64,000 nucleotides of DNA from Alphaproteobacteria bacterium (GTDB lineage: Bacteria > Pseudomonadota > Alphaproteobacteria > Bin95). Positions 1 through 64,000 of this stretch are shown here, one piece after another. The DNA is taken from NCBI GenBank assembly GCA_963665325.3, contig CAXXWS020000003.1, forward strand, positions 32,001 to 96,000, written 5' to 3'. The notes below the pieces were generated by a model. That model saw only the letters and a program-made list of their open reading frames with translations, was not told the origin of the DNA and searched no databases. Position numbers and translations under genes: made by a program. Position 1 is the first letter of the stretch; each line of letters opens with the position of its first letter.

Positions 1-1
1 G

Positions 2-190
2 CGTCAGCCGCACATTGAACCGGGCCCGGAGGAACAAGCGCACTCCAAGCTGCTGTTCAAGCACCCGGACGCGTGTCGATATGGCCCCCTGCGAGCAGCC
101 GATCGACCGGGCGGCGGCGGTGAAGCTCCGCTCGGTGGCGACGCTTACGAAAGCGCGCAGGAGCTTGAACTCGATATCGGATGTTGCCAT
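2..190 (-). CDS. LysR-family transcriptional regulator, N-terminal part (runs off window start)
   Basis: Manual translation from ATG at 190 gives MATSDIEFKLLRAFVSVATERSFTAAARSIGCSQGAISTRVRVLEQQLGVRLFLRARFNVRLT, a typical LysR winged-HTH; not in the ORF track. Confidence 0.88.
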   Translation of the reverse strand, partial: MATSDIEFKLLRAFVSVATERSFTAAARSIGCSQGAISTRVRVLEQQLGVRLFLRARFNVRLT

Positions 191-307
191 TCGATCATTT
201 GGCACAATTGGAGATCCCGTTCGCCGGTGCTCTATGTCTTCCGATAATAGCTCAACCGAAGCTTCCATCTCCTGTCGTCTCCAAACGCAGGAAATAGTTG
301 CCCAGGA

Positions 308-337
308 TGAACCGCCTCGGGTTTCCCGGAGGCAGTT
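308..337 (+). mobile_element. IS3-family terminal inverted repeat
   Basis: TGAACCGCCTCGGGTTTCCCGGAGGCAGTT; 28/30 identical to the reverse complement of 2321-2350; begins with TG. Confidence 0.8.
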
Positions 338-1155
338 CACCCTGCGAGCTGGAGCCAAATCCAGAAGAAAGCAAAGAGCACCGGCTGGTGGAGCAGGTAA
401 TAAACGAGGCTGTGGCGCCCGATGAAGCGGACGATGCTTCCCGACCTTCCCTCAAGCCTCGGCGTCGCCAGCACCGGCAGCCAGCCTGCCCGGTGGCACA
501 CCTTCGCCGCCCCGACCCCGAGAAGCGCCGGAGCCAGCCACGGGAACACCGGGCGGAAATCGCTGGTCACCGGCGCGACGCTTCCGAGGCCGAGCCAGCT
601 CAAGGCGAATGCGTTCAGCCATTCGATCACGATGAACTCATCGATCAGGAAGATCGCCGCCGCTGCTGCCACCGCCAACCACCAAGGGGCGCGAAGGAAT
701 GCGAGCCCAGCGATGCTCGCAATCGCAATCATATGCAGGATACCGAAGAAGACGTACATCTCCGGCGTCACAAATCGGGTCACCGCGGTAATCGCAAGCG
801 CAGCCAGCACGATGATGACGAGGCGCCGTCCCCAGGACCGCCACCGGACCTCTTCTCTGTGTGCGAGATAGAGGCTCGCGCCCGTGAGAAAGAGAAAGCT
901 CCCAGCGACGACGGTGGCAAGGGTCCACCAATGCAGCTGGTCCGAGTAGCCGTATTCTTCCAGGCCGAAAAACTCAAGGTCGTAAACAAAGTGGAAGACG
1001 GTCATGCCGATAAGGGCCATGCCCCGGAGGAAATCCACGAGCGCAATGCGGGGGATCGCGCCCGACGAAGAGACCGCCCGGCTTGCATCATCCTTCAGAG
1101 CTTGGGGCTTCCCTGCCAATCTCCGCGCCATCCCGGCAATTCCCTTCATCGACAA
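337..1155 (-). CDS. DUF1624 / heparan-alpha-glucosaminide N-acetyltransferase-like multi-pass membrane protein
   Basis: RIALVDFLRGMALIGMTVFHFVYDL, FFGILH, DFRPVFPW and GRHSLVYYLLHQP motifs; many hydrophobic segments; start uncertain. Confidence 0.85.
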   Translation of the reverse strand: MSMKGIAGMARRLAGKPQALKDDASRAVSSSGAIPRIALVDFLRGMALIGMTVFHFVYDLEFFGLEEYGYSDQLHWWTLATVVAGSFLFLTGASLYLAHREEVRWRSWGRRLVIIVLAALAITAVTRFVTPEMYVFFGILHMIAIASIAGLAFLRAPWWLAVAAAAAIFLIDEFIVIEWLNAFALSWLGLGSVAPVTSDFRPVFPWLAPALLGVGAAKVCHRAGWLPVLATPRLEGRSGSIVRFIGRHSLVYYLLHQPVLFAFFWIWLQLAG

Positions 1156-1625
1156 GAATTACTGGACTGCACAATGAGGTTATACAATAGCATGGCAATC
1201 GCCTGAGAGGTTTTGGAGACAGGACTCGGCAGGCCGGAACCTTCGCAAAGTGAGCGCTGGAACCGCCTGCGCCGGACGGCGCACGTGATGGTCTGAATCT
1301 TCGGATCGGCCTGCACAGGCACAGCAGGGCTACCAAGCCCGTTCCATTACGCGAGCGGAGCACCGCTCGGAAGAGCCGGGCAAGACGATCGGGACAGCAT
1401 CGTCGAAGCCGGCTGCCATGCCTGCGTCATTAGGCGGCCGGGCAGGTCCCGTACGCCGGCAGCTTTGACCGGCTCCGATGCACCGCGACATCAAACTCGT
1501 TGCGCACCGTCGCACGCTGGACTGCTCCTTGAATGAACGGCACTGCTGTTCTTGTCGGGCCACCACGATGCGAACCAGTCCCTGTACCGCCGCTCGAAGC
1601 GCAAGGTGAAAAATTCACCTTTGAT

Positions 1626-1638
1626 CCGGGGCGGTTCA
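1626..1638. mobile_element. IS3-type end (CCGGGGCGGTTCA)
   Basis: Reverse complement TGAACCGCCCCGG matches 308-320 at 12/13; abuts the truncated IS3 transposase. Confidence 0.55.
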
Positions 1639-2311
1639 GGATTCGTCTATGTGGCCTTCGTGATCGATGCCTTCGCACGCCGGATCGTCGGATGGCGGGT
1701 GAGCCGCACGGCCCATGCAAGCTTCGTTCTGGATGCCCTGGAACAGGCGATACATGCCCGGAAGCCCGCTAGAGCCGAATCCATTCGAATTGAACCGCAA
1801 CTGGAACCGGGCCCAAAATCGTCACCCCGGCCCCCGATCCGGGGTCCAGAACCGCCTTCGAAACCTGGTGAAGCCCCGGTAGTCTGAACCCCGGATCTCC
1901 GCTCCGCTCCGTCCGGGGTGACAATTGAGGCTGCGCGTTCGACTTCGTTTCAACTCGAACGGACCGTGCTCTAGGGGATCGGGCCTCGTGCATCACAGCG
2001 ACCGCGGCGTCCAATACCTGTCGATCAAATACTCCGAGCGCCTGGCCGAAGCCGGGATCGATCCTTCGGTCGGCAGTGTCGGCGACAGTTACGACAACGC
2101 GTTGGCCGAAACGATCAACGGCCTCTACAAGGCCGAGGTGATCCACCGGCACGGCCCGTGGAGATCGTTCGAGGCCGTCGAATACGCCACCCTCGAATGG
2201 GTGGACTGGTTCAATAATCGCCGCCTGCTCGGCCCCATCGGTAACATCCCGCCCGCTGAGGCCGAAGCAAATTACTATGCTGCCAGCGAGAACCTCGATA
2301 TGGCTGCATGA
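1639..2311 (+). pseudogene. IS3-family transposase OrfB (DDE core), 5'-truncated and interrupted by a MITE
   Basis: GFVYVAFVIDAFARRIVGW then HHSDRGVQY and SYDNALAETINGLYKAE; removing 1769-1970 rejoins KPARGSGLVHHSD in frame. Confidence 0.9.
1769..1974. mobile_element. ~200-bp MITE with CTAG target duplication and internal REP-like palindrome
   Basis: CTAG at 1769-1772 and 1971-1974; imperfect ends CTAGAGCCGAATCCATTCGAATTGAA vs rc CTAGAGCACGGTCCGTTCGAGTTGAA; internal GTCACCCCGG...CCGGGGTGAC. Confidence 0.85.
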
Positions 2312-2320
2312 CTCAGACCA

Positions 2321-2350
2321 AACTGCCTCCGGGAAACCCGGGGCAGTTCA
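2321..2350. mobile_element. IS3-family right inverted repeat
   Basis: AACTGCCTCCGGGAAACCCGGGGCAGTTCA directly after the transposase stop; ends in CA. Confidence 0.85.
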
Positions 2351-2554
2351 CAAGGCGGTCAAGGGCTTGCCAAACTTGAAGGAGTCTCAAGTCAGGCTCT
2401 AATATGTCATTTACTCATATGCACGTCAAGGAGCCAGGGTGCCTAGAACGCGCCGCGCAGGAACCGGATCCCGGTCCGGCGCTTCCTGTGGAACCTCCGG
2501 GGATATCTGCGTTGGTGCAAGTTGTTCAGCGAATGTATCGGGGCATGCGGTCAG

Positions 2555-2655
2555 GAGCGATCCCCGGGATCGTCATCAGGCGCGCCGCTCCTTCGTCCAG
2601 ACGCGTGCTGGCCCGGATCTCCTTTTCCAACCCGCCGATCTTCTCATTGAGATCG
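2555..2655 (-). pseudogene. IS110-family transposase relic
   Basis: DLNEKIGGLEKEIRASTRLDEGAARLMTIPGIAP resembles the coiled-coil plus LxTIPGIG motif of IS110 transposases; short fragment only. Confidence 0.6.
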
Positions 2656-2776
2656 CGCCCGCGGTAGCTTGCGCCTGTTGCAAACCCAAGATGCTGCAGG
2701 GTACCGACGCAATCGAAACGGGCTGCTCCAGGGTTATGGAAAGATCCGCAAGCATTCGGCCTTCGGGAGTCACAGG

Positions 2777-3499
2777 ATGACCGGCCCAGCCCCCGGCGGC
2801 ACGTCTGCCGCGCAAGACGCCGGAAAGTCGGGAGGTGGCGGCGTTGGTACGGCACCCGCTCCGGCGCGGAAGACCATCGGTTCGGTGGCCAGCGACGCCA
2901 TCCGCGAGGGGCTGACCAACGAGCAGGCGCTGGAACGCGTCCTGGCGGAATTCCCTTATGCGCGGACGACGAAGCACACGATTGGCAAGTATCGCCGCAT
3001 GCTCAGGAACGGGGGCGAGCCGGTTCCGACAGCGGCCCAGGCGAAGGCCGAAGCGGCGCACAGACAGCCCTCCACGTCGCCGTCGCGCCCGCGCGGCGCC
3101 TCGTCGGATCGGCGGCGTTCCACGCCACCATCGGAACGGGAGACCGTGGGCTCGGTGGCGATGAACGCCATTCGCGATGACAAGACCAACAGACAGGTCG
3201 TCGAAATCGTGAAGGCGCGCTTTCCTGAGGCCCAGATATCGGGGTCCTCGGTCAATTCCTATCGCAGTCGGCTGCGCCGCCGGGGAGAAGCCGTCCTGAC
3301 GGCGCGCGAGGCGACCGACGCCTACACGGCCGGTTCCGGTCCGCTCGTCGCGGAGCTGGAGGCGGCCAGGGCCGCGCGCGACGAGATGGCGACGAAGGCC
3401 GACCTTTCCGCCCTGGAAGCGCGTCTCGTCCGGCGCCTCGCCGGGCTGGTCATCGCCGCGGGCATAGCGGTGGTTGGCGCGGTAACGCTGCTTTCCTGA
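2777..3499 (+). CDS. Hypothetical protein: two ~55-aa basic helical repeats plus C-terminal ATKADL coiled coil and transmembrane helix
   Basis: Repeats TIGSVASDAIREGLTNEQAL...KYRRMLRNGGEPV and TVGSVAMNAIRDDKTNRQVV...SYRSRLRRRGEAV; hydrophobic C-terminus; GGGAG upstream of ATG 2777. Confidence 0.7.
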   Translation: MTGPAPGGTSAAQDAGKSGGGGVGTAPAPARKTIGSVASDAIREGLTNEQALERVLAEFPYARTTKHTIGKYRRMLRNGGEPVPTAAQAKAEAAHRQPSTSPSRPRGASSDRRRSTPPSERETVGSVAMNAIRDDKTNRQVVEIVKARFPEAQISGSSVNSYRSRLRRRGEAVLTAREATDAYTAGSGPLVAELEAARAARDEMATKADLSALEARLVRRLAGLVIAAGIAVVGAVTLLS

Positions 3500-3526
3500 G
3501 GAGAGCGGCGCCCTGTGGTGCAAACG

Positions 3527-3594
3527 GGCTCTGTTGCAAACCCGGCTTTCCCGGCCGCGTCTCCAAGTCTCGCCAGGTTTGCAACAACAGGGCC
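3527..3594. mobile_element. Possible miniature IS6-like element / paired IS ends
   Basis: GGCTCTGTTGCAAA (IS6100/IS26-type end) facing TTTGCAACAACAGGGCC; related CTGTTGCAA motifs near 2675 and 3697. Confidence 0.4.
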
Positions 3595-3914
3595 GCTGAA
3601 ATTGCCCGCAACCGGGTCGCCACGACAGAATTCGGACCGGCTCGAAATCGAGCCAAGGGCCGCCCCCGCCACATCGCGAGGACGATGGCAGAGGCGGCTG
3701 TTGCAACACACCCCTAGGGAAAGGGTGTGGCGCGCACGCTAATGTTTCGGCCGCTGAAGATCAACAGCGACCGGATCCCGGCCGGCGGTGCAAGAGCGTG
3801 GCGCCGGTCGCGGTATCCGGCGGACCGTCCCGCCCTGGAATGTCGGTCCGTCGCGCCCGCGGCCGCGCTGGCGCGACCCTCCCGGCAAGGCGACCCCGTT
3901 CGACTGCGGGGCGA

Positions 3915-4090
3915 CCTGAAGACCTCCCAGGTCCCGGTGGAGTGCTTCTGTGCGTGCCATGGTTCTTCGACCCCGGGATGCCCCACTTCGCCTCACCATA
4001 TCGGCTGGTGGGTGTTGCCTTCGACCATGACAACGGTCTCGGCGCATCCATTTCGTGCCATTTCGGAGCTCAATAGCCCGGCCCGCACCG
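3915..4090 (-). ncRNA. Group II intron domain I remnant (truncated)
   Basis: Ordered motifs on the minus strand (ATTGAGCTCCGAAA, CCGAGACCGTT, GAAGGCAACA, GGCACGCAC, GGGACCTGGGAGGTC) resemble bacterial group II intron 5' domains; no RT gene or domain V seen. Confidence 0.55.
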
Positions 4091-4150
4091 GCCGCCGCAG
4101 AAGACAATCCCGACTGACCAAAATCCAGGCGCCCGGAGCCATGCTCAAGG

Positions 4151-4221
4151 CCGGCCGGAACTTATTGAAATCCGCGGCCGGGACTTAGTGAAATACCCGG
4201 CCGGAATCTCTGAAATACGCA
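4151..4221. mobile_element. IS21-family end with three ~23-bp internal repeats
   Basis: CCGGCCGGAACTTATTGAAAT / CGGCCGGGACTTAGTGAAAT / CCGGCCGGAATCTCTGAAATACGCA, ending in CA; truncates istA. Confidence 0.7.
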
Positions 4222-4885
4222 AACGGCAGGAACGCGGCACGAACCCCCAGTGCGCGGCAAAGCGCAGGAACTCCGCGTTGAGCACCAGGCCACCGTCGGC
4301 GGAGCGGTCATCGGACAGCACGACGGCACGCATCTGGTCGAACAGCAGCTCGTCGGGAACCCCGCCGAACGTTTCGAAGGCGCTCTCCAGCCCTTCCATC
4401 AGGATCGCCATCGTCTGACGCGGGAAGAAGCGCAGCCAGAGCAGCCGGGAGTAGCTGAGCACGATCACAAGCGCATGGCGCCGGCCCCAGGGAAGCCGGA
4501 ACGTCCCGAAGTCCACCTGACCCTGGCGGCCCGCCGGCGTCTCGAACCGCACCACCGCCTCGACCGGCTCAGACGGCCGCGTCGCACGCACATAGTCCAG
4601 AACGCGGCGATAGCCGCCCGGGTAACCCGCCGCGCGGACCTCGTCGAACAGACGCTTCGCCGAGAGCTTCGGGAACGCCACAAGGCGCGCGTCGATGATC
4701 CCCTTGTAGGGATCCAGCTTGTGAGCCACCGGGGGACGCGCAGCATAGCCTCGCGGGCCGGCACACAAATCGCGGTCCAGTTGGCCTGTCTCGATCCAGT
4801 AGTGGATCGTGCGGCGGTTCACCCCGAACCGCCGCGACAGCTCAGCCTTCGAGACACCCTGGTCCAGATAGTGCTTCAACAACAT
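4222..4885 (-). pseudogene. istA: IS21-family transposase IstA, 3'-truncated
   Basis: N-terminal HTH, KLDPYK, RFETPAGRQGQVDF, LSYSR and FGGVPDELLFDQM motifs; homology stops at PRSCR at the second IS21 end; no istB. Confidence 0.9.
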
Positions 4886-4979
4886 CCTCGTCTCCCATCC
4901 ATAGATCCGTGCGCTGACCCCGCTCCGTTGGCAAAGCCAACACGGCGGCCCGACGCGCCTTCAGCGACAAGCCAAAAAA

Positions 4980-5030
4980 ATGAGAAATCTTGGGTTGCCA
5001 TAAATGGAAGACTTGCGGGTGCCACCAACA
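4980..5030 (-). mobile_element. IS21-family left end
   Basis: Minus strand TGTTGGTGGCACCCGCAAG...TATGGCAACCCAAG; TG start and repeated TGGCA-CC boxes upstream of istA. Confidence 0.65.
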
Positions 5031-5152
5031 CGAGCTCGGGACGCGGATTTCAGAGACCCGGTCGTGTTGTCCGGCGCCCCGATTTGGCTGCCGGTCAGGC
5101 TAACGGCATATCGATCTGTCTCCCATTGGCGGGGTCAATATTGAAGGTCGAC

Positions 5153-5335
5153 CTAATTCCGCTCTCCGGACATGAGCTTGTCGATCGCTTCTCCTATGCG
5201 CTCGGCCGCAGCTTCGATTTCCCGGTCCCCCACATGGGCGTAGCGCAGCGTCAACTGCACGTTGGAATGCCCGAGCAGCCTGGAGACCACAGGCACGGAC
5301 ACTCCGTTCATCACAGCATGGCTCGCCATGGTATG
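5153..5335 (-). pseudogene. C-terminal 60 codons of the resident tyrosine integrase split by the ICE
   Basis: Manual translation HTMASHAVMNGVSVPVVSRLLGHSNVQLTLRYAHVGDREIEAAAERIGEAIDKLMSGERN*; has LLGH and catalytic Tyr (RYAH); no start codon of its own. Confidence 0.9.
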
Positions 5336-5347
5336 GCAAATATCGTG
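5334..5347. other. Left attachment junction of the ICE (TGGC-aaata-TCGTG)
   Basis: Integrase homology ends here; same TGGC-N5-TCGTG frame as 49103-49116; AT-rich DNA follows. Confidence 0.8.
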
Positions 5348-5548
5348 TATTTAATCTAACCACCGCCCAGCGCCGACCAGTGCCGACTGAACTACGATTA
5401 ATCACGGTATAACAACTATCTATGAGATATTCAGTCCGACCGGAAGGGGTTGCACTGCCGCCCGCCACCGCCTATAACCGGCTCGATTATGACACCGGTC
5501 GGTTCCTATGTGTTTACGATCCGGGACCGAAAAATTCCAGGATCCGGG

Positions 5549-6739
5549 ATGCCCGCACGAAACGCGATCAGGATTTCCAAGCGCTCGGTGGACGCGCTGA
5601 GGGTCGAGCGCGGCGACGCGGTGTTCTGGGACCGCGACCTGACCGGCTTCGGCGTCAGGGTGTATGCGACGGGGCGCAAGGTCTACGTGGTGCAGATGCG
5701 GGGGCTGGCGGGCAGCATGAAACGCGCCACGCTCGGCGCGCACGGCGAGATGGCGCCCGACGAGGCGCGCAAGGACGCGGCGGGCGTGCTCGACCGCATC
5801 CGGCGCGGCGAGGAGCCGTTCCCGCCCGCACCTGAGGCGGAGCCCACCGTCGCGGACCTGGCGGCACGCTACATGAAGGCGCATGTCGAGGTGAACTGCC
5901 AACCGGGAACGGTGGAGACCTTCCGGCGCATTGTGGACCGCTACATCGTGCCCGAGCTCGGCCATCTGGCGCTGTCGGCGGTGGAGCGTTCGCATGTGTC
6001 GGACCTGCACTTCGGGATGCGGGACAAGCCGTCCCAGGCGAACCAGACGGTCGGCGTGCTCTCGAAGATGTTCCGGCTCGCCGAGGCGTGGGGGATGACG
6101 CCGCCCCGGCGCAATCCGTGCCGCTCGGTGCGGCCTTACACGAAGACCCGGCGCGAGCGGTTCCTGACGCCCGAGGAATACCGCACGCTCGGCCGGGTGC
6201 TGGACGAGGCCGAAACGCAGGGCGGGTTTCTTCCCTCGGGGGTGGCGGCGATCCGCCTGCTGCTGCTGACCGGGTGCCGCAAGAACGAGATCGTCACGCT
6301 CCGGTGGGACGACATCGACCGCACGGCGGGCGAGATCCGGCTCCGCTGTACGAAAACCGGGGCGCGGCGCATCCCGCTGACGCCGGCGGTGGAATGGGTG
6401 CTGGCCGGCGTTCCGCGCATCGAGGGCAATCCCTGGGTGATCGCGGGCCAGAAGCCGGGGGACCATCTGAAGAACCTCGACCAGGTCTGGGCGCGCCTGC
6501 GCCGCCGCGCCGGGCTGAAGGACGTGCGGATTCACGACTGCCGACATTCGTATGCCTCGCGGGCGCTGGCGATCGGCGAGGGCCTGCCGACGATCGGCAA
6601 GCTGCTGGGCCACCGCAAGGTGACGACGACCGCGCGCTATGCGCATCTCGCGCGCGACACCGAGAAGGCCTCGGCGGTCAGGGTCGGGGGCAGCATCGGC
6701 GCGGACATTCTCGGCGGCGGGGAAGGCCGGGCGGCGTAG
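5549..6739 (+). CDS. Tyrosine recombinase/integrase 1 with N-terminal arm-binding domain
   Basis: FWDRDLTGFGVRV arm domain; TGCRKNE, TKTG, HDCRH, LLGH and RYAH catalytic motifs all intact. Confidence 0.93.
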   Translation: MPARNAIRISKRSVDALRVERGDAVFWDRDLTGFGVRVYATGRKVYVVQMRGLAGSMKRATLGAHGEMAPDEARKDAAGVLDRIRRGEEPFPPAPEAEPTVADLAARYMKAHVEVNCQPGTVETFRRIVDRYIVPELGHLALSAVERSHVSDLHFGMRDKPSQANQTVGVLSKMFRLAEAWGMTPPRRNPCRSVRPYTKTRRERFLTPEEYRTLGRVLDEAETQGGFLPSGVAAIRLLLLTGCRKNEIVTLRWDDIDRTAGEIRLRCTKTGARRIPLTPAVEWVLAGVPRIEGNPWVIAGQKPGDHLKNLDQVWARLRRRAGLKDVRIHDCRHSYASRALAIGEGLPTIGKLLGHRKVTTTARYAHLARDTEKASAVRVGGSIGADILGGGEGRAA

Positions 6740-6769
6740 CGCCCGGAAGAGACCGGAGACGGAGAGGAC

Positions 6770-7978
6770 ATGGCGCGGCTCGGGACGAAGAAGATTTCGC
6801 GGCGGACGGTCGAGGCGCTGAGGGTGGAGAAGGACACCATCTTCTGGGACAGCGAGCTGGCGGGCTTCGGGGTGCGCGTCCATCCGACGGGGCGGAAGGT
6901 CTACATCGCGCAGACCCGCGCGGGCGGCAGGGCGGCCAAACGGGTGACGGTGGGACGGCACGGCGTCATCACCGCGGAGGAGGCCCGGCGCCGCGCCGCG
7001 CTGATCGTTGCCCGGATCAAGGCGGGCGAGGAGGCGATCCCCGAGCCGATGGCCGCGAAACCGGCCGGGGGGCCGAGCGTGGGAGCGTTGGCCGGGCGCT
7101 GGCTCGAGCAGCATGTGGCGGTGCGCTGCAAGCCGAAGACGCAATCCATGTACCGCCTTGTTGTCGCGAAGTACATCCTGCCGGAACTCGGCAAGCGCCC
7201 GGCGCCGGCGGTAGGCCACAAGGAGGTGACGGAGCTTCATCACTCGCTGAGCGCAACGCCGGTGATGGCGAACCATGTGGTCGATGTCCTGTCGCGGATC
7301 TACAACGCCGCCGAGGACCGTGGAGATATCCCGGAGGCGACCAACCCGTGCCGGCAGGTGGTCAAGAACCGCGAGCGCAGGCGCGAGCGGTTCCTGACCG
7401 ACGAGGAGTTCCGGCGCCTGGGCCGGGTGCTGGACGAGGCGGAGACCCGCAAGGGGGTCTCGGTGCACGCCGTGGCGGCGATCCGGCTGCTGCTGCTGAC
7501 CGGCTGCCGCAAGGGCGAGATCCTGAACCTGCGCTGGGACCAGGTGGATCTGGAGGCGAGCGAGCTCCGCATACCCGAGACGAAAACGGGTCCCCGGACG
7601 ATTTCGCTGTCGCCGGAGGCGGCGGCGGTGCTGTGCGGGACACCCCGGCGGTGTGGCAATCCGTTCGTGATACCGGGGAAGCTCAGGGGCAAGGCGATGC
7701 GCAACCTCAACGACCCCTGGGAGATCGTCTGCAAGCGCGCCGGACTGGAGGACATGCGGCTTCACGACTGCCGGCACAGCTACGCGTCCAGGGCGCTCGC
7801 ACTCGGCGAATCCCTGCCGATGATCGGCCGGCTGCTCGGTCACACGCAGGTGGAGACCACCGCGCGCTATGCGCATCTCGCGGAGGCCTCGGTGAAGGAA
7901 TCGGCGGTGCGGGTGGCGGACAGCATTGCCGGCGATCTTCTGGCGAAGTATCCGGGGACCGGGAGCGTCGCCGGTTGA
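6770..7978 (+). CDS. Tyrosine recombinase/integrase 2, paralog of integrase 1
   Basis: FWDSELAGFGVRV; TGCRKGE, TKTG, HDCRH, LLGH, RYAH; GGAGAGGA RBS. Confidence 0.95.
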   Translation: MARLGTKKISRRTVEALRVEKDTIFWDSELAGFGVRVHPTGRKVYIAQTRAGGRAAKRVTVGRHGVITAEEARRRAALIVARIKAGEEAIPEPMAAKPAGGPSVGALAGRWLEQHVAVRCKPKTQSMYRLVVAKYILPELGKRPAPAVGHKEVTELHHSLSATPVMANHVVDVLSRIYNAAEDRGDIPEATNPCRQVVKNRERRRERFLTDEEFRRLGRVLDEAETRKGVSVHAVAAIRLLLLTGCRKGEILNLRWDQVDLEASELRIPETKTGPRTISLSPEAAAVLCGTPRRCGNPFVIPGKLRGKAMRNLNDPWEIVCKRAGLEDMRLHDCRHSYASRALALGESLPMIGRLLGHTQVETTARYAHLAEASVKESAVRVADSIAGDLLAKYPGTGSVAG

Positions 7979-8204
7979 ATGGCGGGATCGCGAACCGCGG
8001 CAGCCACACGGCCGTCCTTGCCGGTGAGACGGAAGCTGCTCCGTCCATCGCCGCCCGGCATGTTGACTGCCGTAGTCACGTTCGGCATGACGCGCACGGA
8101 CTCCGCGGGCCGCCGGCCCGGCCTGCCGGGTCCGATGTGCCGCCCGGGTATCCGCGGCGCGCCCGGCGCCCCGCGATGGCCACCGCCCGCAAGCGGACGA
8201 CGTG

Positions 8205-8423
8205 TCAGTGCTCGGTGGATTCCAGTTTCTCGCCGAGCTGCTTCAGATGCATTCCGAGCTCGACGGCGTCCCCGGGGGTCAGTCCGAAGGCGAGGCGCAC
8301 GGGTTCGTCCGGGTCGACGCGGTACTCGAGCTCGACACCGACATACGCCGCTCCGTCCGCGGTGGTGAGCTTGCGCAGGCGCACCTTCTCGATGGGTGGA
8401 ACGCGCTTCGGGACATCGCTCAT
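8205..8423 (-). CDS. Small hypothetical protein (72 aa)
   Basis: MSDVPKRVPPIEKVRLRKLTTADGAAYVGVELEY... has protein-like composition; ATG overlaps the TGA of a short upstream ORF. Confidence 0.55.
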   Translation of the reverse strand: MSDVPKRVPPIEKVRLRKLTTADGAAYVGVELEYRVDPDEPVRLAFGLTPGDAVELGMHLKQLGEKLESTEH

Positions 8424-8465
8424 CGGACGGGCCGGGTCCGGCCCGTCCGCACCGGCGGATCGTCT

Positions 8466-8582
8466 CTGCGGTGCGGCATCGTCATCGCATCGAACCTCCA
8501 CGGCCTCGCGGGATGCCGCGACCGGGGTGGAGCCTCGTCCGGGCGCGAACCCGGCGGACTCTACGCCATGGCGGGCGCGGGC
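8466..8582. repeat. 117-bp direct repeat, copy 1
   Basis: Matches 9446-9562 with 10 mismatches and no gaps (manual count). Confidence 0.9.
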
Positions 8583-8684
8583 CGATAGCGCGGGGCACGG
8601 TACTCTTGTCTTGCCCCACGCTCAGCCCGGTTCATGCAAGACAGCGAGCGAGCATGCGAACCGCGCGCACCGACCGGACCGACG

Positions 8685-9011
8685 TCAATCGCGGGCGTTG
8701 TGTTCAGCGATGCCGGCAAGCTCGACCGGAGGGCGGTCGGGGAAGCGGGCAACCAGTGACAGGCTGCCGCCCATCGCCTCGACGGTCTTGCGCAGCGTGG
8801 ACAGCAGCAGGTCGCTGCGCTGTTCCAGCCGGGAGATGGCGTCCTGGCTGATACCGAGCTCGCGCGCGACGCTCGCCTGGGTGAGCCGACGGGCCTTGCG
8901 CAGCTCGCGCAACGTCATTTCCTCGGCGATCAGCTCAGCCGCCCGCTCCTCGATCCTGCGCCGTCGCTCGGGGTCGAGGCCGGCGATCACGTCTTCCACA
9001 TCCAGCGCCAT
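8685..9011 (-). CDS. XRE/HigA-like HTH antitoxin
   Basis: LRELRKARRLTQASVARELGISQDAISRLEQRSDLLLSTLR; directly downstream of toxin. Confidence 0.88.
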   Translation of the reverse strand: MALDVEDVIAGLDPERRRRIEERAAELIAEEMTLRELRKARRLTQASVARELGISQDAISRLEQRSDLLLSTLRKTVEAMGGSLSLVARFPDRPPVELAGIAEHNARD

Positions 9012-9026
9012 GACGATTCTCCTTCT

Positions 9027-9383
9027 CTATCTGTCGGCGAGCCGGGCAAGGTGCCGGTCGAAGCGTTCGTCGGCCTTGCGGATCAATACGCGGTAGAACC
9101 GCCGCTCGCTGCCGCCCGACTTGTCGCCGGCCACCAGAAGCATGGCGCGGCGGACGGGATCGAACGCGAAGGCGACCCGCCACTCCCCGCCTGCCGCGCT
9201 GAGCCGCATCTCCTTCATGTTCGCGTGCCGCGACCCGTTCAGCGTGTCCACCTGCGGCCGGCCCAGTTGCGGACCGAACTGCCGCAGAAGGCGCGTCATG
9301 GTCAGGATCGTATCCTGAACCTCCAACTGTAGAGCAAAGAACTCGGGCTCGAACTCCTCGGCAATCCGGACCTGCCAACTCAT
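9027..9383 (-). CDS. RelE/ParE-superfamily (HigB-like) type II toxin
   Basis: GPQLGRPQVDTLNGSRHANMKEMR, WRVAFAFDP, LLVAGDKSG motifs. Confidence 0.88.
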   Translation of the reverse strand: MSWQVRIAEEFEPEFFALQLEVQDTILTMTRLLRQFGPQLGRPQVDTLNGSRHANMKEMRLSAAGGEWRVAFAFDPVRRAMLLVAGDKSGGSERRFYRVLIRKADERFDRHLARLADR

Positions 9384-9445
9384 GACGGCAGGATGGAACT
9401 GCCGCGATATGAAGTCAAGGACATGTCCGCGGCGGCGGCTGGTCC

Positions 9446-9562
9446 CTGCGGTGCGGCATCGTCATCGCATCGAACCTCCACGGCCTCGAGAGGCGTCGCG
9501 GCCGGGGTGGAGCCTCACCCGGGCGCGGACCCGGCGAACTCTACGCCATGGCGGGCGCGGGC
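9446..9562. repeat. 117-bp direct repeat, copy 2
   Basis: Matches 8466-8582 at an offset of 980 bp. Confidence 0.9.
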
Positions 9563-9758
9563 GGACATCGCGGCTCAGGCGCTTCCCTTGCGGTTGCGGC
9601 GGTGGTACAAGGTGGAAGACCACCGTGCGATACTTGGCGTCCTTCGACCTTGGGGGGCGCCGTCGCCCCGACACAGTAGGGACAGGGCCATGATCGGATA
9701 TGTGAACAGGGCTTGGGTTGCGTTCTCCGCCGCCGTTGCGGCGATGGGCAATTCGGGG

Positions 9759-9790
9759 TTGACAAACGGAGATGACGCCACGGCTATAAT
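9759..9790 (+). promoter_or_regulatory. Sigma70-like promoter candidate for the autotransporter gene
   Basis: Perfect TTGACA (9759-9764) and TATAAT (9785-9790) in GC-rich DNA, but with a 20-bp spacer. Confidence 0.55.
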
Positions 9791-9901
9791 GGTCGCCGGG
9801 TCGCCGGGTCGCCGGGTCGCCGGGTCGCCGGGTCGCCGGGTCGCCGGGTCGCCGGGTCGCCGGGTCGCCGGGTCGCCGGGTCGCCGGGTCGCCGGGTCGC
9901 C
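9791..9901. repeat. Perfect 8-bp tandem repeat (GGTCGCCG), 13 full copies plus 7 nt
   Basis: Read directly from the sequence. Confidence 0.97.
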
Positions 9902-9924
9902 CCACCTGCGTCCGCGTGACGGCC

Positions 9925-12900
9925 ATGAGCGTTCCCGCATGGCTATGCCGCTACTGGCGTCCCTCCTCACCGCCTGAATCTTCCTCCTCCGCCGGACTGC
10001 GTTCAGCATCAGGCCGTCCCGCTTCCTCCTCAGACAGCTTCGATTCTTCCGTCACCCGTGCCGCAGCGGGCGTGCGCCATGCCGCGCCCGGCCCGCGCGC
10101 TTTCCTTGCTTCCGCGTTCCCGGGCGCCTCCACTGCGGGCCGCCTCCTCCGCCGTTCCGCGGCGGCGTTCCTGCTCGCCCTGCCGCTTCTGGGCGTGTCG
10201 GCGCCTGCCGTCCTTGCCCAGGGCCCGGTATTATCTATTGCTACAGGCACCACCCCCACACCAGAAGATACTCCGCATGGGATTCTGAATTGCAACATTC
10301 TGGGCGGCGTAAATCCATCGATGAGAATCAATCTGCACGTCACCCAGACCGGCGACTTTCTGAGGCCCGGACAGACCGGCAACAGGGTGTACATTCCAAA
10401 CATCCCTAGGAACACTGGGTTCGTTCCAGTAACGATTGACAACGACAACGTGGACGAGCCCGACGGCACGGTGACCTGCACGCTGCTGCCCGGCACGGGA
10501 TATAGGGTCCATAGCACACGGGATAGGTCTGATAGACCCATCGCTGACGACGATCCGACCATCGTCTCGCTCGCGCGTGTGGGCAGCGGCGCGGTTGACG
10601 AGGGGAGCACGGCGGAGTTCACGGTGACGCTGGGCCGCGCGCTGGTTGCGGGCGAGATCGTGGACGTTCCGCTGGCGGTCGGCGGCACGGCCTCCACGGC
10701 CGACCGGAGCCTGGCGCTGAAGTCCGGCGGGTCCCTCAACACGGGCGTGACGCTTACGGGCCAGGCGACGGCGACCCCGAAGCTGCGCTTCTCGGGCGCG
10801 GCCGCGCAGACGGCGACGCTGGTGCTGACCGCTAGGTACGACTCCTGGAAAGACCACGGCGAGACCGTCACGGTGGCGCTGGGCCCGGACGGCACGGGGT
10901 CGAACGGGTTCGACCACTCCAGCGGCGGCACCAACGTGGGCGGCGGCGCGGACCCGCACGGCACGAACAACGAGTTCACCGTCACCATCAACAACACCAT
11001 CGCCACCACCAGCGCGGGCCACTTCTGGTTCGATTCGTGGCCCGCAGATGGAGCCGGAAATGTCGCACTCGGCTCCTCATCTACCATTTACGAAGGGGAC
11101 AGCATCACCTACACGGTCAAGAGGAGTCAGGAAGCTGGCGCGGCCACGGTGGACTATGCGACCGCCGACATCTCGGCCAAAGCGCCCGGCGACTACACCC
11201 ATGTCTCGGGCACCCTGCACTTCGCACGTGGTGATCGTTTCAAGAGTTTCACCGTCCGGACCGTTTGCGACAACGTGGGGCATGAACTCCCCGAGCAGTT
11301 CTGGCTGATCCTGTCGAACCCGACCGGCGGGTATAGCCTTACCAGTACAAACAGAACCTACCCGCACAAAAGCAGGGTGATGATAAAGCCGGTGCGTAAC
11401 TGTACGGGGGGGCAGCGCAAGCTGACGGTCCCGGAGGTGACGATCTCGGCGGACCGGGCCTCGGTGACGGAGGGCGGCGACGTGACGTTCACGGCGACGG
11501 CGAGCCCTGCGCCGCAGCAGGCCCTGACGGTGAACGTCGGTCACTTCGAGGAAATGGGGGACGGCCTGGAATACCGGGGCCAGGGGGGAACGGACACGGT
11601 GACGATCGCGGTGGGCCAGACGACGGCGAGCTGGACGGTGACGACGATGTCGGACGAGGACGACCTGGCCGACGGCACGGTGGTGGGCAACATTGCAGCG
11701 GGCGACAACTACACGGTAGGCGATCCGTCGGAGGTGACGGTTGCGCTGCTCGACGACGACGGGGCGGTGCCGCAGGACGTGCCGGATTCGGTCGTGGGCG
11801 ACCCCGCGACCCCGGCCATCGACCCGGCGCTGGTCGCCGAGGTCAGGGCCCGCGCGGCGGAGACGCGGCACGGCGCGGCGCATGTGAACCGCTGGCGGCG
11901 GGTGCTGATGGCGTTCGGTGTGGAGACCTATGCGGGTCTCGCGCCGACGACGGCGGCGGAGGCCAAGGCGAACGCGAAGCGGTACAGCAGCCCGCTGTGG
12001 CCCCGGATCGCGACCGTGCTGACGGCGCTGGAGGCGGCGGCCGCACTGGCGGAGCAGCAGGAACAACAACCCGCGACCGTGCCCGGGATCACGGTCTCGG
12101 CCGGCAACGCGGTGACCGAGGGCGAGGACGCGACTTTCACGGTCACGGCGAGCCCGGCGCCTGCCTCGCCCCTGTCGGTGAGCGTGACGGTGGCGGCCGA
12201 GGGCGACTTCGGACTGACCGTGGGCGAGCGGCCCGTCACCATCCCGACGACGGGCAGCGTCACGCTGACGCTGACGACGGAGAACGACGACGCCGACGAG
12301 CCCGACGGCTCGGCGAGCGTGACGGTGAATGCGGGCGAGGGCTACACGGTGGGCGATCCCGCGTCCGGCACCGTATCCATAGCGGACGACGACGCGCCGC
12401 TGCCCGGGATCACGGTCTCGGCCGGGGATGCGGTCACCGAAGGCGGCGACGCGACCTTCACGGTCACGGCGAGCCCGGCGCCTACATCGCCCCTGTCGGT
12501 GAGCGTGACGGTGGCGGCCGAGGGCGACTTCGGACTGACCACGGGCACGCGGACCGTCAGCATCCCGACCGCGGGCAGCTTCATGCTGACGCTGGCGACG
12601 ACCGGCGACGATGCGGACGAGCCGGACGGCTCGGCGAGCGTGACGGTGAACGCGGGCGACGGCTACACGGTGGGCGACCCCGCGTCGGGGACGGTCGCGG
12701 TGCGCGACGACGACCTGCCGCCGCCGGCGGTGTCGATCGCGGCGACGGCGGCCTCGGTGACGGAGGGCGGCGCGGCCGCCTTCACGCTGACCGCCGACCG
12801 CGCGCCCGACGCCGACCTGACGGTGACGCTTTCGGTCGCGGAGACCGGGGACGGCGACCATGTGGCGGCGGCGGACGAGGGTCCGGCCACGGCGACGATC

Positions 12901-15069
12901 GCGAAGGGAGCAACGGAGGCGTTGTTCTCCGTCGCCACGGTGGATGACGACGTGGACGAGCCGGACGGTTCGGTCACGGTGACGCTGAAGGACGGCGGGG
13001 GCTACACGGTCCCGTCGCCGCCGGGCAATGCGGCCACGGTGACGGTCTCCGACGACGACGCGGCGGTCGGCCCGGCGCTCTCGGTCGACGATGCGACGGG
13101 CAAGGAGAACGGCCGCCTTCCGGTGATGCCGTTCACGGTGCGGCTGTCGGCGCCCTCGCAGGCGCCGGTGCGGGTGCATGTCTCGACGCGGCCCTCGACG
13201 CCGGTGTCGGCGACCCCGAGGGTCGACTATGCGCCGGGCAGCTACAACCTGCTGTTCCGCGCGGGCGAGACCGAGAAGCAGGTATGGATCTGGATCTACA
13301 ACGACAGCCATGACGAGGAGCCGGAGACGTTCGAGGTGGTGCTGTCGGCGGCGCAAGGCGCGCCGGTGGGCGACGGTGTAGCGGTTGGGACGATCGTGAA
13401 CGACGACCCGATGCCGGCGGCGTGGCTGGCGCGGTTCGGGCGCACGGTGGCGGAGCAGGCGCTGGACGGGATCGCGGGCCGCATGTCGGCGGACCGCACG
13501 CCCGGTATGCAGGGCTCGATCGCCGGGCAGGCGCTCTCGTTCGATCCGGCCGCCAACGACAACCCCGGATCGCGGGGAGCCGGCCCCGGCCTCCGAGCCG
13601 GGGGGGCAGGCGCGGCTGCGGGCAATGTTGCGGCCGGGTCCTCGACACTCGGAGGGACTGGGTCTCCGGCGCTAGCCGACGTCGCGCAGGCGTTCGGCGG
13701 CCAGTCCGGCCACTCCGGCCCGGGCGGCTTCGGTCATGACGCGGCGGGCTTCGGTCCCGGCCTGCAAGCCGGGGAGGCAAGCGCGGCAGGCTTCTCGCAA
13801 TCGCAAACCATGACGGCGCGCGACGCGCTGCTGGGATCGAGCTTCTCGCTGACCGGCGCGGCGGACGGCTCGGGCGGCAGCATGGCGTTCTGGGGCCGTG
13901 CGGCTCAGGGCGGCTTCGACGGCCGGGAGGGGACGTTCTCGCTCGACGGCACGGTCACCACCGGCATGTTGGGCGCGGACTATGCCCGCGGCAAGTGGCT
14001 GGTGGGGCTGGCGCTTGCGCAAAGCGAGGGCGAGGGCGATTACCGCGACAGCGATGTCAGCCCCCGTCCCGACGGCCAGACCTGTCCCGCGATTGACGGA
14101 CAGGAGATGCCGGAGTGGTGCAACGGGGCCGTGCGCGCGGGCGACGGCAGTGTGGAGGCGTCGCTGACGGCGGCGATCCCCTATGCGGCGTTGCAGGCTT
14201 CGGAGCGTCTGAAGCTCTGGGGCGCGGCGGGCTACGGCACGGGCGAAGTGACGCTCAAGACCGCGCTCGGCGGCAGCTACAAGGCGGACACCACCTGGAG
14301 CATGGCGGCGGCGGGGCTCAGGGGCGACCTGCTGGCGCCCCCCGCTGAGGGCAGCGGTCCCGCCCTGGCGGTGACCTCGGACGCCCTGTGGACGCGGAGC
14401 TCGTCTGAGAAGACGGACCAGCTCGCGGCGTCGGACTCCGACGCGACCCGGCTGCGGCTCGGCCTGGAGGGCAGCTACCGCATGGCCTTTGAAGGCGGCG
14501 GTCATGTCACGCCGAAGCTGGAGATCGGCGCGCGCCATGACGGCGGCGACGCGGAGACCGGCTTCGGAGTCGAGCTCGGCGGCGGCATCGCGTGGACCGA
14601 CCCGGCGCTGGGGCTCTCGCTCGACGTGTCGGGCCGCACGCTGATCGCGCACGGCAACGACGACCTGAAGGACCGGGGCTATGCGGCCGCGCTTGCCTTC
14701 GATCCGGACCCGGCGACGCGGCGGGGGCCGTCGCTGAGCCTGCGCCAGGAGTTCGGCGGGCAGGCGCAGGGCGGGCTCGACGCGCTGTTCCAGCCGGCGA
14801 CGCTGGAGGACCGCACGGGCGGCGAGGCCACATCCCGCTGGGCGATGGAGGCGGCATACGGCTTCCCGGCCTTCGGCGGGCGCTGGACCGGCAGCCCGCA
14901 TGTCGGATTGGGGCTGGCGGCGGCTGCGCGCGACTACAGCGTCGGCTGGCGGCTCGCGCCGGAGACCAACGCGCCCGACCTCTCCTTCGGGGTGAAGGCG
15001 AGTCGTCGGGAGACCGATACGGACGCGCCGGAGCATACGGTCGGGTTCGAGGTCCGCGCCCGCTGGTGA
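9925..15069 (+). CDS. Large Calx-beta/Ig-repeat surface protein with C-terminal autotransporter-like beta-barrel
   Basis: Extended signal peptide ending AVLA; repeated VTEG...FTVT...DDxDEPDG...DDD modules; linker AWLARFGRT; amphipathic beta-strand C-terminus ending in W; start could be 9916. Confidence 0.85.
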   Translation: MSVPAWLCRYWRPSSPPESSSSAGLRSASGRPASSSDSFDSSVTRAAAGVRHAAPGPRAFLASAFPGASTAGRLLRRSAAAFLLALPLLGVSAPAVLAQGPVLSIATGTTPTPEDTPHGILNCNILGGVNPSMRINLHVTQTGDFLRPGQTGNRVYIPNIPRNTGFVPVTIDNDNVDEPDGTVTCTLLPGTGYRVHSTRDRSDRPIADDDPTIVSLARVGSGAVDEGSTAEFTVTLGRALVAGEIVDVPLAVGGTASTADRSLALKSGGSLNTGVTLTGQATATPKLRFSGAAAQTATLVLTARYDSWKDHGETVTVALGPDGTGSNGFDHSSGGTNVGGGADPHGTNNEFTVTINNTIATTSAGHFWFDSWPADGAGNVALGSSSTIYEGDSITYTVKRSQEAGAATVDYATADISAKAPGDYTHVSGTLHFARGDRFKSFTVRTVCDNVGHELPEQFWLILSNPTGGYSLTSTNRTYPHKSRVMIKPVRNCTGGQRKLTVPEVTISADRASVTEGGDVTFTATASPAPQQALTVNVGHFEEMGDGLEYRGQGGTDTVTIAVGQTTASWTVTTMSDEDDLADGTVVGNIAAGDNYTVGDPSEVTVALLDDDGAVPQDVPDSVVGDPATPAIDPALVAEVRARAAETRHGAAHVNRWRRVLMAFGVETYAGLAPTTAAEAKANAKRYSSPLWPRIATVLTALEAAAALAEQQEQQPATVPGITVSAGNAVTEGEDATFTVTASPAPASPLSVSVTVAAEGDFGLTVGERPVTIPTTGSVTLTLTTENDDADEPDGSASVTVNAGEGYTVGDPASGTVSIADDDAPLPGITVSAGDAVTEGGDATFTVTASPAPTSPLSVSVTVAAEGDFGLTTGTRTVSIPTAGSFMLTLATTGDDADEPDGSASVTVNAGDGYTVGDPASGTVAVRDDDLPPPAVSIAATAASVTEGGAAAFTLTADRAPDADLTVTLSVAETGDGDHVAAADEGPATATIAKGATEALFSVATVDDDVDEPDGSVTVTLKDGGGYTVPSPPGNAATVTVSDDDAAVGPALSVDDATGKENGRLPVMPFTVRLSAPSQAPVRVHVSTRPSTPVSATPRVDYAPGSYNLLFRAGETEKQVWIWIYNDSHDEEPETFEVVLSAAQGAPVGDGVAVGTIVNDDPMPAAWLARFGRTVAEQALDGIAGRMSADRTPGMQGSIAGQALSFDPAANDNPGSRGAGPGLRAGGAGAAAGNVAAGSSTLGGTGSPALADVAQAFGGQSGHSGPGGFGHDAAGFGPGLQAGEASAAGFSQSQTMTARDALLGSSFSLTGAADGSGGSMAFWGRAAQGGFDGREGTFSLDGTVTTGMLGADYARGKWLVGLALAQSEGEGDYRDSDVSPRPDGQTCPAIDGQEMPEWCNGAVRAGDGSVEASLTAAIPYAALQASERLKLWGAAGYGTGEVTLKTALGGSYKADTTWSMAAAGLRGDLLAPPAEGSGPALAVTSDALWTRSSSEKTDQLAASDSDATRLRLGLEGSYRMAFEGGGHVTPKLEIGARHDGGDAETGFGVELGGGIAWTDPALGLSLDVSGRTLIAHGNDDLKDRGYAAALAFDPDPATRRGPSLSLRQEFGGQAQGGLDALFQPATLEDRTGGEATSRWAMEAAYGFPAFGGRWTGSPHVGLGLAAAARDYSVGWRLAPETNAPDLSFGVKASRRETDTDAPEHTVGFEVRARW
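12080..12721 (+). repeat. Tandem 321-bp (107-aa) duplication within the autotransporter
   Basis: PGITVSAG...DPASGTV...DDD unit begins at 12080 and 12401 with near-identical DNA. Confidence 0.9.
13564..13605. repeat. 42-bp palindromic repeat within coding sequence, copy 1
   Basis: CCCGGATCGCGGGGAGCCGGCCCCGGCCTCCGAGCCGGGGGG; about 40/42 identical to 23547-23588. Confidence 0.75.
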
Positions 15070-15089
15070 GCGCGGCGCGCGCGTTGACC

Positions 15090-15852
15090 ATGGCGGGATC
15101 CGGCCGAAAGCTGCCCGAGGACGGCGGGGTGTGGGCGTGGCAGGTGCTGCGGGACCGGGAGGACTACCGCGAGGCGTGGGCGGCCCGTGCGGGTTGTGCC
15201 GCCGCGCCCGATCTCGAGCCGGCGCCCTTTCCGGTCCGCGTCCAGTCGGCGGGCGATCTCGACGCGGCGCGCTGGGGTCTGCTGGCCTGGGAGGACCCGG
15301 AGGCGGTGGACGGGCCGGGTTCCGCGTTCTGGTCGGACGCTCCGATGCTGGGTTGCGCGCTCGGCGAGGGCGAGCCGGCGCTTGTCGACCTGCTCGAGGA
15401 GGCCGGGTCCACGGTGACCGGGTTGAGGCTCGCGGGTGGGGCACTGATCCTGAAGATCGAGCGCGGTCCCGATGCGGTGCAGCTGCGGCTGGCCGATGCG
15501 GCGGCGTTCCCCGGGGGCGGCGGCATCGAGCTGCGGCACGGCATTGCAGGGCTGCCGGCGACGGCGGCGCGGGAGCTGGAGCTGTGGGCGCTTGCCGGCG
15601 AGGCGGCTCCCCCTCCCGGGGGCGATATCGGGGGGCGGGGCACGTGAGCTCCTGATTGCGCTGAACGGGCGGCGGGCGAAGAGGGACGCCCGCGTGATCG
15701 CGGTCGAGCTTTACGGCGCGAAGCTGGCGGCGGAGTGGGAGACCGACGGCTGGCTGCGTTCGCGCACGCGGCGCCAGCTGCGCAAGGCGAAGCGGTTCGT
15801 GGAAGAGCGGCGGGGCTGGGACTACCGCGCGATGGCGGTGCGGCCGGGCTGA
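15090..15852 (+). CDS. FseA-like ICE activator (DUF6499 + DUF2285), split by a +1 frameshift near 15630
   Basis: Frame 1 (15090-15647): WAWQVLRDREDYREAW and RWGLLAWEDP; +1 frame: LLIALNGRRAKRDARVIAVELYG...WLRSRTRRQLRKAK...DYR; lies upstream of an rdfS-like gene. Confidence 0.7.
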
Positions 15853-16397
15853 GCCGCCGGGCGCCCGGACCGGGCGAAGCCGCCGATGTTCGCCGCTGCC
15901 GGGTGCGGGCCCCGGTGTGTGCGGCCGCGCCCCGGAGCCCGCTCTCCCATGCCGTGTCCGTCATCCGTCACCGTCATGGACGGGGCGCCGGATGCGCCTG
16001 CAGGTCGCCGGGGAGCGGCCCCGGCGCCTGACGGAGGCTGGCATCGTGTGCGGCAATATTCGCCCGGGTTGACGATCCCCGCGATTGCGGCGGGCTGTGC
16101 CATCCGGCTGAACCGCGATCCGGTATTGCCGATGTTCCGTAATCCGGCTGACGGCTGACGGCCGTCCGCCGCCCGCGGGCCGGTGACGCGCAATCGCAAC
16201 CGTCCCTCCACCGCCGGCGCCGGTCCCGCAAACGCCATCCCGCCCGGTCTGCCGGATCGCACCGTTCCGGCGCGGTCCGCCGCCCGATTCGCGATTTCGC
16301 CGCCGTGCTCCGGCCCGTGCCGTGGACGGCGTACGCGCCCGGCCGCGGCGATGTCGGCGCCTGGCGGCCCGTGGCGGTTTCTGGCGGCTCCTGCGGG

Positions 16398-16425
16398 GGG
16401 TCGTTTTCGACTCGCAAAACGACCC
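16398..16425. promoter_or_regulatory. Inverted repeat upstream of the excisionase-tra operon
   Basis: GGGTCGTTTT-N8-AAAACGACCC, about 100 bp before the first gene. Confidence 0.45.
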
Positions 16426-16524
16426 TCCCCCCGCGCCCGGTTCTTCGCTTCGATCGCTGCAGCGGACGCGCCCGGAACGGCCCGGGCGGTCCTCGGACCG
16501 AGGCAACGGAGAAGGGGGAACGGG

Positions 16525-16779
16525 ATGGCGAAGAAGACCAGGTATCTGAAGACCCGCAAGGCGGCGAAGCATCTCGGGATGTCGGTGCGCACGCTGGAGC
16601 GCTACCGGCTGTCGGGGGGCGGGCCGGTGTTCCACCGCTTCCGGAGCGGGGTGCGCTACCTGCGCGCGGACCTCGATTCGTGGGCGGCGACGCGGCGGCG
16701 CAATTCGACCTCGGACGACGGTCCGGGGGAGCGCCCCGGTCCGGGGAAGGATCCCGCACCGCCGGGGTCCGGGCGATGA
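16525..16779 (+). CDS. RdfS/AlpA-like HTH excisionase (recombination directionality factor)
   Basis: RYLKTRKAAKHLGMSVRTLERYRLSGGGPVFHRFRSGVRYLRADLDSWA...STSD. Confidence 0.85.
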   Translation: MAKKTRYLKTRKAAKHLGMSVRTLERYRLSGGGPVFHRFRSGVRYLRADLDSWAATRRRNSTSDDGPGERPGPGKDPAPPGSGR

Positions 16780-17090
16780 GGGGCGCGGGAGATGCCGGCG
16801 CCGCGCGCCTTGCCGCCGTCATGGCGCTCGCCGCGGCGGCGGTGCTGGCCGGACCGGATATCGTGCTGGCGAGCACCGACACGACCTTCGGCGATCCGCT
16901 GGATACGGTCGAGGGGATCGTCGGCGGCACCGGCGGGCAGCTCGCGGCGGCGCTCGCCGTCGGCGCGGCCCTGGTCGGCTCGGTGCTGCGCTTCAACGCG
17001 ATGCAGCTGATGGGCGCGGTCGGGGTCGGCATAGCGGCCGGCGCCGGCACCGGCATCGTGACCGGCCTGGTCGGCACGGCGATCGTGTGA
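16776..17090 (+). CDS. traA: Conjugative pilin precursor
   Basis: ~104 aa with signal peptide and two hydrophobic helices; directly before traL. Confidence 0.7.
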   Translation: MRGAGDAGAARLAAVMALAAAAVLAGPDIVLASTDTTFGDPLDTVEGIVGGTGGQLAAALAVGAALVGSVLRFNAMQLMGAVGVGIAAGAGTGIVTGLVGTAIV

Positions 17091-17383
17091 TGAACGACAC
17101 CGCGCGCCACACCATCCCGCGCCGTCTCGACGACCCGGAGCGCTGGCTGTTCTGGACCGTCGACGAGGCGGCGGCGCTGATGGGCCCGGCGCTCCTCGGG
17201 CTTGCCGCCAACCAGTTCGTGCCGGGGCTGGTGGCCGGCGTCGGCGGCTGGCTGCTGCTCAGGCGCGTGAAGCGCGGCGGCGGGGCCAACATCGCGCGCT
17301 ACGCGCTCTACTGGTTCCTGCCGGACTTCGTGCTGCGCCTTGAACGCACGCCGCCGAGCCATCTGCGGCGCTTCGCCGGGTGA
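17090..17383 (+). CDS. traL: F-type T4SS protein TraL
   Basis: IPRRLDDP..LFWTVDE and LYWFLP...TPPS motifs. Confidence 0.9.
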   Translation: MNDTARHTIPRRLDDPERWLFWTVDEAAALMGPALLGLAANQFVPGLVAGVGGWLLLRRVKRGGGANIARYALYWFLPDFVLRLERTPPSHLRRFAG

Positions 17384-17405
17384 GGCGCGGAGCGGGAACG
17401 GGGCG

Positions 17406-17978
17406 ATGAACCGCGCCTTCATGGAGACCGGCATCCGGCGCGCCCGCGATATCAGGGTGGCGCTGGCCGGGCTGCTGGCGCTGTCGATGACCGCCAACCT
17501 GGCGCTGACCGTGGGCTTCGTCGGGCGCGAGACGGCGACCGTGCTGGTGCCGGCGGCGGCGGGGCCTTCCTGGGCGGTGGGCGGCGGCGGCGCCGGCGAG
17601 GGCCGCGCCGGCGCGCGCTATCTGGAGGACATGGCGCGCACGGTGGCGGTGACGCTGCTGACGCTGACGCCGGAGAACGCGGCCCATGTCCGCCTTGCGG
17701 CGGCGCGCCTGGCGCACCCGTCCGCGCGCGGCGCCATCGGCGCCTGGGTCGAGGCCGAGGCGGCGCGCATGGCCGGGCGCGACCTCGCGAGCGCGTTCTA
17801 TCCCGACAGTATCGAGGCCGACCCGGCGCGGCTCGGCGTCGAGGTCGCGGGCGAGCTGGTGACCTGGATCGGGCGCGAGGAGGCCTCGCGCGAGGACCGG
17901 CGCTACCGGCTCGCGTTCCGCATCGACGCCGGGCGCATCGGCCTTGTGCGCTTCGAACAGATGGAGACCGGAAAATGA
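17406..17978 (+). CDS. traE: F-type T4SS protein TraE
   Basis: N-terminal TM, TVLVP, YLEDMA...LLTLTPEN, SAFYP; L-E-K-B gene order. Confidence 0.88.
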   Translation: MNRAFMETGIRRARDIRVALAGLLALSMTANLALTVGFVGRETATVLVPAAAGPSWAVGGGGAGEGRAGARYLEDMARTVAVTLLTLTPENAAHVRLAAARLAHPSARGAIGAWVEAEAARMAGRDLASAFYPDSIEADPARLGVEVAGELVTWIGREEASREDRRYRLAFRIDAGRIGLVRFEQMETGK

Positions 17979-18775
17979 CATTCATCGACCGATTGCGGCC
18001 GCTTGCGGTCCTGATTGCGATATCCCTTCTTTACATGGGCGGGCTCGCGGCGTCCGCCCCGGCGGCGGCGATGCAGATCCTGGAGGCGGCCGACCACGCC
18101 GAGCTCGCCGCCGAAATCTCCGCGAGGGAGGTCAGCCGGATCGCGCTTGCACGCGACCGGATCGCGCGGGTGGTGCGCTCGCCGGACGGCTTCGCGGTCG
18201 AGCACGACGCCGCCTCGGGCGACCTCTATCTCAGGCCCGCGGACGCGGCGAACCCGGTCACGGCCCATGCCCCGGTCACGCTGTTCATCGGCACCGAGCG
18301 GGGCTTCACCTACCGGCTGACGCTGACGCCGGCCGAGCGGGGATCGGCGCAGATCCTGATCCGCAACCCCGGGGCCATGCCGGGCGCGGCGCAGGGCGTC
18401 GACGGCGCCGGCCCGGCATTGGCGGGCGATCCGCGGATCGCGGCGCTGGTCCGCCTGGTCCGCGCGGTGGCGCGGCGCGAGCCGCTGCCGGGGTATGCCA
18501 TCCATGCCGGGGCGATCCATGCCGGGACCATGCCGGGCGGGCTCAGGCTCATCGAGACCTGGCGGGGTCCGCGTTACCGGGCGCTGGTGCTGGAAGCGGG
18601 GCGCCTCCGCTCCGCCGGCACGCCGGATGCGGCGGGCCTCGCCGGGACCGTCGGAGCGCTTCCGGGCGCCGGGCGCGTCGCGGCGCTGTGGCTGGCGGCG
18701 CCGGGCACCGGCCCCTCGGGCGGGCGGCTCGCGGTGGCGGTGACGGAAGGCGCCGCGACCGGAGAGCCGCGATGA
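17975..18775 (+). CDS. traK: F-type T4SS secretin-like TraK
   Basis: Signal peptide, ISAREVSRI, GDLYLRP, LFIGTERGFTYRLTL. Confidence 0.88.
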   Translation: MTFIDRLRPLAVLIAISLLYMGGLAASAPAAAMQILEAADHAELAAEISAREVSRIALARDRIARVVRSPDGFAVEHDAASGDLYLRPADAANPVTAHAPVTLFIGTERGFTYRLTLTPAERGSAQILIRNPGAMPGAAQGVDGAGPALAGDPRIAALVRLVRAVARREPLPGYAIHAGAIHAGTMPGGLRLIETWRGPRYRALVLEAGRLRSAGTPDAAGLAGTVGALPGAGRVAALWLAAPGTGPSGGRLAVAVTEGAATGEPR

Positions 18776-20073
18776 ACGCGCAACGGGATCCCCGCGACGG
18801 CGCCGATCCCGGGACGGTGCGCCGGCGCCAGCTGCTGCTGTTCTCGGGCGTAGCGGCGCTCGTGCTGGTCGCGGTGGCGGCGTGGCTCGGCATGGGCGGC
18901 GGCAAGGCCCCGGCGCCGCGCAGCGGCATCGAGGCCGGGATCGCCGGACCGGACGCGGCCGAGAAGGTCTGGACGCGGCGCTCCGAGGCCCGGCTCGGCG
19001 GGATCGAGACCAAGCTGCGCGAGATGGGGCAGGAAGCGCGCCGGCTCGCCGCCGACAACGACCGGCTGCGCGCGAAGCTGGAGACCGGCGCCGCCGATGC
19101 GCGCACCGTCATCGACCGCCAGGCGGCGATGATCGGCGAGCTGGAACGCCGCCTTCAGCCGCCCGGGCAGACGGGCAATGGCCCGGGCAATGGCCCGGGC
19201 AATGCGCCGGGTGGAGACGGGTATTTCCGGGTGCCGGCGACGGCGCCCTCGACCGGCGGCCACGGACAGACGCAGCCCGTCGCGCCCGCGCCGATGATCG
19301 AGACCTTCGAGCTGACGGACAGTCCGCGGTCGTCCGCAGCCGATCCCCGCAGCGGCCCGGAACTCGTGGCCGATGCGGTGGCGAAGCCGGTCTCGGTATG
19401 GCTGCCGGCGGGCGCCCATGCGCAAGCCGTGGTGCTGGCCGGCGTCGACGCCTCGGCGGGCGTGTCGTCCCAGGGCGATCCGCGTCCGGTGCTGCTGCGC
19501 ATCGCCGGCCCGGCCTGGACGGCGGCCGAGGACGGTGTCGCGCTCGCCGTCGACATCGACGGCTGCACCGTGACGGGTGCGGCCCATGGCGACCTCTCCT
19601 CGGAGAAGGTTTATGTGCGCTTCCGCACCATGACCTGTGCCGGGCCGCGTCCGGGCACGGTGGTCGAGACGCCGGTGGCGGGCTTCGTCGCCGGCTCGGG
19701 CAAGACCGGGGTGCGCGGTCCGGTGGTGAGCCGCGAGGGGGCGCTGGTCGAGAAGGCCTTCCTCGCCGGCACGATCTCCGGCGTCGGCCAGGGCGTGGCG
19801 CAGGCCTTCCAGCCGCAGGCGGTGGCGACCGGCGGGGGCGCCGCGGTCGCCAACACCGCGCTCGGCGACATCGGCCGGGCCGGTCTCGGCGCCGGGGCGT
19901 CCTCGGCCGGGCAGAAGGTGGCCGACTACATGATCCGGCGCGCCGAGCAGTACCAGCCGGTGATCCAGCTCCAGGCCGGGACGAAGGTGACGCTGGTGTT
20001 CCTCGAAGGCGCGCGCATCGACGGGCGCGCCGTGCAACCCCGACAGACGCAAACCTCCCGGGGAGGGAAATGA
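18772..20073 (+). CDS. traB: F-type T4SS TraB (VirB10-like)
   Basis: TM plus coiled coil; LPAG...GVDA, GDLSSEKVYVR, GPVVSREG, AEQYQPVI. Confidence 0.92.
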   Translation: MNAQRDPRDGADPGTVRRRQLLLFSGVAALVLVAVAAWLGMGGGKAPAPRSGIEAGIAGPDAAEKVWTRRSEARLGGIETKLREMGQEARRLAADNDRLRAKLETGAADARTVIDRQAAMIGELERRLQPPGQTGNGPGNGPGNAPGGDGYFRVPATAPSTGGHGQTQPVAPAPMIETFELTDSPRSSAADPRSGPELVADAVAKPVSVWLPAGAHAQAVVLAGVDASAGVSSQGDPRPVLLRIAGPAWTAAEDGVALAVDIDGCTVTGAAHGDLSSEKVYVRFRTMTCAGPRPGTVVETPVAGFVAGSGKTGVRGPVVSREGALVEKAFLAGTISGVGQGVAQAFQPQAVATGGGAAVANTALGDIGRAGLGAGASSAGQKVADYMIRRAEQYQPVIQLQAGTKVTLVFLEGARIDGRAVQPRQTQTSRGGK

Positions 20074-20074
20074 C

Positions 20075-20680
20075 ATGACGCACGAAACGAACCACGCGCG
20101 GCATCGCTCGGCAATCCCGGCCGTCGCGCTCGCGGCCCTGCTGCTGGCGGGCTGCTCGTCGGGGCATGTCGGCGAGGACTGGCAGTGCCCGCTGGCCGCG
20201 GGCGGCGCCTGCGACAGCGTCGCCGCGGCCGATCCGGCGGTGCCGGACCCGGGCAAGGCCGGAAACGCGGTCCTCGCGGAGCCGCTCTACCGGGTGCGGG
20301 GTGGCGCCGGGGGAGCCGGCGCGCCGTCCGGAAAGCCGCTCTGCGCGGCGGGATGCGGCGCGGGGCTCGATCCCTTCGGCTGGCTCACGCGGCTGTTCGG
20401 AGCGGAGGATGGCGGCGGCGCGCGCCCCGGCCAAGAGCCTGGCACGGTCGCGCGGACGGGTGCCGGGGACTCCCCGAAGTCGGGGGCCGAGGAAACGTCG
20501 GCTGGGTCGCAACGGGTCGAAACCGCGTCGACCGGTCACGATGCGGGCGGCGACGATCTCCGCAGCGGCGAAGTCGTCGCGCGCGTCTGGATCGCGCCCT
20601 TCGTCGATGCCGACGGCGTCTATCGCGAGGCGTCCCATGTCCGGGTGGTGCTGGAGCCGGCCGGCTGGAGGTTGAAGTGA
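20075..20680 (+). CDS. traV: F-type T4SS lipoprotein TraV
   Basis: Lipobox LLAGC, paired Cys, RVWIAPFVDADG. Confidence 0.88.
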   Translation: MTHETNHARHRSAIPAVALAALLLAGCSSGHVGEDWQCPLAAGGACDSVAAADPAVPDPGKAGNAVLAEPLYRVRGGAGGAGAPSGKPLCAAGCGAGLDPFGWLTRLFGAEDGGGARPGQEPGTVARTGAGDSPKSGAEETSAGSQRVETASTGHDAGGDDLRSGEVVARVWIAPFVDADGVYREASHVRVVLEPAGWRLK

Positions 20681-23238
20681 GCCCGCCCGCCGCCGGGCCC
20701 GGACGCCTGCTGGAGCTGTTCGAGGGGCCGGAGGCGCCGGGTCCCTGGTCACCGCCCCCGATGCCGGCCGCGCTGCACGCGCTGCTGCCCTGGCGCGCGT
20801 TCGACGAGGCGAGCGAGCTCCATGTCAACGCCGCCAGCACCGGCTTCGTGCTGGAGCTGCCGCCCTTCGCCGGCATCGACGCCGAGACCCTGGGCGCGCT
20901 CTCGGGCACGCTCGCCGACGCCGCGCCCGAGCGCTGCACCATACAGGTCGTCCACTGGGCGAGCCCGCGCTTCGGCGCGGCAAGCCGGGCCTGGGCGGAG
21001 CCGCGCGGCGACGCCGGGGGCGCGCTCGCCAGGATGGGTTCGCGCCGCCGCGACCTGCTCGCCCCGGGCGGCTGGCGCAGGCTGCATGAAGGAGGGCCGC
21101 CCTTCACCCTCTCGGACTACCGGGTGTTCGTCACCGCCTGTCTGGTGGGCGGTCCCGGCCCGGCCGCGGAGACCGCGCTCGGCGCCTTCCGCCGCGCGCT
21201 CGAAGGTACGCTGGCCTCCGCAGGCGCGCAGACCCGGCGTCTGGAGCCGGACGGGCTGCTGTCGCTCGCGGCCGAGCTGATCGTGCCCGATGTGCATGGC
21301 GAGCGCGACGGCGGGACCGAGCGCCCGGCGCGGCGCTGGTCGCCGCGCGACCCGCTGCACGAGCAATGCATCGCCCCGGGGCGCGCGCTCACCGTGACGC
21401 CGACCGGCCTCACCTTCCATCATCCGGACGGAGAAGACATTGCCGTGCGGGTGCTGTCGGCCGTCGCCTTCCCCGAGGTCTGGCCGGGTTGGCGCGGCAA
21501 CGCGCTGATCGGCGATTTCCACCGCGACTTCCTCCAGCCCGGCTGCCCCGTGCTGACCTGCCTCACCGTGGTCACCGGCGACGAGGCGGCGGGCGAGAAG
21601 GCGTTCCTGAAGTCGGCCCGCGCGACCCAGCAGGCCGGCACCGGCATCGCCCGATACCTGCCCGGCCTGCCGGAGAAGGCGCGCGACTGGCAGGCGGTCA
21701 CCGAGCGGCTCAAGGACGGCGAGCGGCTGGTGCGGGCCTGCTACATGGCGGCGGTCTATGCCCCGCTGGACGCGCTCGACGAGGCCGAGCAGGCGGTGCG
21801 CGCGATCTATCACGGCCAGGGCTGGCGGGTGAACGCCGAGCGCTACATGCAGCTGCCGTCATGGCTCGCCTGCCTGCCCATGGCCTCGGCCGGCGGCCTC
21901 GACGCCGATCTCGAGCGCATGGGCCGTATGAAGACCCTGCTGACCGCCTCGGCGGTCAACCTCGCGCCGCTCCACGGCGAGTGGCGGGGCCAGCCGACGA
22001 ACCCGGACAACCCGCCCGCCCTGTTCCTGATCGGGCGGCGCGGGCAGCCGGCCTGCTGGTCGCCCTTCGCCAACGAGGCGGGCAACTACAACGTGGCCGT
22101 CACGGGGAAGTCGGGCTCCGGCAAGTCGGTGCTGATGCAGGAGCTGGTCACCGGCCTGATCGGCGCCGGCGGCGAGGCCGTGGTGATCGACGACGGGCGC
22201 TCCTTCCAGCACACGGCGGAAGCGCTCGGCGGCGCCTTCATCGCGTTCGGCAAGGATCCCGCCTGCCTCAACCCCTTCGCCATGATCGACGCCGGAACGG
22301 CGGAGCATGACGGCGATTACCGCGAGGAATGTTTCGCCATGCTCGCCGGCGTGATCGGGCGCATGGCAAGGCGAAGGGGCGGGATCGACGACATCGAGGC
22401 GGCGCTGATCGCCGAAGCCATCGCGGCTGCCTGGGACGAGGCTGGCAACGACGCCGATCTCGGCACCGTCCGGAAGAACCTGGAGGGCCGCGACGATCGG
22501 CGTGCGAAGGACATGGCGACCGCGCTCGGCCCCTGGTGCCCGGGCGGGGCGATGGGGCGGCTGTTCGCGGGCTCGAACGTGCCGGACCTGGAGAACGCCA
22601 TGACGGTGTTCGAGCTCGCGGAGCTCAAGGGAAGGGGCGACGTGCAGGCGGTGGTTCTGATGCTGGTGGTCTTCCTCGCCACCCAGCGCATGTATCACGG
22701 CCCCCGCACAAGGGCGAAGGCGATCGTCATCGACGAGGCCTGGGACCTGCTCTCCGGCGAGGACAGCAAGTCCTTCCTGGAAGGCGCCGCGAGACGGGCG
22801 AGGAAGTACCGCGGCGCGCTCATTACCGGCACCCAGAGCGTCAACGACTACTACGCCAACCCGGCCGCGCGCGCGGCCTGGGAGAACTCGGACTGGGTGA
22901 TCTTCCTCGCCCAGAAGGACGAGTCGGTCGAGCTGCTGAAATCCGAGAAGCGCATCCACTGCGATCCCGGCATGGAGCGCGCGCTCAAGAGCCTGACCAC
23001 CGCCGACGGCCGCTATGCCGAGCTGGTGCTGCACGGTCCCGACGGCTGGCGCGTCGCCCGCCTCGTGCTCGATGCCTGGTCGGTGGCGCTGTTCTCCTCG
23101 CGCGGCCCCGCCTTCGCGGCGGTGGAGACCCTCAAGGCGGAGGGACTCTCCACCGTCGAGGCCATCGACCGGCTCGCGGGCAACGCCCCCGCCGCTACCG
23201 GACATTCCGATCCACCTGAAACGGAGGCAAACGCATGA
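20677..23238 (+). CDS. traC: F-type T4SS ATPase TraC (VirB4)
   Basis: NYNVAVTGKSGSGKS Walker A, IDEAW Walker B, RRARKY; start GTG 20677 or ATG 20761. Confidence 0.95.
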   Translation: MSPPAAGPGRLLELFEGPEAPGPWSPPPMPAALHALLPWRAFDEASELHVNAASTGFVLELPPFAGIDAETLGALSGTLADAAPERCTIQVVHWASPRFGAASRAWAEPRGDAGGALARMGSRRRDLLAPGGWRRLHEGGPPFTLSDYRVFVTACLVGGPGPAAETALGAFRRALEGTLASAGAQTRRLEPDGLLSLAAELIVPDVHGERDGGTERPARRWSPRDPLHEQCIAPGRALTVTPTGLTFHHPDGEDIAVRVLSAVAFPEVWPGWRGNALIGDFHRDFLQPGCPVLTCLTVVTGDEAAGEKAFLKSARATQQAGTGIARYLPGLPEKARDWQAVTERLKDGERLVRACYMAAVYAPLDALDEAEQAVRAIYHGQGWRVNAERYMQLPSWLACLPMASAGGLDADLERMGRMKTLLTASAVNLAPLHGEWRGQPTNPDNPPALFLIGRRGQPACWSPFANEAGNYNVAVTGKSGSGKSVLMQELVTGLIGAGGEAVVIDDGRSFQHTAEALGGAFIAFGKDPACLNPFAMIDAGTAEHDGDYREECFAMLAGVIGRMARRRGGIDDIEAALIAEAIAAAWDEAGNDADLGTVRKNLEGRDDRRAKDMATALGPWCPGGAMGRLFAGSNVPDLENAMTVFELAELKGRGDVQAVVLMLVVFLATQRMYHGPRTRAKAIVIDEAWDLLSGEDSKSFLEGAARRARKYRGALITGTQSVNDYYANPAARAAWENSDWVIFLAQKDESVELLKSEKRIHCDPGMERALKSLTTADGRYAELVLHGPDGWRVARLVLDAWSVALFSSRGPAFAAVETLKAEGLSTVEAIDRLAGNAPAATGHSDPPETEANA

Positions 23239-23924
23239 GCTCCACGCGAAGCCCGGCAGGCACACAATCCCCGCTCAACTGGCCGGACGACCCCGAGACC
23301 GTGACGGCGGCCGATATCGACTTCGAGGCGCTGGCCCATGTGCTGGCCAACACCTGCCGCCGGGGCGGCTGCTGCCGGCAGTACCACTCGGTCGCGGCGC
23401 ACGCGGTAATCGTCTCGGAGGAGATCGAGGCGCTCGACGGGCTCGGGGACGAAGACCGGCGGCAGCTCGCGCTGCATGCCCTTCTGGCGCCCGCGCCGTC
23501 GGCATGGCTTCGGGGCCGCCTGCCCGACTCGCAGCGGGCGGCGGAGCCCGGATCGCGGGGAGCCGGCCCCGGCCCGCGAGCCGGGGGGCCAGGACGCGCC
23601 GGAAGGCTGGCCACGGGGATCGAGACCGCAGTGCGCGAGGCCGCCGGGCTCGGTGCGGTGCTGGACGAGGAACATGGCGAGCTTCTGCGATTCGTGACCC
23701 GCATGGCGGCCGCCGCCGAGCGCCGCGACGTTATGGACGGGAATGCCGCCGCGGGCGCCGGCGTGGCCTTCCCGCCGCTGAAGCGGCGCATCCGCGGCAT
23801 GGCCCCCGACAGGGCGGCGGAGGCCTGGCTCGCCCGCTTCCGGGCGCTGGCGGGAGACAGGGCTTCGGCTCCGCGCGTTGGCGGCGCTCCGGCGGAGGAC
23901 AGTGCGGATGCGCCGGCGTCCTGA
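23235..23924 (+). CDS. YfbR-like HD-fold protein, apparently lacking the HD dyad
   Basis: DFEALAHVLANTCRRGG...YHSVAAHAVIVS matches the family N-terminus, but the expected LLHDA reads LLAPA. Confidence 0.65.
   Translation: MSSTRSPAGTQSPLNWPDDPETVTAADIDFEALAHVLANTCRRGGCCRQYHSVAAHAVIVSEEIEALDGLGDEDRRQLALHALLAPAPSAWLRGRLPDSQRAAEPGSRGAGPGPRAGGPGRAGRLATGIETAVREAAGLGAVLDEEHGELLRFVTRMAAAAERRDVMDGNAAAGAGVAFPPLKRRIRGMAPDRAAEAWLARFRALAGDRASAPRVGGAPAEDSADAPAS
23547..23588. repeat. 42-bp palindromic repeat within coding sequence, copy 2
   Basis: Near-identical to 13564-13605; encodes PGSRGAGPGPRAGG. Confidence 0.75.
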
Positions 23925-24318
23925 AGCTGACGGGCGGTCCGATCCGGCCTGGCCGGCGATGGTGTCCGCGGTGCTGCTCTCGGGCGCGGTGGCGGCGGCG
24001 GTCGCGGCGGCAACGCTGCGCTACGGGATCGAATCGCCGCCGGGCATCGCCGGCGTCCGGCTTGCGCAGATGACTGCGGCCTGGACGACGCGGGCGGCAG
24101 CCGAAGGCCGGTCGGCGGCGGAGGTGCGCGCCTGGGGCGCGGCGCTGGAGACCGCGCTGGACCGGGTGGCGCACGATCACGGCGTGGTGCTGCTGCCGGC
24201 CCGGGCGGTCGCCGCCGGGGCGCCGGACCTGACGCCGCAGGTCGAGGCGGCGCTCGCCGAAACCCTTGCGCGGAAGCCGGGCGGGGAAGCCGGCGCCCCG
24301 CGGGGAGCGGTCCGGTGA
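23908..24318 (+). CDS. trbI: F-type TrbI
   Basis: N-terminal TM, HGVVLLPARAVAAGAPDLT; position between traC and traW. Confidence 0.8.
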   Translation: MRRRPEADGRSDPAWPAMVSAVLLSGAVAAAVAAATLRYGIESPPGIAGVRLAQMTAAWTTRAAAEGRSAAEVRAWGAALETALDRVAHDHGVVLLPARAVAAGAPDLTPQVEAALAETLARKPGGEAGAPRGAVR

Positions 24319-24902
24319 GCGCGCCGCGCCCGATATTCAACCTGCGGGCGGACAGGCAGCGCCGCCGCCATGTAGGCCTGGTGGTCATGATCGCCCTGGC
24401 GGCACTCTGGATCGGCCTCGCCTCGCGCGTGCATGTCAACGCCAGCTGGTCGGACGAAGCCTGGGGCTATGCCGCCCTGCCGCTGTTCGGCGAAGACCCG
24501 GAGATCGGCGACCGGGTGCTGTTCGATCCTCCCGAAGCGCTGGAATCCCGGGTTCCGTATCTGAAGACCGTGCGCGGCGTGCCGGGCATGGCGGTCGCGG
24601 TCGCGGAAGACGGGACGGTCAGTCTCGACGGCGTCGCGGTCGGCCGCGCAAAGACCAATGCCCTCGACGGGCGCCCGCTCGCGGCGGTCGCGCCGGGGAT
24701 CGTTCCGCCCGGATATTACTTCCTTCACGCCGACCATCGCGACAGTCACGACAGCCGCTACGCCGAAATCGGCCTGGTGCCGCGTTCGCGCATTCTCGGC
24801 CGCGCGATTGCCCTGCCGAACCTGCCCTGGCTCGGCCTCAAGGGGCCGCTGGTCGGGCCGGAAGATGTCCGGCCGGACCCGAAACCGGAGGCGTGGCGAT
24901 GA
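24315..24902 (+). CDS. S26 conjugative signal peptidase (TrhF-like pilin-processing peptidase)
   Basis: VNASWS, YLKTVRGVPG, DSHDSRY..IGLV motifs. Confidence 0.88.
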   Translation: MSAPRPIFNLRADRQRRRHVGLVVMIALAALWIGLASRVHVNASWSDEAWGYAALPLFGEDPEIGDRVLFDPPEALESRVPYLKTVRGVPGMAVAVAEDGTVSLDGVAVGRAKTNALDGRPLAAVAPGIVPPGYYFLHADHRDSHDSRYAEIGLVPRSRILGRAIALPNLPWLGLKGPLVGPEDVRPDPKPEAWR

Positions 24903-25606
24903 GACGGTCGGCAACCCTGTTGCTTGCTGCCCTGCTCGCGGCGCCGGCACCAGGCGCATCGGCGAAGGACCTGGGCGTGCGCGGCGCGACCTGGCCGGTG
25001 GCGGAGCCCGACCTGCTGCTCGAAATAGAGACGCGGCTCCTGAAGATGCAGCGCTCGGGCGAGCTGGCGCGGCTGGAGGACGAGGCCCGCACCCGCGCCC
25101 GCCGGAAGCTGGAGACGCCGGACCCGGTTCCCGGTATCGCGCCGGCGCGGGAGCAACGCAGCCGCCTGTTCGATTCCTCGATCGCGGTCGCGCAGGACAT
25201 CCGCACGCCGGACGGCACTCTCATCGCCGCCGCCGGCACGAGGGTCAACCCGCTGGAGCGCTTGCCGCTGACGCGCGACCTGATCTTCGTCGACGGCAGG
25301 CGCGAGGCGGAGATCGCCTGGGCGCTCGGCCATGACCGGCCCGCGAAGATCGTGCTGCTCGCCGGGCGCCCGCTCGACCTGATGCGCCGCCATCGTCGGC
25401 CCTTCTTCTTCGATACCGGCGGCAGGCTCGCCGCGCGCTTCGGTATCGCCGCGACGCCCACGCTGGTCCAACAGGATGGCGTTCGACTGCGCCTTACCGA
25501 AATCCCGGTTGTGGGTCGGGCGGGGCCGCAGTCCGGCCAATGCGATGGCGATACGCAACCCACCGAATCATTGAAACCGACAGCGAGGGGAGAAAAGCCA
25601 TGCTGA
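24899..25606 (+). CDS. traW: F-type TraW
   Basis: KDLGVRGATWPVAEPD, GTRVNPL, FFDTGG. Confidence 0.93.
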   Translation: MRRSATLLLAALLAAPAPGASAKDLGVRGATWPVAEPDLLLEIETRLLKMQRSGELARLEDEARTRARRKLETPDPVPGIAPAREQRSRLFDSSIAVAQDIRTPDGTLIAAAGTRVNPLERLPLTRDLIFVDGRREAEIAWALGHDRPAKIVLLAGRPLDLMRRHRRPFFFDTGGRLAARFGIAATPTLVQQDGVRLRLTEIPVVGRAGPQSGQCDGDTQPTESLKPTARGEKPC

Positions 25607-25986
25607 CCGTGAACCGCGCGACCCTGGTGGGCCATGCCGGGCGCGACCCCGAGATCCGTTCCCTGCCGAACGGCGGCAGGGCGGCGACCTTCCCGCTCGC
25701 CACCGCCGAAAAATGGACCGACCGGGAGGGCAAGCCCGTGGAGGCCACCGACTGGCATCGCATCGTGGTCTACGGCGCGGCCGTCGAGATCGTCGGGACC
25801 ATGCTGCGCAGGGGCGATCCGGTCATGGTCGAGGGCCGCATCGTTACCCGGCAATATCAGGATCGCGAGGGTGCCGACCGCACCGTCACCGAAATCGTCG
25901 TCGCCGGGCCCCAGGGCATGGTCAACATCCTCAGCCCGAGGAAGGCGGAGCATGGCGACGCCGCGGCAACCGGGTCCATCGCATGA
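25600..25986 (+). CDS. ssb: Single-stranded DNA-binding protein without acidic C-terminal tip
   Basis: VNRATLVGHAGRDPE, TDWHRIV, VEGRI.TRQYQD. Confidence 0.9.
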   Translation: MLTVNRATLVGHAGRDPEIRSLPNGGRAATFPLATAEKWTDREGKPVEATDWHRIVVYGAAVEIVGTMLRRGDPVMVEGRIVTRQYQDREGADRTVTEIVVAGPQGMVNILSPRKAEHGDAAATGSIA

Positions 25987-26984
25987 TCCGCCGCTTCCTC
26001 GCCGTCTGCGCGGTCGTGCTGGCGTCCGCCCTGTGGGCCGGCCCGGCCTCGGCGCAGAGCTGCACCGGCCGGTTCGTGAACCCGATCTCGGACGTCTGCT
26101 GGGAATGCCTGTTCCCGATCTCGATCGGCCCGCTCACCATCGGCAGCACCGGCGGCGTCACGGATACGCCGAACCCGTCCTCGCCGATCTGCTTCTGCGG
26201 CTCCCCCATCCCCCGCATCGGCCTCTCGCTCGGGGTGTGGGAGCCGGCACGGCTGGTCGATGTCACCAGAACCCCCTGGTGCTTCCCCAATCTGGGCGGC
26301 CTCACCATCGATCCCGGCCTGCCCGCCGCGCGGGGCCGCACCGGGTCGTCGGGCGGCGACGGGGCGAAGGGCTCGGTCTGGCATGCGCACTATTACATGT
26401 ATCCGCTCTTGTCCTGGATCGGCGTGCTGCTCGATCTCGGCTGCCTGGAAGGCGGAAGCCTCGACATCGCCTGGGTCTCGGAACTCGACCCGGCCTGGCT
26501 CGACGACGAGCTGTCGTTCCTGCTCAACCCGGAGGCGGCGCTGTTCGCCAACCTGCCGGCGCAGGCGGCCTGCGCCGCCGACTGCGCGGCGGCCTCGGTC
26601 GGCCTGCCGCAGGACGGTCTGTTCTGGTGCGCGGGCTGCCAGGGCGGGATGTATCCGCTGACCGGCAACGTGGCGGCCCATGTGGGCGGCGTGCAGGCCT
26701 CGCTGCTGGCGGCCCAGCGCCTGGTCTACCGCCTGCACCGCGCCGGCCTCGCCTGGGGCACCTCGGGCTCGGCCGCGCTCTGCGGTCGCTACCCGATGCC
26801 GGTGATGAAGAAGTCGCAGTACCGCTGGCAGATGACCGAGCCGGTGCCGGCGACCACGCCCGCGACCGGCTGCAACCCGACCGGACGCTCCTCGGTGCTC
26901 TGGGAATCGCTCCGCGAGCTGCCGGTCTCCGGCGAGAGCTTCGGCTACCTGCTGTGGAGAAAACGATCGTGCTGTCTTTTGTGA
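25983..26984 (+). CDS. traU: F-type TraU
   Basis: CTGRFVNPISDVCWECLFPISIG, WEP, Cys-rich, WRKRSCC. Confidence 0.95.
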   Translation: MIRRFLAVCAVVLASALWAGPASAQSCTGRFVNPISDVCWECLFPISIGPLTIGSTGGVTDTPNPSSPICFCGSPIPRIGLSLGVWEPARLVDVTRTPWCFPNLGGLTIDPGLPAARGRTGSSGGDGAKGSVWHAHYYMYPLLSWIGVLLDLGCLEGGSLDIAWVSELDPAWLDDELSFLLNPEAALFANLPAQAACAADCAAASVGLPQDGLFWCAGCQGGMYPLTGNVAAHVGGVQASLLAAQRLVYRLHRAGLAWGTSGSAALCGRYPMPVMKKSQYRWQMTEPVPATTPATGCNPTGRSSVLWESLRELPVSGESFGYLLWRKRSCCLL

Positions 26985-27025
26985 ACCCGATGAAACGCAA
27001 TGACAGACACGACCCTGAAAAGACC

Positions 27026-27754
27026 ATGACGACGCTCTCTTCACCCTTCCGGACCGCCCTCCTGCTCACGGCCATGCTGGCGCTCGGCGCCTGCGCCTGT
27101 CCGGCGCGGGCCGGCGAAATGCCCGCCGCAGGCCCCGAAGCCGAGGCATCGCGCCTCGTTGAGGAGGTCATGCGCAAGGCGGGAGACGACTCGCTCGGGG
27201 CCTGGACGCGTTCCATCATCGACCGCGCACTGAAACGCGCCGGGGAGTCCGCGCGGCGGACGGTTCCCGGACAGGCCGTACCCCTTCCGGCCGAACGCCA
27301 TGCGCGTGCATTGACTACCCGGCGGCCGTCCACGGCGGAAGTGCTCATCTTCACCAGCCTTTCGGTCCCGGCGGCGAGCTGGCGGCAATGGGCGAATGAC
27401 GCGGCCCGGACGGCTGTGCCGCTGGTGCTGCGCGGTGTCGGTGCGGGCGGTCTGCGGCAGACGGCCGGGGTGATCGGCGCCCGGCTCGGTGGCCACGATC
27501 CGGGCATCGCGATCGATCCGCGCCTGTTCCGCCTGTTCGGCGTCGAACGGGTGCCCGCCGTTGTCGTCGTGCCCGGCGGCGTGCCGCCCTGCGAGAGCCG
27601 CGGCTGCTCAGAGGACCCTGCCCCGCCGCACGATCTGATCGCCGGCAATATCGGTCTCGTCGCCGCGCTGGAGGCGGTCGCCGCGGAAGGCGATGCCGGT
27701 CGCGCGGCCGCGAAAAGGCATCTCGAACGGCTGAGAAAGGGAAACGGGCCATGA
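27026..27754 (+). CDS. trbC: F-type pilus assembly protein TrbC
   Basis: IFTSLSVP, LVLRG, IDPRLFRLFGVERVPA, IAGNI; alternative start 26990. Confidence 0.9.
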   Translation: MTTLSSPFRTALLLTAMLALGACACPARAGEMPAAGPEAEASRLVEEVMRKAGDDSLGAWTRSIIDRALKRAGESARRTVPGQAVPLPAERHARALTTRRPSTAEVLIFTSLSVPAASWRQWANDAARTAVPLVLRGVGAGGLRQTAGVIGARLGGHDPGIAIDPRLFRLFGVERVPAVVVVPGGVPPCESRGCSEDPAPPHDLIAGNIGLVAALEAVAAEGDAGRAAAKRHLERLRKGNGP

Positions 27755-28872
27755 CCCGGAGGCCGATATTCCGGAGAGCGCGCGCTCCCCTGGCGATGCG
27801 CGCGGTGGGCTGGGCGCTCATGGCGGCGGTCCTGGGCTTGCTGCTCTGGATCGTCTTGGGCGGAGTTGCTCACTCCGGCGATCCGAAGGCAGAAGCGCGT
27901 GCCATCGGCAATGCGGGTACGGCCACCGCGCGCGCAATTGCAAGGGACGCCTCGAAGGCCGCCGCCGTGCCGGGCTATGCCGGCACGAACATCCCGGAGC
28001 GCAATATCGGCGCGAATGCCCTGGAGGACGAAGGCCGGGCCCGGCTCGCCGACCCGGACGATCCCGGCGGGCAGGCGGGACGCAGCGTCGTCGAGGGCGT
28101 GACGGTCCGGCCCCACGTGCCGGTGACGGTGAGCGATCCCGGCATCGCGCGCGGCAAGGCCGTCTCCGCCGATCCCGGCAATGCCGCCCATGGCGCCGAC
28201 AATCTCGCCTCGGGCAGCGTTTCCGACTGCGGCGCGGGATTGCAGGACGCGCAGGACGGCGGGGCTTGCGGCTCGGTCCGCTGGTGCGTCGGCGCCGGCT
28301 GCGAGACGGTGGAGCCGGAGGCCAATACCGGCTTCGTCGAGGCCACGACCCGGCTCAACATGACGCTGGAGCTGGGCGGCGAGGAGTTCGACCGCGAGAA
28401 CCTGCGCTTCTTCGCCGGCAAGCGGCGGCGCTGCCACATCCATTTCGGGGGGCTCGCGAACTGCTGCAGGAACTCGGGGCTCCTGGTCGGGCTCGCCAAC
28501 TGCTCGGCCTCGGAGCGCGAGCTGGCGAAGGAGCGCAACGCCGGCAACACCCACTATCTCGGCCGATACTGCTCGAAGCGCGTCTTCGGCGTCTGCATCC
28601 GCCGGTCGCGGGCCTGGTGCGTGTTCGGCTCGAAGCTCGGACGCATCCTCCAGCAGCAGGCGCGGCCCCAGCTCGGGATCGGCTGGGGCAGCTGCCGGGG
28701 TTTCTCGGTGGCCGAGGTCGAGCGCATCGATTTCGCGAGCCTCGATCTCTCCGAGTTCACGCAGGACCTGATGGACGGCTCGAAGGAGCCGGCGGTGACC
28801 CTGCCCGACGCCGGCGACACGCAGTCGGTCATGCGCGACCGGGTGCGCGACTTCTACGGGAGAAGCCCGTGA
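27751..28872 (+). CDS. traN: Mating-pair stabilisation protein TraN (short form)
   Basis: Cys-rich C-terminus NCC, YLGRYCS, CVFGSKLGRILQQQAR.QL, CRGFS, IDF..LDLSE. Confidence 0.9.
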   Translation: MTRRPIFRRARAPLAMRAVGWALMAAVLGLLLWIVLGGVAHSGDPKAEARAIGNAGTATARAIARDASKAAAVPGYAGTNIPERNIGANALEDEGRARLADPDDPGGQAGRSVVEGVTVRPHVPVTVSDPGIARGKAVSADPGNAAHGADNLASGSVSDCGAGLQDAQDGGACGSVRWCVGAGCETVEPEANTGFVEATTRLNMTLELGGEEFDRENLRFFAGKRRRCHIHFGGLANCCRNSGLLVGLANCSASERELAKERNAGNTHYLGRYCSKRVFGVCIRRSRAWCVFGSKLGRILQQQARPQLGIGWGSCRGFSVAEVERIDFASLDLSEFTQDLMDGSKEPAVTLPDAGDTQSVMRDRVRDFYGRSP

Positions 28873-29729
28873 TGGCGGTCGCGGCGAAGCTCACCCTCTT
28901 GCGCGCCCTGGGACGCGTCCTTGCGGCGATCGGCATATGGGCGGCGCTCGGCGCCCCGGCGGCGGGCGGGGACACTCGTGCCGGAGAATGGCGGTCCTGG
29001 TGCACCGATCCGGGCTCCGGCGCCTCGCTCGGCTGGCACTTCTACTGCGACCGGGAGGAAGAGCGGCGGGAAGCCGAACCGGCGCCGGCGCAGCCGGAAC
29101 CGTCTGCCGCCAAGGATGCGCAATCGGCCACCGAGCGCATCATGGCGCTGCGCCGCGCTCTGGAGGAGGCCCGCGCCGAGGCGATCCTCGATCCAACGCC
29201 GGCGAAGGTGACCGCCTATCTGCGGCTTCAGCAGAAGACCCTGCAACGGGCCGCTGTCTTCTCCGACGCCTTCCGGCGCACGGTCTGGGCGACGCCGGAG
29301 CTCGACTACACGCTGAAGCGCCCGGTCGGCGCGCTCGCCAAGCAGGTCTGGTCGGACGAACGGCGCGAGGCCCGCGACCGGGCATTGGCGAGCCTGAAGG
29401 ACCGCTACGGGCTGATCTATCTGGGCCATGCCGGCTGTGCGGGCTGCAAGGTGTTCGGCCCGCTGCTGCGCGCCTTCGCCATGCGCCACGGCCTCGACGT
29501 GCTGGCCGTGTCGCTCACCGGCGCGGCGCTGGAGGGCTGGCCCGAGGCGGTCGCCGACAACGGGCGCGCCGCCCGGCTCGGCCTCGGCAACGCCCCGGTG
29601 CCAGCGCTGGTGCTGTTCGACACGAGGACGAAGCGCGTCCTGCCGGTCGGCTTCGGCGTGATGGCCGAGGACGAGATGGCCGAGCGCATCTTCGCGCTCA
29701 CCGCCCTGGAGCCCGGACATGACTATTGA
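28872..29729 (+). CDS. traF: F-type TraF (thioredoxin-like)
   Basis: GWHFYCD, AILDPT, PELDY, CAGC, VPALVL. Confidence 0.92.
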   Translation: MAVAAKLTLLRALGRVLAAIGIWAALGAPAAGGDTRAGEWRSWCTDPGSGASLGWHFYCDREEERREAEPAPAQPEPSAAKDAQSATERIMALRRALEEARAEAILDPTPAKVTAYLRLQQKTLQRAAVFSDAFRRTVWATPELDYTLKRPVGALAKQVWSDERREARDRALASLKDRYGLIYLGHAGCAGCKVFGPLLRAFAMRHGLDVLAVSLTGAALEGWPEAVADNGRAARLGLGNAPVPALVLFDTRTKRVLPVGFGVMAEDEMAERIFALTALEPGHDY

Positions 29730-31191
29730 GAATGCTCGCCCTCATATCGGCGGTATCCAGCTCCGGCTGCGCCGGATCGCTCTCGGCATGCTGCCGCACG
29801 CCATGATAGCCGCGACCGTGTTCGCCACCGCGCCGGCGAACGCGGACGTCCTCTCGGAGATGAACCGCTTCTGGCAGGGCGCGGCGGTCAATGTCACCGG
29901 CCCGACCGCGTTCAACGGTCAGGCCTCCGGCCATTGGACGCTGGGCAATCTCTATCTCCGCGCGCCCGTGCGCTCCGAGCAGGTCGCCACCGTGAGCCTG
30001 CCCTCCTTCCGCGCCGGCTGCGGCGGCATCGACGCCTTCGCCGGGGCGTTCTCGTTCATCAACTCGGACCAGCTGATCGCCTTCGGGCGCGCGGTCGCCC
30101 AGAACGCCGCCGGCTTCGCCTTCGAGCTGGCCCTGGAAACCATCTCGCCGGTGATCGCCGAGACCATGGCCAAGCTCAGGGCGCTGGCGCAATGGGTCAA
30201 CTCGCAGAACCTCAACTCCTGCGAGACCGCCCAGGCGCTGGTCGGCGCGCTCTGGTCGAAGAACGACCGGGCGAGCGCGTCGATCTGCGCCGCCATCGGC
30301 ACCAGCCAGGGCATCTTCTCCGACTATGCCGCCGCGAAGCACGGCTGCGGCGCCGACGGCAAGCGGAACTCCACCCTCGCCTCGGCCTCCGGGGCGATGG
30401 CCGACCAGGTGCCGGTCAACGTCAACTATGCCTGGAAGGCGATCAGGGCGTCGTCGTTCCTCTCGGGCGACACCCAGCTTGCGGAGTTCGCCATGGCGGT
30501 GACCGGCACGCTGATCGTCACGGCGCCCACCTCCGACGGCGACGCGTCGGGACCGCGGGTGCGCATCCTGGAGCCGCTGGCGCTCGACCGCCGGGTGACG
30601 GAAGTGCTGATGGAGGGCGGCGGCAGCCTGCCGGTCTATCGCTGCGATACGCCCGACCGCTGCCTCAACCCCACGCTCGGCACGGTATCGATCCCGGCCG
30701 ACCGGGGCTTCCGGGCGCGGGTGGCGGAGCTGCTGCGCGACCTCGTCGATGCGGTCAGGAACGATACCGCCCCGCCGGCCGCCGCGCTCGGTCTGGTCAA
30801 TCTCACCACCCTGCCGGTCTACCGGGTCGCCAATGCGGCAGCGGCCTATCGCGGCGCGGTGGTCGACCAGGAAATGGACGCGCTCGCCGAGGCCGTGGCG
30901 CTGGACGTCATGCAGGTCTGGCTCTCCGACCTCCACCGCACGGTCGAGGAACGCGCCGGAACCCTCGACATCGCCGACGGCGAGCAACTCCAGCGTTGGC
31001 GCGAGGGTCTCAGGACCAACCGCATCGCTCTGGCCCGGCACCGCAACGAGGGCTTGGCTCGCTTCAACACCGCGCTCGCCGTGGTCGAGAAGCTGCGCCT
31101 GATCGAGACCGAGCTCGCCGGGGCCCTCTCCGCCGATCTCCGCGCCGCACTCGCCTTCGCACGCGGCGGCGCCGGGGCCGGGTCCCGCTGA
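29719..31191 (+). CDS. traH: F-type TraH
   Basis: PSFRAGCGGIDAFAGAFSFIN, NSCETA. Confidence 0.95.
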   Translation: MTIENARPHIGGIQLRLRRIALGMLPHAMIAATVFATAPANADVLSEMNRFWQGAAVNVTGPTAFNGQASGHWTLGNLYLRAPVRSEQVATVSLPSFRAGCGGIDAFAGAFSFINSDQLIAFGRAVAQNAAGFAFELALETISPVIAETMAKLRALAQWVNSQNLNSCETAQALVGALWSKNDRASASICAAIGTSQGIFSDYAAAKHGCGADGKRNSTLASASGAMADQVPVNVNYAWKAIRASSFLSGDTQLAEFAMAVTGTLIVTAPTSDGDASGPRVRILEPLALDRRVTEVLMEGGGSLPVYRCDTPDRCLNPTLGTVSIPADRGFRARVAELLRDLVDAVRNDTAPPAAALGLVNLTTLPVYRVANAAAAYRGAVVDQEMDALAEAVALDVMQVWLSDLHRTVEERAGTLDIADGEQLQRWREGLRTNRIALARHRNEGLARFNTALAVVEKLRLIETELAGALSADLRAALAFARGGAGAGSR

Positions 31192-31216
31192 CCCGTGAAC
31201 GGGTGACACCTTAACT

Positions 31217-34135
31217 ATGTACGAGCTCTTCACCCTCGGCGGCGGCGCCTACCTGGTCGACCTGCTGAACGCGGTGGCCGCCATTACCGGCGGCGGGGCG
31301 TTTATCAATCTCGCGCAGCTGGCCGGCATGGCGGGTCTCGCCTGGGTCCTGTTCCGCACCGCCTTCGGCGGCTCGTGGAAGGACAACGCGAAGTGGATGC
31401 TGCTCTTCGCCGCCGTCTGGGGCGCGATGATCGTGCCGAAGGCGACGGTCAGGGTGGTCGACCGGCTCGATCCGGCGCTGGCGCCGGCGGTGGTCGCCAA
31501 CGTCCCCATCGGGCTCGCGCTGTTCGCGTCATTGACCAGCCAGGTCGGCGACGGTCTGACGCGCCTGACCGAACAGGCCTTCGCGCTGCCGAACGATCTC
31601 GCCTACCGGCGCCACGGGCTGATCTTCGGGGCGCGGCTGGCCGGCAAGGCGACCCGGCTCGAAGTGACCGACGCGGTGTTCGCAAGGAACATCCGCAACT
31701 ATGCCCGCCAGTGCGTCTTCCCCGCCCTGCTGCTGGGCCATGTCTCGGCGGACGATCTCAGGGAGAGCACCGACATCTGGCGGCTGGTGACCGCCACGGG
31801 CACGCCGTCGGCCGGGGCCTCGCCCGCGCGCATGGTCGAGTTCGCCACCAGGCAGGCCGCCTCCGGCACCGGCGCCACCACCGTAGACCGGACCATCGTC
31901 ACCTGCCGGGATGCGGCGGGCAGGCTGAATGCGCAGTGGAACGCCGAGATCGCGCGGGCCGGCACCATCTTCGGGCGGCGCATCTTCCCCGATGCCAGGA
32001 CCGATGCGCTGGCCAGGGCGGAGCTTCTGGCGTCGCTGCCGGCCGCGCACGACTTCCTCATAGGGGCCTCGCGCTCGGCGGGCGAGATCATGCGCCAGCA
32101 GATGGTGCTGAACGCGGTCCACGACGCCGGCGAGCAATGGGCGGCGGAAGCCGGCAACGCCGCCGCCTTGCGGGCCTACACCGAGGCCAGGGCCGAAGCC
32201 CAGACCGTCTCCGCCTACAGGGCGATCGGGCGCCAGGCCGAGACCTGGGTGCCGCTGCTGCGCATCGTCTTCGAGTGCCTCTATGTCGGCGCGTTCCCGA
32301 TGGCGGTGCTGCTCATGCTGACGCCTGCCGGGGCGACGATATTCCGGTCGTATGTGACCGGGCTGGTCTGGCTCCAGTCCTGGGGACCGCTCTATGCGGT
32401 GCTGCACCGGATCAGCATGGGGGAGGCGGCGGAACGCATGTCGGCCGCCGCCGCGATGCCGAACGGCGAGATCGGCATCTCGCTGGTCGCCCAGGCCGGC
32501 ATCCGGGCGGTCGCCGCCGATGTCGCGGTGATGTCGGGCTACCTCTCGATGTCGGTGCCCTTCCTCGCCGCCGCGCTCGCCTATGGATTGTCGAAAGCCA
32601 CGGTGCTCGCGACCTCGGTGCTGGCCGTGGGCCAGGACGCGGCCAGCTCGGCGGCGCATGAGGGCACGACCGGCAATCTGAGTCTGGCCAACACGGGCTA
32701 CGACACGCACCGCTTCGCGACGCTGGAGGGCCGCCAGATCCGCACCTCGGCCCACGTCGACAGCGACCGCTATACCGGCTATGCGCCGGCGGGCGCGGGC
32801 GTCACGGTGACCGGGGACGGCACCGTCGTCGCCGATGCGGGACAGGCCACCAGCCGCATCCCGGCGGCGGGCGTGCGGCTGTCGGAGGCGGTCGCGACCA
32901 GGTTCGAGCAGCGGGCCGACCATTCGCGGTCGCTCTCGCGGCACTGGTCGGCCGAGACCGGCATGGCGCGCAACGCCGCCGTCACCGACGCCACCGCGCT
33001 GATGGAGCGCTACAGCCACGACGTCTCCACGGGCGAGGCGTTTGCGCGCGGGGTCACGGAGAGCGAGAGCGCGCAGGCGCAGGCGCTGGAATCGCATTAC
33101 GAGAAGATGGCGGAGACGGCCGGCATCACGAAGGACCAGGCGGCGGTGCTGACCGGCCAGGCGAAGGTCGGCGGCAGCTGGGACTTCATCGTCACGGTCG
33201 GGGCGGAAGGCTCGGTCAGGTGGCGCGGCCAGACCATCGAATCCGACGCGTGGAACCGGGTGAAGGAATACGACCGCCAGCACGGCGTCACCGAGACCTG
33301 GTCGCAGGTTGCCGAGGCATCGAGACGGTATTCCACGAACACGGGCGACAGCGAGCTCGCGAGCCTCGACGAGAGCCTGTCGGCCAACCTGACGCGCATG
33401 CGCAGCTACCAGGAGCGGGCCTCGCTGGCGCGCCAGGAGGCGGAGAGCTGGTCCGAGCAGGCGTCGCAGGCGGGCTCGAACGTCCAGGCGGTCGAGCGCG
33501 ACCTGAGCCAGCCCTTCTTCGCCTGGCTCTCTGAGAGGGAAGGCGCCGACGGGCGCGCGATCGGCTCGGCCGGCGCGCTGCGCATCGTCCAGCCGCGGAC
33601 CGCGGAGGACGCCGAGCAGCTCCGGGAATACGCCGACGCCTTCGTTGCGGAAAAATTCCCCGCGCCCGCCGGCCCCGATCCGGCGGCGGTCGGCGGAGAG
33701 GCGGAGTACGGCGCCGCCACGGGCGAATTGCGCGACGCCTATGGCCGCGAGACCGCGGCGGGGTACGGCGGCTGGTCGGAGGGGGTGCGCGACCGCGCCG
33801 GCGCGGCGGGCGCGCCCCGGCCGGGCGAGACGGAGCTGCGGGCGATGGAGGAACGGGTCGAGACGAAGACCGACCTCGTGATGAAGGGCACGGCGCGCGA
33901 GGCCCGGCAGACCGTGACGGGCCGGGAGATCGCCGGGGGCCGCGCCGGCGCCTCGGCCGAGACGAGCAAGCCGTTCGAGCGGCATGTGACGGAGAGCCTG
34001 CCGGTGGCCGGCGACTGGCTCGCGGGCAAGCTGTTCGGCAGCGCGAAGAACGCCGTGCCGGACGCCGCGCCCGGCGGCGCCGGGAGCGCCGGACGGCGGC
34101 AGGACGAGAAGGGCTGGGAGGACTCCTCGCCGTGA
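31217..34135 (+). CDS. traG: F-type TraG
   Basis: TLGGG..L...LNAVAA, VANVPIGLA, WLQSWGPLYAVL; long periplasmic C-terminus. Confidence 0.93.
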   Translation: MYELFTLGGGAYLVDLLNAVAAITGGGAFINLAQLAGMAGLAWVLFRTAFGGSWKDNAKWMLLFAAVWGAMIVPKATVRVVDRLDPALAPAVVANVPIGLALFASLTSQVGDGLTRLTEQAFALPNDLAYRRHGLIFGARLAGKATRLEVTDAVFARNIRNYARQCVFPALLLGHVSADDLRESTDIWRLVTATGTPSAGASPARMVEFATRQAASGTGATTVDRTIVTCRDAAGRLNAQWNAEIARAGTIFGRRIFPDARTDALARAELLASLPAAHDFLIGASRSAGEIMRQQMVLNAVHDAGEQWAAEAGNAAALRAYTEARAEAQTVSAYRAIGRQAETWVPLLRIVFECLYVGAFPMAVLLMLTPAGATIFRSYVTGLVWLQSWGPLYAVLHRISMGEAAERMSAAAAMPNGEIGISLVAQAGIRAVAADVAVMSGYLSMSVPFLAAALAYGLSKATVLATSVLAVGQDAASSAAHEGTTGNLSLANTGYDTHRFATLEGRQIRTSAHVDSDRYTGYAPAGAGVTVTGDGTVVADAGQATSRIPAAGVRLSEAVATRFEQRADHSRSLSRHWSAETGMARNAAVTDATALMERYSHDVSTGEAFARGVTESESAQAQALESHYEKMAETAGITKDQAAVLTGQAKVGGSWDFIVTVGAEGSVRWRGQTIESDAWNRVKEYDRQHGVTETWSQVAEASRRYSTNTGDSELASLDESLSANLTRMRSYQERASLARQEAESWSEQASQAGSNVQAVERDLSQPFFAWLSEREGADGRAIGSAGALRIVQPRTAEDAEQLREYADAFVAEKFPAPAGPDPAAVGGEAEYGAATGELRDAYGRETAAGYGGWSEGVRDRAGAAGAPRPGETELRAMEERVETKTDLVMKGTAREARQTVTGREIAGGRAGASAETSKPFERHVTESLPVAGDWLAGKLFGSAKNAVPDAAPGGAGSAGRRQDEKGWEDSSP

Positions 34136-34158
34136 GGCGGGACGCGGAAACCCCGGTC

Positions 34159-34527
34159 TCAATCCCTGCGCGTCAGCCGTTCGTTCTCCTCGGCGATGCG
34201 CAGATGGGTGTAGGACCCGCTCTTCGTGGACCACTCGATCGTATCGCGGTTGTCGAACGGTTCGACACGGTGAAACGCCCGCCAGTCGCCGTCGCGGACG
34301 CTCCGCCCGAGCGCGAGCGCCAGAGAGGACAGGAAGGCCCGGACGAGCGCCGCCAGCCAGGCCGCGGCGACGGTCTCCAGGTCGAGGCCGAGCGCCGGCG
34401 CAACGGGGGTGCAGAGCGCCGCAAGGGCGATGCCGCTGAGCACGATGGCGCGTTCGCTCCCTGTGGGCGGGCGCGATCCCGGGGCGGTGTCCGGCTCCCG
34501 GTCCGGCGCGGTCGATCTGCGGGTCAT
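34159..34527 (-). CDS. Small two-TM membrane protein, entry-exclusion candidate
   Basis: Two hydrophobic helices and a charged tail; convergent with traG. Confidence 0.55.
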   Translation of the reverse strand: MTRRSTAPDREPDTAPGSRPPTGSERAIVLSGIALAALCTPVAPALGLDLETVAAAWLAALVRAFLSSLALALGRSVRDGDWRAFHRVEPFDNRDTIEWSTKSGSYTHLRIAEENERLTRRD

Positions 34528-34649
34528 GGTAACGGTCTCCCATTCTACGGGGCGGAGCGTCTTCCTCCGCCCCGGCCATCCTCGTCCCGCCCCGGGCCGG
34601 TCTCCGCCTCCTGGCGGCGATTCACCCACGCTGAGCCAGGGAGACCGTA

Positions 34650-36743
34650 ATGCGCGGCATCGGCGGCAGCACGCTGCGGGGCGGCCAGACCGTCTTCCAC
34701 GGCATCCGCATGTGGGGCCAGCTGTTCCAGGCCGCCCTGCTGTTCGCCGCCTTCATGACCGTCGCGGTGCCGGCCTGGAACCTCTGGCGCTCGACCTCAG
34801 GCGCGGAATGGTATGCCGCGGGCATGGTGACACTGGCCGAGACCAAGCTCGCGCTCGGCTACGAGCGGGACTCGGGCCAGGAAATCCGCTTTCCCGACGG
34901 CACCCGCCGGGTACTCGCCATCCGCGACATCGCCGTCTCGGTGCCGGCTCTCGAGGCGCGCGAGAAGCTCCTGGACGAACTACTGGCCAGCGCCTGGCTG
35001 GGCCTCAAGACGGGCGGCGGGCTGATCGCGGTCTTTCTCGTGGCGTTCTGGTACCGCGGCGCGCGGCTCGGGCGCCAGCGCCGCCTGCGGGGCGCCGAGC
35101 TGGTGAGCGCGGCCGAGCTGCGCCGCCGGGTGCGCCCGGCGCACCTGCGCCTGCTCGACCGCGCGCCCGGCTCAGGCAGCGTGCGGCCCTGGCGCATCGC
35201 CGGCATCCCGTATCCCGAGAGGACCGAGACCCAGCACACGATCGTCTCGGGCACCACCGGCTCGGGCAAGACGGTGCTGATCTCGGACCTGGTGGCCCAG
35301 ATCCGCGCCCGCGGCGAGCGCTGCGTGATCTACGACAAGATGGGCTCCTACACCGCGGCCTTCTTCGATCCCGCCCGCGACGTGCTGATGAACCCGCTCG
35401 ATGCCCGGGCGCCCTGCTGGTCGCCCTTCCTCGAAGCCAGGAACCCCCGCGACTTCGACATGATGGCCGCCGCGCTGATCCCGCAGCAGAAGGACACCGT
35501 GGACCCCTTCTGGGTGACGGCGGCACGCCAGCTCTTCGCCAACGGCGCGGGCGTGCTGCGCGAGAAGGGCGTCACGCAGAACCGGGTGCTGGTCGACCAC
35601 CTGCTGAAGACCGACCTCACCGCGCTCGCCCAGGCGATGGAGGGCACGGTCGCGCAGTCGATCGTCGATCCCGAGAACCCCAAGACCGCGCTCTCGGTGC
35701 GCGCCATGCTGACCGCCAATCTCGCCGCCTTCGAGTTCCTGCCCGACGAGGGCACGCCCTTCTCGATCCGGGAGTGGATCTCCCGGGAGCGGCAGGACGG
35801 ATTCCTGTTCCTGACCTCGCGCGGCGACCAGCATGCCAGTCTCAGGGGGCTGATCTCGACCTGGCTGGAAATCGCGGTCAACGCCATGCTGTCGCTCGCC
35901 CAGGACGATGGCAGGCGCATCTGGGTGATCCTCGACGAGCTGCCGACCTTGCACCAGGTGCCCTCGCTCCAGCCCGGCCTCGCCGAGTCCCGCCAGTTCG
36001 GCGGCTGCTTCGTGCTCGGGGTCCAGGTCGCCTCGGCGCTGCGCGACCTCTACGGCAGGAACGGCGCGGAGACCATCTCGGGCTTGTGCGGCACGCGGGT
36101 GGTGCTGGCCGCCCCGGACCGGGATACCGCGCAGTGGTCCGCCGACAGCCTGGGCCGCAGCGAGGTCGAGGAGATCGCCGAGGGCTACTCCTACGGCGCC
36201 AACACCATCCGCGACGGCGTCTCGCTCACCCCGCGGCGCGAGCTGCGCGCGCTGGCCCTGCCGTCGGAGATCATGCGGCTTGAGAACCTGGAGGGCTATC
36301 TCAAGTTCCCCGGCCCCTTCCCGGTCGCCTCGATCCGGCTCCGGTATGTGAAACGCCCCGCCGCCGCCGAGCGCTTCGTGCCGCGCGAGGAGGGCGCGGA
36401 GCTGTCCGCACGGCCGGAAGACGCGGCCGCTGCCGGGGACGCGCCCGTCGAAGTGCTTGCGGAAGACGGGGAATCGGGGACTCCGGAGTCCGCGTTCCGG
36501 CGGGGCGAGCCGAACCTGCCGCCGCTTCCGGAAGAGACGGACATCGCACCGTCCCGCCGCAATGGCGTTGCGGATGCGGCTGCCGGCGACGGGACCGGCC
36601 CCGGCAAGGCCGGCAACCGGCCGGACGCGCCGGCGCCGGCGGCCGGGGCGCGAGGCGACGGGGAGCCCGATGCCGGCCCCGGACCGGCGGCGAAGCCCTC
36701 CGCCGGCACGGAGGAGCCCGCCGCGCGCCCCGACTGGGTCTGA
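34650..36743 (+). CDS. traD: Type IV coupling protein TraD
   Basis: RGGQ, two TMs, GTTGSGKT, NPLDAR, DPFW, ILDELPTL. Confidence 0.95.
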   Translation: MRGIGGSTLRGGQTVFHGIRMWGQLFQAALLFAAFMTVAVPAWNLWRSTSGAEWYAAGMVTLAETKLALGYERDSGQEIRFPDGTRRVLAIRDIAVSVPALEAREKLLDELLASAWLGLKTGGGLIAVFLVAFWYRGARLGRQRRLRGAELVSAAELRRRVRPAHLRLLDRAPGSGSVRPWRIAGIPYPERTETQHTIVSGTTGSGKTVLISDLVAQIRARGERCVIYDKMGSYTAAFFDPARDVLMNPLDARAPCWSPFLEARNPRDFDMMAAALIPQQKDTVDPFWVTAARQLFANGAGVLREKGVTQNRVLVDHLLKTDLTALAQAMEGTVAQSIVDPENPKTALSVRAMLTANLAAFEFLPDEGTPFSIREWISRERQDGFLFLTSRGDQHASLRGLISTWLEIAVNAMLSLAQDDGRRIWVILDELPTLHQVPSLQPGLAESRQFGGCFVLGVQVASALRDLYGRNGAETISGLCGTRVVLAAPDRDTAQWSADSLGRSEVEEIAEGYSYGANTIRDGVSLTPRRELRALALPSEIMRLENLEGYLKFPGPFPVASIRLRYVKRPAAAERFVPREEGAELSARPEDAAAAGDAPVEVLAEDGESGTPESAFRRGEPNLPPLPEETDIAPSRRNGVADAAAGDGTGPGKAGNRPDAPAPAAGARGDGEPDAGPGPAAKPSAGTEEPAARPDWV

Positions 36744-36744
36744 C

Positions 36745-39735
36745 ATGCTGTCGATCGGCGCGCTCGCCTCGGCGTCGCAGGGCGCGTCCTATTACGAACG
36801 CGACGGCTACTACTCGAAGGACGATCCGGAGCACCGCGCCGCCAGCGCCTGGGCGGGCAAGGGGGCCGAAGCGCTCGGCCTGAAGGGGCCGGTCGATCCC
36901 GACACCTTCCGCGCCGTGCTCGAGGGCCGGGTGCCCGACGGTTCCGGACGGCAGCTCGGCCGGCGCGGGAGGGACGGGGAGATCCTCCACCGTCCCGGCC
37001 GCGACCTGACCTTCAGCGCCCCCAAGTCCGTCTCCCTCGCGGCGCTGGCCGGCGGCGACGAACGCATCGTGGACGCGCATGACCGCGCCGTCGCGGCCAC
37101 CCTCGCCTGGGTCGAGGGGAACGCCGCCGAGACCCGCATGAAGGATGCCGACACGGGCAAGATGGCGCGGGTCGGCAACCAGAAGATCGTCGCCGCCCGC
37201 TTCAGGCACGATACGTCCCGCAACCTCGATCCCCAGCTCCACACCCATGCCGTCCTCGCCAACATGGTGCAGGCGGAAGACGGCAAGTGGCGCAGCATGG
37301 CCAACGAGCGGCTCTACGGATCGAAGATGCTGCTCGGCGCGCTCTACCGCGGCGAGCTGGCCGCCTCGCTGGCGCGGCTCGGCTACGGGGTAGAGAAGAC
37401 CCATGCCGACGGGCGCTTCGAGATCGCGGGCGTGCCGCGCGGGGTCGTCGAGGCCTTCTCGACGCGGCGCGCCGAGATCGAGGCGGCGATGAGCGAACGC
37501 GGGCTCGGCGGCTCCGCCGGCAATCCGCGCCTTGCCGAGCGTGCCGCGCTGATGACCCGGGCGGGCAAGCGCGACATCGACCGCGGGGAGCTGCGGGACG
37601 TGTGGGCGAAACAGGCCGCGGATCTCGGCTTCGACGCGCAGGCGCTGGTGGCCGGCGCCCTCGCCCGCTCCGCCTCGGCGCAGCGCGAGGCCCCGGAGGC
37701 GGGCAGGGAGCGGGACCCGGCGGGTCCGGCGCCGGGCGAGGCCCGCACGGCGCCGGCGGCAGACACAGCGCAGCGCGAGGCGGCGGCGCAAGGGCCGTGT
37801 GCGGCGTCGCGGGCCGTCGCCTGGGCGCTGGCGCATCTCTCGGAGCGCGAGGCGGTGTTCGCGCGCACCGACCTGCTCGCCGCCGCGCTCGCCCATGCGC
37901 CCGGCAAGTCGACGATCGGCGAGGTCGAGCGCGAGGTGGCCGCCCTGGAGAAGGCCGGCGCGCTGCACGCCGTCGACATCCCCGGCGCGGAGGAGTCGCT
38001 GGCGACCGCGAAGACCGTCGCCGAGGAGCGCGAGACGATCGCGTCGATGCGGGCGGGCGCGGGCCGGGGACAGGCCGCGATGCGGAGCTGGATGGTCCAG
38101 GGGCACCTCAACAAGGGACCGCTCACGGCCGGCCAGAAGGAGGCCGTGAAGCTGATCCTGTCGGCGAAGGACCGCACGGTCGGCGTCCAGGGCTATGCCG
38201 GCACCGGCAAGACCACGATGCTGAACCGCGCGCGGGTGCTGGCGGCGAAGAAGGGATACCGCATGGCGGGCCTCGCGCCCTCGGCCTCGGCGGTGCGGAC
38301 GCTCGCCGCGGAAGCCGGCATCGAGTCCGAGACCCTGCAGCGCTTCCTCGCCCGCAACGCGGGCGTCGCCGAGGGCCGTCTCACGAGGAAGGGCGCGAGG
38401 GAGATGCGCGCCGCGTTCGCGAAGACGATCCTGGTGGTCGACGAGGGCTCGCTTGCCTCCACCGTGCAGGCCCGCGACCTCTTGAGGATCGCCAACGCGC
38501 TGCGCATCCCCCGCGTGGTGCTGGTCGGCGACGCGAAGCAGCTCGACGCCGTCGATGCCGGCAAGCCCTTCGCCCAGCTCCAGGCCGCCGGTATGCGGAC
38601 CGCGGTGATGGACGAGATCATGCGCCAGCGCGATCCCGACCTGAAGGAAGCCGTCGAGGCGAGCCTGAAAGGCGATGTCGAGAAGGCGTTCGAGAAGCTC
38701 GGAAGCAATGTCGCCGAGGTGAAGCCCGACAATATCGCGGGCGCGGTGGCCGCGCGGTGGCTCAGGCTCTCGCCGGAGCAACGCGAGAATACCGGCGTCA
38801 TGGCGCCGTCGCACGAGCTCAGGCAGGCGGTCAATGGGCATATCCGGGAGCGCCTCGCCCGCGAGGGGCGCATCCGCGGGCCCTCGATGCAGGGCGAACG
38901 CCTGGTGTCGAAGGGCTACACCGGTGCCGAGAAAGCGCTCGCGGACAATTACAGTCCCGGAGACATGGTCGCGTTCCACCGCCCCTACAGGCGGATCGGC
39001 GTCGAAAAGGGTGACGAGCGGCGCGTCGCGGGGGTCGACCGCAAGGCCCGCGCGGTGCTGCTCGACGACGGCAGGGGCGGGACGGCCGCCTGGAAACCCG
39101 GAGAGATCGGCGGGCGCCGGGGCGGCAGCGAGGTCTACCGCGTCGAGGAAATCGAGCTCCGGGCGGGCGACCGCATCCGCTGGACCCGCAACGATGCCGG
39201 CCTCGGGCTGGTCAACAGCCGCACCGCCGAGGTGGTCGCGATGAAGGACGGCCGGGTGACCTTCCGCCTGGAGGACGGGAAGACGCTGGAACTCGGGTCG
39301 AACGATCCGCAGCTGCGCCATCTCGACCATGCCTGGGCGTCGACCGTGCACGCCTTCCAGGGGCGCACGGTCGACAATGTCATCGCCGCCATGGAGGCAA
39401 GGCACAAGCATCTGACGACGCAGAAGAGCTTCTATGTCGAGATATCCCGCGCCCGCGACCGGGCCGAGCTGGTCACCGACGACGCGGCCGAACTCAGGGC
39501 GCAGCTCCAGGCGGTCACCGGCGAGCGCATCGCGGCGCTCGAAGGGATCGGCGAGGCGGCGCGCGAGGCGAAGGAAAGGGCCGCCGGGGCCGCGCCGGCG
39601 GGCCGGATGCAGCCGGATCGGGGAGCCGGACCGGATGCCGGGAAGACACCGGACGGGCCGGCCTCGCCCTCGAAGGAGAGGGAGACGCCCGCGCCGTCGC
39701 GCGGCCGGGGCGCCGAGAGGGACCTCGGACTGTAG
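36745..39735 (+). CDS. traI: MOBF relaxase-helicase (TraI/TrwC)
   Basis: SYY...GYY, DLTFSAPKSVS, HDTSRNLDPQLHTH, QGYAGTGKT, VDEGS, TVHAFQG. Confidence 0.96.
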   Translation: MLSIGALASASQGASYYERDGYYSKDDPEHRAASAWAGKGAEALGLKGPVDPDTFRAVLEGRVPDGSGRQLGRRGRDGEILHRPGRDLTFSAPKSVSLAALAGGDERIVDAHDRAVAATLAWVEGNAAETRMKDADTGKMARVGNQKIVAARFRHDTSRNLDPQLHTHAVLANMVQAEDGKWRSMANERLYGSKMLLGALYRGELAASLARLGYGVEKTHADGRFEIAGVPRGVVEAFSTRRAEIEAAMSERGLGGSAGNPRLAERAALMTRAGKRDIDRGELRDVWAKQAADLGFDAQALVAGALARSASAQREAPEAGRERDPAGPAPGEARTAPAADTAQREAAAQGPCAASRAVAWALAHLSEREAVFARTDLLAAALAHAPGKSTIGEVEREVAALEKAGALHAVDIPGAEESLATAKTVAEERETIASMRAGAGRGQAAMRSWMVQGHLNKGPLTAGQKEAVKLILSAKDRTVGVQGYAGTGKTTMLNRARVLAAKKGYRMAGLAPSASAVRTLAAEAGIESETLQRFLARNAGVAEGRLTRKGAREMRAAFAKTILVVDEGSLASTVQARDLLRIANALRIPRVVLVGDAKQLDAVDAGKPFAQLQAAGMRTAVMDEIMRQRDPDLKEAVEASLKGDVEKAFEKLGSNVAEVKPDNIAGAVAARWLRLSPEQRENTGVMAPSHELRQAVNGHIRERLAREGRIRGPSMQGERLVSKGYTGAEKALADNYSPGDMVAFHRPYRRIGVEKGDERRVAGVDRKARAVLLDDGRGGTAAWKPGEIGGRRGGSEVYRVEEIELRAGDRIRWTRNDAGLGLVNSRTAEVVAMKDGRVTFRLEDGKTLELGSNDPQLRHLDHAWASTVHAFQGRTVDNVIAAMEARHKHLTTQKSFYVEISRARDRAELVTDDAAELRAQLQAVTGERIAALEGIGEAAREAKERAAGAAPAGRMQPDRGAGPDAGKTPDGPASPSKERETPAPSRGRGAERDLGL

Positions 39736-39816
39736 CGGTCCGGTGCGCAGGACTCGTGCGCGAGGGCAGGGAAGACGCCGCTCCCGGCCTGAAACCGCCC
39801 GTTCAGGAGGCATGGA

Positions 39817-40185
39817 ATGGACAGCAAGCGACCCGATACGGCGCCGGACGAGGCCGGCAGGACGGCGAAGCGCACGCCGCGCACGATCAGGTTCCTCGAC
39901 CCCGAGTGGCGGCGCATCGAGGCCTTCGCGGACCGTCGCGGCCTGACCGGGCCCGAGTTCGTGCGTTTCGCCGCGCTCGCGGCGATGGAGGAGGCGCCTG
40001 CGGCGCCCGGTTCGTGCGACCGGCTGGCCCCGCTGATCGAGCGGACCTTCCGCTACGCCCATGTGCTCGCGAGCGCCATGCGCGGCAGGATGCTCGACGG
40101 GGGCCGCGAGAAGGAGCTCGAAGAGCTGGTCGCCGCCGCCCGCGCGTTGCAGGATGAACTGCTGGGCGACGGCCAAGCCGAGTGA
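39817..40185 (+). CDS. Ribbon-helix-helix-like relaxosome accessory protein candidate
   Basis: PRTIRFLDPEWRRIEAFADRRGLTGPEFVRFAA beta-alpha-alpha pattern; AGGAGG RBS; lies between traI and oriT. Confidence 0.7.
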   Translation: MDSKRPDTAPDEAGRTAKRTPRTIRFLDPEWRRIEAFADRRGLTGPEFVRFAALAAMEEAPAAPGSCDRLAPLIERTFRYAHVLASAMRGRMLDGGREKELEELVAAARALQDELLGDGQAE

Positions 40186-40342
40186 ACGCGGCCGCGGCGC
40201 AGCCCCAGGTGGACTTCTCCATCCGGATCGGGGGCTCTCCCGGGCACATCGACGGCCCTGGCGAGGGCGACGGAATCCCCCCGGGACCGCCGATGCCGCG
40301 AAGACAGGGGCGGTTCCCCGGAGAACCGCGGCCCTATGGAGG

Positions 40343-40469
40343 CGATGCTCTGGAGCATCGCGGGCCGAAATCGGCGATGCTCCAGAGCATCGGGGCCGGT
40401 TCTCCAGAGAATCGCGCCACACAAACCTCAATGATATCAGCGCCTTGTCCGCGCATCTCCAGAGCATCG
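40343..40469. repeat. Array of palindromic sites CGATGCTC-NN-GAGCATCG (two perfect, two degenerate)
   Basis: Perfect at 40343-40360 and 40375-40392; degenerate at about 40398-40414 and 40454-40469. Confidence 0.8.
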
Positions 40470-40558
40470 ACTCGGTCCAACATGCACAGGACGCCGCCAG
40501 GCGGTGTTTGGCGGCAAATGGCGGGCTCCGGCGGGGCAGGTGCACACCTGGCACGACA

Positions 40559-40583
40559 GCATCGTCGATGCGTCGGGTGTGAG
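40559..40583 (+). other. Predicted oriT nic site (MOBF type), nick between 40580 and 40581
   Basis: Inverted repeat GCATCG-T-CGATGC followed by GTCGGGTGT|G; the F plasmid has hairpin-TGC-GTGGGGTGT|G. Confidence 0.7.
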
Positions 40584-41504
40584 AACCGAGCCGCCTCCGG
40601 CGTCGAAAGCAGCACCGACAGGCGGCATTCATGATGGGGGAATCGTCGCCGGGGAACCCGGCGGAGAGGAGCCGCCACGGCGATTTGAGTGGCGGGCGAT
40701 GCGGCCGGAGCCGCGGGCAGTCGTGCGCAGCACGCTGCCGGAGGCGAAGCCGGTGCTGTCCGCACCGGTGCGGACAGTCGTGCACGGCGCAGTGCGGAGG
40801 CCGGTGTCCGGCGAAGCCGGCATCGGCGACGCACGGAGTGCTGCGGCGACGAGCACGGCGCGCAGCGCCGGCGCGAGGATGACGAGGCCAGAGTTCGGCA
40901 TCGTGTCCGGGAGGAATGCACGGCGCGGCGGGCTCTTTGCCAAGCGGAGCGCGGAGTGAGCGCGAGCGAACGGAGGCGACAGGGATTGCAGTGGAAATCG
41001 CCCGCAGGGCGATTGGAGCGGAAAGCCCGGCCGCGAAGCGGGTCGCCCGGAATCATCGCAGGCTCGCGCGCATGGGTACTCCTGGCCAGCAGCATCGGCG
41101 CGAGCACCATCCGCAACATCTGGATCATCGTCGTGATCGTCACCCGCACCATGATGGTCGCCTTCATCGCCGCCGTCACCGTGCTGCGGCGAGCATCGCC
41201 GTCGGTCGCACCGACAGCACGAACAGGGATGCCGATATGGACGACGGCATCGTGACCGACGCTACCGGAACGTTGATGGGAGGGACAACACTGCGCGTAC
41301 CGGTGCTGATGAATGGAACGCTGCTGATGTTGGTGCCGACGACAAGCGGCGGAGCCGCCGCGGAGCGTGCCGCGCGCAGCGCGGCGCGCGACGCGAAGGC
41401 GAGCGCCGGTGGCGGCGGCGGGGTCCGAGCAAAACGAGAGAGCCGCGCCGCCCGCCCCGGTTTGCGGTCCGGGGGAGCGGCGCGGCCCGTGTTGGCGTTG
41501 CACG

Positions 41505-42425
41505 TCAGCCGATGAGAACGGGAATGCCGAGCGCCTTCGCCTTGTCGACGAGGTTGGCCGTGATGCCGTTGCCCTCGAAGGCGATGAGGCCCTTGGGCAT
41601 GAGGTTGAGCATTTCGTCGTTGCGCCGGAACGGTGCGGCGCGTCCGTGGCGTGTCCAGTCGGGCTTGCACACGACCTGGTCGACGCCGTTGCTCTCGGCC
41701 CACTGCGCGGCGAGCCGGTCGGTGCCGGGGCCGCCGCCGTGGACGATGACGAGGTCGTCGTACTTCGCCCGGGTCTGGTCGAGGCGTCGGGCGATGGCGT
41801 CCGGGTCGCGCATGTCCTTGCCGCCGGCGATGGCGACCAGCGTGCCGCTTGGCAGGTGCGCCTTCGTCTCGCGGTCCTTCCGTGCGCGGATGAAGTCGCG
41901 CGCGTCGATGGCGGCGGAGGTCAGCGCCCCGGTCTGGCTCGTGTGCGAGCCGCGCCTCGGACGCCAGACGTCTCCGGTCTCGGCGCGGTAGTGTTCGGCG
42001 GCGGCGTCGCGCATCTGCTCGAAGGCGTCGCGGCGGTCGCCGAGATTCTGCGCGCGCCCGGTCGTCAGCTCGAGTTCGCGGGACTTGACCTCGGTGCCGT
42101 CCTGGGCGGCTTGCAGGTCGCGGAGCTCGGGGGTGAGCCGGTCGACGGAGCGGTCGAGGCGGCGGACCTGTGCGTCGAAGGCGTTGACAATGCCCCACAG
42201 CAGGTGCTCTCGCTCGTCGGCGAGCTGGAAGCCGTCGGGCGCGACGCTCTCGGCGAGGATGCGGAAGGCTTCCCCCACCGCGCCGAGGGCCTCGTCGCGG
42301 TCCCAGACCTCGCGGGGATCGAACTCGCCGCGCTCGGGCGTTGCGCCGAAGAGCTGGGCGTTCTCGCAGACGGTCGCGGTCATGGACTGGTCTTGGCTCT
42401 CGAAGGTGTCGATATCGAAGGTCAT
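41505..42425 (-). CDS. DUF2493 (YspA/SLOG-like) domain protein
   Basis: VAIAGG, IVHGGGPGTDRLA..WA, PDWTRHGRAAPFRRN, IAFEGNG; N-terminal coiled coil. Confidence 0.85.
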   Translation of the reverse strand: MTFDIDTFESQDQSMTATVCENAQLFGATPERGEFDPREVWDRDEALGAVGEAFRILAESVAPDGFQLADEREHLLWGIVNAFDAQVRRLDRSVDRLTPELRDLQAAQDGTEVKSRELELTTGRAQNLGDRRDAFEQMRDAAAEHYRAETGDVWRPRRGSHTSQTGALTSAAIDARDFIRARKDRETKAHLPSGTLVAIAGGKDMRDPDAIARRLDQTRAKYDDLVIVHGGGPGTDRLAAQWAESNGVDQVVCKPDWTRHGRAAPFRRNDEMLNLMPKGLIAFEGNGITANLVDKAKALGIPVLIG

Positions 42426-42917
42426 GATGGATGCTCCCTTGATCTTGGAGTTGAAGCCATTGAGGCGGGGGTGCCTCGCTGTGCCGGATTGTTGGGACAC
42501 GCGCGCGCAGGGGAGCCACCGGGGCCGGAATGAATGGCCCGGCGATGCGCGCGAGTGGTGCGGGCGCAGGGAGCGAAGCGACTGAGCCACGGTCGCGCGC
42601 GTCGCCGGGACTAGGCGCGAAGCGCCGTTTCATTCCGAGTCCCGGCCGGAGCGAAGCGAAGCGGAGTGGAGGACCCGCTTTAGCGGGTTGGCGCACTGAG
42701 CACGTGTGGCACGATAATCAGGCACAGCGAGGAACCACCCTTTCCCCCTGGCACGGTCCCCTTGGGCGGAACGGCCAGGCACGGTGTCCGGGATGGACGC
42801 GCGGACCTGGCGGCGGCGAGTCCGACCTTCGCGATGGCGACGGACTCCAAGTCGACAGCACGAAAAAGGGGCCGGCACCGAAGTACCGACCCCAGTGGCA
42901 AGCAGACGATGGGTCGC

Positions 42918-43388
42918 CTAGAACGGGATGCTGTCTTCGAATTCCCCGGCGCTGCCGTTCGCACGCGACGCGGCGGTCTCGGTCGGCACGGGCTCCCCGC
43001 CCGCCGCCTGCGCCGCGGGCTTCGCGCCGTTGCCGTTGGGCTTGTCCAAGAACTGGAGCCGGTGACCCGGCACGACCAGAATCTCGGTCGAGAAGCGGTC
43101 GGAGTCCTCGCCGTCCTTCGTCCAGCGCCGGGTCTGGAGTTTGCCCTCGGCGTGGACCAGGCGGCCCTTCTTCGCGTGCTTCTCCAGCATCGAGATGAGC
43201 CCGTCCTGGAAGGTCACCACGCGGTGCCATTCCACCCGGTCCACCTTCTCGCCGGTCTGCCGGCTGAGGAAGCTCTCGTCGGTCGCGATGCTCAAGTTCG
43301 CCACACGCCCCCCGCTCGCGAGATGGTTGACGACGACGTCGGCGCCGAGGCGCCCGATGAGCTCGACCCTGTTGATTCCGAATGCCAT
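42918..43388 (-). CDS. ssb: Single-stranded DNA-binding protein with acidic DSIPF tip
   Basis: INRVELIGRLGAD, EWHRVV, EGKLQTRRW, ...EDSIPF; GAGGAG RBS. Confidence 0.93.
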   Translation of the reverse strand: MAFGINRVELIGRLGADVVVNHLASGGRVANLSIATDESFLSRQTGEKVDRVEWHRVVTFQDGLISMLEKHAKKGRLVHAEGKLQTRRWTKDGEDSDRFSTEILVVPGHRLQFLDKPNGNGAKPAAQAAGGEPVPTETAASRANGSAGEFEDSIPF

Positions 43389-43489
43389 TGCGGTTCTCCT
43401 CACGTGTTCGATATTGACGATGGTCGAGCGGGCGGGACCGGGAACCTCTCGCTCCCCATCCCTTCCGCTCATTCTTCTCCCGCTTCCCT

Positions 43490-43645
43490 CTACCTCTCGT
43501 CCGCCGGAACCTCGCGGTCGGGACAGCGGCGGGCTTGGTCGTCGGCGAGCGCGTCTCTCACCGCGCCGACATCGAGCCCGAGCTCGGTCAGCAGCTCGTT
43601 GCCGCCCGCGGCGATGGGGTCGTAGTCCGAGTACGTGTCGAACAT
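43490..43645 (-). CDS. Small acidic hypothetical protein (51 aa)
   Basis: AGGAGG RBS before ATG; MFDTYSDYDPIAAGGNELLTELGLD... Confidence 0.55.
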   Translation of the reverse strand: MFDTYSDYDPIAAGGNELLTELGLDVGAVRDALADDQARRCPDREVPADER

Positions 43646-43761
43646 GGCAGGTCCTCCTGGATGCCGCGCCCGGCAGCGAGGAAGCCCACCTTCCTCCATC
43701 CCGCCGGGCGCTTGCCCGGCGCGCGCTTTCCTCTTGCTCTCCATCGCCACCGCGGGGAGGG

Positions 43762-44910
43762 TCACGCCCACGCGGCCCAGCGCATGACCGGGTTGAAGTC
43801 CGAGACGACCTCGACCTGGTCGAAGCCGAGCTTGGCGAAGACCAGCGCGGCGGCCGCCTCGGCCTCGCTGTCGAAGGTGCCGAGCGTCTCGCCCGAGGCG
43901 AGCTCGATGACGGTGAAGCTCGGGTCCCAGGCCGGCATGCCCCTGAAGTAGCTGGAGCCGTGGTAGGACTTCTCGGCGCACGGGGCGCACTGCGCGGCTC
44001 CCCGCGAGGGCGCTCCGCAGCTCGTACATTCCGAGCGGGCGCGCCTCTCCCAGTAGAGCTTCCGGCTGCGGGCATTCCGGCGCTCCCGGTCCCGGCGCTC
44101 GCTTTCGAGCACGGAACAGGGCGCGCAGCGCGAGCCGCCGTCGTTCACCGGACCCGCGCACCGGACACACTGCCCGGCGGCACGCCTGGCCGCGTAGGCC
44201 TCGCGCTCCGACTCGCGCCGCGCAATCCGGCACGGCTCGCAGGTCGAGCCCTTCTGGACGGGGGGACGCGTGCCGCATGACGTGCACAGGCCGGCGGCGC
44301 GCCGGGCCTCGTCGCGCTTGCGGCTGCGCTCGCGGCCGATGCGTCGGCGGGTTTCCACCGGGCGCCCGCCGTAGAGCTTGCCCTGGGCCTTCGCCTTCGC
44401 GTACTTCGCCCGCTCGCCGGCCCGGCGCTTCTCGTTGCACGACTCGCAAGCGGTGCGTCCCTCCAGGGCCGGGGCCTTCCCGCAAGCCGAGCACAAGCCG
44501 GCGGCGCGGCGCCGTTCGGCCTGCCGGCGGGAGCGCTCGCGTTCGTACTCGCGGGCGTGCTCGGGGTCACGTCGGGGAATCCCGGCGGCCCTCAGCCGGG
44601 CGTCGCGTGCCCGGCTCGCCCGGTTCGTCTTCTCGGCGCAGGGCTCGCAGATGGACCGCTCGGACGCGGGCGGACGCTTCCCGCATTTCGGGCACATCCC
44701 GGCCGCGACCCGGGCGGCGGTCCGGCGATGATGTCGCGCCAGGTCGGCGGGGCGCTTCTTCGCCGCGCACGGCTCGCACTGGCTGCGATGGGGCGCCGGC
44801 GGGCGCTTCCCGCATTTGAGGCATAGGCCGGCGGCGCGGCGTGCAGCGGTTCGCCTGTGATAGCGCTCCAGGTCGAGCGCGCGCCTGGCCTCGATGTCGA
44901 GCTCACACAT
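43762..44910 (-). CDS. Arg-rich protein with six tandem CxxC-x(9-11)-CxxC (C4 zinc-finger-like) repeats
   Basis: Repeated RRAAGLCxxCG..P.....CEPC units; GGGAGA RBS. Confidence 0.8.
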   Translation of the reverse strand: MCELDIEARRALDLERYHRRTAARRAAGLCLKCGKRPPAPHRSQCEPCAAKKRPADLARHHRRTAARVAAGMCPKCGKRPPASERSICEPCAEKTNRASRARDARLRAAGIPRRDPEHAREYERERSRRQAERRRAAGLCSACGKAPALEGRTACESCNEKRRAGERAKYAKAKAQGKLYGGRPVETRRRIGRERSRKRDEARRAAGLCTSCGTRPPVQKGSTCEPCRIARRESEREAYAARRAAGQCVRCAGPVNDGGSRCAPCSVLESERRDRERRNARSRKLYWERRARSECTSCGAPSRGAAQCAPCAEKSYHGSSYFRGMPAWDPSFTVIELASGETLGTFDSEAEAAAALVFAKLGFDQVEVVSDFNPVMRWAAWA

Positions 44911-44995
44911 GGGTCGTTCTCCCTGCCGGGGTTGGGAACCAGACGAAGGACGCCCGACCGGCTCGCGCCGGCCGAACGTTCCGGGAGAGCGCCGC

Positions 44996-45328
44996 TCAGC
45001 CCCGCTGCTTGCGGTCGCACAGGATGCCCGCGGCGTGAGACCCCCAGAGCTGCTGGCCGCCGCGGGTGCGAAGGCCGGTGCAGATGATGATCTCGGTGCG
45101 GGCGGGGCGCATTTCCTTGACCGCCTTCAGCGTGGCGGTGACGCGCTTCGCCCCGCGGCGGCCCTTCTTCGTGCCCGCCGTCCCCTCGCCGGGCCAGGGG
45201 CGGATGTCGCCATCGGCGTACGCCTTGAACCGCTCGACCGCGTATCGTTCATCGGCGAGACCGCCGCCGAAGAAATGGACCAGGAACGTGTCCGCCGTGT
45301 TGCCGGGAATCGCCATTGCCGTCGTCAT
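44996..45328 (-). CDS. Hypothetical protein (110 aa)
   Basis: GGAG RBS; co-oriented with the leading-region cluster; no motif recognised. Confidence 0.55.
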   Translation of the reverse strand: MTTAMAIPGNTADTFLVHFFGGGLADERYAVERFKAYADGDIRPWPGEGTAGTKKGRRGAKRVTATLKAVKEMRPARTEIIICTGLRTRGGQQLWGSHAAGILCDRKQRG

Positions 45329-45517
45329 GGTGCCGTCTCCAATTGCCGCTGATGGGAAACGGCGGAGACGCCTCCCTCCGGGACGTCGTCCGCCGCCCCG
45401 CTTCCGGCCAACCTCTCCTCTCGCCGGCGTGAGGCCGGCAGGCGGCGACAAGAGCGCAGACATGCGGCGCAGGGTGGCGCCGGGCTTGAGCGGCGATATG
45501 TATCCCCGGTCCGAGGC

Positions 45518-45550
45518 TTGCCGGCTTATAGCGGATGCGCTATAAGCCGG
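45518..45550 (+). promoter_or_regulatory. TA promoter with overlapping palindromic operator
   Basis: TTGCCG-N17-TATAAG overlapped by perfect CCGGCTTATAGCG-gatg-CGCTATAAGCCGG; ATG 6 nt after the -10 box (leaderless). Confidence 0.75.
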
Positions 45551-45552
45551 AC

Positions 45553-45876
45553 ATGGGATGGACGGTCGAAACCGTTGCGTCCGTCGACGCCGAGATCGCG
45601 GCCCTGCCGGTGGCGTTGCGCGCCCGGCTGGTCCGGCTGCTGGAGACGGTGGAGAGCGTCGGTCTCGATGCGCTTCGTGCGCCGCATGTCCGACATCTTG
45701 ACGGCAAGCTCTGGGAGCTGCGGGTCAGGGCCGAGGGAGGGATTGCCAGGGGGATCTACATGACGGCGGCCGGGCGGCGGGTGGTGGTGGTGCACGTCTT
45801 CGCGAAGAAGTCGCGCAAGACGCCACGCCGGGCGCTCGCGACCGCCAGGGAACGGATGAGGCAGATGACGCCATGA
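45553..45876 (+). CDS. RelE/ParE-superfamily (Gp49/HigB-like) toxin
   Basis: PHVRHLDGKLWELRV, VVHVFAKKSRKTP. Confidence 0.9.
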   Translation: MGWTVETVASVDAEIAALPVALRARLVRLLETVESVGLDALRAPHVRHLDGKLWELRVRAEGGIARGIYMTAAGRRVVVVHVFAKKSRKTPRRALATARERMRQMTP

Positions 45877-46157
45877 CGAAGCTGAAGGAACTGAAGGCGC
45901 GCTTCATGGAGGACCCGGAGTTCCGGGAGGAATATGCGCGCATCGACGGGGAATATGCGCTGATCGAGGCGCTGGTCCGCGCCCGCACGACGGCGAAGCT
46001 GACGCAGGCGGAGCTTGCCGGGCGACTCGGCACGACGCAGTCGGCCGTTGCGCGGCTGGAGGGCGGGCGGGTGTCGCCGTCCTTCGCCACCCTGCGCCGC
46101 TACGCCGAAGCGACCGGCACGCGGTTGACCGTGGATCTGGTGCCGGCCGGTGGCTGA
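45873..46157 (+). CDS. XRE HTH antitoxin
   Basis: LTQAELAGRLGTTQSAVARLEGG..SPSFATLRRYA; ATGA overlap with toxin. Confidence 0.9.
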   Translation: MTKLKELKARFMEDPEFREEYARIDGEYALIEALVRARTTAKLTQAELAGRLGTTQSAVARLEGGRVSPSFATLRRYAEATGTRLTVDLVPAGG

Positions 46158-46204
46158 GCGCCCGGGATGTCGGCTGGCCGGGGCGTTGCGGGTTCCCGGG
46201 GGCA

Positions 46205-46325
46205 GCTCCGGTCCGACCGAAGTGGAAATCGTCGACTGCCACCGATGGGAGGCGCGTCATGCGCGAGCCCGTCCATTCCGGCGAGACGCTGCGCGACGAC
46301 CTCGACGCGCTCGCCATGAGCCCGG
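46205..46325 (+). pseudogene. higBA junction relic
   Basis: EVEIVDCH (like HigB C-terminal VEIVDYH) followed by MREPVHSGETLRDDLDALAMS (like HigA N-terminal PxHPGExL); both ends missing. Confidence 0.6.
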
Positions 46326-46724
46326 CTGCCGACGCTCGACGCCGGCACGGGACTGCCTGCGGCGGGCTGAGGGAGCCGCGCTCGCAGGCCGGCCATACGT
46401 ATGGCGGACGGCGGCGCGGCGGCCCAGGGCAACCGCACATAAACCCGCCGTCGTCTCAATAGGTTAGCGTGGTAACTGATACGGGGGTACGGACGTTGTT
46501 ACTCACCGCGACTCTACATCGAGCCATCAGCGTATGTATGGAGTTCATCCCGACTGACACGTAACCCGCTGATCGGTGGAATATTTCAGTCTCCCACACG
46601 AGATGGACCGGTGTCGCTTTCGTCGGAACAGTCAGCGCAGTAAATCGCTGATATTGCGCCAATTTTAGCGATCTGGCCCTGCGCGGCGGCCCCGTCCCCG
46701 GAGGCCGCACGCGAACCGGGGCGC

Positions 46725-46976
46725 TCAGTCCCCGGCCTCGAACAGCCGGCGGTAGGCCGCCTCGGCCCGGGCGAGACCGGTGTCGGTCAGGATCACCGAT
46801 TTGGCCTTGTTCACGGGATCGGAGATCAGGTCCTTGTCGTGGAGCCGGTCCATCGCCGACCAGTCGAACGACTTCCAGGTCCGGGCGCCGCCCGTCGGGT
46901 AGCGCTCGACGATGCCCAGCCAGAGCAGCGCCAGCACGGCCTCGTCGATCCTGTCCTTCACCCGCTCGTCGCTCAT
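46725..46976 (-). CDS. DUF6429-like small winged-helix protein
   Basis: IDEAVLALLWL, RTWKSFDWSAMDRLH...ISDP..KAKSVILTD.G. Confidence 0.8.
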   Translation of the reverse strand: MSDERVKDRIDEAVLALLWLGIVERYPTGGARTWKSFDWSAMDRLHDKDLISDPVNKAKSVILTDTGLARAEAAYRRLFEAGD

Positions 46977-47416
46977 CGCGCCGGCCCGCCCGGCCGCCCG
47001 TCGAGGTTGCTGTCGTCGCCGTCGGACCCCATGACGCGTTCCACCAGGTGATCGGTGACGTCCACGAAATAGCTCTCCAGCTCGGACTGGAGCCGGCTGT
47101 ACTCCGGCCATACCGCGCGGTCGAAGAACCGTTCCCGCGTGCGCACCATCACCGTCGTGCGCCGTTGGCGCGCGTAACGGAAGGTACGCACGCCGTGCTT
47201 GCGGCAGACCGCCACGAACAGCCGGACCGACCACGTATCGGGGAGCGAGAACTGGAGCTCGACCTCGGGCTCGGTGCGCTTGTCCGAAGCGCCCAGGCGG
47301 CCGTGCAGCCGGCCCATCGCGGCCTCCGCGGCGGCGCGCTCCCCCGGACTGCCGGCATGGCGGAACAGCGCCTCCACCTTGGCAAGCTTCGCTCTCAGTG
47401 CCTCGTCGTCGATCAT
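46973..47416 (-). CDS. Conserved-looking hypothetical protein
   Basis: KLAKVEALF..AGSPGERAAA, FSLPDTWS..LFVAVCR, RYARQRRTTVMVR; stop overlaps the next ATG. Confidence 0.7.
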   Translation of the reverse strand: MIDDEALRAKLAKVEALFRHAGSPGERAAAEAAMGRLHGRLGASDKRTEPEVELQFSLPDTWSVRLFVAVCRKHGVRTFRYARQRRTTVMVRTRERFFDRAVWPEYSRLQSELESYFVDVTDHLVERVMGSDGDDSNLDGRPGGPAR

Positions 47417-47674
47417 CGCGCGCCGTCCGGCTGGATCGGAATAACGACAGCATGATCGAACCTGCGCCGCGCTGTCCATGCCGGGCAATTCCGCATGGCC
47501 CGACGGACGGCGATACGCATACCGCAGGCTGGCGCAGCGCCTGACCGTTCGGGCGGGCTCTACCTCGCGTAGCCGGGGCCGGTCGAGGATATCGGCGGCG
47601 CGGGACGGACTATTGACGGAACATACGGGGTAGACCACTATCGGAGCGAGACTTCATCGTTCCGGAGAACTGCC

Positions 47675-48274
47675 ATGGCTCGCCCCAGGGGCGAATCGAT
47701 ACGCGAGCTGGAGGGTGTGCTGCATGAAGCCGCCGGTCGTCTCAGTCCAGCGCATGTGGCGGCGCTGGTCGCCCATCCCGACGCCGTGCGCTCGGCACTG
47801 GCGGTGGCGGCGGACGTGCTGTCGACGGACGATGCGGGACGGCCCGGGGCCGAAACCATCGCGGGCGCAGAGCCGGTTCGCGTCGGCGCCGAAGAGGCGG
47901 AAAGGCGAATGGCGGCACGTACGCGCGAGGGCGCCGCCGAAGCGCTGCTGAACTCGGACGAACTGGCGGCGCGGGTCGGGCTCAAGACGCGTCAATCGGT
48001 CCATGACTGGCTGAAAAAGGGCCGGATCGTCGGCTGGCAAGGCGCCAGGCGCGGCCATGTTTTCCCGGAGGGGCAGATCGACGAGCGTGGCCGGCCGCTC
48101 GAAGGGCTCGACCGCGTGGTCGGAATGTTCGGCGACGGCTATGCCGCCTGGGTATGGCTGACGACGCCGCGGCCCTCGCTCGACGGAGCGACCCCGTTGA
48201 CGCTGCTGGCCGAGGGCGAGATCGACCGCGTCGCGAAGGCCGCGCAGGGAGACCGGCAGGGCGATTTTGCGTGA
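47675..48274 (+). CDS. Xre/MbcA/ParS-like antitoxin
   Basis: Central HTH (ELAARVGLKTRQSVHDW) and C-terminal WLTTPRPSLDGATPLTLL; precedes RES gene. Confidence 0.8.
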   Translation: MARPRGESIRELEGVLHEAAGRLSPAHVAALVAHPDAVRSALAVAADVLSTDDAGRPGAETIAGAEPVRVGAEEAERRMAARTREGAAEALLNSDELAARVGLKTRQSVHDWLKKGRIVGWQGARRGHVFPEGQIDERGRPLEGLDRVVGMFGDGYAAWVWLTTPRPSLDGATPLTLLAEGEIDRVAKAAQGDRQGDFA

Positions 48275-48873
48275 CCGCCGGTTACGACCCGGAGCGTCTG
48301 CGTGCGCGGCTGCGCGAGGTCCGTCTCGGGCGTGTCTTCCGCGTCATTCATCGCGACCACCGGTCGACCCCCCTGGGGGCGGTGGCGGCGCCGAGCCGGT
48401 TCAGCGATCCACAGGGCGGCTACGCCGTGCTGTACGCCTCGGAGGCCGTGCGCTGTGCGTTCTGGGAAGCCCTCGGACGCAACCGCTTCACACGCCGCAG
48501 GCGGCGCGAGCTTCCACGGATCGAGGTCGAGGCCCGGCTGGTGGCGTCGATCGGCTCCACCGGACCGCTTGCCCTGATCGACCTGCGCGGCGACGGATCG
48601 GTGCGCATCGGAGCGCCGAGCGCGGTGGCGCACGACGGCAACCATGCGGCGGGCCGCGCCCTGTCGGCGGCCGCCTATGCGGACGTTGCGGAGGCGGACG
48701 GGTTCCTGTTCCCGTCGCGGTTCACCGGCGACACCTGCATGGCCGTGTTCGACCGGGCCTTCGATAAGCTGAAGGTGCTCGACATCGCCGAGCTTGTCCG
48801 TCATGTCGAATTCCTGGACGCCCTCGACGACTACGGTATCGTGCTCGCGGAACCGCCGGAGTTGCGGGGATGA
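48271..48873 (+). CDS. RES-domain toxin (NAD+-targeting family)
   Basis: SRFSDP, VLYAS....AFWEAL, LIDL, DGFLFPSR give the R-E-S residues. Confidence 0.85.
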   Translation: MTAGYDPERLRARLREVRLGRVFRVIHRDHRSTPLGAVAAPSRFSDPQGGYAVLYASEAVRCAFWEALGRNRFTRRRRRELPRIEVEARLVASIGSTGPLALIDLRGDGSVRIGAPSAVAHDGNHAAGRALSAAAYADVAEADGFLFPSRFTGDTCMAVFDRAFDKLKVLDIAELVRHVEFLDALDDYGIVLAEPPELRG

Positions 48874-49102
48874 AGGGACGGAAACTGCCGGCGCCGGGAT
48901 CGCGCGCGAATCGGAAATGGCGGATTGTGTCGGCATCGGTCGGGGCATGTCCCGTCAGGATTACCTTCCAGTCCGGTGACTATACGATTACGGGCTGAAA
49001 TTCGGTCTGTGACATGAGTCCGACATGAGTGAAATATTCGTGATAAACCAATATATTATTAACATATTATTAGATATTAGATTAGTATGAGTTGCACAAC
49101 TG

Positions 49103-49116
49103 TGGCGCAGGTCGTG
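49103..49116. other. Right attachment junction of the ICE (TGGC-gcagg-TCGTG)
   Basis: Integrase homology ends after HDLRH; strongly AT-rich element end at 49030-49095. Confidence 0.8.
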
Positions 49117-50064
49117 AAGGCGCACGTCCTCGATGCCGGCCTCGCGCCTGACGCGATACCAGAGCGGGACGTTGTCTCCGCGCGGGTGGGATTCTTGCCG
49201 GGACGAGGGAAAGACGAACGGGCTGCTTGTGCGCGGCTGTCGGTCGAGAATATGTCGGGCCTGGCTGTTGAGAGGAACCGTCCTCGGCCCTGTCTTGCTG
49301 TCGGGCAGGAACAGGTGGCCGTCTCGATAGTCGAGCCACCGGAGGGTGAGGATTTCGCTCTTGCGGCACCCGGTGAGCAGAAGCAGGCGAACGATGGCGA
49401 CTTGCTGCGGCCATCGGGCTTCGTGCGCGGCGAGCCTTTCGGAGAGGCGGCGGATTTCCGCTTCGGAGAGGAAGCGTTCGCGGCCCTTGCGGCGATAGCG
49501 CCTGATGCCCCGGCAGGGATTGGAGCCTTCCGGGCGCAGGCCCATCCGTTCCGCCTCCCTCATGATTACGGACAAAACCGGCATGGACCTGTCCGCGGCG
49601 ACCGGTGTTGCGCGCAGGCGGGCGAACCAGTGCCGTACCTCCTGCCGGTCGATGTCGGCGATCGGATGCCCGGCAAAGTGTGGCAGGAGCTGCTTGCGAA
49701 GATAGCTTCGGTTCACATAGAGCGTCCCTGCCTTCCAGACCCGTTCGTAACGCCGGAATACCGTCTCGGCGACCGCCTCGAAGAGGGTTTCACCCGGCGC
49801 GCAAGGCGCTCCTTCGTCGCGCCGGATCGCGGCGCGCATCTCGCCTGCAATGGATCGCGCCTCGCCCACGCTAACGGCTCCGGCATCGCCGATGATCTTC
49901 CAGACGCGCTCGCCACGGTGCTGGCATTGGATGAAGAACCGCTTGCGGCCCGAGGGCGACACGCGGACGCCGAAGCCCCTGAGCTTGGCATCTCGGACAC
50001 AGCGAACCGTCTTGTGGGGCTTGAGCGCCCTGACGCGGGCGTCGGTGAGGATGGTTCTGGGCAT
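49105..50064 (-). pseudogene. Resident tyrosine integrase, N-terminal 320 codons, disrupted by the ICE
   Basis: MPRTILTDARV...GFGVRV, TGCRKSE, DSKTG, EDVRLHDLR, then AT-rich non-homologous tail; missing LGH/Tyr segment found at 5153-5335. Confidence 0.92.
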
Positions 50065-50244
50065 GCGAATTCTCCCGGCTCCGGTTGCAGCCGGGGAACA
50101 AACAGTTGCAGAATGCTCCCCGACTTCCATATTTTCGGGAGAAAAAACGACGCTATATCATATAGTTAGCACCGCCGAGGTGCGACCTGGTGTGAGGGGC
50201 GTGCGGTTTTTCGGCTTCCCGGTCGCTGGCGAGAAACCGGTGCG

Positions 50245-51519
50245 TCATTCGCGGACTTGCGCGCAGCGCTCGCGCGCCCGGGCGAGAGCCGTGTAGCGCG
50301 CGCGGATGCGGGCGGCGAGCGCGGCCGGCCATTCGCCGGCGTCGAGGAGGTCGAGAAAGTCGTCGAGCACCATCGCGAAATGCGCTTCGTGCGGCGTGTG
50401 GAGCGCGGCCGGGATGACGATCTCGCGTCCGAGGTCGGACGGTCGGTGCGACAGGCCGGGCATCTCGCCCTCCCAGGCGCGAAGCCTGTCCGAGAGGCGG
50501 GCCTCAAAGCCGGGTCCCGGATCGCGCGGCGCGAGGTGCAGCTCGCCCCGGAAGCCGGTTTCGGGCCCGCGGCGCGCGACGACCGTCGCGTGCTCGCCGC
50601 GGACCGTCGTGCGGTGCGCATCGCCGCCTCCGTCCGGCTCGCGCTGGCCCCATTCCGCCCGTTGGCGGACAGGCACGCCCCGCAGCCGGTACCGGATCTC
50701 GCCATTGCAGGCGAGGTGCAGCACCCCGGCATCCACAAGCGGCTCCAGAGCCTCCGGAAAATCGTCGAGTCCGGTGCTGGCCCGGAAGAGTTCGCGCGGC
50801 ACCGGGGTAGTCCAGCGGCGCGCGTCCTCGAGCTCGTAGTCCCGCTCGAACAGGAAGCCCGGGCCGTCGCCGACGAGCCATTGCGCCTGGTCGGCCATGT
50901 GGGACTGGATGTCGACGAGGCCGTCGCCCTGGATGCGGGTGTCGTAATACCAAGAGGGCCGCCGGAGCGGTGCGCCGTTCACCGCCTTGAGCAGGTGGTG
51001 CACGGACTGGATGTCGATCGCAGGCTCGTCCCCCTGCCCATCGAGGGCGCCGAACAGTTCCGGGTCGGCGGCGACCTTCTGCGTGAGCCTTGCCACCGCT
51101 TCGTGGCGGAAGGTCATGATGTCCATCGCAAGCGGCCAGCCCGACGTCGTCCGCTCGAGGTCCGGGAGGGCCGCGCTTTCGGTAAGCCAGGGCTTGTCGG
51201 CAAGCACGTGCAGCCCCGCCGCGTGCAGCCGCGCAACGGTCCCGAGCTTGGGCCGGGTACGCCCGGCAATAACGGCGATGTCCCCGCGCCGCTCGTCGAT
51301 CAGCGCCCGCTCCGGGTCGGCCGATTCGTGTATCCGGACCTTCCAGTCCGTCGGGCGGTCGTCCCGTGCGTTGAAGGAGTGGACCAGGGCGATGAAGGCG
51401 TCGCGCTCCGGACCGGGACGGGCATAGAGATGGACGGTCGGGCCGATGCGGGGATTCGCCGCCCGCAGGGTGAGAGCGGCGTGGAAGTGGCCGGGTTCCA
51501 GAAAGAGGAGCGTGTGCAT
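50245..51519 (-). CDS. Gfo/Idh/MocA-like putative oxidoreductase
   Basis: LEPGHFHAAL, HVLADKPW, DIMT.R, QGDGLVDIQSH. Confidence 0.8.
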   Translation of the reverse strand: MHTLLFLEPGHFHAALTLRAANPRIGPTVHLYARPGPERDAFIALVHSFNARDDRPTDWKVRIHESADPERALIDERRGDIAVIAGRTRPKLGTVARLHAAGLHVLADKPWLTESAALPDLERTTSGWPLAMDIMTFRHEAVARLTQKVAADPELFGALDGQGDEPAIDIQSVHHLLKAVNGAPLRRPSWYYDTRIQGDGLVDIQSHMADQAQWLVGDGPGFLFERDYELEDARRWTTPVPRELFRASTGLDDFPEALEPLVDAGVLHLACNGEIRYRLRGVPVRQRAEWGQREPDGGGDAHRTTVRGEHATVVARRGPETGFRGELHLAPRDPGPGFEARLSDRLRAWEGEMPGLSHRPSDLGREIVIPAALHTPHEAHFAMVLDDFLDLLDAGEWPAALAARIRARYTALARARERCAQVRE

Positions 51520-51705
51520 GGCGGGCGGGCAGCGGTCGGTGCGCGCGACGTTACCCGACGCGAGCCGGGACGGCCATGCGTTGGTGCGGCGCGGCTCGTG
51601 GATCGGGGCGGCCGTCCCACAATCCGCCCGCTCGGAACACCGGTCACCGGACGGGAATCGAGCGATATCGGGCTCGGGGGCTGCGACGACGGTTGCGCTT
51701 CCTTC

Positions 51706-52434
51706 TTATACCTCCCGCCCGAGCTGCTCCCTTATTGCCTTGCGCCTGATCTCGGCGACGGCGCTGCGCGGGAGGTTGCCGAGCTGGAAGGGGCCGTAGG
51801 CGATGCGGATCAGGCGGTTTACCGGGTGGCCGAGATATTCCAGCACCCGGCGCACCTCGCGGTTGCGCCCCTCGGCAAGGCTGACCGTCACCCAGGCATT
51901 GCCGCCGCGCTGCTCGTCGAGGCTCGCCGCGATCGGCCCGTAGCGCTCGCCGTCGATCTCCACACCCCCGGCGATCCGCGCGAGGCGGGCCTTGTCGACC
52001 CGGCCGCGCACCCGCGCCCTGTAGCGCCGGACCCAGCCGCGCGCCGGCAATTCGAGGTCGCGGGCAAGCTCCCCGTCATTCGTCAGCAGCAGCAGCCCCT
52101 CGGAGGCGAGATCGAGCCGCCCGACACTCACTACGCGCGGCAGGTGCCGGGGCAGGCTGTCGAACACGGTCTGCCGGCCCTCCGGGTCGCGGTCGGTCGT
52201 CACCAGGCCGGGCGGCTTGTGGTAGCGCCAGAGGCGGGCCGGCTCCGGCTCCGGCAGCGGCGCGCCGTCCACCTCGACAAGGTCCCGGGGTCCGACATTG
52301 ACAGCCGGGTCCGGCAGGGTTTGTCCGTTGAGCCTCACACGGCCTTCGTAGATGCGCCGTTCGGCCTCCCGCCGCGAGCAGATGCCGGCCCGCGCGATGC
52401 GCTTTGCGATGCGCTCGCCGCCGTCCCCGCTCAC
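51706..52434 (-). CDS. rRNA pseudouridine synthase, RsuA/RluB family with S4 domain
   Basis: RIAKRIARAGICSRREAE, HKPPG, VGRLD, EGRNREVRR. Confidence 0.92.
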   Translation of the reverse strand: MSGDGGERIAKRIARAGICSRREAERRIYEGRVRLNGQTLPDPAVNVGPRDLVEVDGAPLPEPEPARLWRYHKPPGLVTTDRDPEGRQTVFDSLPRHLPRVVSVGRLDLASEGLLLLTNDGELARDLELPARGWVRRYRARVRGRVDKARLARIAGGVEIDGERYGPIAASLDEQRGGNAWVTVSLAEGRNREVRRVLEYLGHPVNRLIRIAYGPFQLGNLPRSAVAEIRRKAIREQLGREV

Positions 52435-53156
52435 GGCATGGCGTCCCGCGCCGCCGCCACGAAGGCTTCGACGATGCGCGCGTCGCCCCGGTCGATATGG
52501 AACTCCGGATGCCACTGCACGCCGAGGCAGAAGCGGTAGCCCGGCGCCTCGATGCCCTCGATAACGCCATCGGGCGCGCGGGCATTGACGGTGACGCCCG
52601 GCGGCTCGTCGGCAGCGGCCTGGTGGTGGGCGCTGTTTACATGCAGCGTGTCCGCCCCGACGATTTCCGCAAGCCGCGTGCCGGGCTCGACGGCGACCGC
52701 ATGGCCGGGTTGGGTGCGCGGGTTGGGCTGCTCATGGGCGAGTGCGTCCGGCACCTCGTCCGGAATGTGCTGGATCAGCCGCCCGCCCAACGCGACATGC
52801 AGCAATTGCTGGCCGCCGCAAATGCCGAGCAGGGCCATGTCGCGGGCGAGCGCGCCGTGCACCATGGCGAGCTCGAAATCGGTGCGTCCGGGCTTGAGCG
52901 AGACGGCCTCATGGCGCTCAGCCGCGCCGAACAGCGCCGGATCGACATCGAACGCCCCGCCCGTGACCAGCAGGCCGTCGATGCGATCGAGATAGGCGTG
53001 TGCATGGGCCGTCTCGTGCGGCAGCAGGAGCGGCACGCCGCCCGCCGCGCTCACCGCGCCCGCATAGTTGCAGCGCAGCGCATACCACGGCAGGCTGGAA
53101 TAGCCGCCGGCGGGTTCCCGGTCGACGGTAAGGCCGATGACTGGAAGGCGCGCCAT
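52431..53156 (-). CDS. Gamma-glutamyl-GABA hydrolase family (peptidase C26, class I glutamine amidotransferase)
   Basis: PVIG, LGICGG.Q, VNSAHHQ, GVQWHPE. Confidence 0.92.
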   Translation of the reverse strand: MARLPVIGLTVDREPAGGYSSLPWYALRCNYAGAVSAAGGVPLLLPHETAHAHAYLDRIDGLLVTGGAFDVDPALFGAAERHEAVSLKPGRTDFELAMVHGALARDMALLGICGGQQLLHVALGGRLIQHIPDEVPDALAHEQPNPRTQPGHAVAVEPGTRLAEIVGADTLHVNSAHHQAAADEPPGVTVNARAPDGVIEGIEAPGYRFCLGVQWHPEFHIDRGDARIVEAFVAAARDAMP

Positions 53157-53184
53157 GGCGCCCGTCTACACGCTTCACCGGGCA

Positions 53185-53622
53185 ATGCAACGGGCGCTTG
53201 CGCTGGCGGAGGCCGCCACCGGGCGTGCTCCAGCCGATGCGCCGGTGGGCGCGGTGCTGCTCGACCCGGACGGACGGGCGCTCGCTGAGGCGCATAACGA
53301 GGTCGAGGCGGGCGCGGACCCGACCGCCCATGCCGAGGTACTGGCGCTACGCCGCGGGGCCGCTGAGCTGGGCCGGCCGCGCCTCGACGGCTGCACCCTG
53401 GTGGTCACGCTGGAGCCCTGCGCAATGTGCGCGCAAGCCGCCGCTCACGCGCGAATCGCCCGCCTCGTCTTCGGCGCCTGGGACCCGAAGGGCGGCGGCG
53501 TGGACCACGGCGCGCGCGTCTTCGACCGCGAGACCTGCACCCACCGCCCCGAGGTGGTAGGCGGCCTGATGGAAACCGAAGCCGCCGCCCTGCTCTCGGC
53601 GTTCTTCCGGGAGCGGCGGTAG
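53185..53622 (+). CDS. tadA: tRNA adenosine deaminase / nucleoside deaminase
   Basis: PVGAV, DPTAHAE, TLEPCAMC, FGAWDPKGG, FFRERR. Confidence 0.88.
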   Translation: MQRALALAEAATGRAPADAPVGAVLLDPDGRALAEAHNEVEAGADPTAHAEVLALRRGAAELGRPRLDGCTLVVTLEPCAMCAQAAAHARIARLVFGAWDPKGGGVDHGARVFDRETCTHRPEVVGGLMETEAAALLSAFFRERR

Positions 53623-53703
53623 GCCGCTGCCCCTCTTCCCGCTTGCCGCGCCGGGGCGGGCGTTGGACAATCGCGCCTTGCGCTAGAGGGAGGAGAGGGC
53701 GTC

Positions 53704-54663
53704 ATGGCGGTCATTCTGGGCAGCGGCGAGCATCGTTACCGTGTCGTCGAGGACTGGGCGAAGCTGCCCGAGGGCTGGGAGTTTCGCGATGTCGCTGCGG
53801 TTGCGGTGGACAGCAAGGACCGGGTCTATGCGTTCAACCGCGGCGAGCACCCGATGATCGTCTTCGACCGCGACGGCAACTTCCTGCGCTCCTGGGGCGA
53901 GGGGGAGTATCCGCGCGCCCACGGCATCCATATCGGCCCGGACGAGACGCTCTATCTCACCGACGACGGCAGCCACACCGTCAAGCGCGTTACGCCGGAA
54001 GGCAAGGTGCTGATGACGCTCGGCGTGCCCGGCACGCCCGCGCCCTTCATGAGCAACGAGCCGTTCCACCGCTGCACCCACACCGCGATCTCGCCGGACG
54101 GGCACCTGTTCGTCTCCGACGGCTACGGCAATGCCTGCGTCCACAAATATTCGCCCGACGGCAAGCTGGTGAAGAGCTGGGGCGAGAGCGGCTCCGACCC
54201 CGGACAGTTCAACATCGTCCACAACATCACCGCCGACGACGACGGCTGGATCTATGTCGCCGACCGCGAGAACCACCGAGTCCAGGTGTTCGACACCGAG
54301 GGGCGCTATGAGGCGCAGTGGAACAACCTCCACCGGCCCTGCGGCCTCTACATGCCGCGCGGCTCCTGCCCGCACTGCTTCATCGGCGAACTCGGGCCGG
54401 GCATGGCCGTCAACCGCCACCACCCGAATCTCGGGCCCCGCCTCTCCATCGTCACGAACGAAGGCGAGCTGGTCGCGCGCCTCGGCGGCGAGGACGGGCC
54501 GGGGCTGGAGCCCGGCAAGTTCCTCGCCCCGCACGGCCTCGCCGTGGACAGCCGGGGCGACATCTATGTCGGCGAGGTCGCCTATACCAACTGGGAGGCG
54601 AGCTTCGGGGACGAACCGCGGCCCGGCTATCTGCGCACCCTCCAGAAACTCGAAAAGGTCTGA
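53704..54663 (+). CDS. NHL-repeat beta-propeller (PAL-like family)
   Basis: Repeated NHL blades, VSDGYGN, VADRENHRVQVFD, PHGLAVDS. Confidence 0.9.
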   Translation: MAVILGSGEHRYRVVEDWAKLPEGWEFRDVAAVAVDSKDRVYAFNRGEHPMIVFDRDGNFLRSWGEGEYPRAHGIHIGPDETLYLTDDGSHTVKRVTPEGKVLMTLGVPGTPAPFMSNEPFHRCTHTAISPDGHLFVSDGYGNACVHKYSPDGKLVKSWGESGSDPGQFNIVHNITADDDGWIYVADRENHRVQVFDTEGRYEAQWNNLHRPCGLYMPRGSCPHCFIGELGPGMAVNRHHPNLGPRLSIVTNEGELVARLGGEDGPGLEPGKFLAPHGLAVDSRGDIYVGEVAYTNWEASFGDEPRPGYLRTLQKLEKV

Positions 54664-54672
54664 GCCCCGCCC

Positions 54673-55590
54673 ATGGTCCCCGAGCCCAAGGTCATCGAGA
54701 CCCGCATCCACGCCGTCCTACCGGAGGAGCTCCGCGTCACGGACCGCGAAAGCGCCTTCACGCGCGAGATCTTCCGCGGCCACCGGGTCGGCTCCTTCCT
54801 GGAGGGGCCGGCCTTCGACGGCGCCGGCAATCTCTACATGGTCGATATCGCCTTCGGGCGCATCCTGAGGCTCGCGCCCGACGGCGGCTGGTCGGTGACG
54901 GCCGCGTATGACGGCCACCCGAACGGCATGAAGCTGCACCGGGACGGGCGGCTGTTCGTCGCCGACCGGCAGAACGGCGTCATGGTCGTCGATCCCGTGA
55001 GCGGCCGCGTCGAAACCTTTCTCGGGCCCGACCGGCTGCCCGGCTACAAGGGGCTGAACGACCTGTTCTTTGCGTCGAACGGCGATCTCTACTTCACCGA
55101 CCAGGGCGCGAGCGGCCTGCATGACCCGACCGGGCGCGTCTTCCGGCTTTCCGCTGCCGGCAAGCTCGACTGCCTGGTTTCCAATGCGCCGAGCCCGAAC
55201 GGCCTCGTCATGAACCCGGCGGAGACGGAGCTCTATGTGGCGGTCACACGCGACAACGCCGTCTGGCGGGTGCCGTTCCGCGAGGACGGCACGGTGCATC
55301 GCGTCGGCCTCTTCTGCCGGCTGATCGGCGGCATGGGGCCGGACGGCATGGCCGTCGACCGGGCCGGCAATGTCGCCGTTGCGCACGCAGGCGGCGGGCA
55401 GGTCTGGCTCTGGTCGGCAAGCGGCCTGCCGACCCACCGCGCGGTCGCCTGCGACGGCGGCGCGCTCACCACCAATGTCGCCTATGGCGGGCCGGACGGG
55501 CGCACGCTGTTCATCACCAACTCGCTCAGCGAGAATGTGCTGGCGGCGGAAATGCCGGAGCCGGGCGAGCCGATGTTCGGGCCCGCATGA
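54673..55590 (+). CDS. SMP-30/gluconolactonase/LRE family protein
   Basis: LEGPAFD, PNG, NDL, YFTD, GPDGMAVD. Confidence 0.9.
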   Translation: MVPEPKVIETRIHAVLPEELRVTDRESAFTREIFRGHRVGSFLEGPAFDGAGNLYMVDIAFGRILRLAPDGGWSVTAAYDGHPNGMKLHRDGRLFVADRQNGVMVVDPVSGRVETFLGPDRLPGYKGLNDLFFASNGDLYFTDQGASGLHDPTGRVFRLSAAGKLDCLVSNAPSPNGLVMNPAETELYVAVTRDNAVWRVPFREDGTVHRVGLFCRLIGGMGPDGMAVDRAGNVAVAHAGGGQVWLWSASGLPTHRAVACDGGALTTNVAYGGPDGRTLFITNSLSENVLAAEMPEPGEPMFGPA

Positions 55591-55621
55591 GCAAGCCGCA
55601 ACGAAACACGGAGACGGGACG

Positions 55622-56071
55622 ATGACAGGCAAAGCGGTACCGGTCGGCATCAACCACGTCGCGCTGGAAGTGGACGACATCCAGGAGGCGCTTGACTTCT
55701 ATGGCGGCTTCCTCGCGCTCGACATCGCGCGGCAGAACGAGAAGGCGGCCTTCGTCTATTTTGGCGACCAGTTCATAAATTTCTCCGTGGGCCGCCGACA
55801 GGGGCCGGACGACAACCGCCATTTCGGTATCGCGGTGGACGACAAGGACCTCGCCATCCGCCGGCTGGAGGAGATGGGCGTGGAATTGCTCGAAGGGCCG
55901 TTCACCGATTTTCTCGACCCTTGGGGCAACCGGGTGGAGCTCACCACCTACACCAAGATCCAGTACACCAAGGCCGAGCATGTGCTTCGCGGCATGGGCC
56001 TCGGCCATCTCGAAAAGGCGCCGGAGGCGGTGCAGGAGCTCGCCGCCAAGGGCATGGGCCCCGGCGAATGA
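55622..56071 (+). CDS. VOC (glyoxalase-like) family protein
   Basis: GINHVALEV, HFGIAVD, DPWGNRVEL. Confidence 0.88.
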   Translation: MTGKAVPVGINHVALEVDDIQEALDFYGGFLALDIARQNEKAAFVYFGDQFINFSVGRRQGPDDNRHFGIAVDDKDLAIRRLEEMGVELLEGPFTDFLDPWGNRVELTTYTKIQYTKAEHVLRGMGLGHLEKAPEAVQELAAKGMGPGE

Positions 56072-56117
56072 CCGCAGGCGGCGGACCGCCGCGACCGGAC
56101 GACAGGGAGGACAGCAT

Positions 56118-57050
56118 ATGAGCGGGCGTTTCGGCTTCGCGCCGGTGGAGGACCGGCCGATTGCCTATCTGGACCGTATCCGCCGCTATTACGAGACGCT
56201 GGGCTACGGCAAGCCATACGAGTGGGCGCACTATGTCGAGACGCCTTTCGCGGCACTCGGGAAGCCGCTGGCGGAGGCGCGCGTCGCGCTTGTTACCACG
56301 GCGGCGCCCTACCAGCCCGGCAAGGGCGACCAGGGGCCGGGCGCGCCCTACAATGCGGCGGCCAAGTTCTACAGCGTCTATTCCGGCGACAGCATGTGGG
56401 ACCCGGACCTGCGCATCTCCCATATCGCCATCGACCGCGACCACACCACGGCCGAGGATATCGGCAGCTGGTTCCCGCTCCGGGAGCTTCGCGCCGCCGC
56501 CGGGGAAGGCCGGATCGGGGAGGTCGCGCCGCGCTTCCACGGCGCGCCCACCAACCGCAGCCACGCGGCGACCATCGAGGTAGATGCTCCGGAACTGCTG
56601 GCGCGCTGCCGCGAGGACGGGGCCGACGCGGTCGTTCTCGCCGCGAACTGACCGGTGTGCCACCAGACCGTGAGTCTGGCTGCACGCGCACTGGAAGAGG
56701 CAGGCATCCCCACAGTCGTCATGGGCTGCGCCAGGGACATTGTGGAGCATGCCGGCGTGCCGCGCTTCCTGTTCAGCGATTTCCCGCTCGGCAATCCGGC
56801 CGGGCGCCCGCACGATCCGGACTCGCAGCGCGAGACGCTGGCTCTGGCGCTCCGGCTACTGGAAAGCGCGCCGGGCCCGAACACAACGGTGCGCAACCCG
56901 CTCAAATGGTCGGACGATCCGTCCTGGAAGTGGGACTTCTCCAATATCGACCTCGTGCCGCCGGAGGAGATCGCGCGGCGCCGGGCGGAATTCGACCGCA
57001 TCAAGGAAGTGGCGAAGACCCGGCGCGAAGAGGATGCGGCCGCCGGCTGA
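56118..57050 (+). CDS. GrdB/PrdB-like selenoprotein with in-frame UGA (Sec) at 56649-56651
   Basis: KPLAEARVALVTTA ... DAVVLAAN-[TGA]-PVCHQTVSLAARALEEAGIPTVV; two track ORFs are in one frame; U-x-x-C motif. Confidence 0.88.
56652..56690 (+). promoter_or_regulatory. Bacterial SECIS-like hairpin
   Basis: CCAGAC-cgtga-GTCTGG upper stem starting 12 nt after UGA; GTGTGC/GCACGC lower stem. Confidence 0.7.
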
Positions 57051-57115
57051 CCGGGCGGGAAATCCGGGCTATACCCTTCACGCAGACCGGAACCCGCAGG
57101 CGAGGAGCGGCCGAC

Positions 57116-57910
57116 ATGGAATATGCCGATGGCAGGATGCTGGCCGAGAAGGAGGCCGGGATCGGCTGGATGACCTTCAACAATCCGGCCCGGCGCAACG
57201 CCATGACCATGGAGATGTGGCAGGGCGCGGACGCCATACTGGCCGACTTCGAGGCCGATCCGGAAGTGCGCGTCATCGTGCTGAAGGGAGCGGGCGACAA
57301 GGCCTTCGTTTCCGGGGCCGACATCTCGCAATTCGAGAAGAACCGCGCCGACGCTGCGGCTGCGGCGCGCTACAACGCCGTGACCGATGCCGGCCGCCAG
57401 CGGCTCGCGGGCGCGGAGAAGCCCGTGATCGCCATGATTCGCGGCTTCTGCATGGGCGGCGGCCTCGGCATCGCCATGACCTGCGATCTGCGCTTCGCCG
57501 CCGAGGGGTCGGAGTTCGGAATTCCGGCCGCCCGTCTCGGCATCGCCTATAATTTCGAGAATGTGCGAAGCCTTGTCGGCCTGGTCGGGCCGGCGCGGGC
57601 CAAGGACATCCTGTTCTCCGGCCGCCGGCTCCCGGCGGAGGAAGCCTATGCGGTCGGCCTGATCGACCGCCTGCTGCCGGGGGAGGAACTGGAGGGCCAT
57701 GTGCGCGACTACGCGGCCCAGCTCGCCCGGAACGCGCCGCTCTCGATCCGCGCCTCCAAGCTCACCATCCGCGAGGTGATGGCCGACCGGCAGGAGCGCG
57801 AGGCCGGGCTGATCGAGGCGCTGGGCAAGGCTTGCTTCGACAGCGCCGACTACCGCGAAGGCCGCACCGCCTTCATGGAGAAACGCCGCCCCGTCTTCAC
57901 CGGCAGCTGA
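57116..57910 (+). CDS. Enoyl-CoA hydratase/isomerase
   Basis: AFVSGADI, KPVIAMIRGFCMGGG, CDLR, AFMEKRRP.F. Confidence 0.93.
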   Translation: MEYADGRMLAEKEAGIGWMTFNNPARRNAMTMEMWQGADAILADFEADPEVRVIVLKGAGDKAFVSGADISQFEKNRADAAAAARYNAVTDAGRQRLAGAEKPVIAMIRGFCMGGGLGIAMTCDLRFAAEGSEFGIPAARLGIAYNFENVRSLVGLVGPARAKDILFSGRRLPAEEAYAVGLIDRLLPGEELEGHVRDYAAQLARNAPLSIRASKLTIREVMADRQEREAGLIEALGKACFDSADYREGRTAFMEKRRPVFTGS

Positions 57911-57984
57911 ACTGCCGAGCCTGCTCCCGTCCGGCAGCCGGTCCGACCGGCGGCTTGTACGCCCGCTTGGGAAGGACACAACCG

Positions 57985-59913
57985 ATGGCGAATACCAGCA
58001 ACAACACCCCAGCGACCGAGCGCGGCGCCCACCCGCTGAATGCGCTGACGCCGGCCGAGATCGAGGCGGCGGGCGCCATCGTCCGGGCGTGGGACGGGTG
58101 GACCGGGACGACGAAATTCGAAACGATTCGGCTGCACTATCCGGACAAGGCCGAGTGCCGGGCCGAGATCGTGGCCGGCACGGCGGGCGAGCGCCGCAAG
58201 GCCTATGTGAGCATCTACGACACGGCAGCCAACAGCGTGAGCGAGCTCATCGTCGATCTCGTCAGCGGCCGGGTGGAAGCGGCGACCGACGTGCCGGGCG
58301 CCAGGCCGGCCATCAATGTCGACGAGTTCCTGATCTGCGCCGAGACGGTGCCGCAGCATCCCGACTTCATCGCGGCGATGGCCCGGCGCGGCGTGACCGA
58401 CCTCTCGAACATCCAGATCGATCCCTTCTCCGCCGGCAATTTCGGCTTCGACGACGAGGAAGGCCGGCGGCTGGTCCACTGCCTGGTCTATCTGCGCTCT
58501 GACCCCTCGGACAACGGCTACGCCCATCCGGTCGAGGGTCTGAATGTGCTGTTCGACCTGAACAGTGTCGAGGTCATGCGCGTCATCGACCATGCAGTCC
58601 ACGAGGTCCCGGACGTATCCTCGAATTACCAGGCCGTGCGGCCGGAAATCGCGGCGAACCTGCGCGGCGACCTGAAGCCGATAGACATTTCCCAGCCGGC
58701 CGGCCCCTCCTTCACCGTGGAAGACCGGGTCGTGACCTGGGCCAACTGGCGCTTCCATGTCGAATTCCACCCGCGCGAGGGCCTGGTGCTGAACGACATC
58801 CAGGTGCGCGGCGGCGAGAAGGCGCCCTGGCGGCCGCTCATCTGGCGGGCCTCGGTTGCGGAGATGGTCGTGCCCTACGGCGACCCCGCCTTCAACCACT
58901 ATCGCAAGAACGCCTTCGATGTCGGCGAATACGGCCTCGGCCAGGTGGCCAACCCGCTCAAGCTCGGCTGCGACTGCCGCGGGCACATCCACTATTTCGA
59001 CGGCGTGTTCACGGTGACTTCAGGCGAGCCGGTTGTGGTCGAGAACGCCATCTGCCTGCATGAGGAAGACGACGGGATGCTGTGGAAGCATACCGACTAC
59101 ATGACGGACGAGATGGAGCACCGCCGGGCGCGCCGGCTGCTGGTCTCCATGATCGCGACGGTCGGCAATTACGAATACGGCTTCTACTGGATCTTCCACA
59201 TGGACGGGACGCTGGAGCTGGACGTGAAGGCGACCGGCATCATGAACACCCAGGGCCTGAACGCCATTTCCGGCGCCGACTACGGCACCGAGGTCATGCC
59301 GGGCGTGACCGCGCCCAACCACCAGCACCTGTTCTGCGCGCGCCTCGACATGGCGGTGGACGGCGACGCCAACCGGCTGGTCGAGATGAATGTGGTGCAG
59401 CCGCCGATGGGCGAGGGCAATCCGAACGGCAACGCCTTCCGGGCCGAGCGGACGGTGCTGAAGACCGAAACCGGCCGGATGCGCAATGCCGACACCGAAC
59501 GGTTCTGGAAGGTGGAGAGCGCGACAGCGGCCAACGCGCTCGGCCGGCCGACGGCCTACCGGCTGCACGCCACCGGCATGCTCAAGCCCTGGTTCCATGC
59601 CGGGACCATGATGGCCAGACGCGCCGCTTTCATCTTCAACCATATGTGGTGCACGCCCTACGATCCTGCCGAGCGTTTCCCGGCGGGGCGCTTCGTCAAC
59701 CAGAGCGACGGCTCGGAGACCATCGCGACCTGGATCCAGCAGGGCCGGCCGATAGAGGATACGGATATCGTGCTGTGGCACACATTCGGCCTGCTGCACC
59801 TGCCGCGCCTCGAGGACTGGCCGGTGCAGCCGGTCGCCAGCACCGGCTTCCGGCTTGAGGCTGACGGCTTCTTCGACCGCAACCCGACTCTGGACGTGCC
59901 GCCGGGGGCGTGA
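57985..59913 (+). CDS. tynA: Copper-containing primary amine oxidase
   Basis: HPL..LT, TVGNYEY (TPQ site), HQH copper ligands, H.PR.EDWPV, FF..NP. Confidence 0.92.
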   Translation: MANTSNNTPATERGAHPLNALTPAEIEAAGAIVRAWDGWTGTTKFETIRLHYPDKAECRAEIVAGTAGERRKAYVSIYDTAANSVSELIVDLVSGRVEAATDVPGARPAINVDEFLICAETVPQHPDFIAAMARRGVTDLSNIQIDPFSAGNFGFDDEEGRRLVHCLVYLRSDPSDNGYAHPVEGLNVLFDLNSVEVMRVIDHAVHEVPDVSSNYQAVRPEIAANLRGDLKPIDISQPAGPSFTVEDRVVTWANWRFHVEFHPREGLVLNDIQVRGGEKAPWRPLIWRASVAEMVVPYGDPAFNHYRKNAFDVGEYGLGQVANPLKLGCDCRGHIHYFDGVFTVTSGEPVVVENAICLHEEDDGMLWKHTDYMTDEMEHRRARRLLVSMIATVGNYEYGFYWIFHMDGTLELDVKATGIMNTQGLNAISGADYGTEVMPGVTAPNHQHLFCARLDMAVDGDANRLVEMNVVQPPMGEGNPNGNAFRAERTVLKTETGRMRNADTERFWKVESATAANALGRPTAYRLHATGMLKPWFHAGTMMARRAAFIFNHMWCTPYDPAERFPAGRFVNQSDGSETIATWIQQGRPIEDTDIVLWHTFGLLHLPRLEDWPVQPVASTGFRLEADGFFDRNPTLDVPPGA

Positions 59914-59985
59914 CGGGGCCGGCCCCGGCCCCTATCCTGCCCCGTACCGCGCCCGGACGGCCGGAAAGGACGGGGTATCGCCGCT

Positions 59986-60795
59986 TTGTTCGCCGCCTTG
60001 CGCATCGCCAGCCGCCTGCCGCTCGCCTGCCTCTACCCTGTCGGCCGCCTGCTGGTCCCGCTTGCCCGGGCGGCGGTGCCGAGCCGGCGGCGCGTGGCGG
60101 AACGCAACCTTGCCGCCGTCTTTCCCGGCGCCGAGCAGCGGTCGCTGGCACGGCGCGTCTATGCCGCCTCCGCCGATGTCGCGATGGAATCGGTCCGCCT
60201 GCTGACGATGCCCAAGGCGCAGTTGCGCGCGCGGGTTCGCATGGAAGGCGCAGACGCGCTGCAGGAGGGCGGCGCGCTGGTGCTGACGGCGCATCACGGC
60301 AACATGCTCTGGGCGGTCAGCGCCCTGACTGAAGCTGTGCGCGCGCCGCTCTTCGTGGTCTACAAGGAGCCGCACGGGCCCGTCCTGCACCGGATGCTGA
60401 ACGCCATTGGCGGGCGTTTCCGCGGGACCCTGGTGCCGCTCCGGGACACGCGCCGCGAAGTGCTCCGCTGCCGGCAGGAAGGCGGAGTGCTCGTTCTGGT
60501 GGCCGACCAGCAGCCGGGCTCAGCCGAGCGTCGCGAGGTCGAGTTCTGCGGACGGAAGACGGCGTTCTTCGCCGGACCGGACCGCATCGGCCGCGCGCTC
60601 GGATGGCCGGTCTATTACCTCTCCTGCCAGCGCACCGGGCGCGGGCGCTATCTCTGCCGGGTCGAGAAGCTTGCCGAACCGCCCTATGAGGGGGAAGACG
60701 CCGGCATTGTCAGCCGCTATGCCGCGCGGCTGGAGGCCGATATCCGCAGCGCGCCGGAAGACTGGCTGTGGTTCCACAGGCGCTGGCGGGACTGA
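59986..60795 (+). CDS. Lipid A late acyltransferase-like (LpxL/HtrB, LPLAT) protein
   Basis: LTAHHGN, VADQ, FCGR, PEDWLWFHRRW; start uncertain. Confidence 0.8.
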   Translation: MFAALRIASRLPLACLYPVGRLLVPLARAAVPSRRRVAERNLAAVFPGAEQRSLARRVYAASADVAMESVRLLTMPKAQLRARVRMEGADALQEGGALVLTAHHGNMLWAVSALTEAVRAPLFVVYKEPHGPVLHRMLNAIGGRFRGTLVPLRDTRREVLRCRQEGGVLVLVADQQPGSAERREVEFCGRKTAFFAGPDRIGRALGWPVYYLSCQRTGRGRYLCRVEKLAEPPYEGEDAGIVSRYAARLEADIRSAPEDWLWFHRRWRD

Positions 60796-60815
60796 AACGG
60801 GGGAGAGGGGACGCG

Positions 60816-62270
60816 ATGACCGACGGATGGGTGAGACTGGACGACAGCTTTATCGACGGCGCCGGCATGGCCGACCGGGCAGCGCGCGCCGCAACCGGCT
60901 TCGCCGCGCTCGGCGTCGGCCCCGGCGACGCGGTCGCCTGGCTGCTCTACAACGACGCCGCGGCGTTCACCGTCACCGACGGGGCCGGGATGCTCGGCGC
61001 CTATGCCGTGCCGGTGAACTGGCACCTGGCGCCGGACGAAGTGCGCTACATCCTCGCCGACAGCGGGGCGAAAGCGCTGGTCGGGCATCCCCGGCTTCTG
61101 GCCCCGCTGGGCAAGCTGGAGATCCCCGCAATCCCGCTCTCCGAATGGCCGGACTGGCTCGCCGCCCATGCGCCGCGCACGGAACCGCCGCTCAATCCGC
61201 CCGGTTCGATGATGTACACCTCGGGCACGACGGGCCGGCCCAAGGGCGTGCGCCGCCAGCCGGCAACGCCGGAGCAGCGCGAGACAATCGCGGCGTTCCT
61301 TAGCGAAATCTATGGCTTGCAGCCCGGCATGGTCTCGGCCGTCACCGCGCCGCTCTACCACGCCGCGCCGAACAACCATGCCATGATGTCCCGGCTCGCC
61401 GGCGGCCATCTGGTGCTCATGGGGCGCTTCGACGCCGAGCGGTTCCTGGCCCTGGTGGAGGAGCACCGCATCTCCCACGCCTTCATGGCGCCGATCATGT
61501 TCGTGCGCCTCCTCAAGCTGCCGGAAGCCGTGCGGGCGCGTTACGATCTCTCCTCGCTTTGCCGCGTCATCCACGCCGGCGCGCCCTGCGCCCCCGATGT
61601 CAAGCGGGCGATGATCGAGTGGTGGGGGCCGGTGCTGGTCGAATATTACGGCTCGACCGAGACCGGCCTGGTGACCTGGTGTGATTCCGGGGAGTGGCTC
61701 CAGCGGCCGGGCACGGTGGGGCGCACGATGCGGAATGCCGAGATCGTCATATATGGCGACGACAAGCAGCGCCTCGGCCCTGGCGAGACGGGCGACATCT
61801 ACTGCGTGCACCGGGACCTGATGCCCTTCACCTACCACAACGACCCGGAAAAGCGCGCCGGCGTCGAGCATGAGGGCCTCGTGACCAATGGCGACATGGG
61901 ATACATGGACGAGGCGGGCTACCTGTTCCTGAACGACCGTCGCCGCGACATGATTATCTCCGGGGGCGTCAACATCTATCCGGCGGAGATCGAGGCGGCG
62001 CTGATCGAATGCCCCGGCGTGCGCGACTGCGCCGTGTTCGGCGTGCCGGACGACGAATACGGGGAGCGCGTCGTCGCCGCCATCGAGCGCGAGCCCGGCA
62101 GCGACTGCGACGAGGCGGCGGTGGGCGCCTTCCTCGCCGGGCGCATTGCAGGCTATAAGCACCCCCGGCTGGTCGTCTTCCACGCCTCCCTGCCCCGCGA
62201 GGACACCGGCAAGATCTTCAAGCGCAAGCTCCGCGAGCCCTATTGGGAAGCCGCCGGGCGGCGCATCTGA
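60816..62270 (+). CDS. AMP-binding acyl-CoA synthetase
   Basis: YTSGTTGRPKG, YYGSTE, GDMGY, IISGGVNIYPAEIE. Confidence 0.93.
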   Translation: MTDGWVRLDDSFIDGAGMADRAARAATGFAALGVGPGDAVAWLLYNDAAAFTVTDGAGMLGAYAVPVNWHLAPDEVRYILADSGAKALVGHPRLLAPLGKLEIPAIPLSEWPDWLAAHAPRTEPPLNPPGSMMYTSGTTGRPKGVRRQPATPEQRETIAAFLSEIYGLQPGMVSAVTAPLYHAAPNNHAMMSRLAGGHLVLMGRFDAERFLALVEEHRISHAFMAPIMFVRLLKLPEAVRARYDLSSLCRVIHAGAPCAPDVKRAMIEWWGPVLVEYYGSTETGLVTWCDSGEWLQRPGTVGRTMRNAEIVIYGDDKQRLGPGETGDIYCVHRDLMPFTYHNDPEKRAGVEHEGLVTNGDMGYMDEAGYLFLNDRRRDMIISGGVNIYPAEIEAALIECPGVRDCAVFGVPDDEYGERVVAAIEREPGSDCDEAAVGAFLAGRIAGYKHPRLVVFHASLPREDTGKIFKRKLREPYWEAAGRRI

Positions 62271-62290
62271 CGGAAGGGCCACTCCATCCC

Positions 62291-62950
62291 ATGTTCTATT
62301 CCGACCCCCGCAAGCACGGCCTCCGGCACAGCCCCTTCAAGGCGCTGGTGGCCCCACGCCCCATCGCCTGGGTCTCCTCGACGAGCGCCGAGGGCGTGGT
62401 CAATCTCGCGCCCTACAGCTTCTTCAACGCCATGGCGGACTCGCCGCCGATCATCGTCTTCGCGCCCAACAACCCGCGCATCGGCGGCGGGCGCAAGGAC
62501 ACGCTGGAGAACATCGAGCAGACCGGCGATTTCGTCGTGAACCTCTGCAACTGGGACTTGCGGCTGCCGATGAACGAGAGTTCGGCCCATGTGCCGCCGG
62601 AGGTGAACGAGATCGAGCTGGCGGGCCTGACGGCCGTTCCCTCCGAGATCGTGAAGGCGCCGCGCGTCGCGGAGGCACCGGCCTCGCTCGAATGCGAGTT
62701 CCTGTTCCGCGTGCGCCTGCCGGGCTCGAGCCCGAAGATCGAGAACAATGCCTGCTTCGGCAAGGTGGTCGGCATCCACATCGCAGACGAGATCATTGTG
62801 GACGGCCTGGTGGACATGTCCCGCTACCGCCCCATCGCGCGCTGCGGCTACATGGACTATGCGCTGGTCGAAAGCGTCTTCTCCATGGACCGCCCCGACG
62901 ACAATCTCGAAGCCTTCGAAGCCCGCAGACGGCAGGAAGCGGCGGAGTAG
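62291..62950 (+). CDS. Flavin reductase-like (DIM6/NTAB) protein
   Basis: PRPIAWVSS, NLAPYSFFN, KDTLENI, PRV.E.P..LEC. Confidence 0.9.
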   Translation: MFYSDPRKHGLRHSPFKALVAPRPIAWVSSTSAEGVVNLAPYSFFNAMADSPPIIVFAPNNPRIGGGRKDTLENIEQTGDFVVNLCNWDLRLPMNESSAHVPPEVNEIELAGLTAVPSEIVKAPRVAEAPASLECEFLFRVRLPGSSPKIENNACFGKVVGIHIADEIIVDGLVDMSRYRPIARCGYMDYALVESVFSMDRPDDNLEAFEARRRQEAAE

Positions 62951-62962
62951 GGGCGGGGCCCG

Positions 62963-64000
62963 CTAACCCGCCAGCGCCTCCGCGATAGCGGCCAGCGCCT
63001 CGGGGGCGCGGGCGCCGTCGGGGCCGCCGGCTTGCGCCATGTCGGGGCGCCCGCCTCCGCCCTTGCCGCCGAGCGCGGCCGCGCCGAGGCGCACAAGGTC
63101 CACCGCGCTGAGCGAGGGTACGAGGTCGTCGGTGACGCCTACCACCAGGGACGCCTTGCCGTCGTTCACGGCCGCCAGCGCGACGACGCCGCTGCCGATC
63201 TGCTGCTTGAGGTCGTCGGCGATGGCCTTCAATTCGCGCGCCGGCACATCCTCCAGCAGCTGTCGGCTGAGGCGCCTGCCGCCGATTTCCTCGAAGGCCG
63301 GGCCTGCGCCGCCGGTCGCCGCCTTGCGGCGCAGCTCCGCGATCTCGCGCTCCATGCGCCGGCGCTCCTCCAGGAGCTGCTCGACGCGCGCCGGCACCTC
63401 GCGCGGCGCGGTGCGCAGCGCCGAGGCTGCGGCGTCCAGCAGCTCCAGCCGCTCGGAGACATGCGCCTCAGCGCCCTCGCCGGTCAGCGCCTCGATGCGG
63501 CGCACGCCGGCTGCGAGCGCGGTCTCCTCGACGATGACGAACTGGCCGATATCGCCCGTCTGCGCCACATGCGTGCCGCCGCAAAGCTCGACCGACCAGG
63601 ACCGGCCGCCGTCCCCGTCCTCGCCGCCCATCGTCACCACGCGCACCTCGTCGCCGTATTTCTCGCCGAAGAGCGCGAGCGCGCCGGCCTCGATGGCATT
63701 GTCGGTCGCCATCAGCCGGGTGGCGACGGGCGCATTCAGCCGGATGCGGTCATTGACCGCCGCGCCGACCGCCGCGAGTTCGTCCGCCGCCATCGGCTTC
63801 TGGTGCGAGATGTCGAAGCGCAGCCGGTCGGGCGCCACCAGCGAGCCCTTCTGCGCCACATGCGCACCGAGCGTGTCGCGCAGCGCCCGGTGCAGGAGAT
63901 GGGTCGCCGAATGGTTGCGCCGGATTGCGGCGCGCCGGGCGCCGTCCACACGGAGCTCGACTGCGTCGCCCACCGCCAGTGAGCCTTCCTCAAGCCGGGC
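62963..64000 (-). CDS. alaS: Alanine--tRNA ligase, C-terminal part (runs off window end)
   Basis: [55 protein letters not shown]. Confidence 0.97.

Follow-up and report, generated by a model that had tools for sequence, protein, structure and literature searches.

An F-type integrative and conjugative element within the catalytic HxxR codons of a resident tyrosine integrase gene and its recurrence at the same codon in other genomes

Within the window, by which we mean the whole 64,000-nucleotide stretch of DNA analysed, we identified a 43,769-bp F-type integrative and conjugative element (ICE) at positions 5338-49106, which sits within a P4-like tyrosine integrase gene directly behind the HDLRH codons of the latter (Table 1). 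We refer to this ICE as W, a label which like X, K-type, Int1/Int2 and IntA/IntB was coined in the present analysis. Its boundary could be set independently using a second copy (locus L031, from another genome) that is 97% identical, matches the window from exactly position 5336 on and has beyond that point a flank unlike that of the window. Mating pair formation (MPF) genes, coupling protein, relaxase and integrase all lie inside this one bounded insert, the complement that defines an ICE, and the original prediction of a full ICE between two integrase halves is borne out by the presence of tandem integrases, an F-type Tra set, a coupling protein and a TrwC relaxase. W also carries three toxin-antitoxin pairs. 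As the TrwC domain begins at residue 106 of its mechanical ORF, the true start of the relaxase probably lies farther downstream than 36457. Both tandem recombinases match the Pfam profiles PF00589 and PF13356 (71.1 and 38.9 bits for Int1, 77.6 and 35.7 bits for Int2), and TGCRK, KTG, HDCRH, LLGH and RYAH can be read from the translations of both. At least seven related ICE copies are present in the same genome.

Table 1 Features of element W and of the integrase gene that it interrupts (window coordinates)
Feature	Position	Strand	Details
Target integrase, N-terminal 321 codons	49102..50064	-	Arm-binding domain, box I Arg, KTG Lys, HDLRH
Target integrase, C-terminal 59 codons and stop	5153..5332	-	LLGH His, RYAH Tyr
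7-nt overlap (crossover) region, left copy	5331..5337		Gene strand: Arg-His-Thr codons
Left (int-proximal) attP arm	5338..5449		TACGATTA at 5393-5400
int1	5450..6739	+	P4-like tyrosine recombinase; arm-binding and catalytic domains; R, K, HDCRH, LLGH, RYAH
int2	6770..7978	+	Second tandem tyrosine recombinase; 52% identity to Int1; complete catalytic motif set
Gp49 (HigB-like) and HTH pair	8685..9383	-	Putative toxin-antitoxin module
Calx-beta/LapA-domain surface protein	9916..15069	+	1717 aa; cargo
F-type type IV secretion genes	17087..34135	+	TraL, TraE, TraK, TraC, TrbI, S26 peptidase, TraU, TrbC, TraN, TraH, TraG
Type IV coupling protein	34650..36743	+	TrwB/TraD type
TrwC-type relaxase-helicase	36457..39735	+	Coordinates of mechanical ORF
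Second Gp49/HTH pair	45535..46157	+
Xre-type antitoxin and RES-domain toxin pair	47675..48873	+	Right end of W
Right attP arm	48950..49099		AT-rich; TACGATTA at 48983-48990
7-nt overlap region, right copy	49100..49106

On one side of W an ORF (48988-50130, minus strand) reads up to EDVRLHDLRH and then through 37 unrelated, element-derived codons from AT-rich DNA to a stop, and on the other side a frame on the same strand (5335-5153) reads H-TMASHAVMNG, LLGH and RYAH before its own stop. It had been proposed that these are the halves of a single 380-aa integrase split at HDLRH, and both the length (321 codons from 50064 to 49102 plus 59 codons at 5332-5156) and the point of division agree with this. 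Aligned separately to P0007, an intact 377-aa database homolog, the N-half covers residues 1-321 without gaps (75% identity) and the C-half residues 322-375 (76% identity), so that the halves abut with nothing lost or gained. Their Pfam matches are those of complementary pieces, the N-half matching PF13356 (41.1 bits) and positions 2-139 of the 172 in the PF00589 profile (54.4 bits), and the 60-aa C part matching positions 134-170, the last 37, with 27.3 bits (cut-off 27.1). The catalytic residues are likewise divided, with R, K and HDLRH in the N-half and LLGH and RYAH in the C-half.

Best matches of the two halves to different integrase subfamilies had been named in advance as an argument against one interrupted gene. 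Such a difference does exist inside the genome itself, where, in comparison with its tandem integrase pairs, the N-half resembles the first genes (IntA) and the C-half the second genes (IntB). A sliding comparison however locates the switch from IntA to IntB at the KTG motif, some 60 codons upstream of where the ICE entered, and not at the junction itself, the N-half being IntA-type up to about residue 285 and IntB-type beyond. The target gene is a member of a natural IntA-N/IntB-C hybrid lineage, of which P0007 is an intact member, and it is for this reason that its halves match different paralog classes in their own genome.

Comparison of attL and attR in four elements with both junctions revealed a 7-nt common segment with 0-2 mismatches, giving an overlap of GCCAYWS which covers the Arg-His-Ser/Thr codons. 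The GCCA earlier noted as common to both halves is part of this segment, the two copies of which in the window (plus strand 5331-5337 and 49100-49106) differ at two of the seven positions. Judged by their sequence, the attP arms around the overlap imitate the HxxRH-S-x-A codons. The first 10 nt of the left arm mimic His-Asp-x-x codons (pseudo-peptide IHDICH). The right arm, read along the gene strand, opens with TTGTGCA, which five elements share, and all five N-side junctions read HDLRH, then S/T-C-A, then TTGTGC. Within the right arm, 72 nt match the end of element X at 79% identity; X provides a second N-side junction in the same genome (contig C4, position 950468) with the same element end as W. 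The octamer TACGATTA occurs twice in the 64-kb window, once per ICE arm, against 0.12 occurrences expected. Overlap length, arm-type sites and the roles of Int1 and Int2 are putative assignments made by sequence comparison only.

To identify further insertions we utilized HMM scans in which HDLRH occupies positions 337-341, scoring integrase C-fragments on the strand opposite to int1 that start at HMM positions 314-340. We identified 18 loci with such a fragment 164-317 bp upstream of an int1 homolog, 14 from an 80-locus contig scan and four from a 30-locus search of relatives, the window's own included. These reduce to 15 distinct loci, each with a C-fragment sequence of its own, and the pairwise identities of the fragments are below 90% with the exception of a single pair at 90%. 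Read by eye from their first residues, ten targets are int1/int2-like, two IntA-like and three IntB-like. All 13 trait-bearing rows of a quick int1 tree fall inside one 31-row clade (SH-aLRT 99), and int1 and int2 are both full length in all 13, the tree rows having been selected as full-length int1/int2 pairs. N-fragments ending at the same codon, on the same strand and the expected side, were found 33, 62 and 69 kb away in three of five complete genomes, and an N-side partner was absent among the matches listed for the other two, with 136 further matches outside that list; at L033 an integrase fragment lies 3.8 kb away. In at least four loci the victim is itself a related ICE, giving nested ICE-in-ICE arrangements in which the genes downstream of the C-fragment include TraE/K/C (L041), SLOG and o43762 homologs (L038) and Calx-type genes (L036 and L044). 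Eleven congener loci contain the neighbouring gene with no adjacent integrase and so offer no orthologous empty site, and neither a circular excised form nor a restored target site was observed. The comparison genomes are nearly all metagenome-assembled, and since the loci were gathered via int1 relatives their frequencies are not population estimates. Insertion at the HxxR codons is recurrent and not a single event. The check originally proposed, whether homologs of the integrase pair are flanked by integrases split at HxxR, was thus positive, and recurrence at one codon in three target subfamilies supports the idea of HxxR as the attB of an ICE family, which seems to use the integrase genes of other elements for landing.

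This targeting is preferential, however, and not absolute. Among the 31 rows of the clade, 16 lacked an integrase C-fragment in the 700 bp preceding int1 and two others lie at contig ends, and the L031 copy of W sits in a dehydrogenase gene. Other flanks, read by eye, include an ABC-type permease (L053) and the start of a SRAP/YedK-like gene (L047), and one Silicimonas element has two different flanking genes (L048 and L049). Relatives in unrelated loci, which the original prediction would have taken as the mark of a one-off event, therefore do occur in part of the clade, L031 included, making integrase genes the preferred target and not the sole one. It is plausible that W-type insertion spares core genes, and also that it immobilises a competing element until excision.

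Taking together the anatomy of the locus, its exact junctions and the repeated use of one codon across three target subfamilies at 15 distinct loci, we favour, with a probability of roughly 86%, the reading that W entered by site-specific tyrosine recombination using as attB the H-x-x-R-H-(S/T)-x-A codons of P4-like recombinases. Strand exchange would occur within the 7-nt overlap over the Arg, His and Ser/Thr codons, with attP a putative degenerate copy of the target codons on both sides (I-H-D-I-C-H on the left; TTGTGC and S/T-C-A on the right), such that a resident integrase gene would be a potential site wherever it carries HDLRH-type codons. The likely catalysts, Int1 and Int2, probably recombine unlike half-sites aided by TACGATTA-like arm-type repeats. 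Insertion would sever the second catalytic His and the Tyr nucleophile from the target, thus depriving the resident element of its integrase, and would be reversible in that precise excision would regenerate the reading frame. The nearly identical copy at a different site in the L031 genome is indirect evidence of excision and conjugative transfer. Any benefit to W may lie in a safe harbour, in the disabling of rivals, or in both.

HxxRH may not be the only motif used in this way. A sister clade inserts at the catalytic-Lys (KTG) codons, and the stretch ahead of LLGH may be a third hot spot. Among the own integrase genes of the 13 trait rows, 24 of 26 have a non-Leu residue at the motif versus HDLRH in five of five targets, which would fit selection against self-targeting. 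A broader reading, which we hold tentatively and at somewhat less than even odds, is that of an ICE guild spanning several phyla, for which the integrase family would be a universal docking site. Through attPs imitating the codons of KTG, HxxRH and possibly the pre-LLGH site, its clades would gain entry into almost any resident integrase gene, those of relatives included, disabling rivals while HDCRH recoding spares their own genes. The genomes behind this reading are mostly metagenome-assembled. If it is true, the DNA recognised by a recombinase would be that coding for the active site of the family to which it belongs.

The choice of target could also be a neutral by-product. Were attP derived from part of an integrase gene, its short degenerate attB would be commonest in integrase genes, which would then be an abundant and harmless landing pad, with free use of off-target sites and no selected anti-competitor role. 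That attP mimics about nine integrase codons is consistent with this, as are the 16 of 31 clade rows lacking a nearby C-fragment and the unrelated genes in those flanks that were read by eye, and the victim island in the window is a remnant only, already decayed-looking, with IS fragments left of the C-fragment. The non-Leu bias of own genes would rather fit avoidance of self-targeting, however, two further clades directed at other catalytic motifs are hard to derive from one accidental attP ancestry, and related ICEs are the victims in at least four loci; we regard neutrality as possible but on the doubtful side. A single accident, or RecA-type recombination between short similar stretches, could have landed in the HxxR codons by chance, and the common segment in the window is indeed short with two of seven positions differing. 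Yet homologous recombination needs far more than 7 nt, and the use of the same codon in 15 distinct loci with different target genes, together with conserved element ends (TTGTGC; the His-Asp-like left arm), makes such an origin exceedingly improbable.

Misassembly of repeated integrase and ICE sequences would be conceivable in a repeat-rich genome with so many related ICE copies, in which element X is apparently split across contigs C4 and C2 and reads, yielding only short contigs, gave no countable read-level bridge over the junction. The same junction layout recurs however with different flanks in many independent assemblies, complete chromosomes included, and the L031 contig loses homology at exactly the same base, leaving an artefact very unlikely. 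An integrated element flanked by the two parts of an integrase is the hallmark of archaeal 'suicidal' SSV-type systems, as described in PMC8371274, in which case the halves would be the element's own integrase divided by an internal attP. W does not behave in this manner: its halves do not travel with the ICE, being missing from the near-identical copy in L031, and the topology is opposite, the 5′ half reading into the ICE and the 3′ half following it as for an entered gene. Close int1 relatives adjoin C-fragments of different subfamilies (IntA-type at L002, IntB-type at L034) and W has two intact integrases of its own, so that we give this explanation hardly any credence.

ICEs and genomic islands usually integrate in tRNA genes or single housekeeping genes. 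If entry at the HxxR codons is what underlies W, such elements would find sites in any genome or replicon with mobile DNA while sparing core genes, and would offer a simple route to nested, piled-up islands and to the orphan integrase fragments that annotations often contain and that are mostly written off as decay. It would represent a direct molecular conflict between mobile elements, insertion stripping a rival of its Tyr nucleophile, and would provide a naturally occurring pair of recombinases whose asymmetric core can be deduced from numerous attL/attR pairs. How targets are chosen, and whether a single codon change confers self-immunity, could then be tested directly.

Our literature search found no description of an attB in the codons of integrase catalytic motifs, and known systems share individual traits with W. 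The Tn5053/Tn402 'res-site hunters' resemble W in homing to recombination systems carried by other mobile elements, but they are transposons guided by a res site with bound resolvase, whereas W recombines with the coding DNA of a rival's recombinase. ICEPmu1 and ICEMh1 also carry two adjacent paralogous tyrosine recombinases; they enter tRNA-Leu, however, whereas Int1 and Int2 are P4-like with arm-binding domains. The unlike left and right arms of the W core, with a tandem integrase pair conserved among relatives, would fit one recombinase per half-site in a putative XerC/XerD-like heteromeric pair. Integrases specific for dusA target a conserved coding sequence in place of a tRNA gene, although, as far as the available part of PMC4482086 describes, this is a single housekeeping gene and not a motif common to a whole mobile-element gene family. 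Suicidal integrases, whose attP lies within the int gene of the element itself and which PMC8371274 states to be exclusive to archaea, likewise leave an integrase in two pieces around the element and have the recombination site inside integrase coding sequence; the SSV-type element partitions its own gene, whereas W enters that of another element, keeps two integrases and has the reverse topology. Closest in outcome are Tn1806-like ICEs, which according to the accessible portion of PMC12942858 insert in snf2 of ICESa2603-family ICEs in a setting of ICE/IME nesting, using as attB a conserved gene of other mobile elements and forming nested composites. In comparison with that account (PMC12942858), the target of W is the integrase gene itself at its catalytic-motif codons, the W family is generic over at least three integrase subfamilies with the victim recombinase probably disabled, its attP appears to imitate the target codons, and its recombinase is a tandem pair.

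An F-type integrative and conjugative element (ICE), W, lies in the window inside the gene of a P4-like tyrosine integrase, which it splits at the codons of the catalytic HxxR motif. In the N-terminal piece (N-piece) the open reading frame continues past EDVRLHDLRH for 37 unrelated codons, in AT-rich DNA, before it meets a stop; the piece matches PF13356 together with profile positions 2-139 of 172 in PF00589. The C-terminal piece (C-piece, 60 aa) matches PF00589 at positions 134-170 of 172. Housekeeping-type genes lie to the right of the target integrase, IS fragments to the left of its C-piece, and no tRNA gene was found in the 64-kb window. A 54-nt segment upstream of the split integrase (50140-50193) recurs before IntA-type genes (IntA and IntB being the first and second genes of the tandem integrase pairs of the window's own genome, G000) at 79-97% identity, in many places in G000 and its congeners, and probably belongs to the end of the victim element or to the leader of its integrase.

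Features of W, of its target and of related integrase loci. Positions are those of the window unless a contig of G000 (C1-C4) or a locus (L) is named.
Feature	Position	Strand	Description
Target integrase, N-piece ORF	48988-50130	-	P4-like tyrosine integrase; normal through ...EDVRLHDLRH
Target integrase, C-piece	5335-5153	-	Start-less frame: H-TMASHAVMNG...LLGH...RYAH...stop
7-nt overlap copies	5331-5337 and 49100-49106	+	
int1	5450-6739		Tandem integrase, between target pieces
int2	6770-7978		Tandem integrase, between target pieces
F-type secretion set	Between target pieces		TraL, E, K, C, TrbI, S26 peptidase, TraU, TrbC, TraN, H, G
Coupling protein and TrwC relaxase-helicase	Between target pieces		
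Calx-beta/LapA protein	Between target pieces		1717 aa
Toxin-antitoxin-like pairs	Between target pieces		n=3
K-type target 1	C1 617941-619035		int2-like; element at C1 575407-617941
K-type target 2	C3 1064449-1065348		IntA-like; element at C3 1011991-1064449
C-fragments at HMM 355-356 with common element end	L059 14437, L092 19043, L107 15287		Precede P-M-I-G-K-L-L-G-H codons
Orphan integrase C-fragment	C4 1027161-1027646	+	Starts at HDLRH, unrelated sequence before
Overlapping tyrosine-recombinase frames, three	C2 130537-133762 and 138575-141800		Two inverted copies

Origin of the two pieces from a single gene at first looked doubtful, since within G000 they are nearest to different paralogs. 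The N-piece is 68-77% identical to IntA genes of many tandem pairs but only 41-46% to IntB, whereas the C-piece shares 72-81% identity with the C-termini of IntB and about 42% with those of IntA. Sliding comparison showed however that the N-piece resembles IntA as far as about residue 285, and IntB once the DSKTG motif is reached, so that the ICE junction is flanked by IntB-like sequence on both sides. A database search with the N-piece recovered P0007, an intact homolog of 377 aa with the same hybrid layout. The N-piece matches its residues 1-321 at 75% identity without gaps, the C-piece its residues 322-375 at 76%. In these separate alignments the pieces abut exactly, and with the ICE gene set lying between them the insertion at the HxxR codons that had been read from the sequence is confirmed. 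A second natural IntA/IntB hybrid, P0006 (377 aa), has its crossover near box I; recombination between tandem paralogs thus seems common, and ordinary events of this kind explain both hybrid layouts. Two bases shared with the junctions of the K-type elements described below had prompted us to consider the switch at KTG as a scar of such an element, a reading dropped because intact P0007 has the same layout and P0006 is hybrid elsewhere. The IntA-type protein P0012 (332 aa) terminates a few residues past HDLRH and is possibly another entered gene.

Reading along the gene strand, the N-side junction of W consists of the His-Asp-Leu-Arg-His codons followed by AGTTGTGCA, and at the C-side junction element DNA mimicking His-Asp-x-x-His (pseudo-peptide IHDICH) precedes the Thr-Met-Ala codons. 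Comparison of attL and attR in four elements with both junctions available, W and those of three other genomes (G044, G041 and G043), identified a common segment of 7 nt, GCCAYWS, with 0-2 mismatches. The GCCA originally taken as the joint is indeed common to both junctions but makes up only the first four bases of this overlap. Counting one overlap copy, W measures 43,769 bp. The right arm of all four elements carries TTGTGC immediately after the 7-nt segment. Within the 64 kb, TACGATTA occurs twice, once per arm and in the same orientation, against an expectation of 0.12; two occurrences were attained in 2 of 100 shuffles. Similar CGTAATC-type repeats were seen by eye near the ends of other elements, and both repeats may serve the PF13356 domains as arm-type sites.

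A second case of insertion at the same codon was found in G000 itself, where an IntA-type integrase (C4 950370-951755) is broken with a similar end, ACTTGTGCA. The inner 72 nt of the inserted element, X, are 79% identical to the right arm of W, W-like relaxase-side genes lie beyond the junction, and this half of X (C4 934875-950468) is 97.7% identical to W. Only the N-side junction of X was found; the left, secretion-side part seems to continue at the start of another contig (C2 3068-25282), so that X was either split by real recombination or misassembled at this point. To describe breakpoints we used a profile (HMM) of 29 own-genome integrases, in which KTG occupies positions 278-280 and HDLRH 337-341, and scored loci for a divergent integrase C-fragment starting at the HDLRH codons, upstream of int1 and on the opposite strand. 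Among 41 genomes, the own included, this trait accompanied four of the five int1 genes with 67% identity or more, including the one in the window; the four C-fragments start at HMM 327-336, on the opposite strand, 164-263 bp upstream of int1, and one belongs to a genome from another family of the same class. When genomes of 185,579 species were scanned with A1, an alignment of five int1 proteins, 219 relatives came up; the best 80 loci were kept, and 14 of them showed the trait. Almost all of the genomes compared are metagenome-assembled. In total the trait was present at 18 loci, the window's own included; three are sequence duplicates, and each of the 15 distinct loci has a C-fragment of its own sequence. 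Judged by eye from their first residues, 10 of these targets are int1/int2-like (S-F/Y-A-S-R-A-L...), 2 IntA-like and 3 IntB-like.

A quick maximum-likelihood tree, built from 66 distinct int1 sequences, placed all 13 trait rows within one 31-row clade (SH-aLRT 99), the remainder of which comprises 16 rows without a C-fragment and 2 at contig ends. In three of five complete genomes a far N-fragment was identified, at about 33, 62 and 69 kb; each ends at the homologous residue and has the expected strand and side, and in two of the three cases it belongs to the second member of another tandem pair. In the remaining two complete genomes (G042 and G045) no far N-side partner was among the matches listed. 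At least four loci have ICE genes in the DNA beyond the C-fragment and therefore represent nestings of one ICE within another. The 15 distinct loci support the proposal that this ICE family uses the HxxR motif as its attB, although as a preference and not exclusively. Rhodospirillaceae bacterium Spongia_Bin9 (L031) carries a 97%-identical copy of the left 3.85 kb of W, in which homology begins exactly at window position 5336 next to a gene whose translation resembles a short-chain dehydrogenase. The same break with a different flank confirms the boundary of W and its recent mobility, and marks the dehydrogenase-like gene as an off-target site. Further members of the clade adjoin unrelated genes. 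The integrase codons are thus a strongly preferred but non-exclusive target, in a sample gathered via int1 that gives no population frequencies.

Two different own-genome integrase genes are broken directly after the catalytic-Lys KTG motif. The same int pair comes after both N-fragments, on their strand, and W-like ICE genes separate the N-fragments from their matching C-fragments, at distances of 42.5 and 52.5 kb. Three more such N-junctions were found in other genomes (L013, L055 and L097), and all five share the reading AAGACAGG, with T-rich DNA after it. These K-type elements are a sister ICE type that splits integrase genes after the KTG codons. Among non-own loci pooled, C-fragments start at HMM 314-341 in 19 of 24, at 355-356 in 4 and at 148 in 1, and three of ten N-fragments end at HMM 280-282. 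Of the four fragments with starts at 355-356, three have the element end ..TTCAACA(C/G)C in common, just before the Pro-Met-Ile-Gly codons, and the position before the P-M-I-G-K-L-L-G-H codons may be a third target motif. In two loci of another clade (L068 and L092) the C-fragment shares the strand of int2 and lies 26-32 bp beyond it. Beyond what had originally been noticed, the analysis adds the hybrid target lineage, the 7-nt overlap, mimicry of the motif by attP, the nested ICEs, a second target motif and possibly a third.

Across the 13 trait rows, int1 of the element itself reads HDCRH (9), HDARH (3) or HDGRH (1) at the motif, and its int2 HDCRH (11) or HDLRH (1), with one odd match. Thus 24 of 26 own genes are non-Leu at this position, and all five N-side targets read HDLRH. 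The change from Leu alters the left core arm at the DNA level and, as a lead drawn from sequence comparison, could protect an element from targeting itself.

Searching read data with window 4900-5800 returned short Logan contigs, in 10 rows that hold part of it, 4 of these with at least half of the words; runs with small word shares carry no information on habitat. Four runs over 2000-10000 likewise gave short contigs, with no countable bridge across 5336 and no circle or empty-site joint; the X5 contig (4871-5363) reaches only 28 letters into the ICE, and a contig of X9 begins at 5334. The oxidoreductase gene adjoining the insertion has an ortholog in 15 of 16 congeners. At the 11 loci examined no integrase lies within 1.5 kb of it, and no pre-insertion allele was recovered from these kin. 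The anatomy, the precise and repeated junctions and the conserved element ends were observed directly. In the mechanism we propose, Int1 and Int2, the tandem recombinases of W, would act jointly on unlike half-sites in the manner of XerC/D, in a complex assembled by the arm sites, with strand exchange inside the 7-nt overlap tolerating mismatches. Insertion would inactivate the victim integrase through loss of LLGH and the catalytic Tyr, and precise excision would restore it. The benefit may be a safe harbour, the disabling of a rival, or both.

Tandem pairs of P4-like integrases number well over ten in the 5.58-Mb G000 genome, alongside at least seven copies of related F-type ICEs. Relaxases with about 42% identity to that of W occur close to IntA/IntB pairs, whose elements are perhaps a second family serving as victims. 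In 11 of roughly 14 tandem pairs both stop-to-stop frames share a reading frame with a single stop between, the second gene starting a few codons from the stop of the first (e.g. C1 1508133-1510490), which suggests translational coupling. The orphan C-fragment on C4, next to an arm-domain fragment and an IntB/IntA pair, belongs to a small cluster of integrase remnants, and L092 has four similar fragments within 7 kb. The triple-recombinase layout on C2 resembles that of 'recombinase in trio' elements.

Full-text searches, which covered the main texts of articles outside subscription journals, found no description of an attB formed by integrase catalytic-motif codons. Two published passages on 'interrupted integrase genes' deal with a transposon and an erm(B) element and state no rule for the site. 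Insertion of one ICE into a gene of another is on record for Tn1806 in snf2 (PMC12942858), and the tandem XerCD-like recombinases of ICEPmu1/ICEMh1 target tRNA-Leu (PMC6861422). The archaeal suicidal integrases (PMC8371274) are likewise split around the integrated element; there, however, the element splits its own integrase gene, whereas W splits that of another element.
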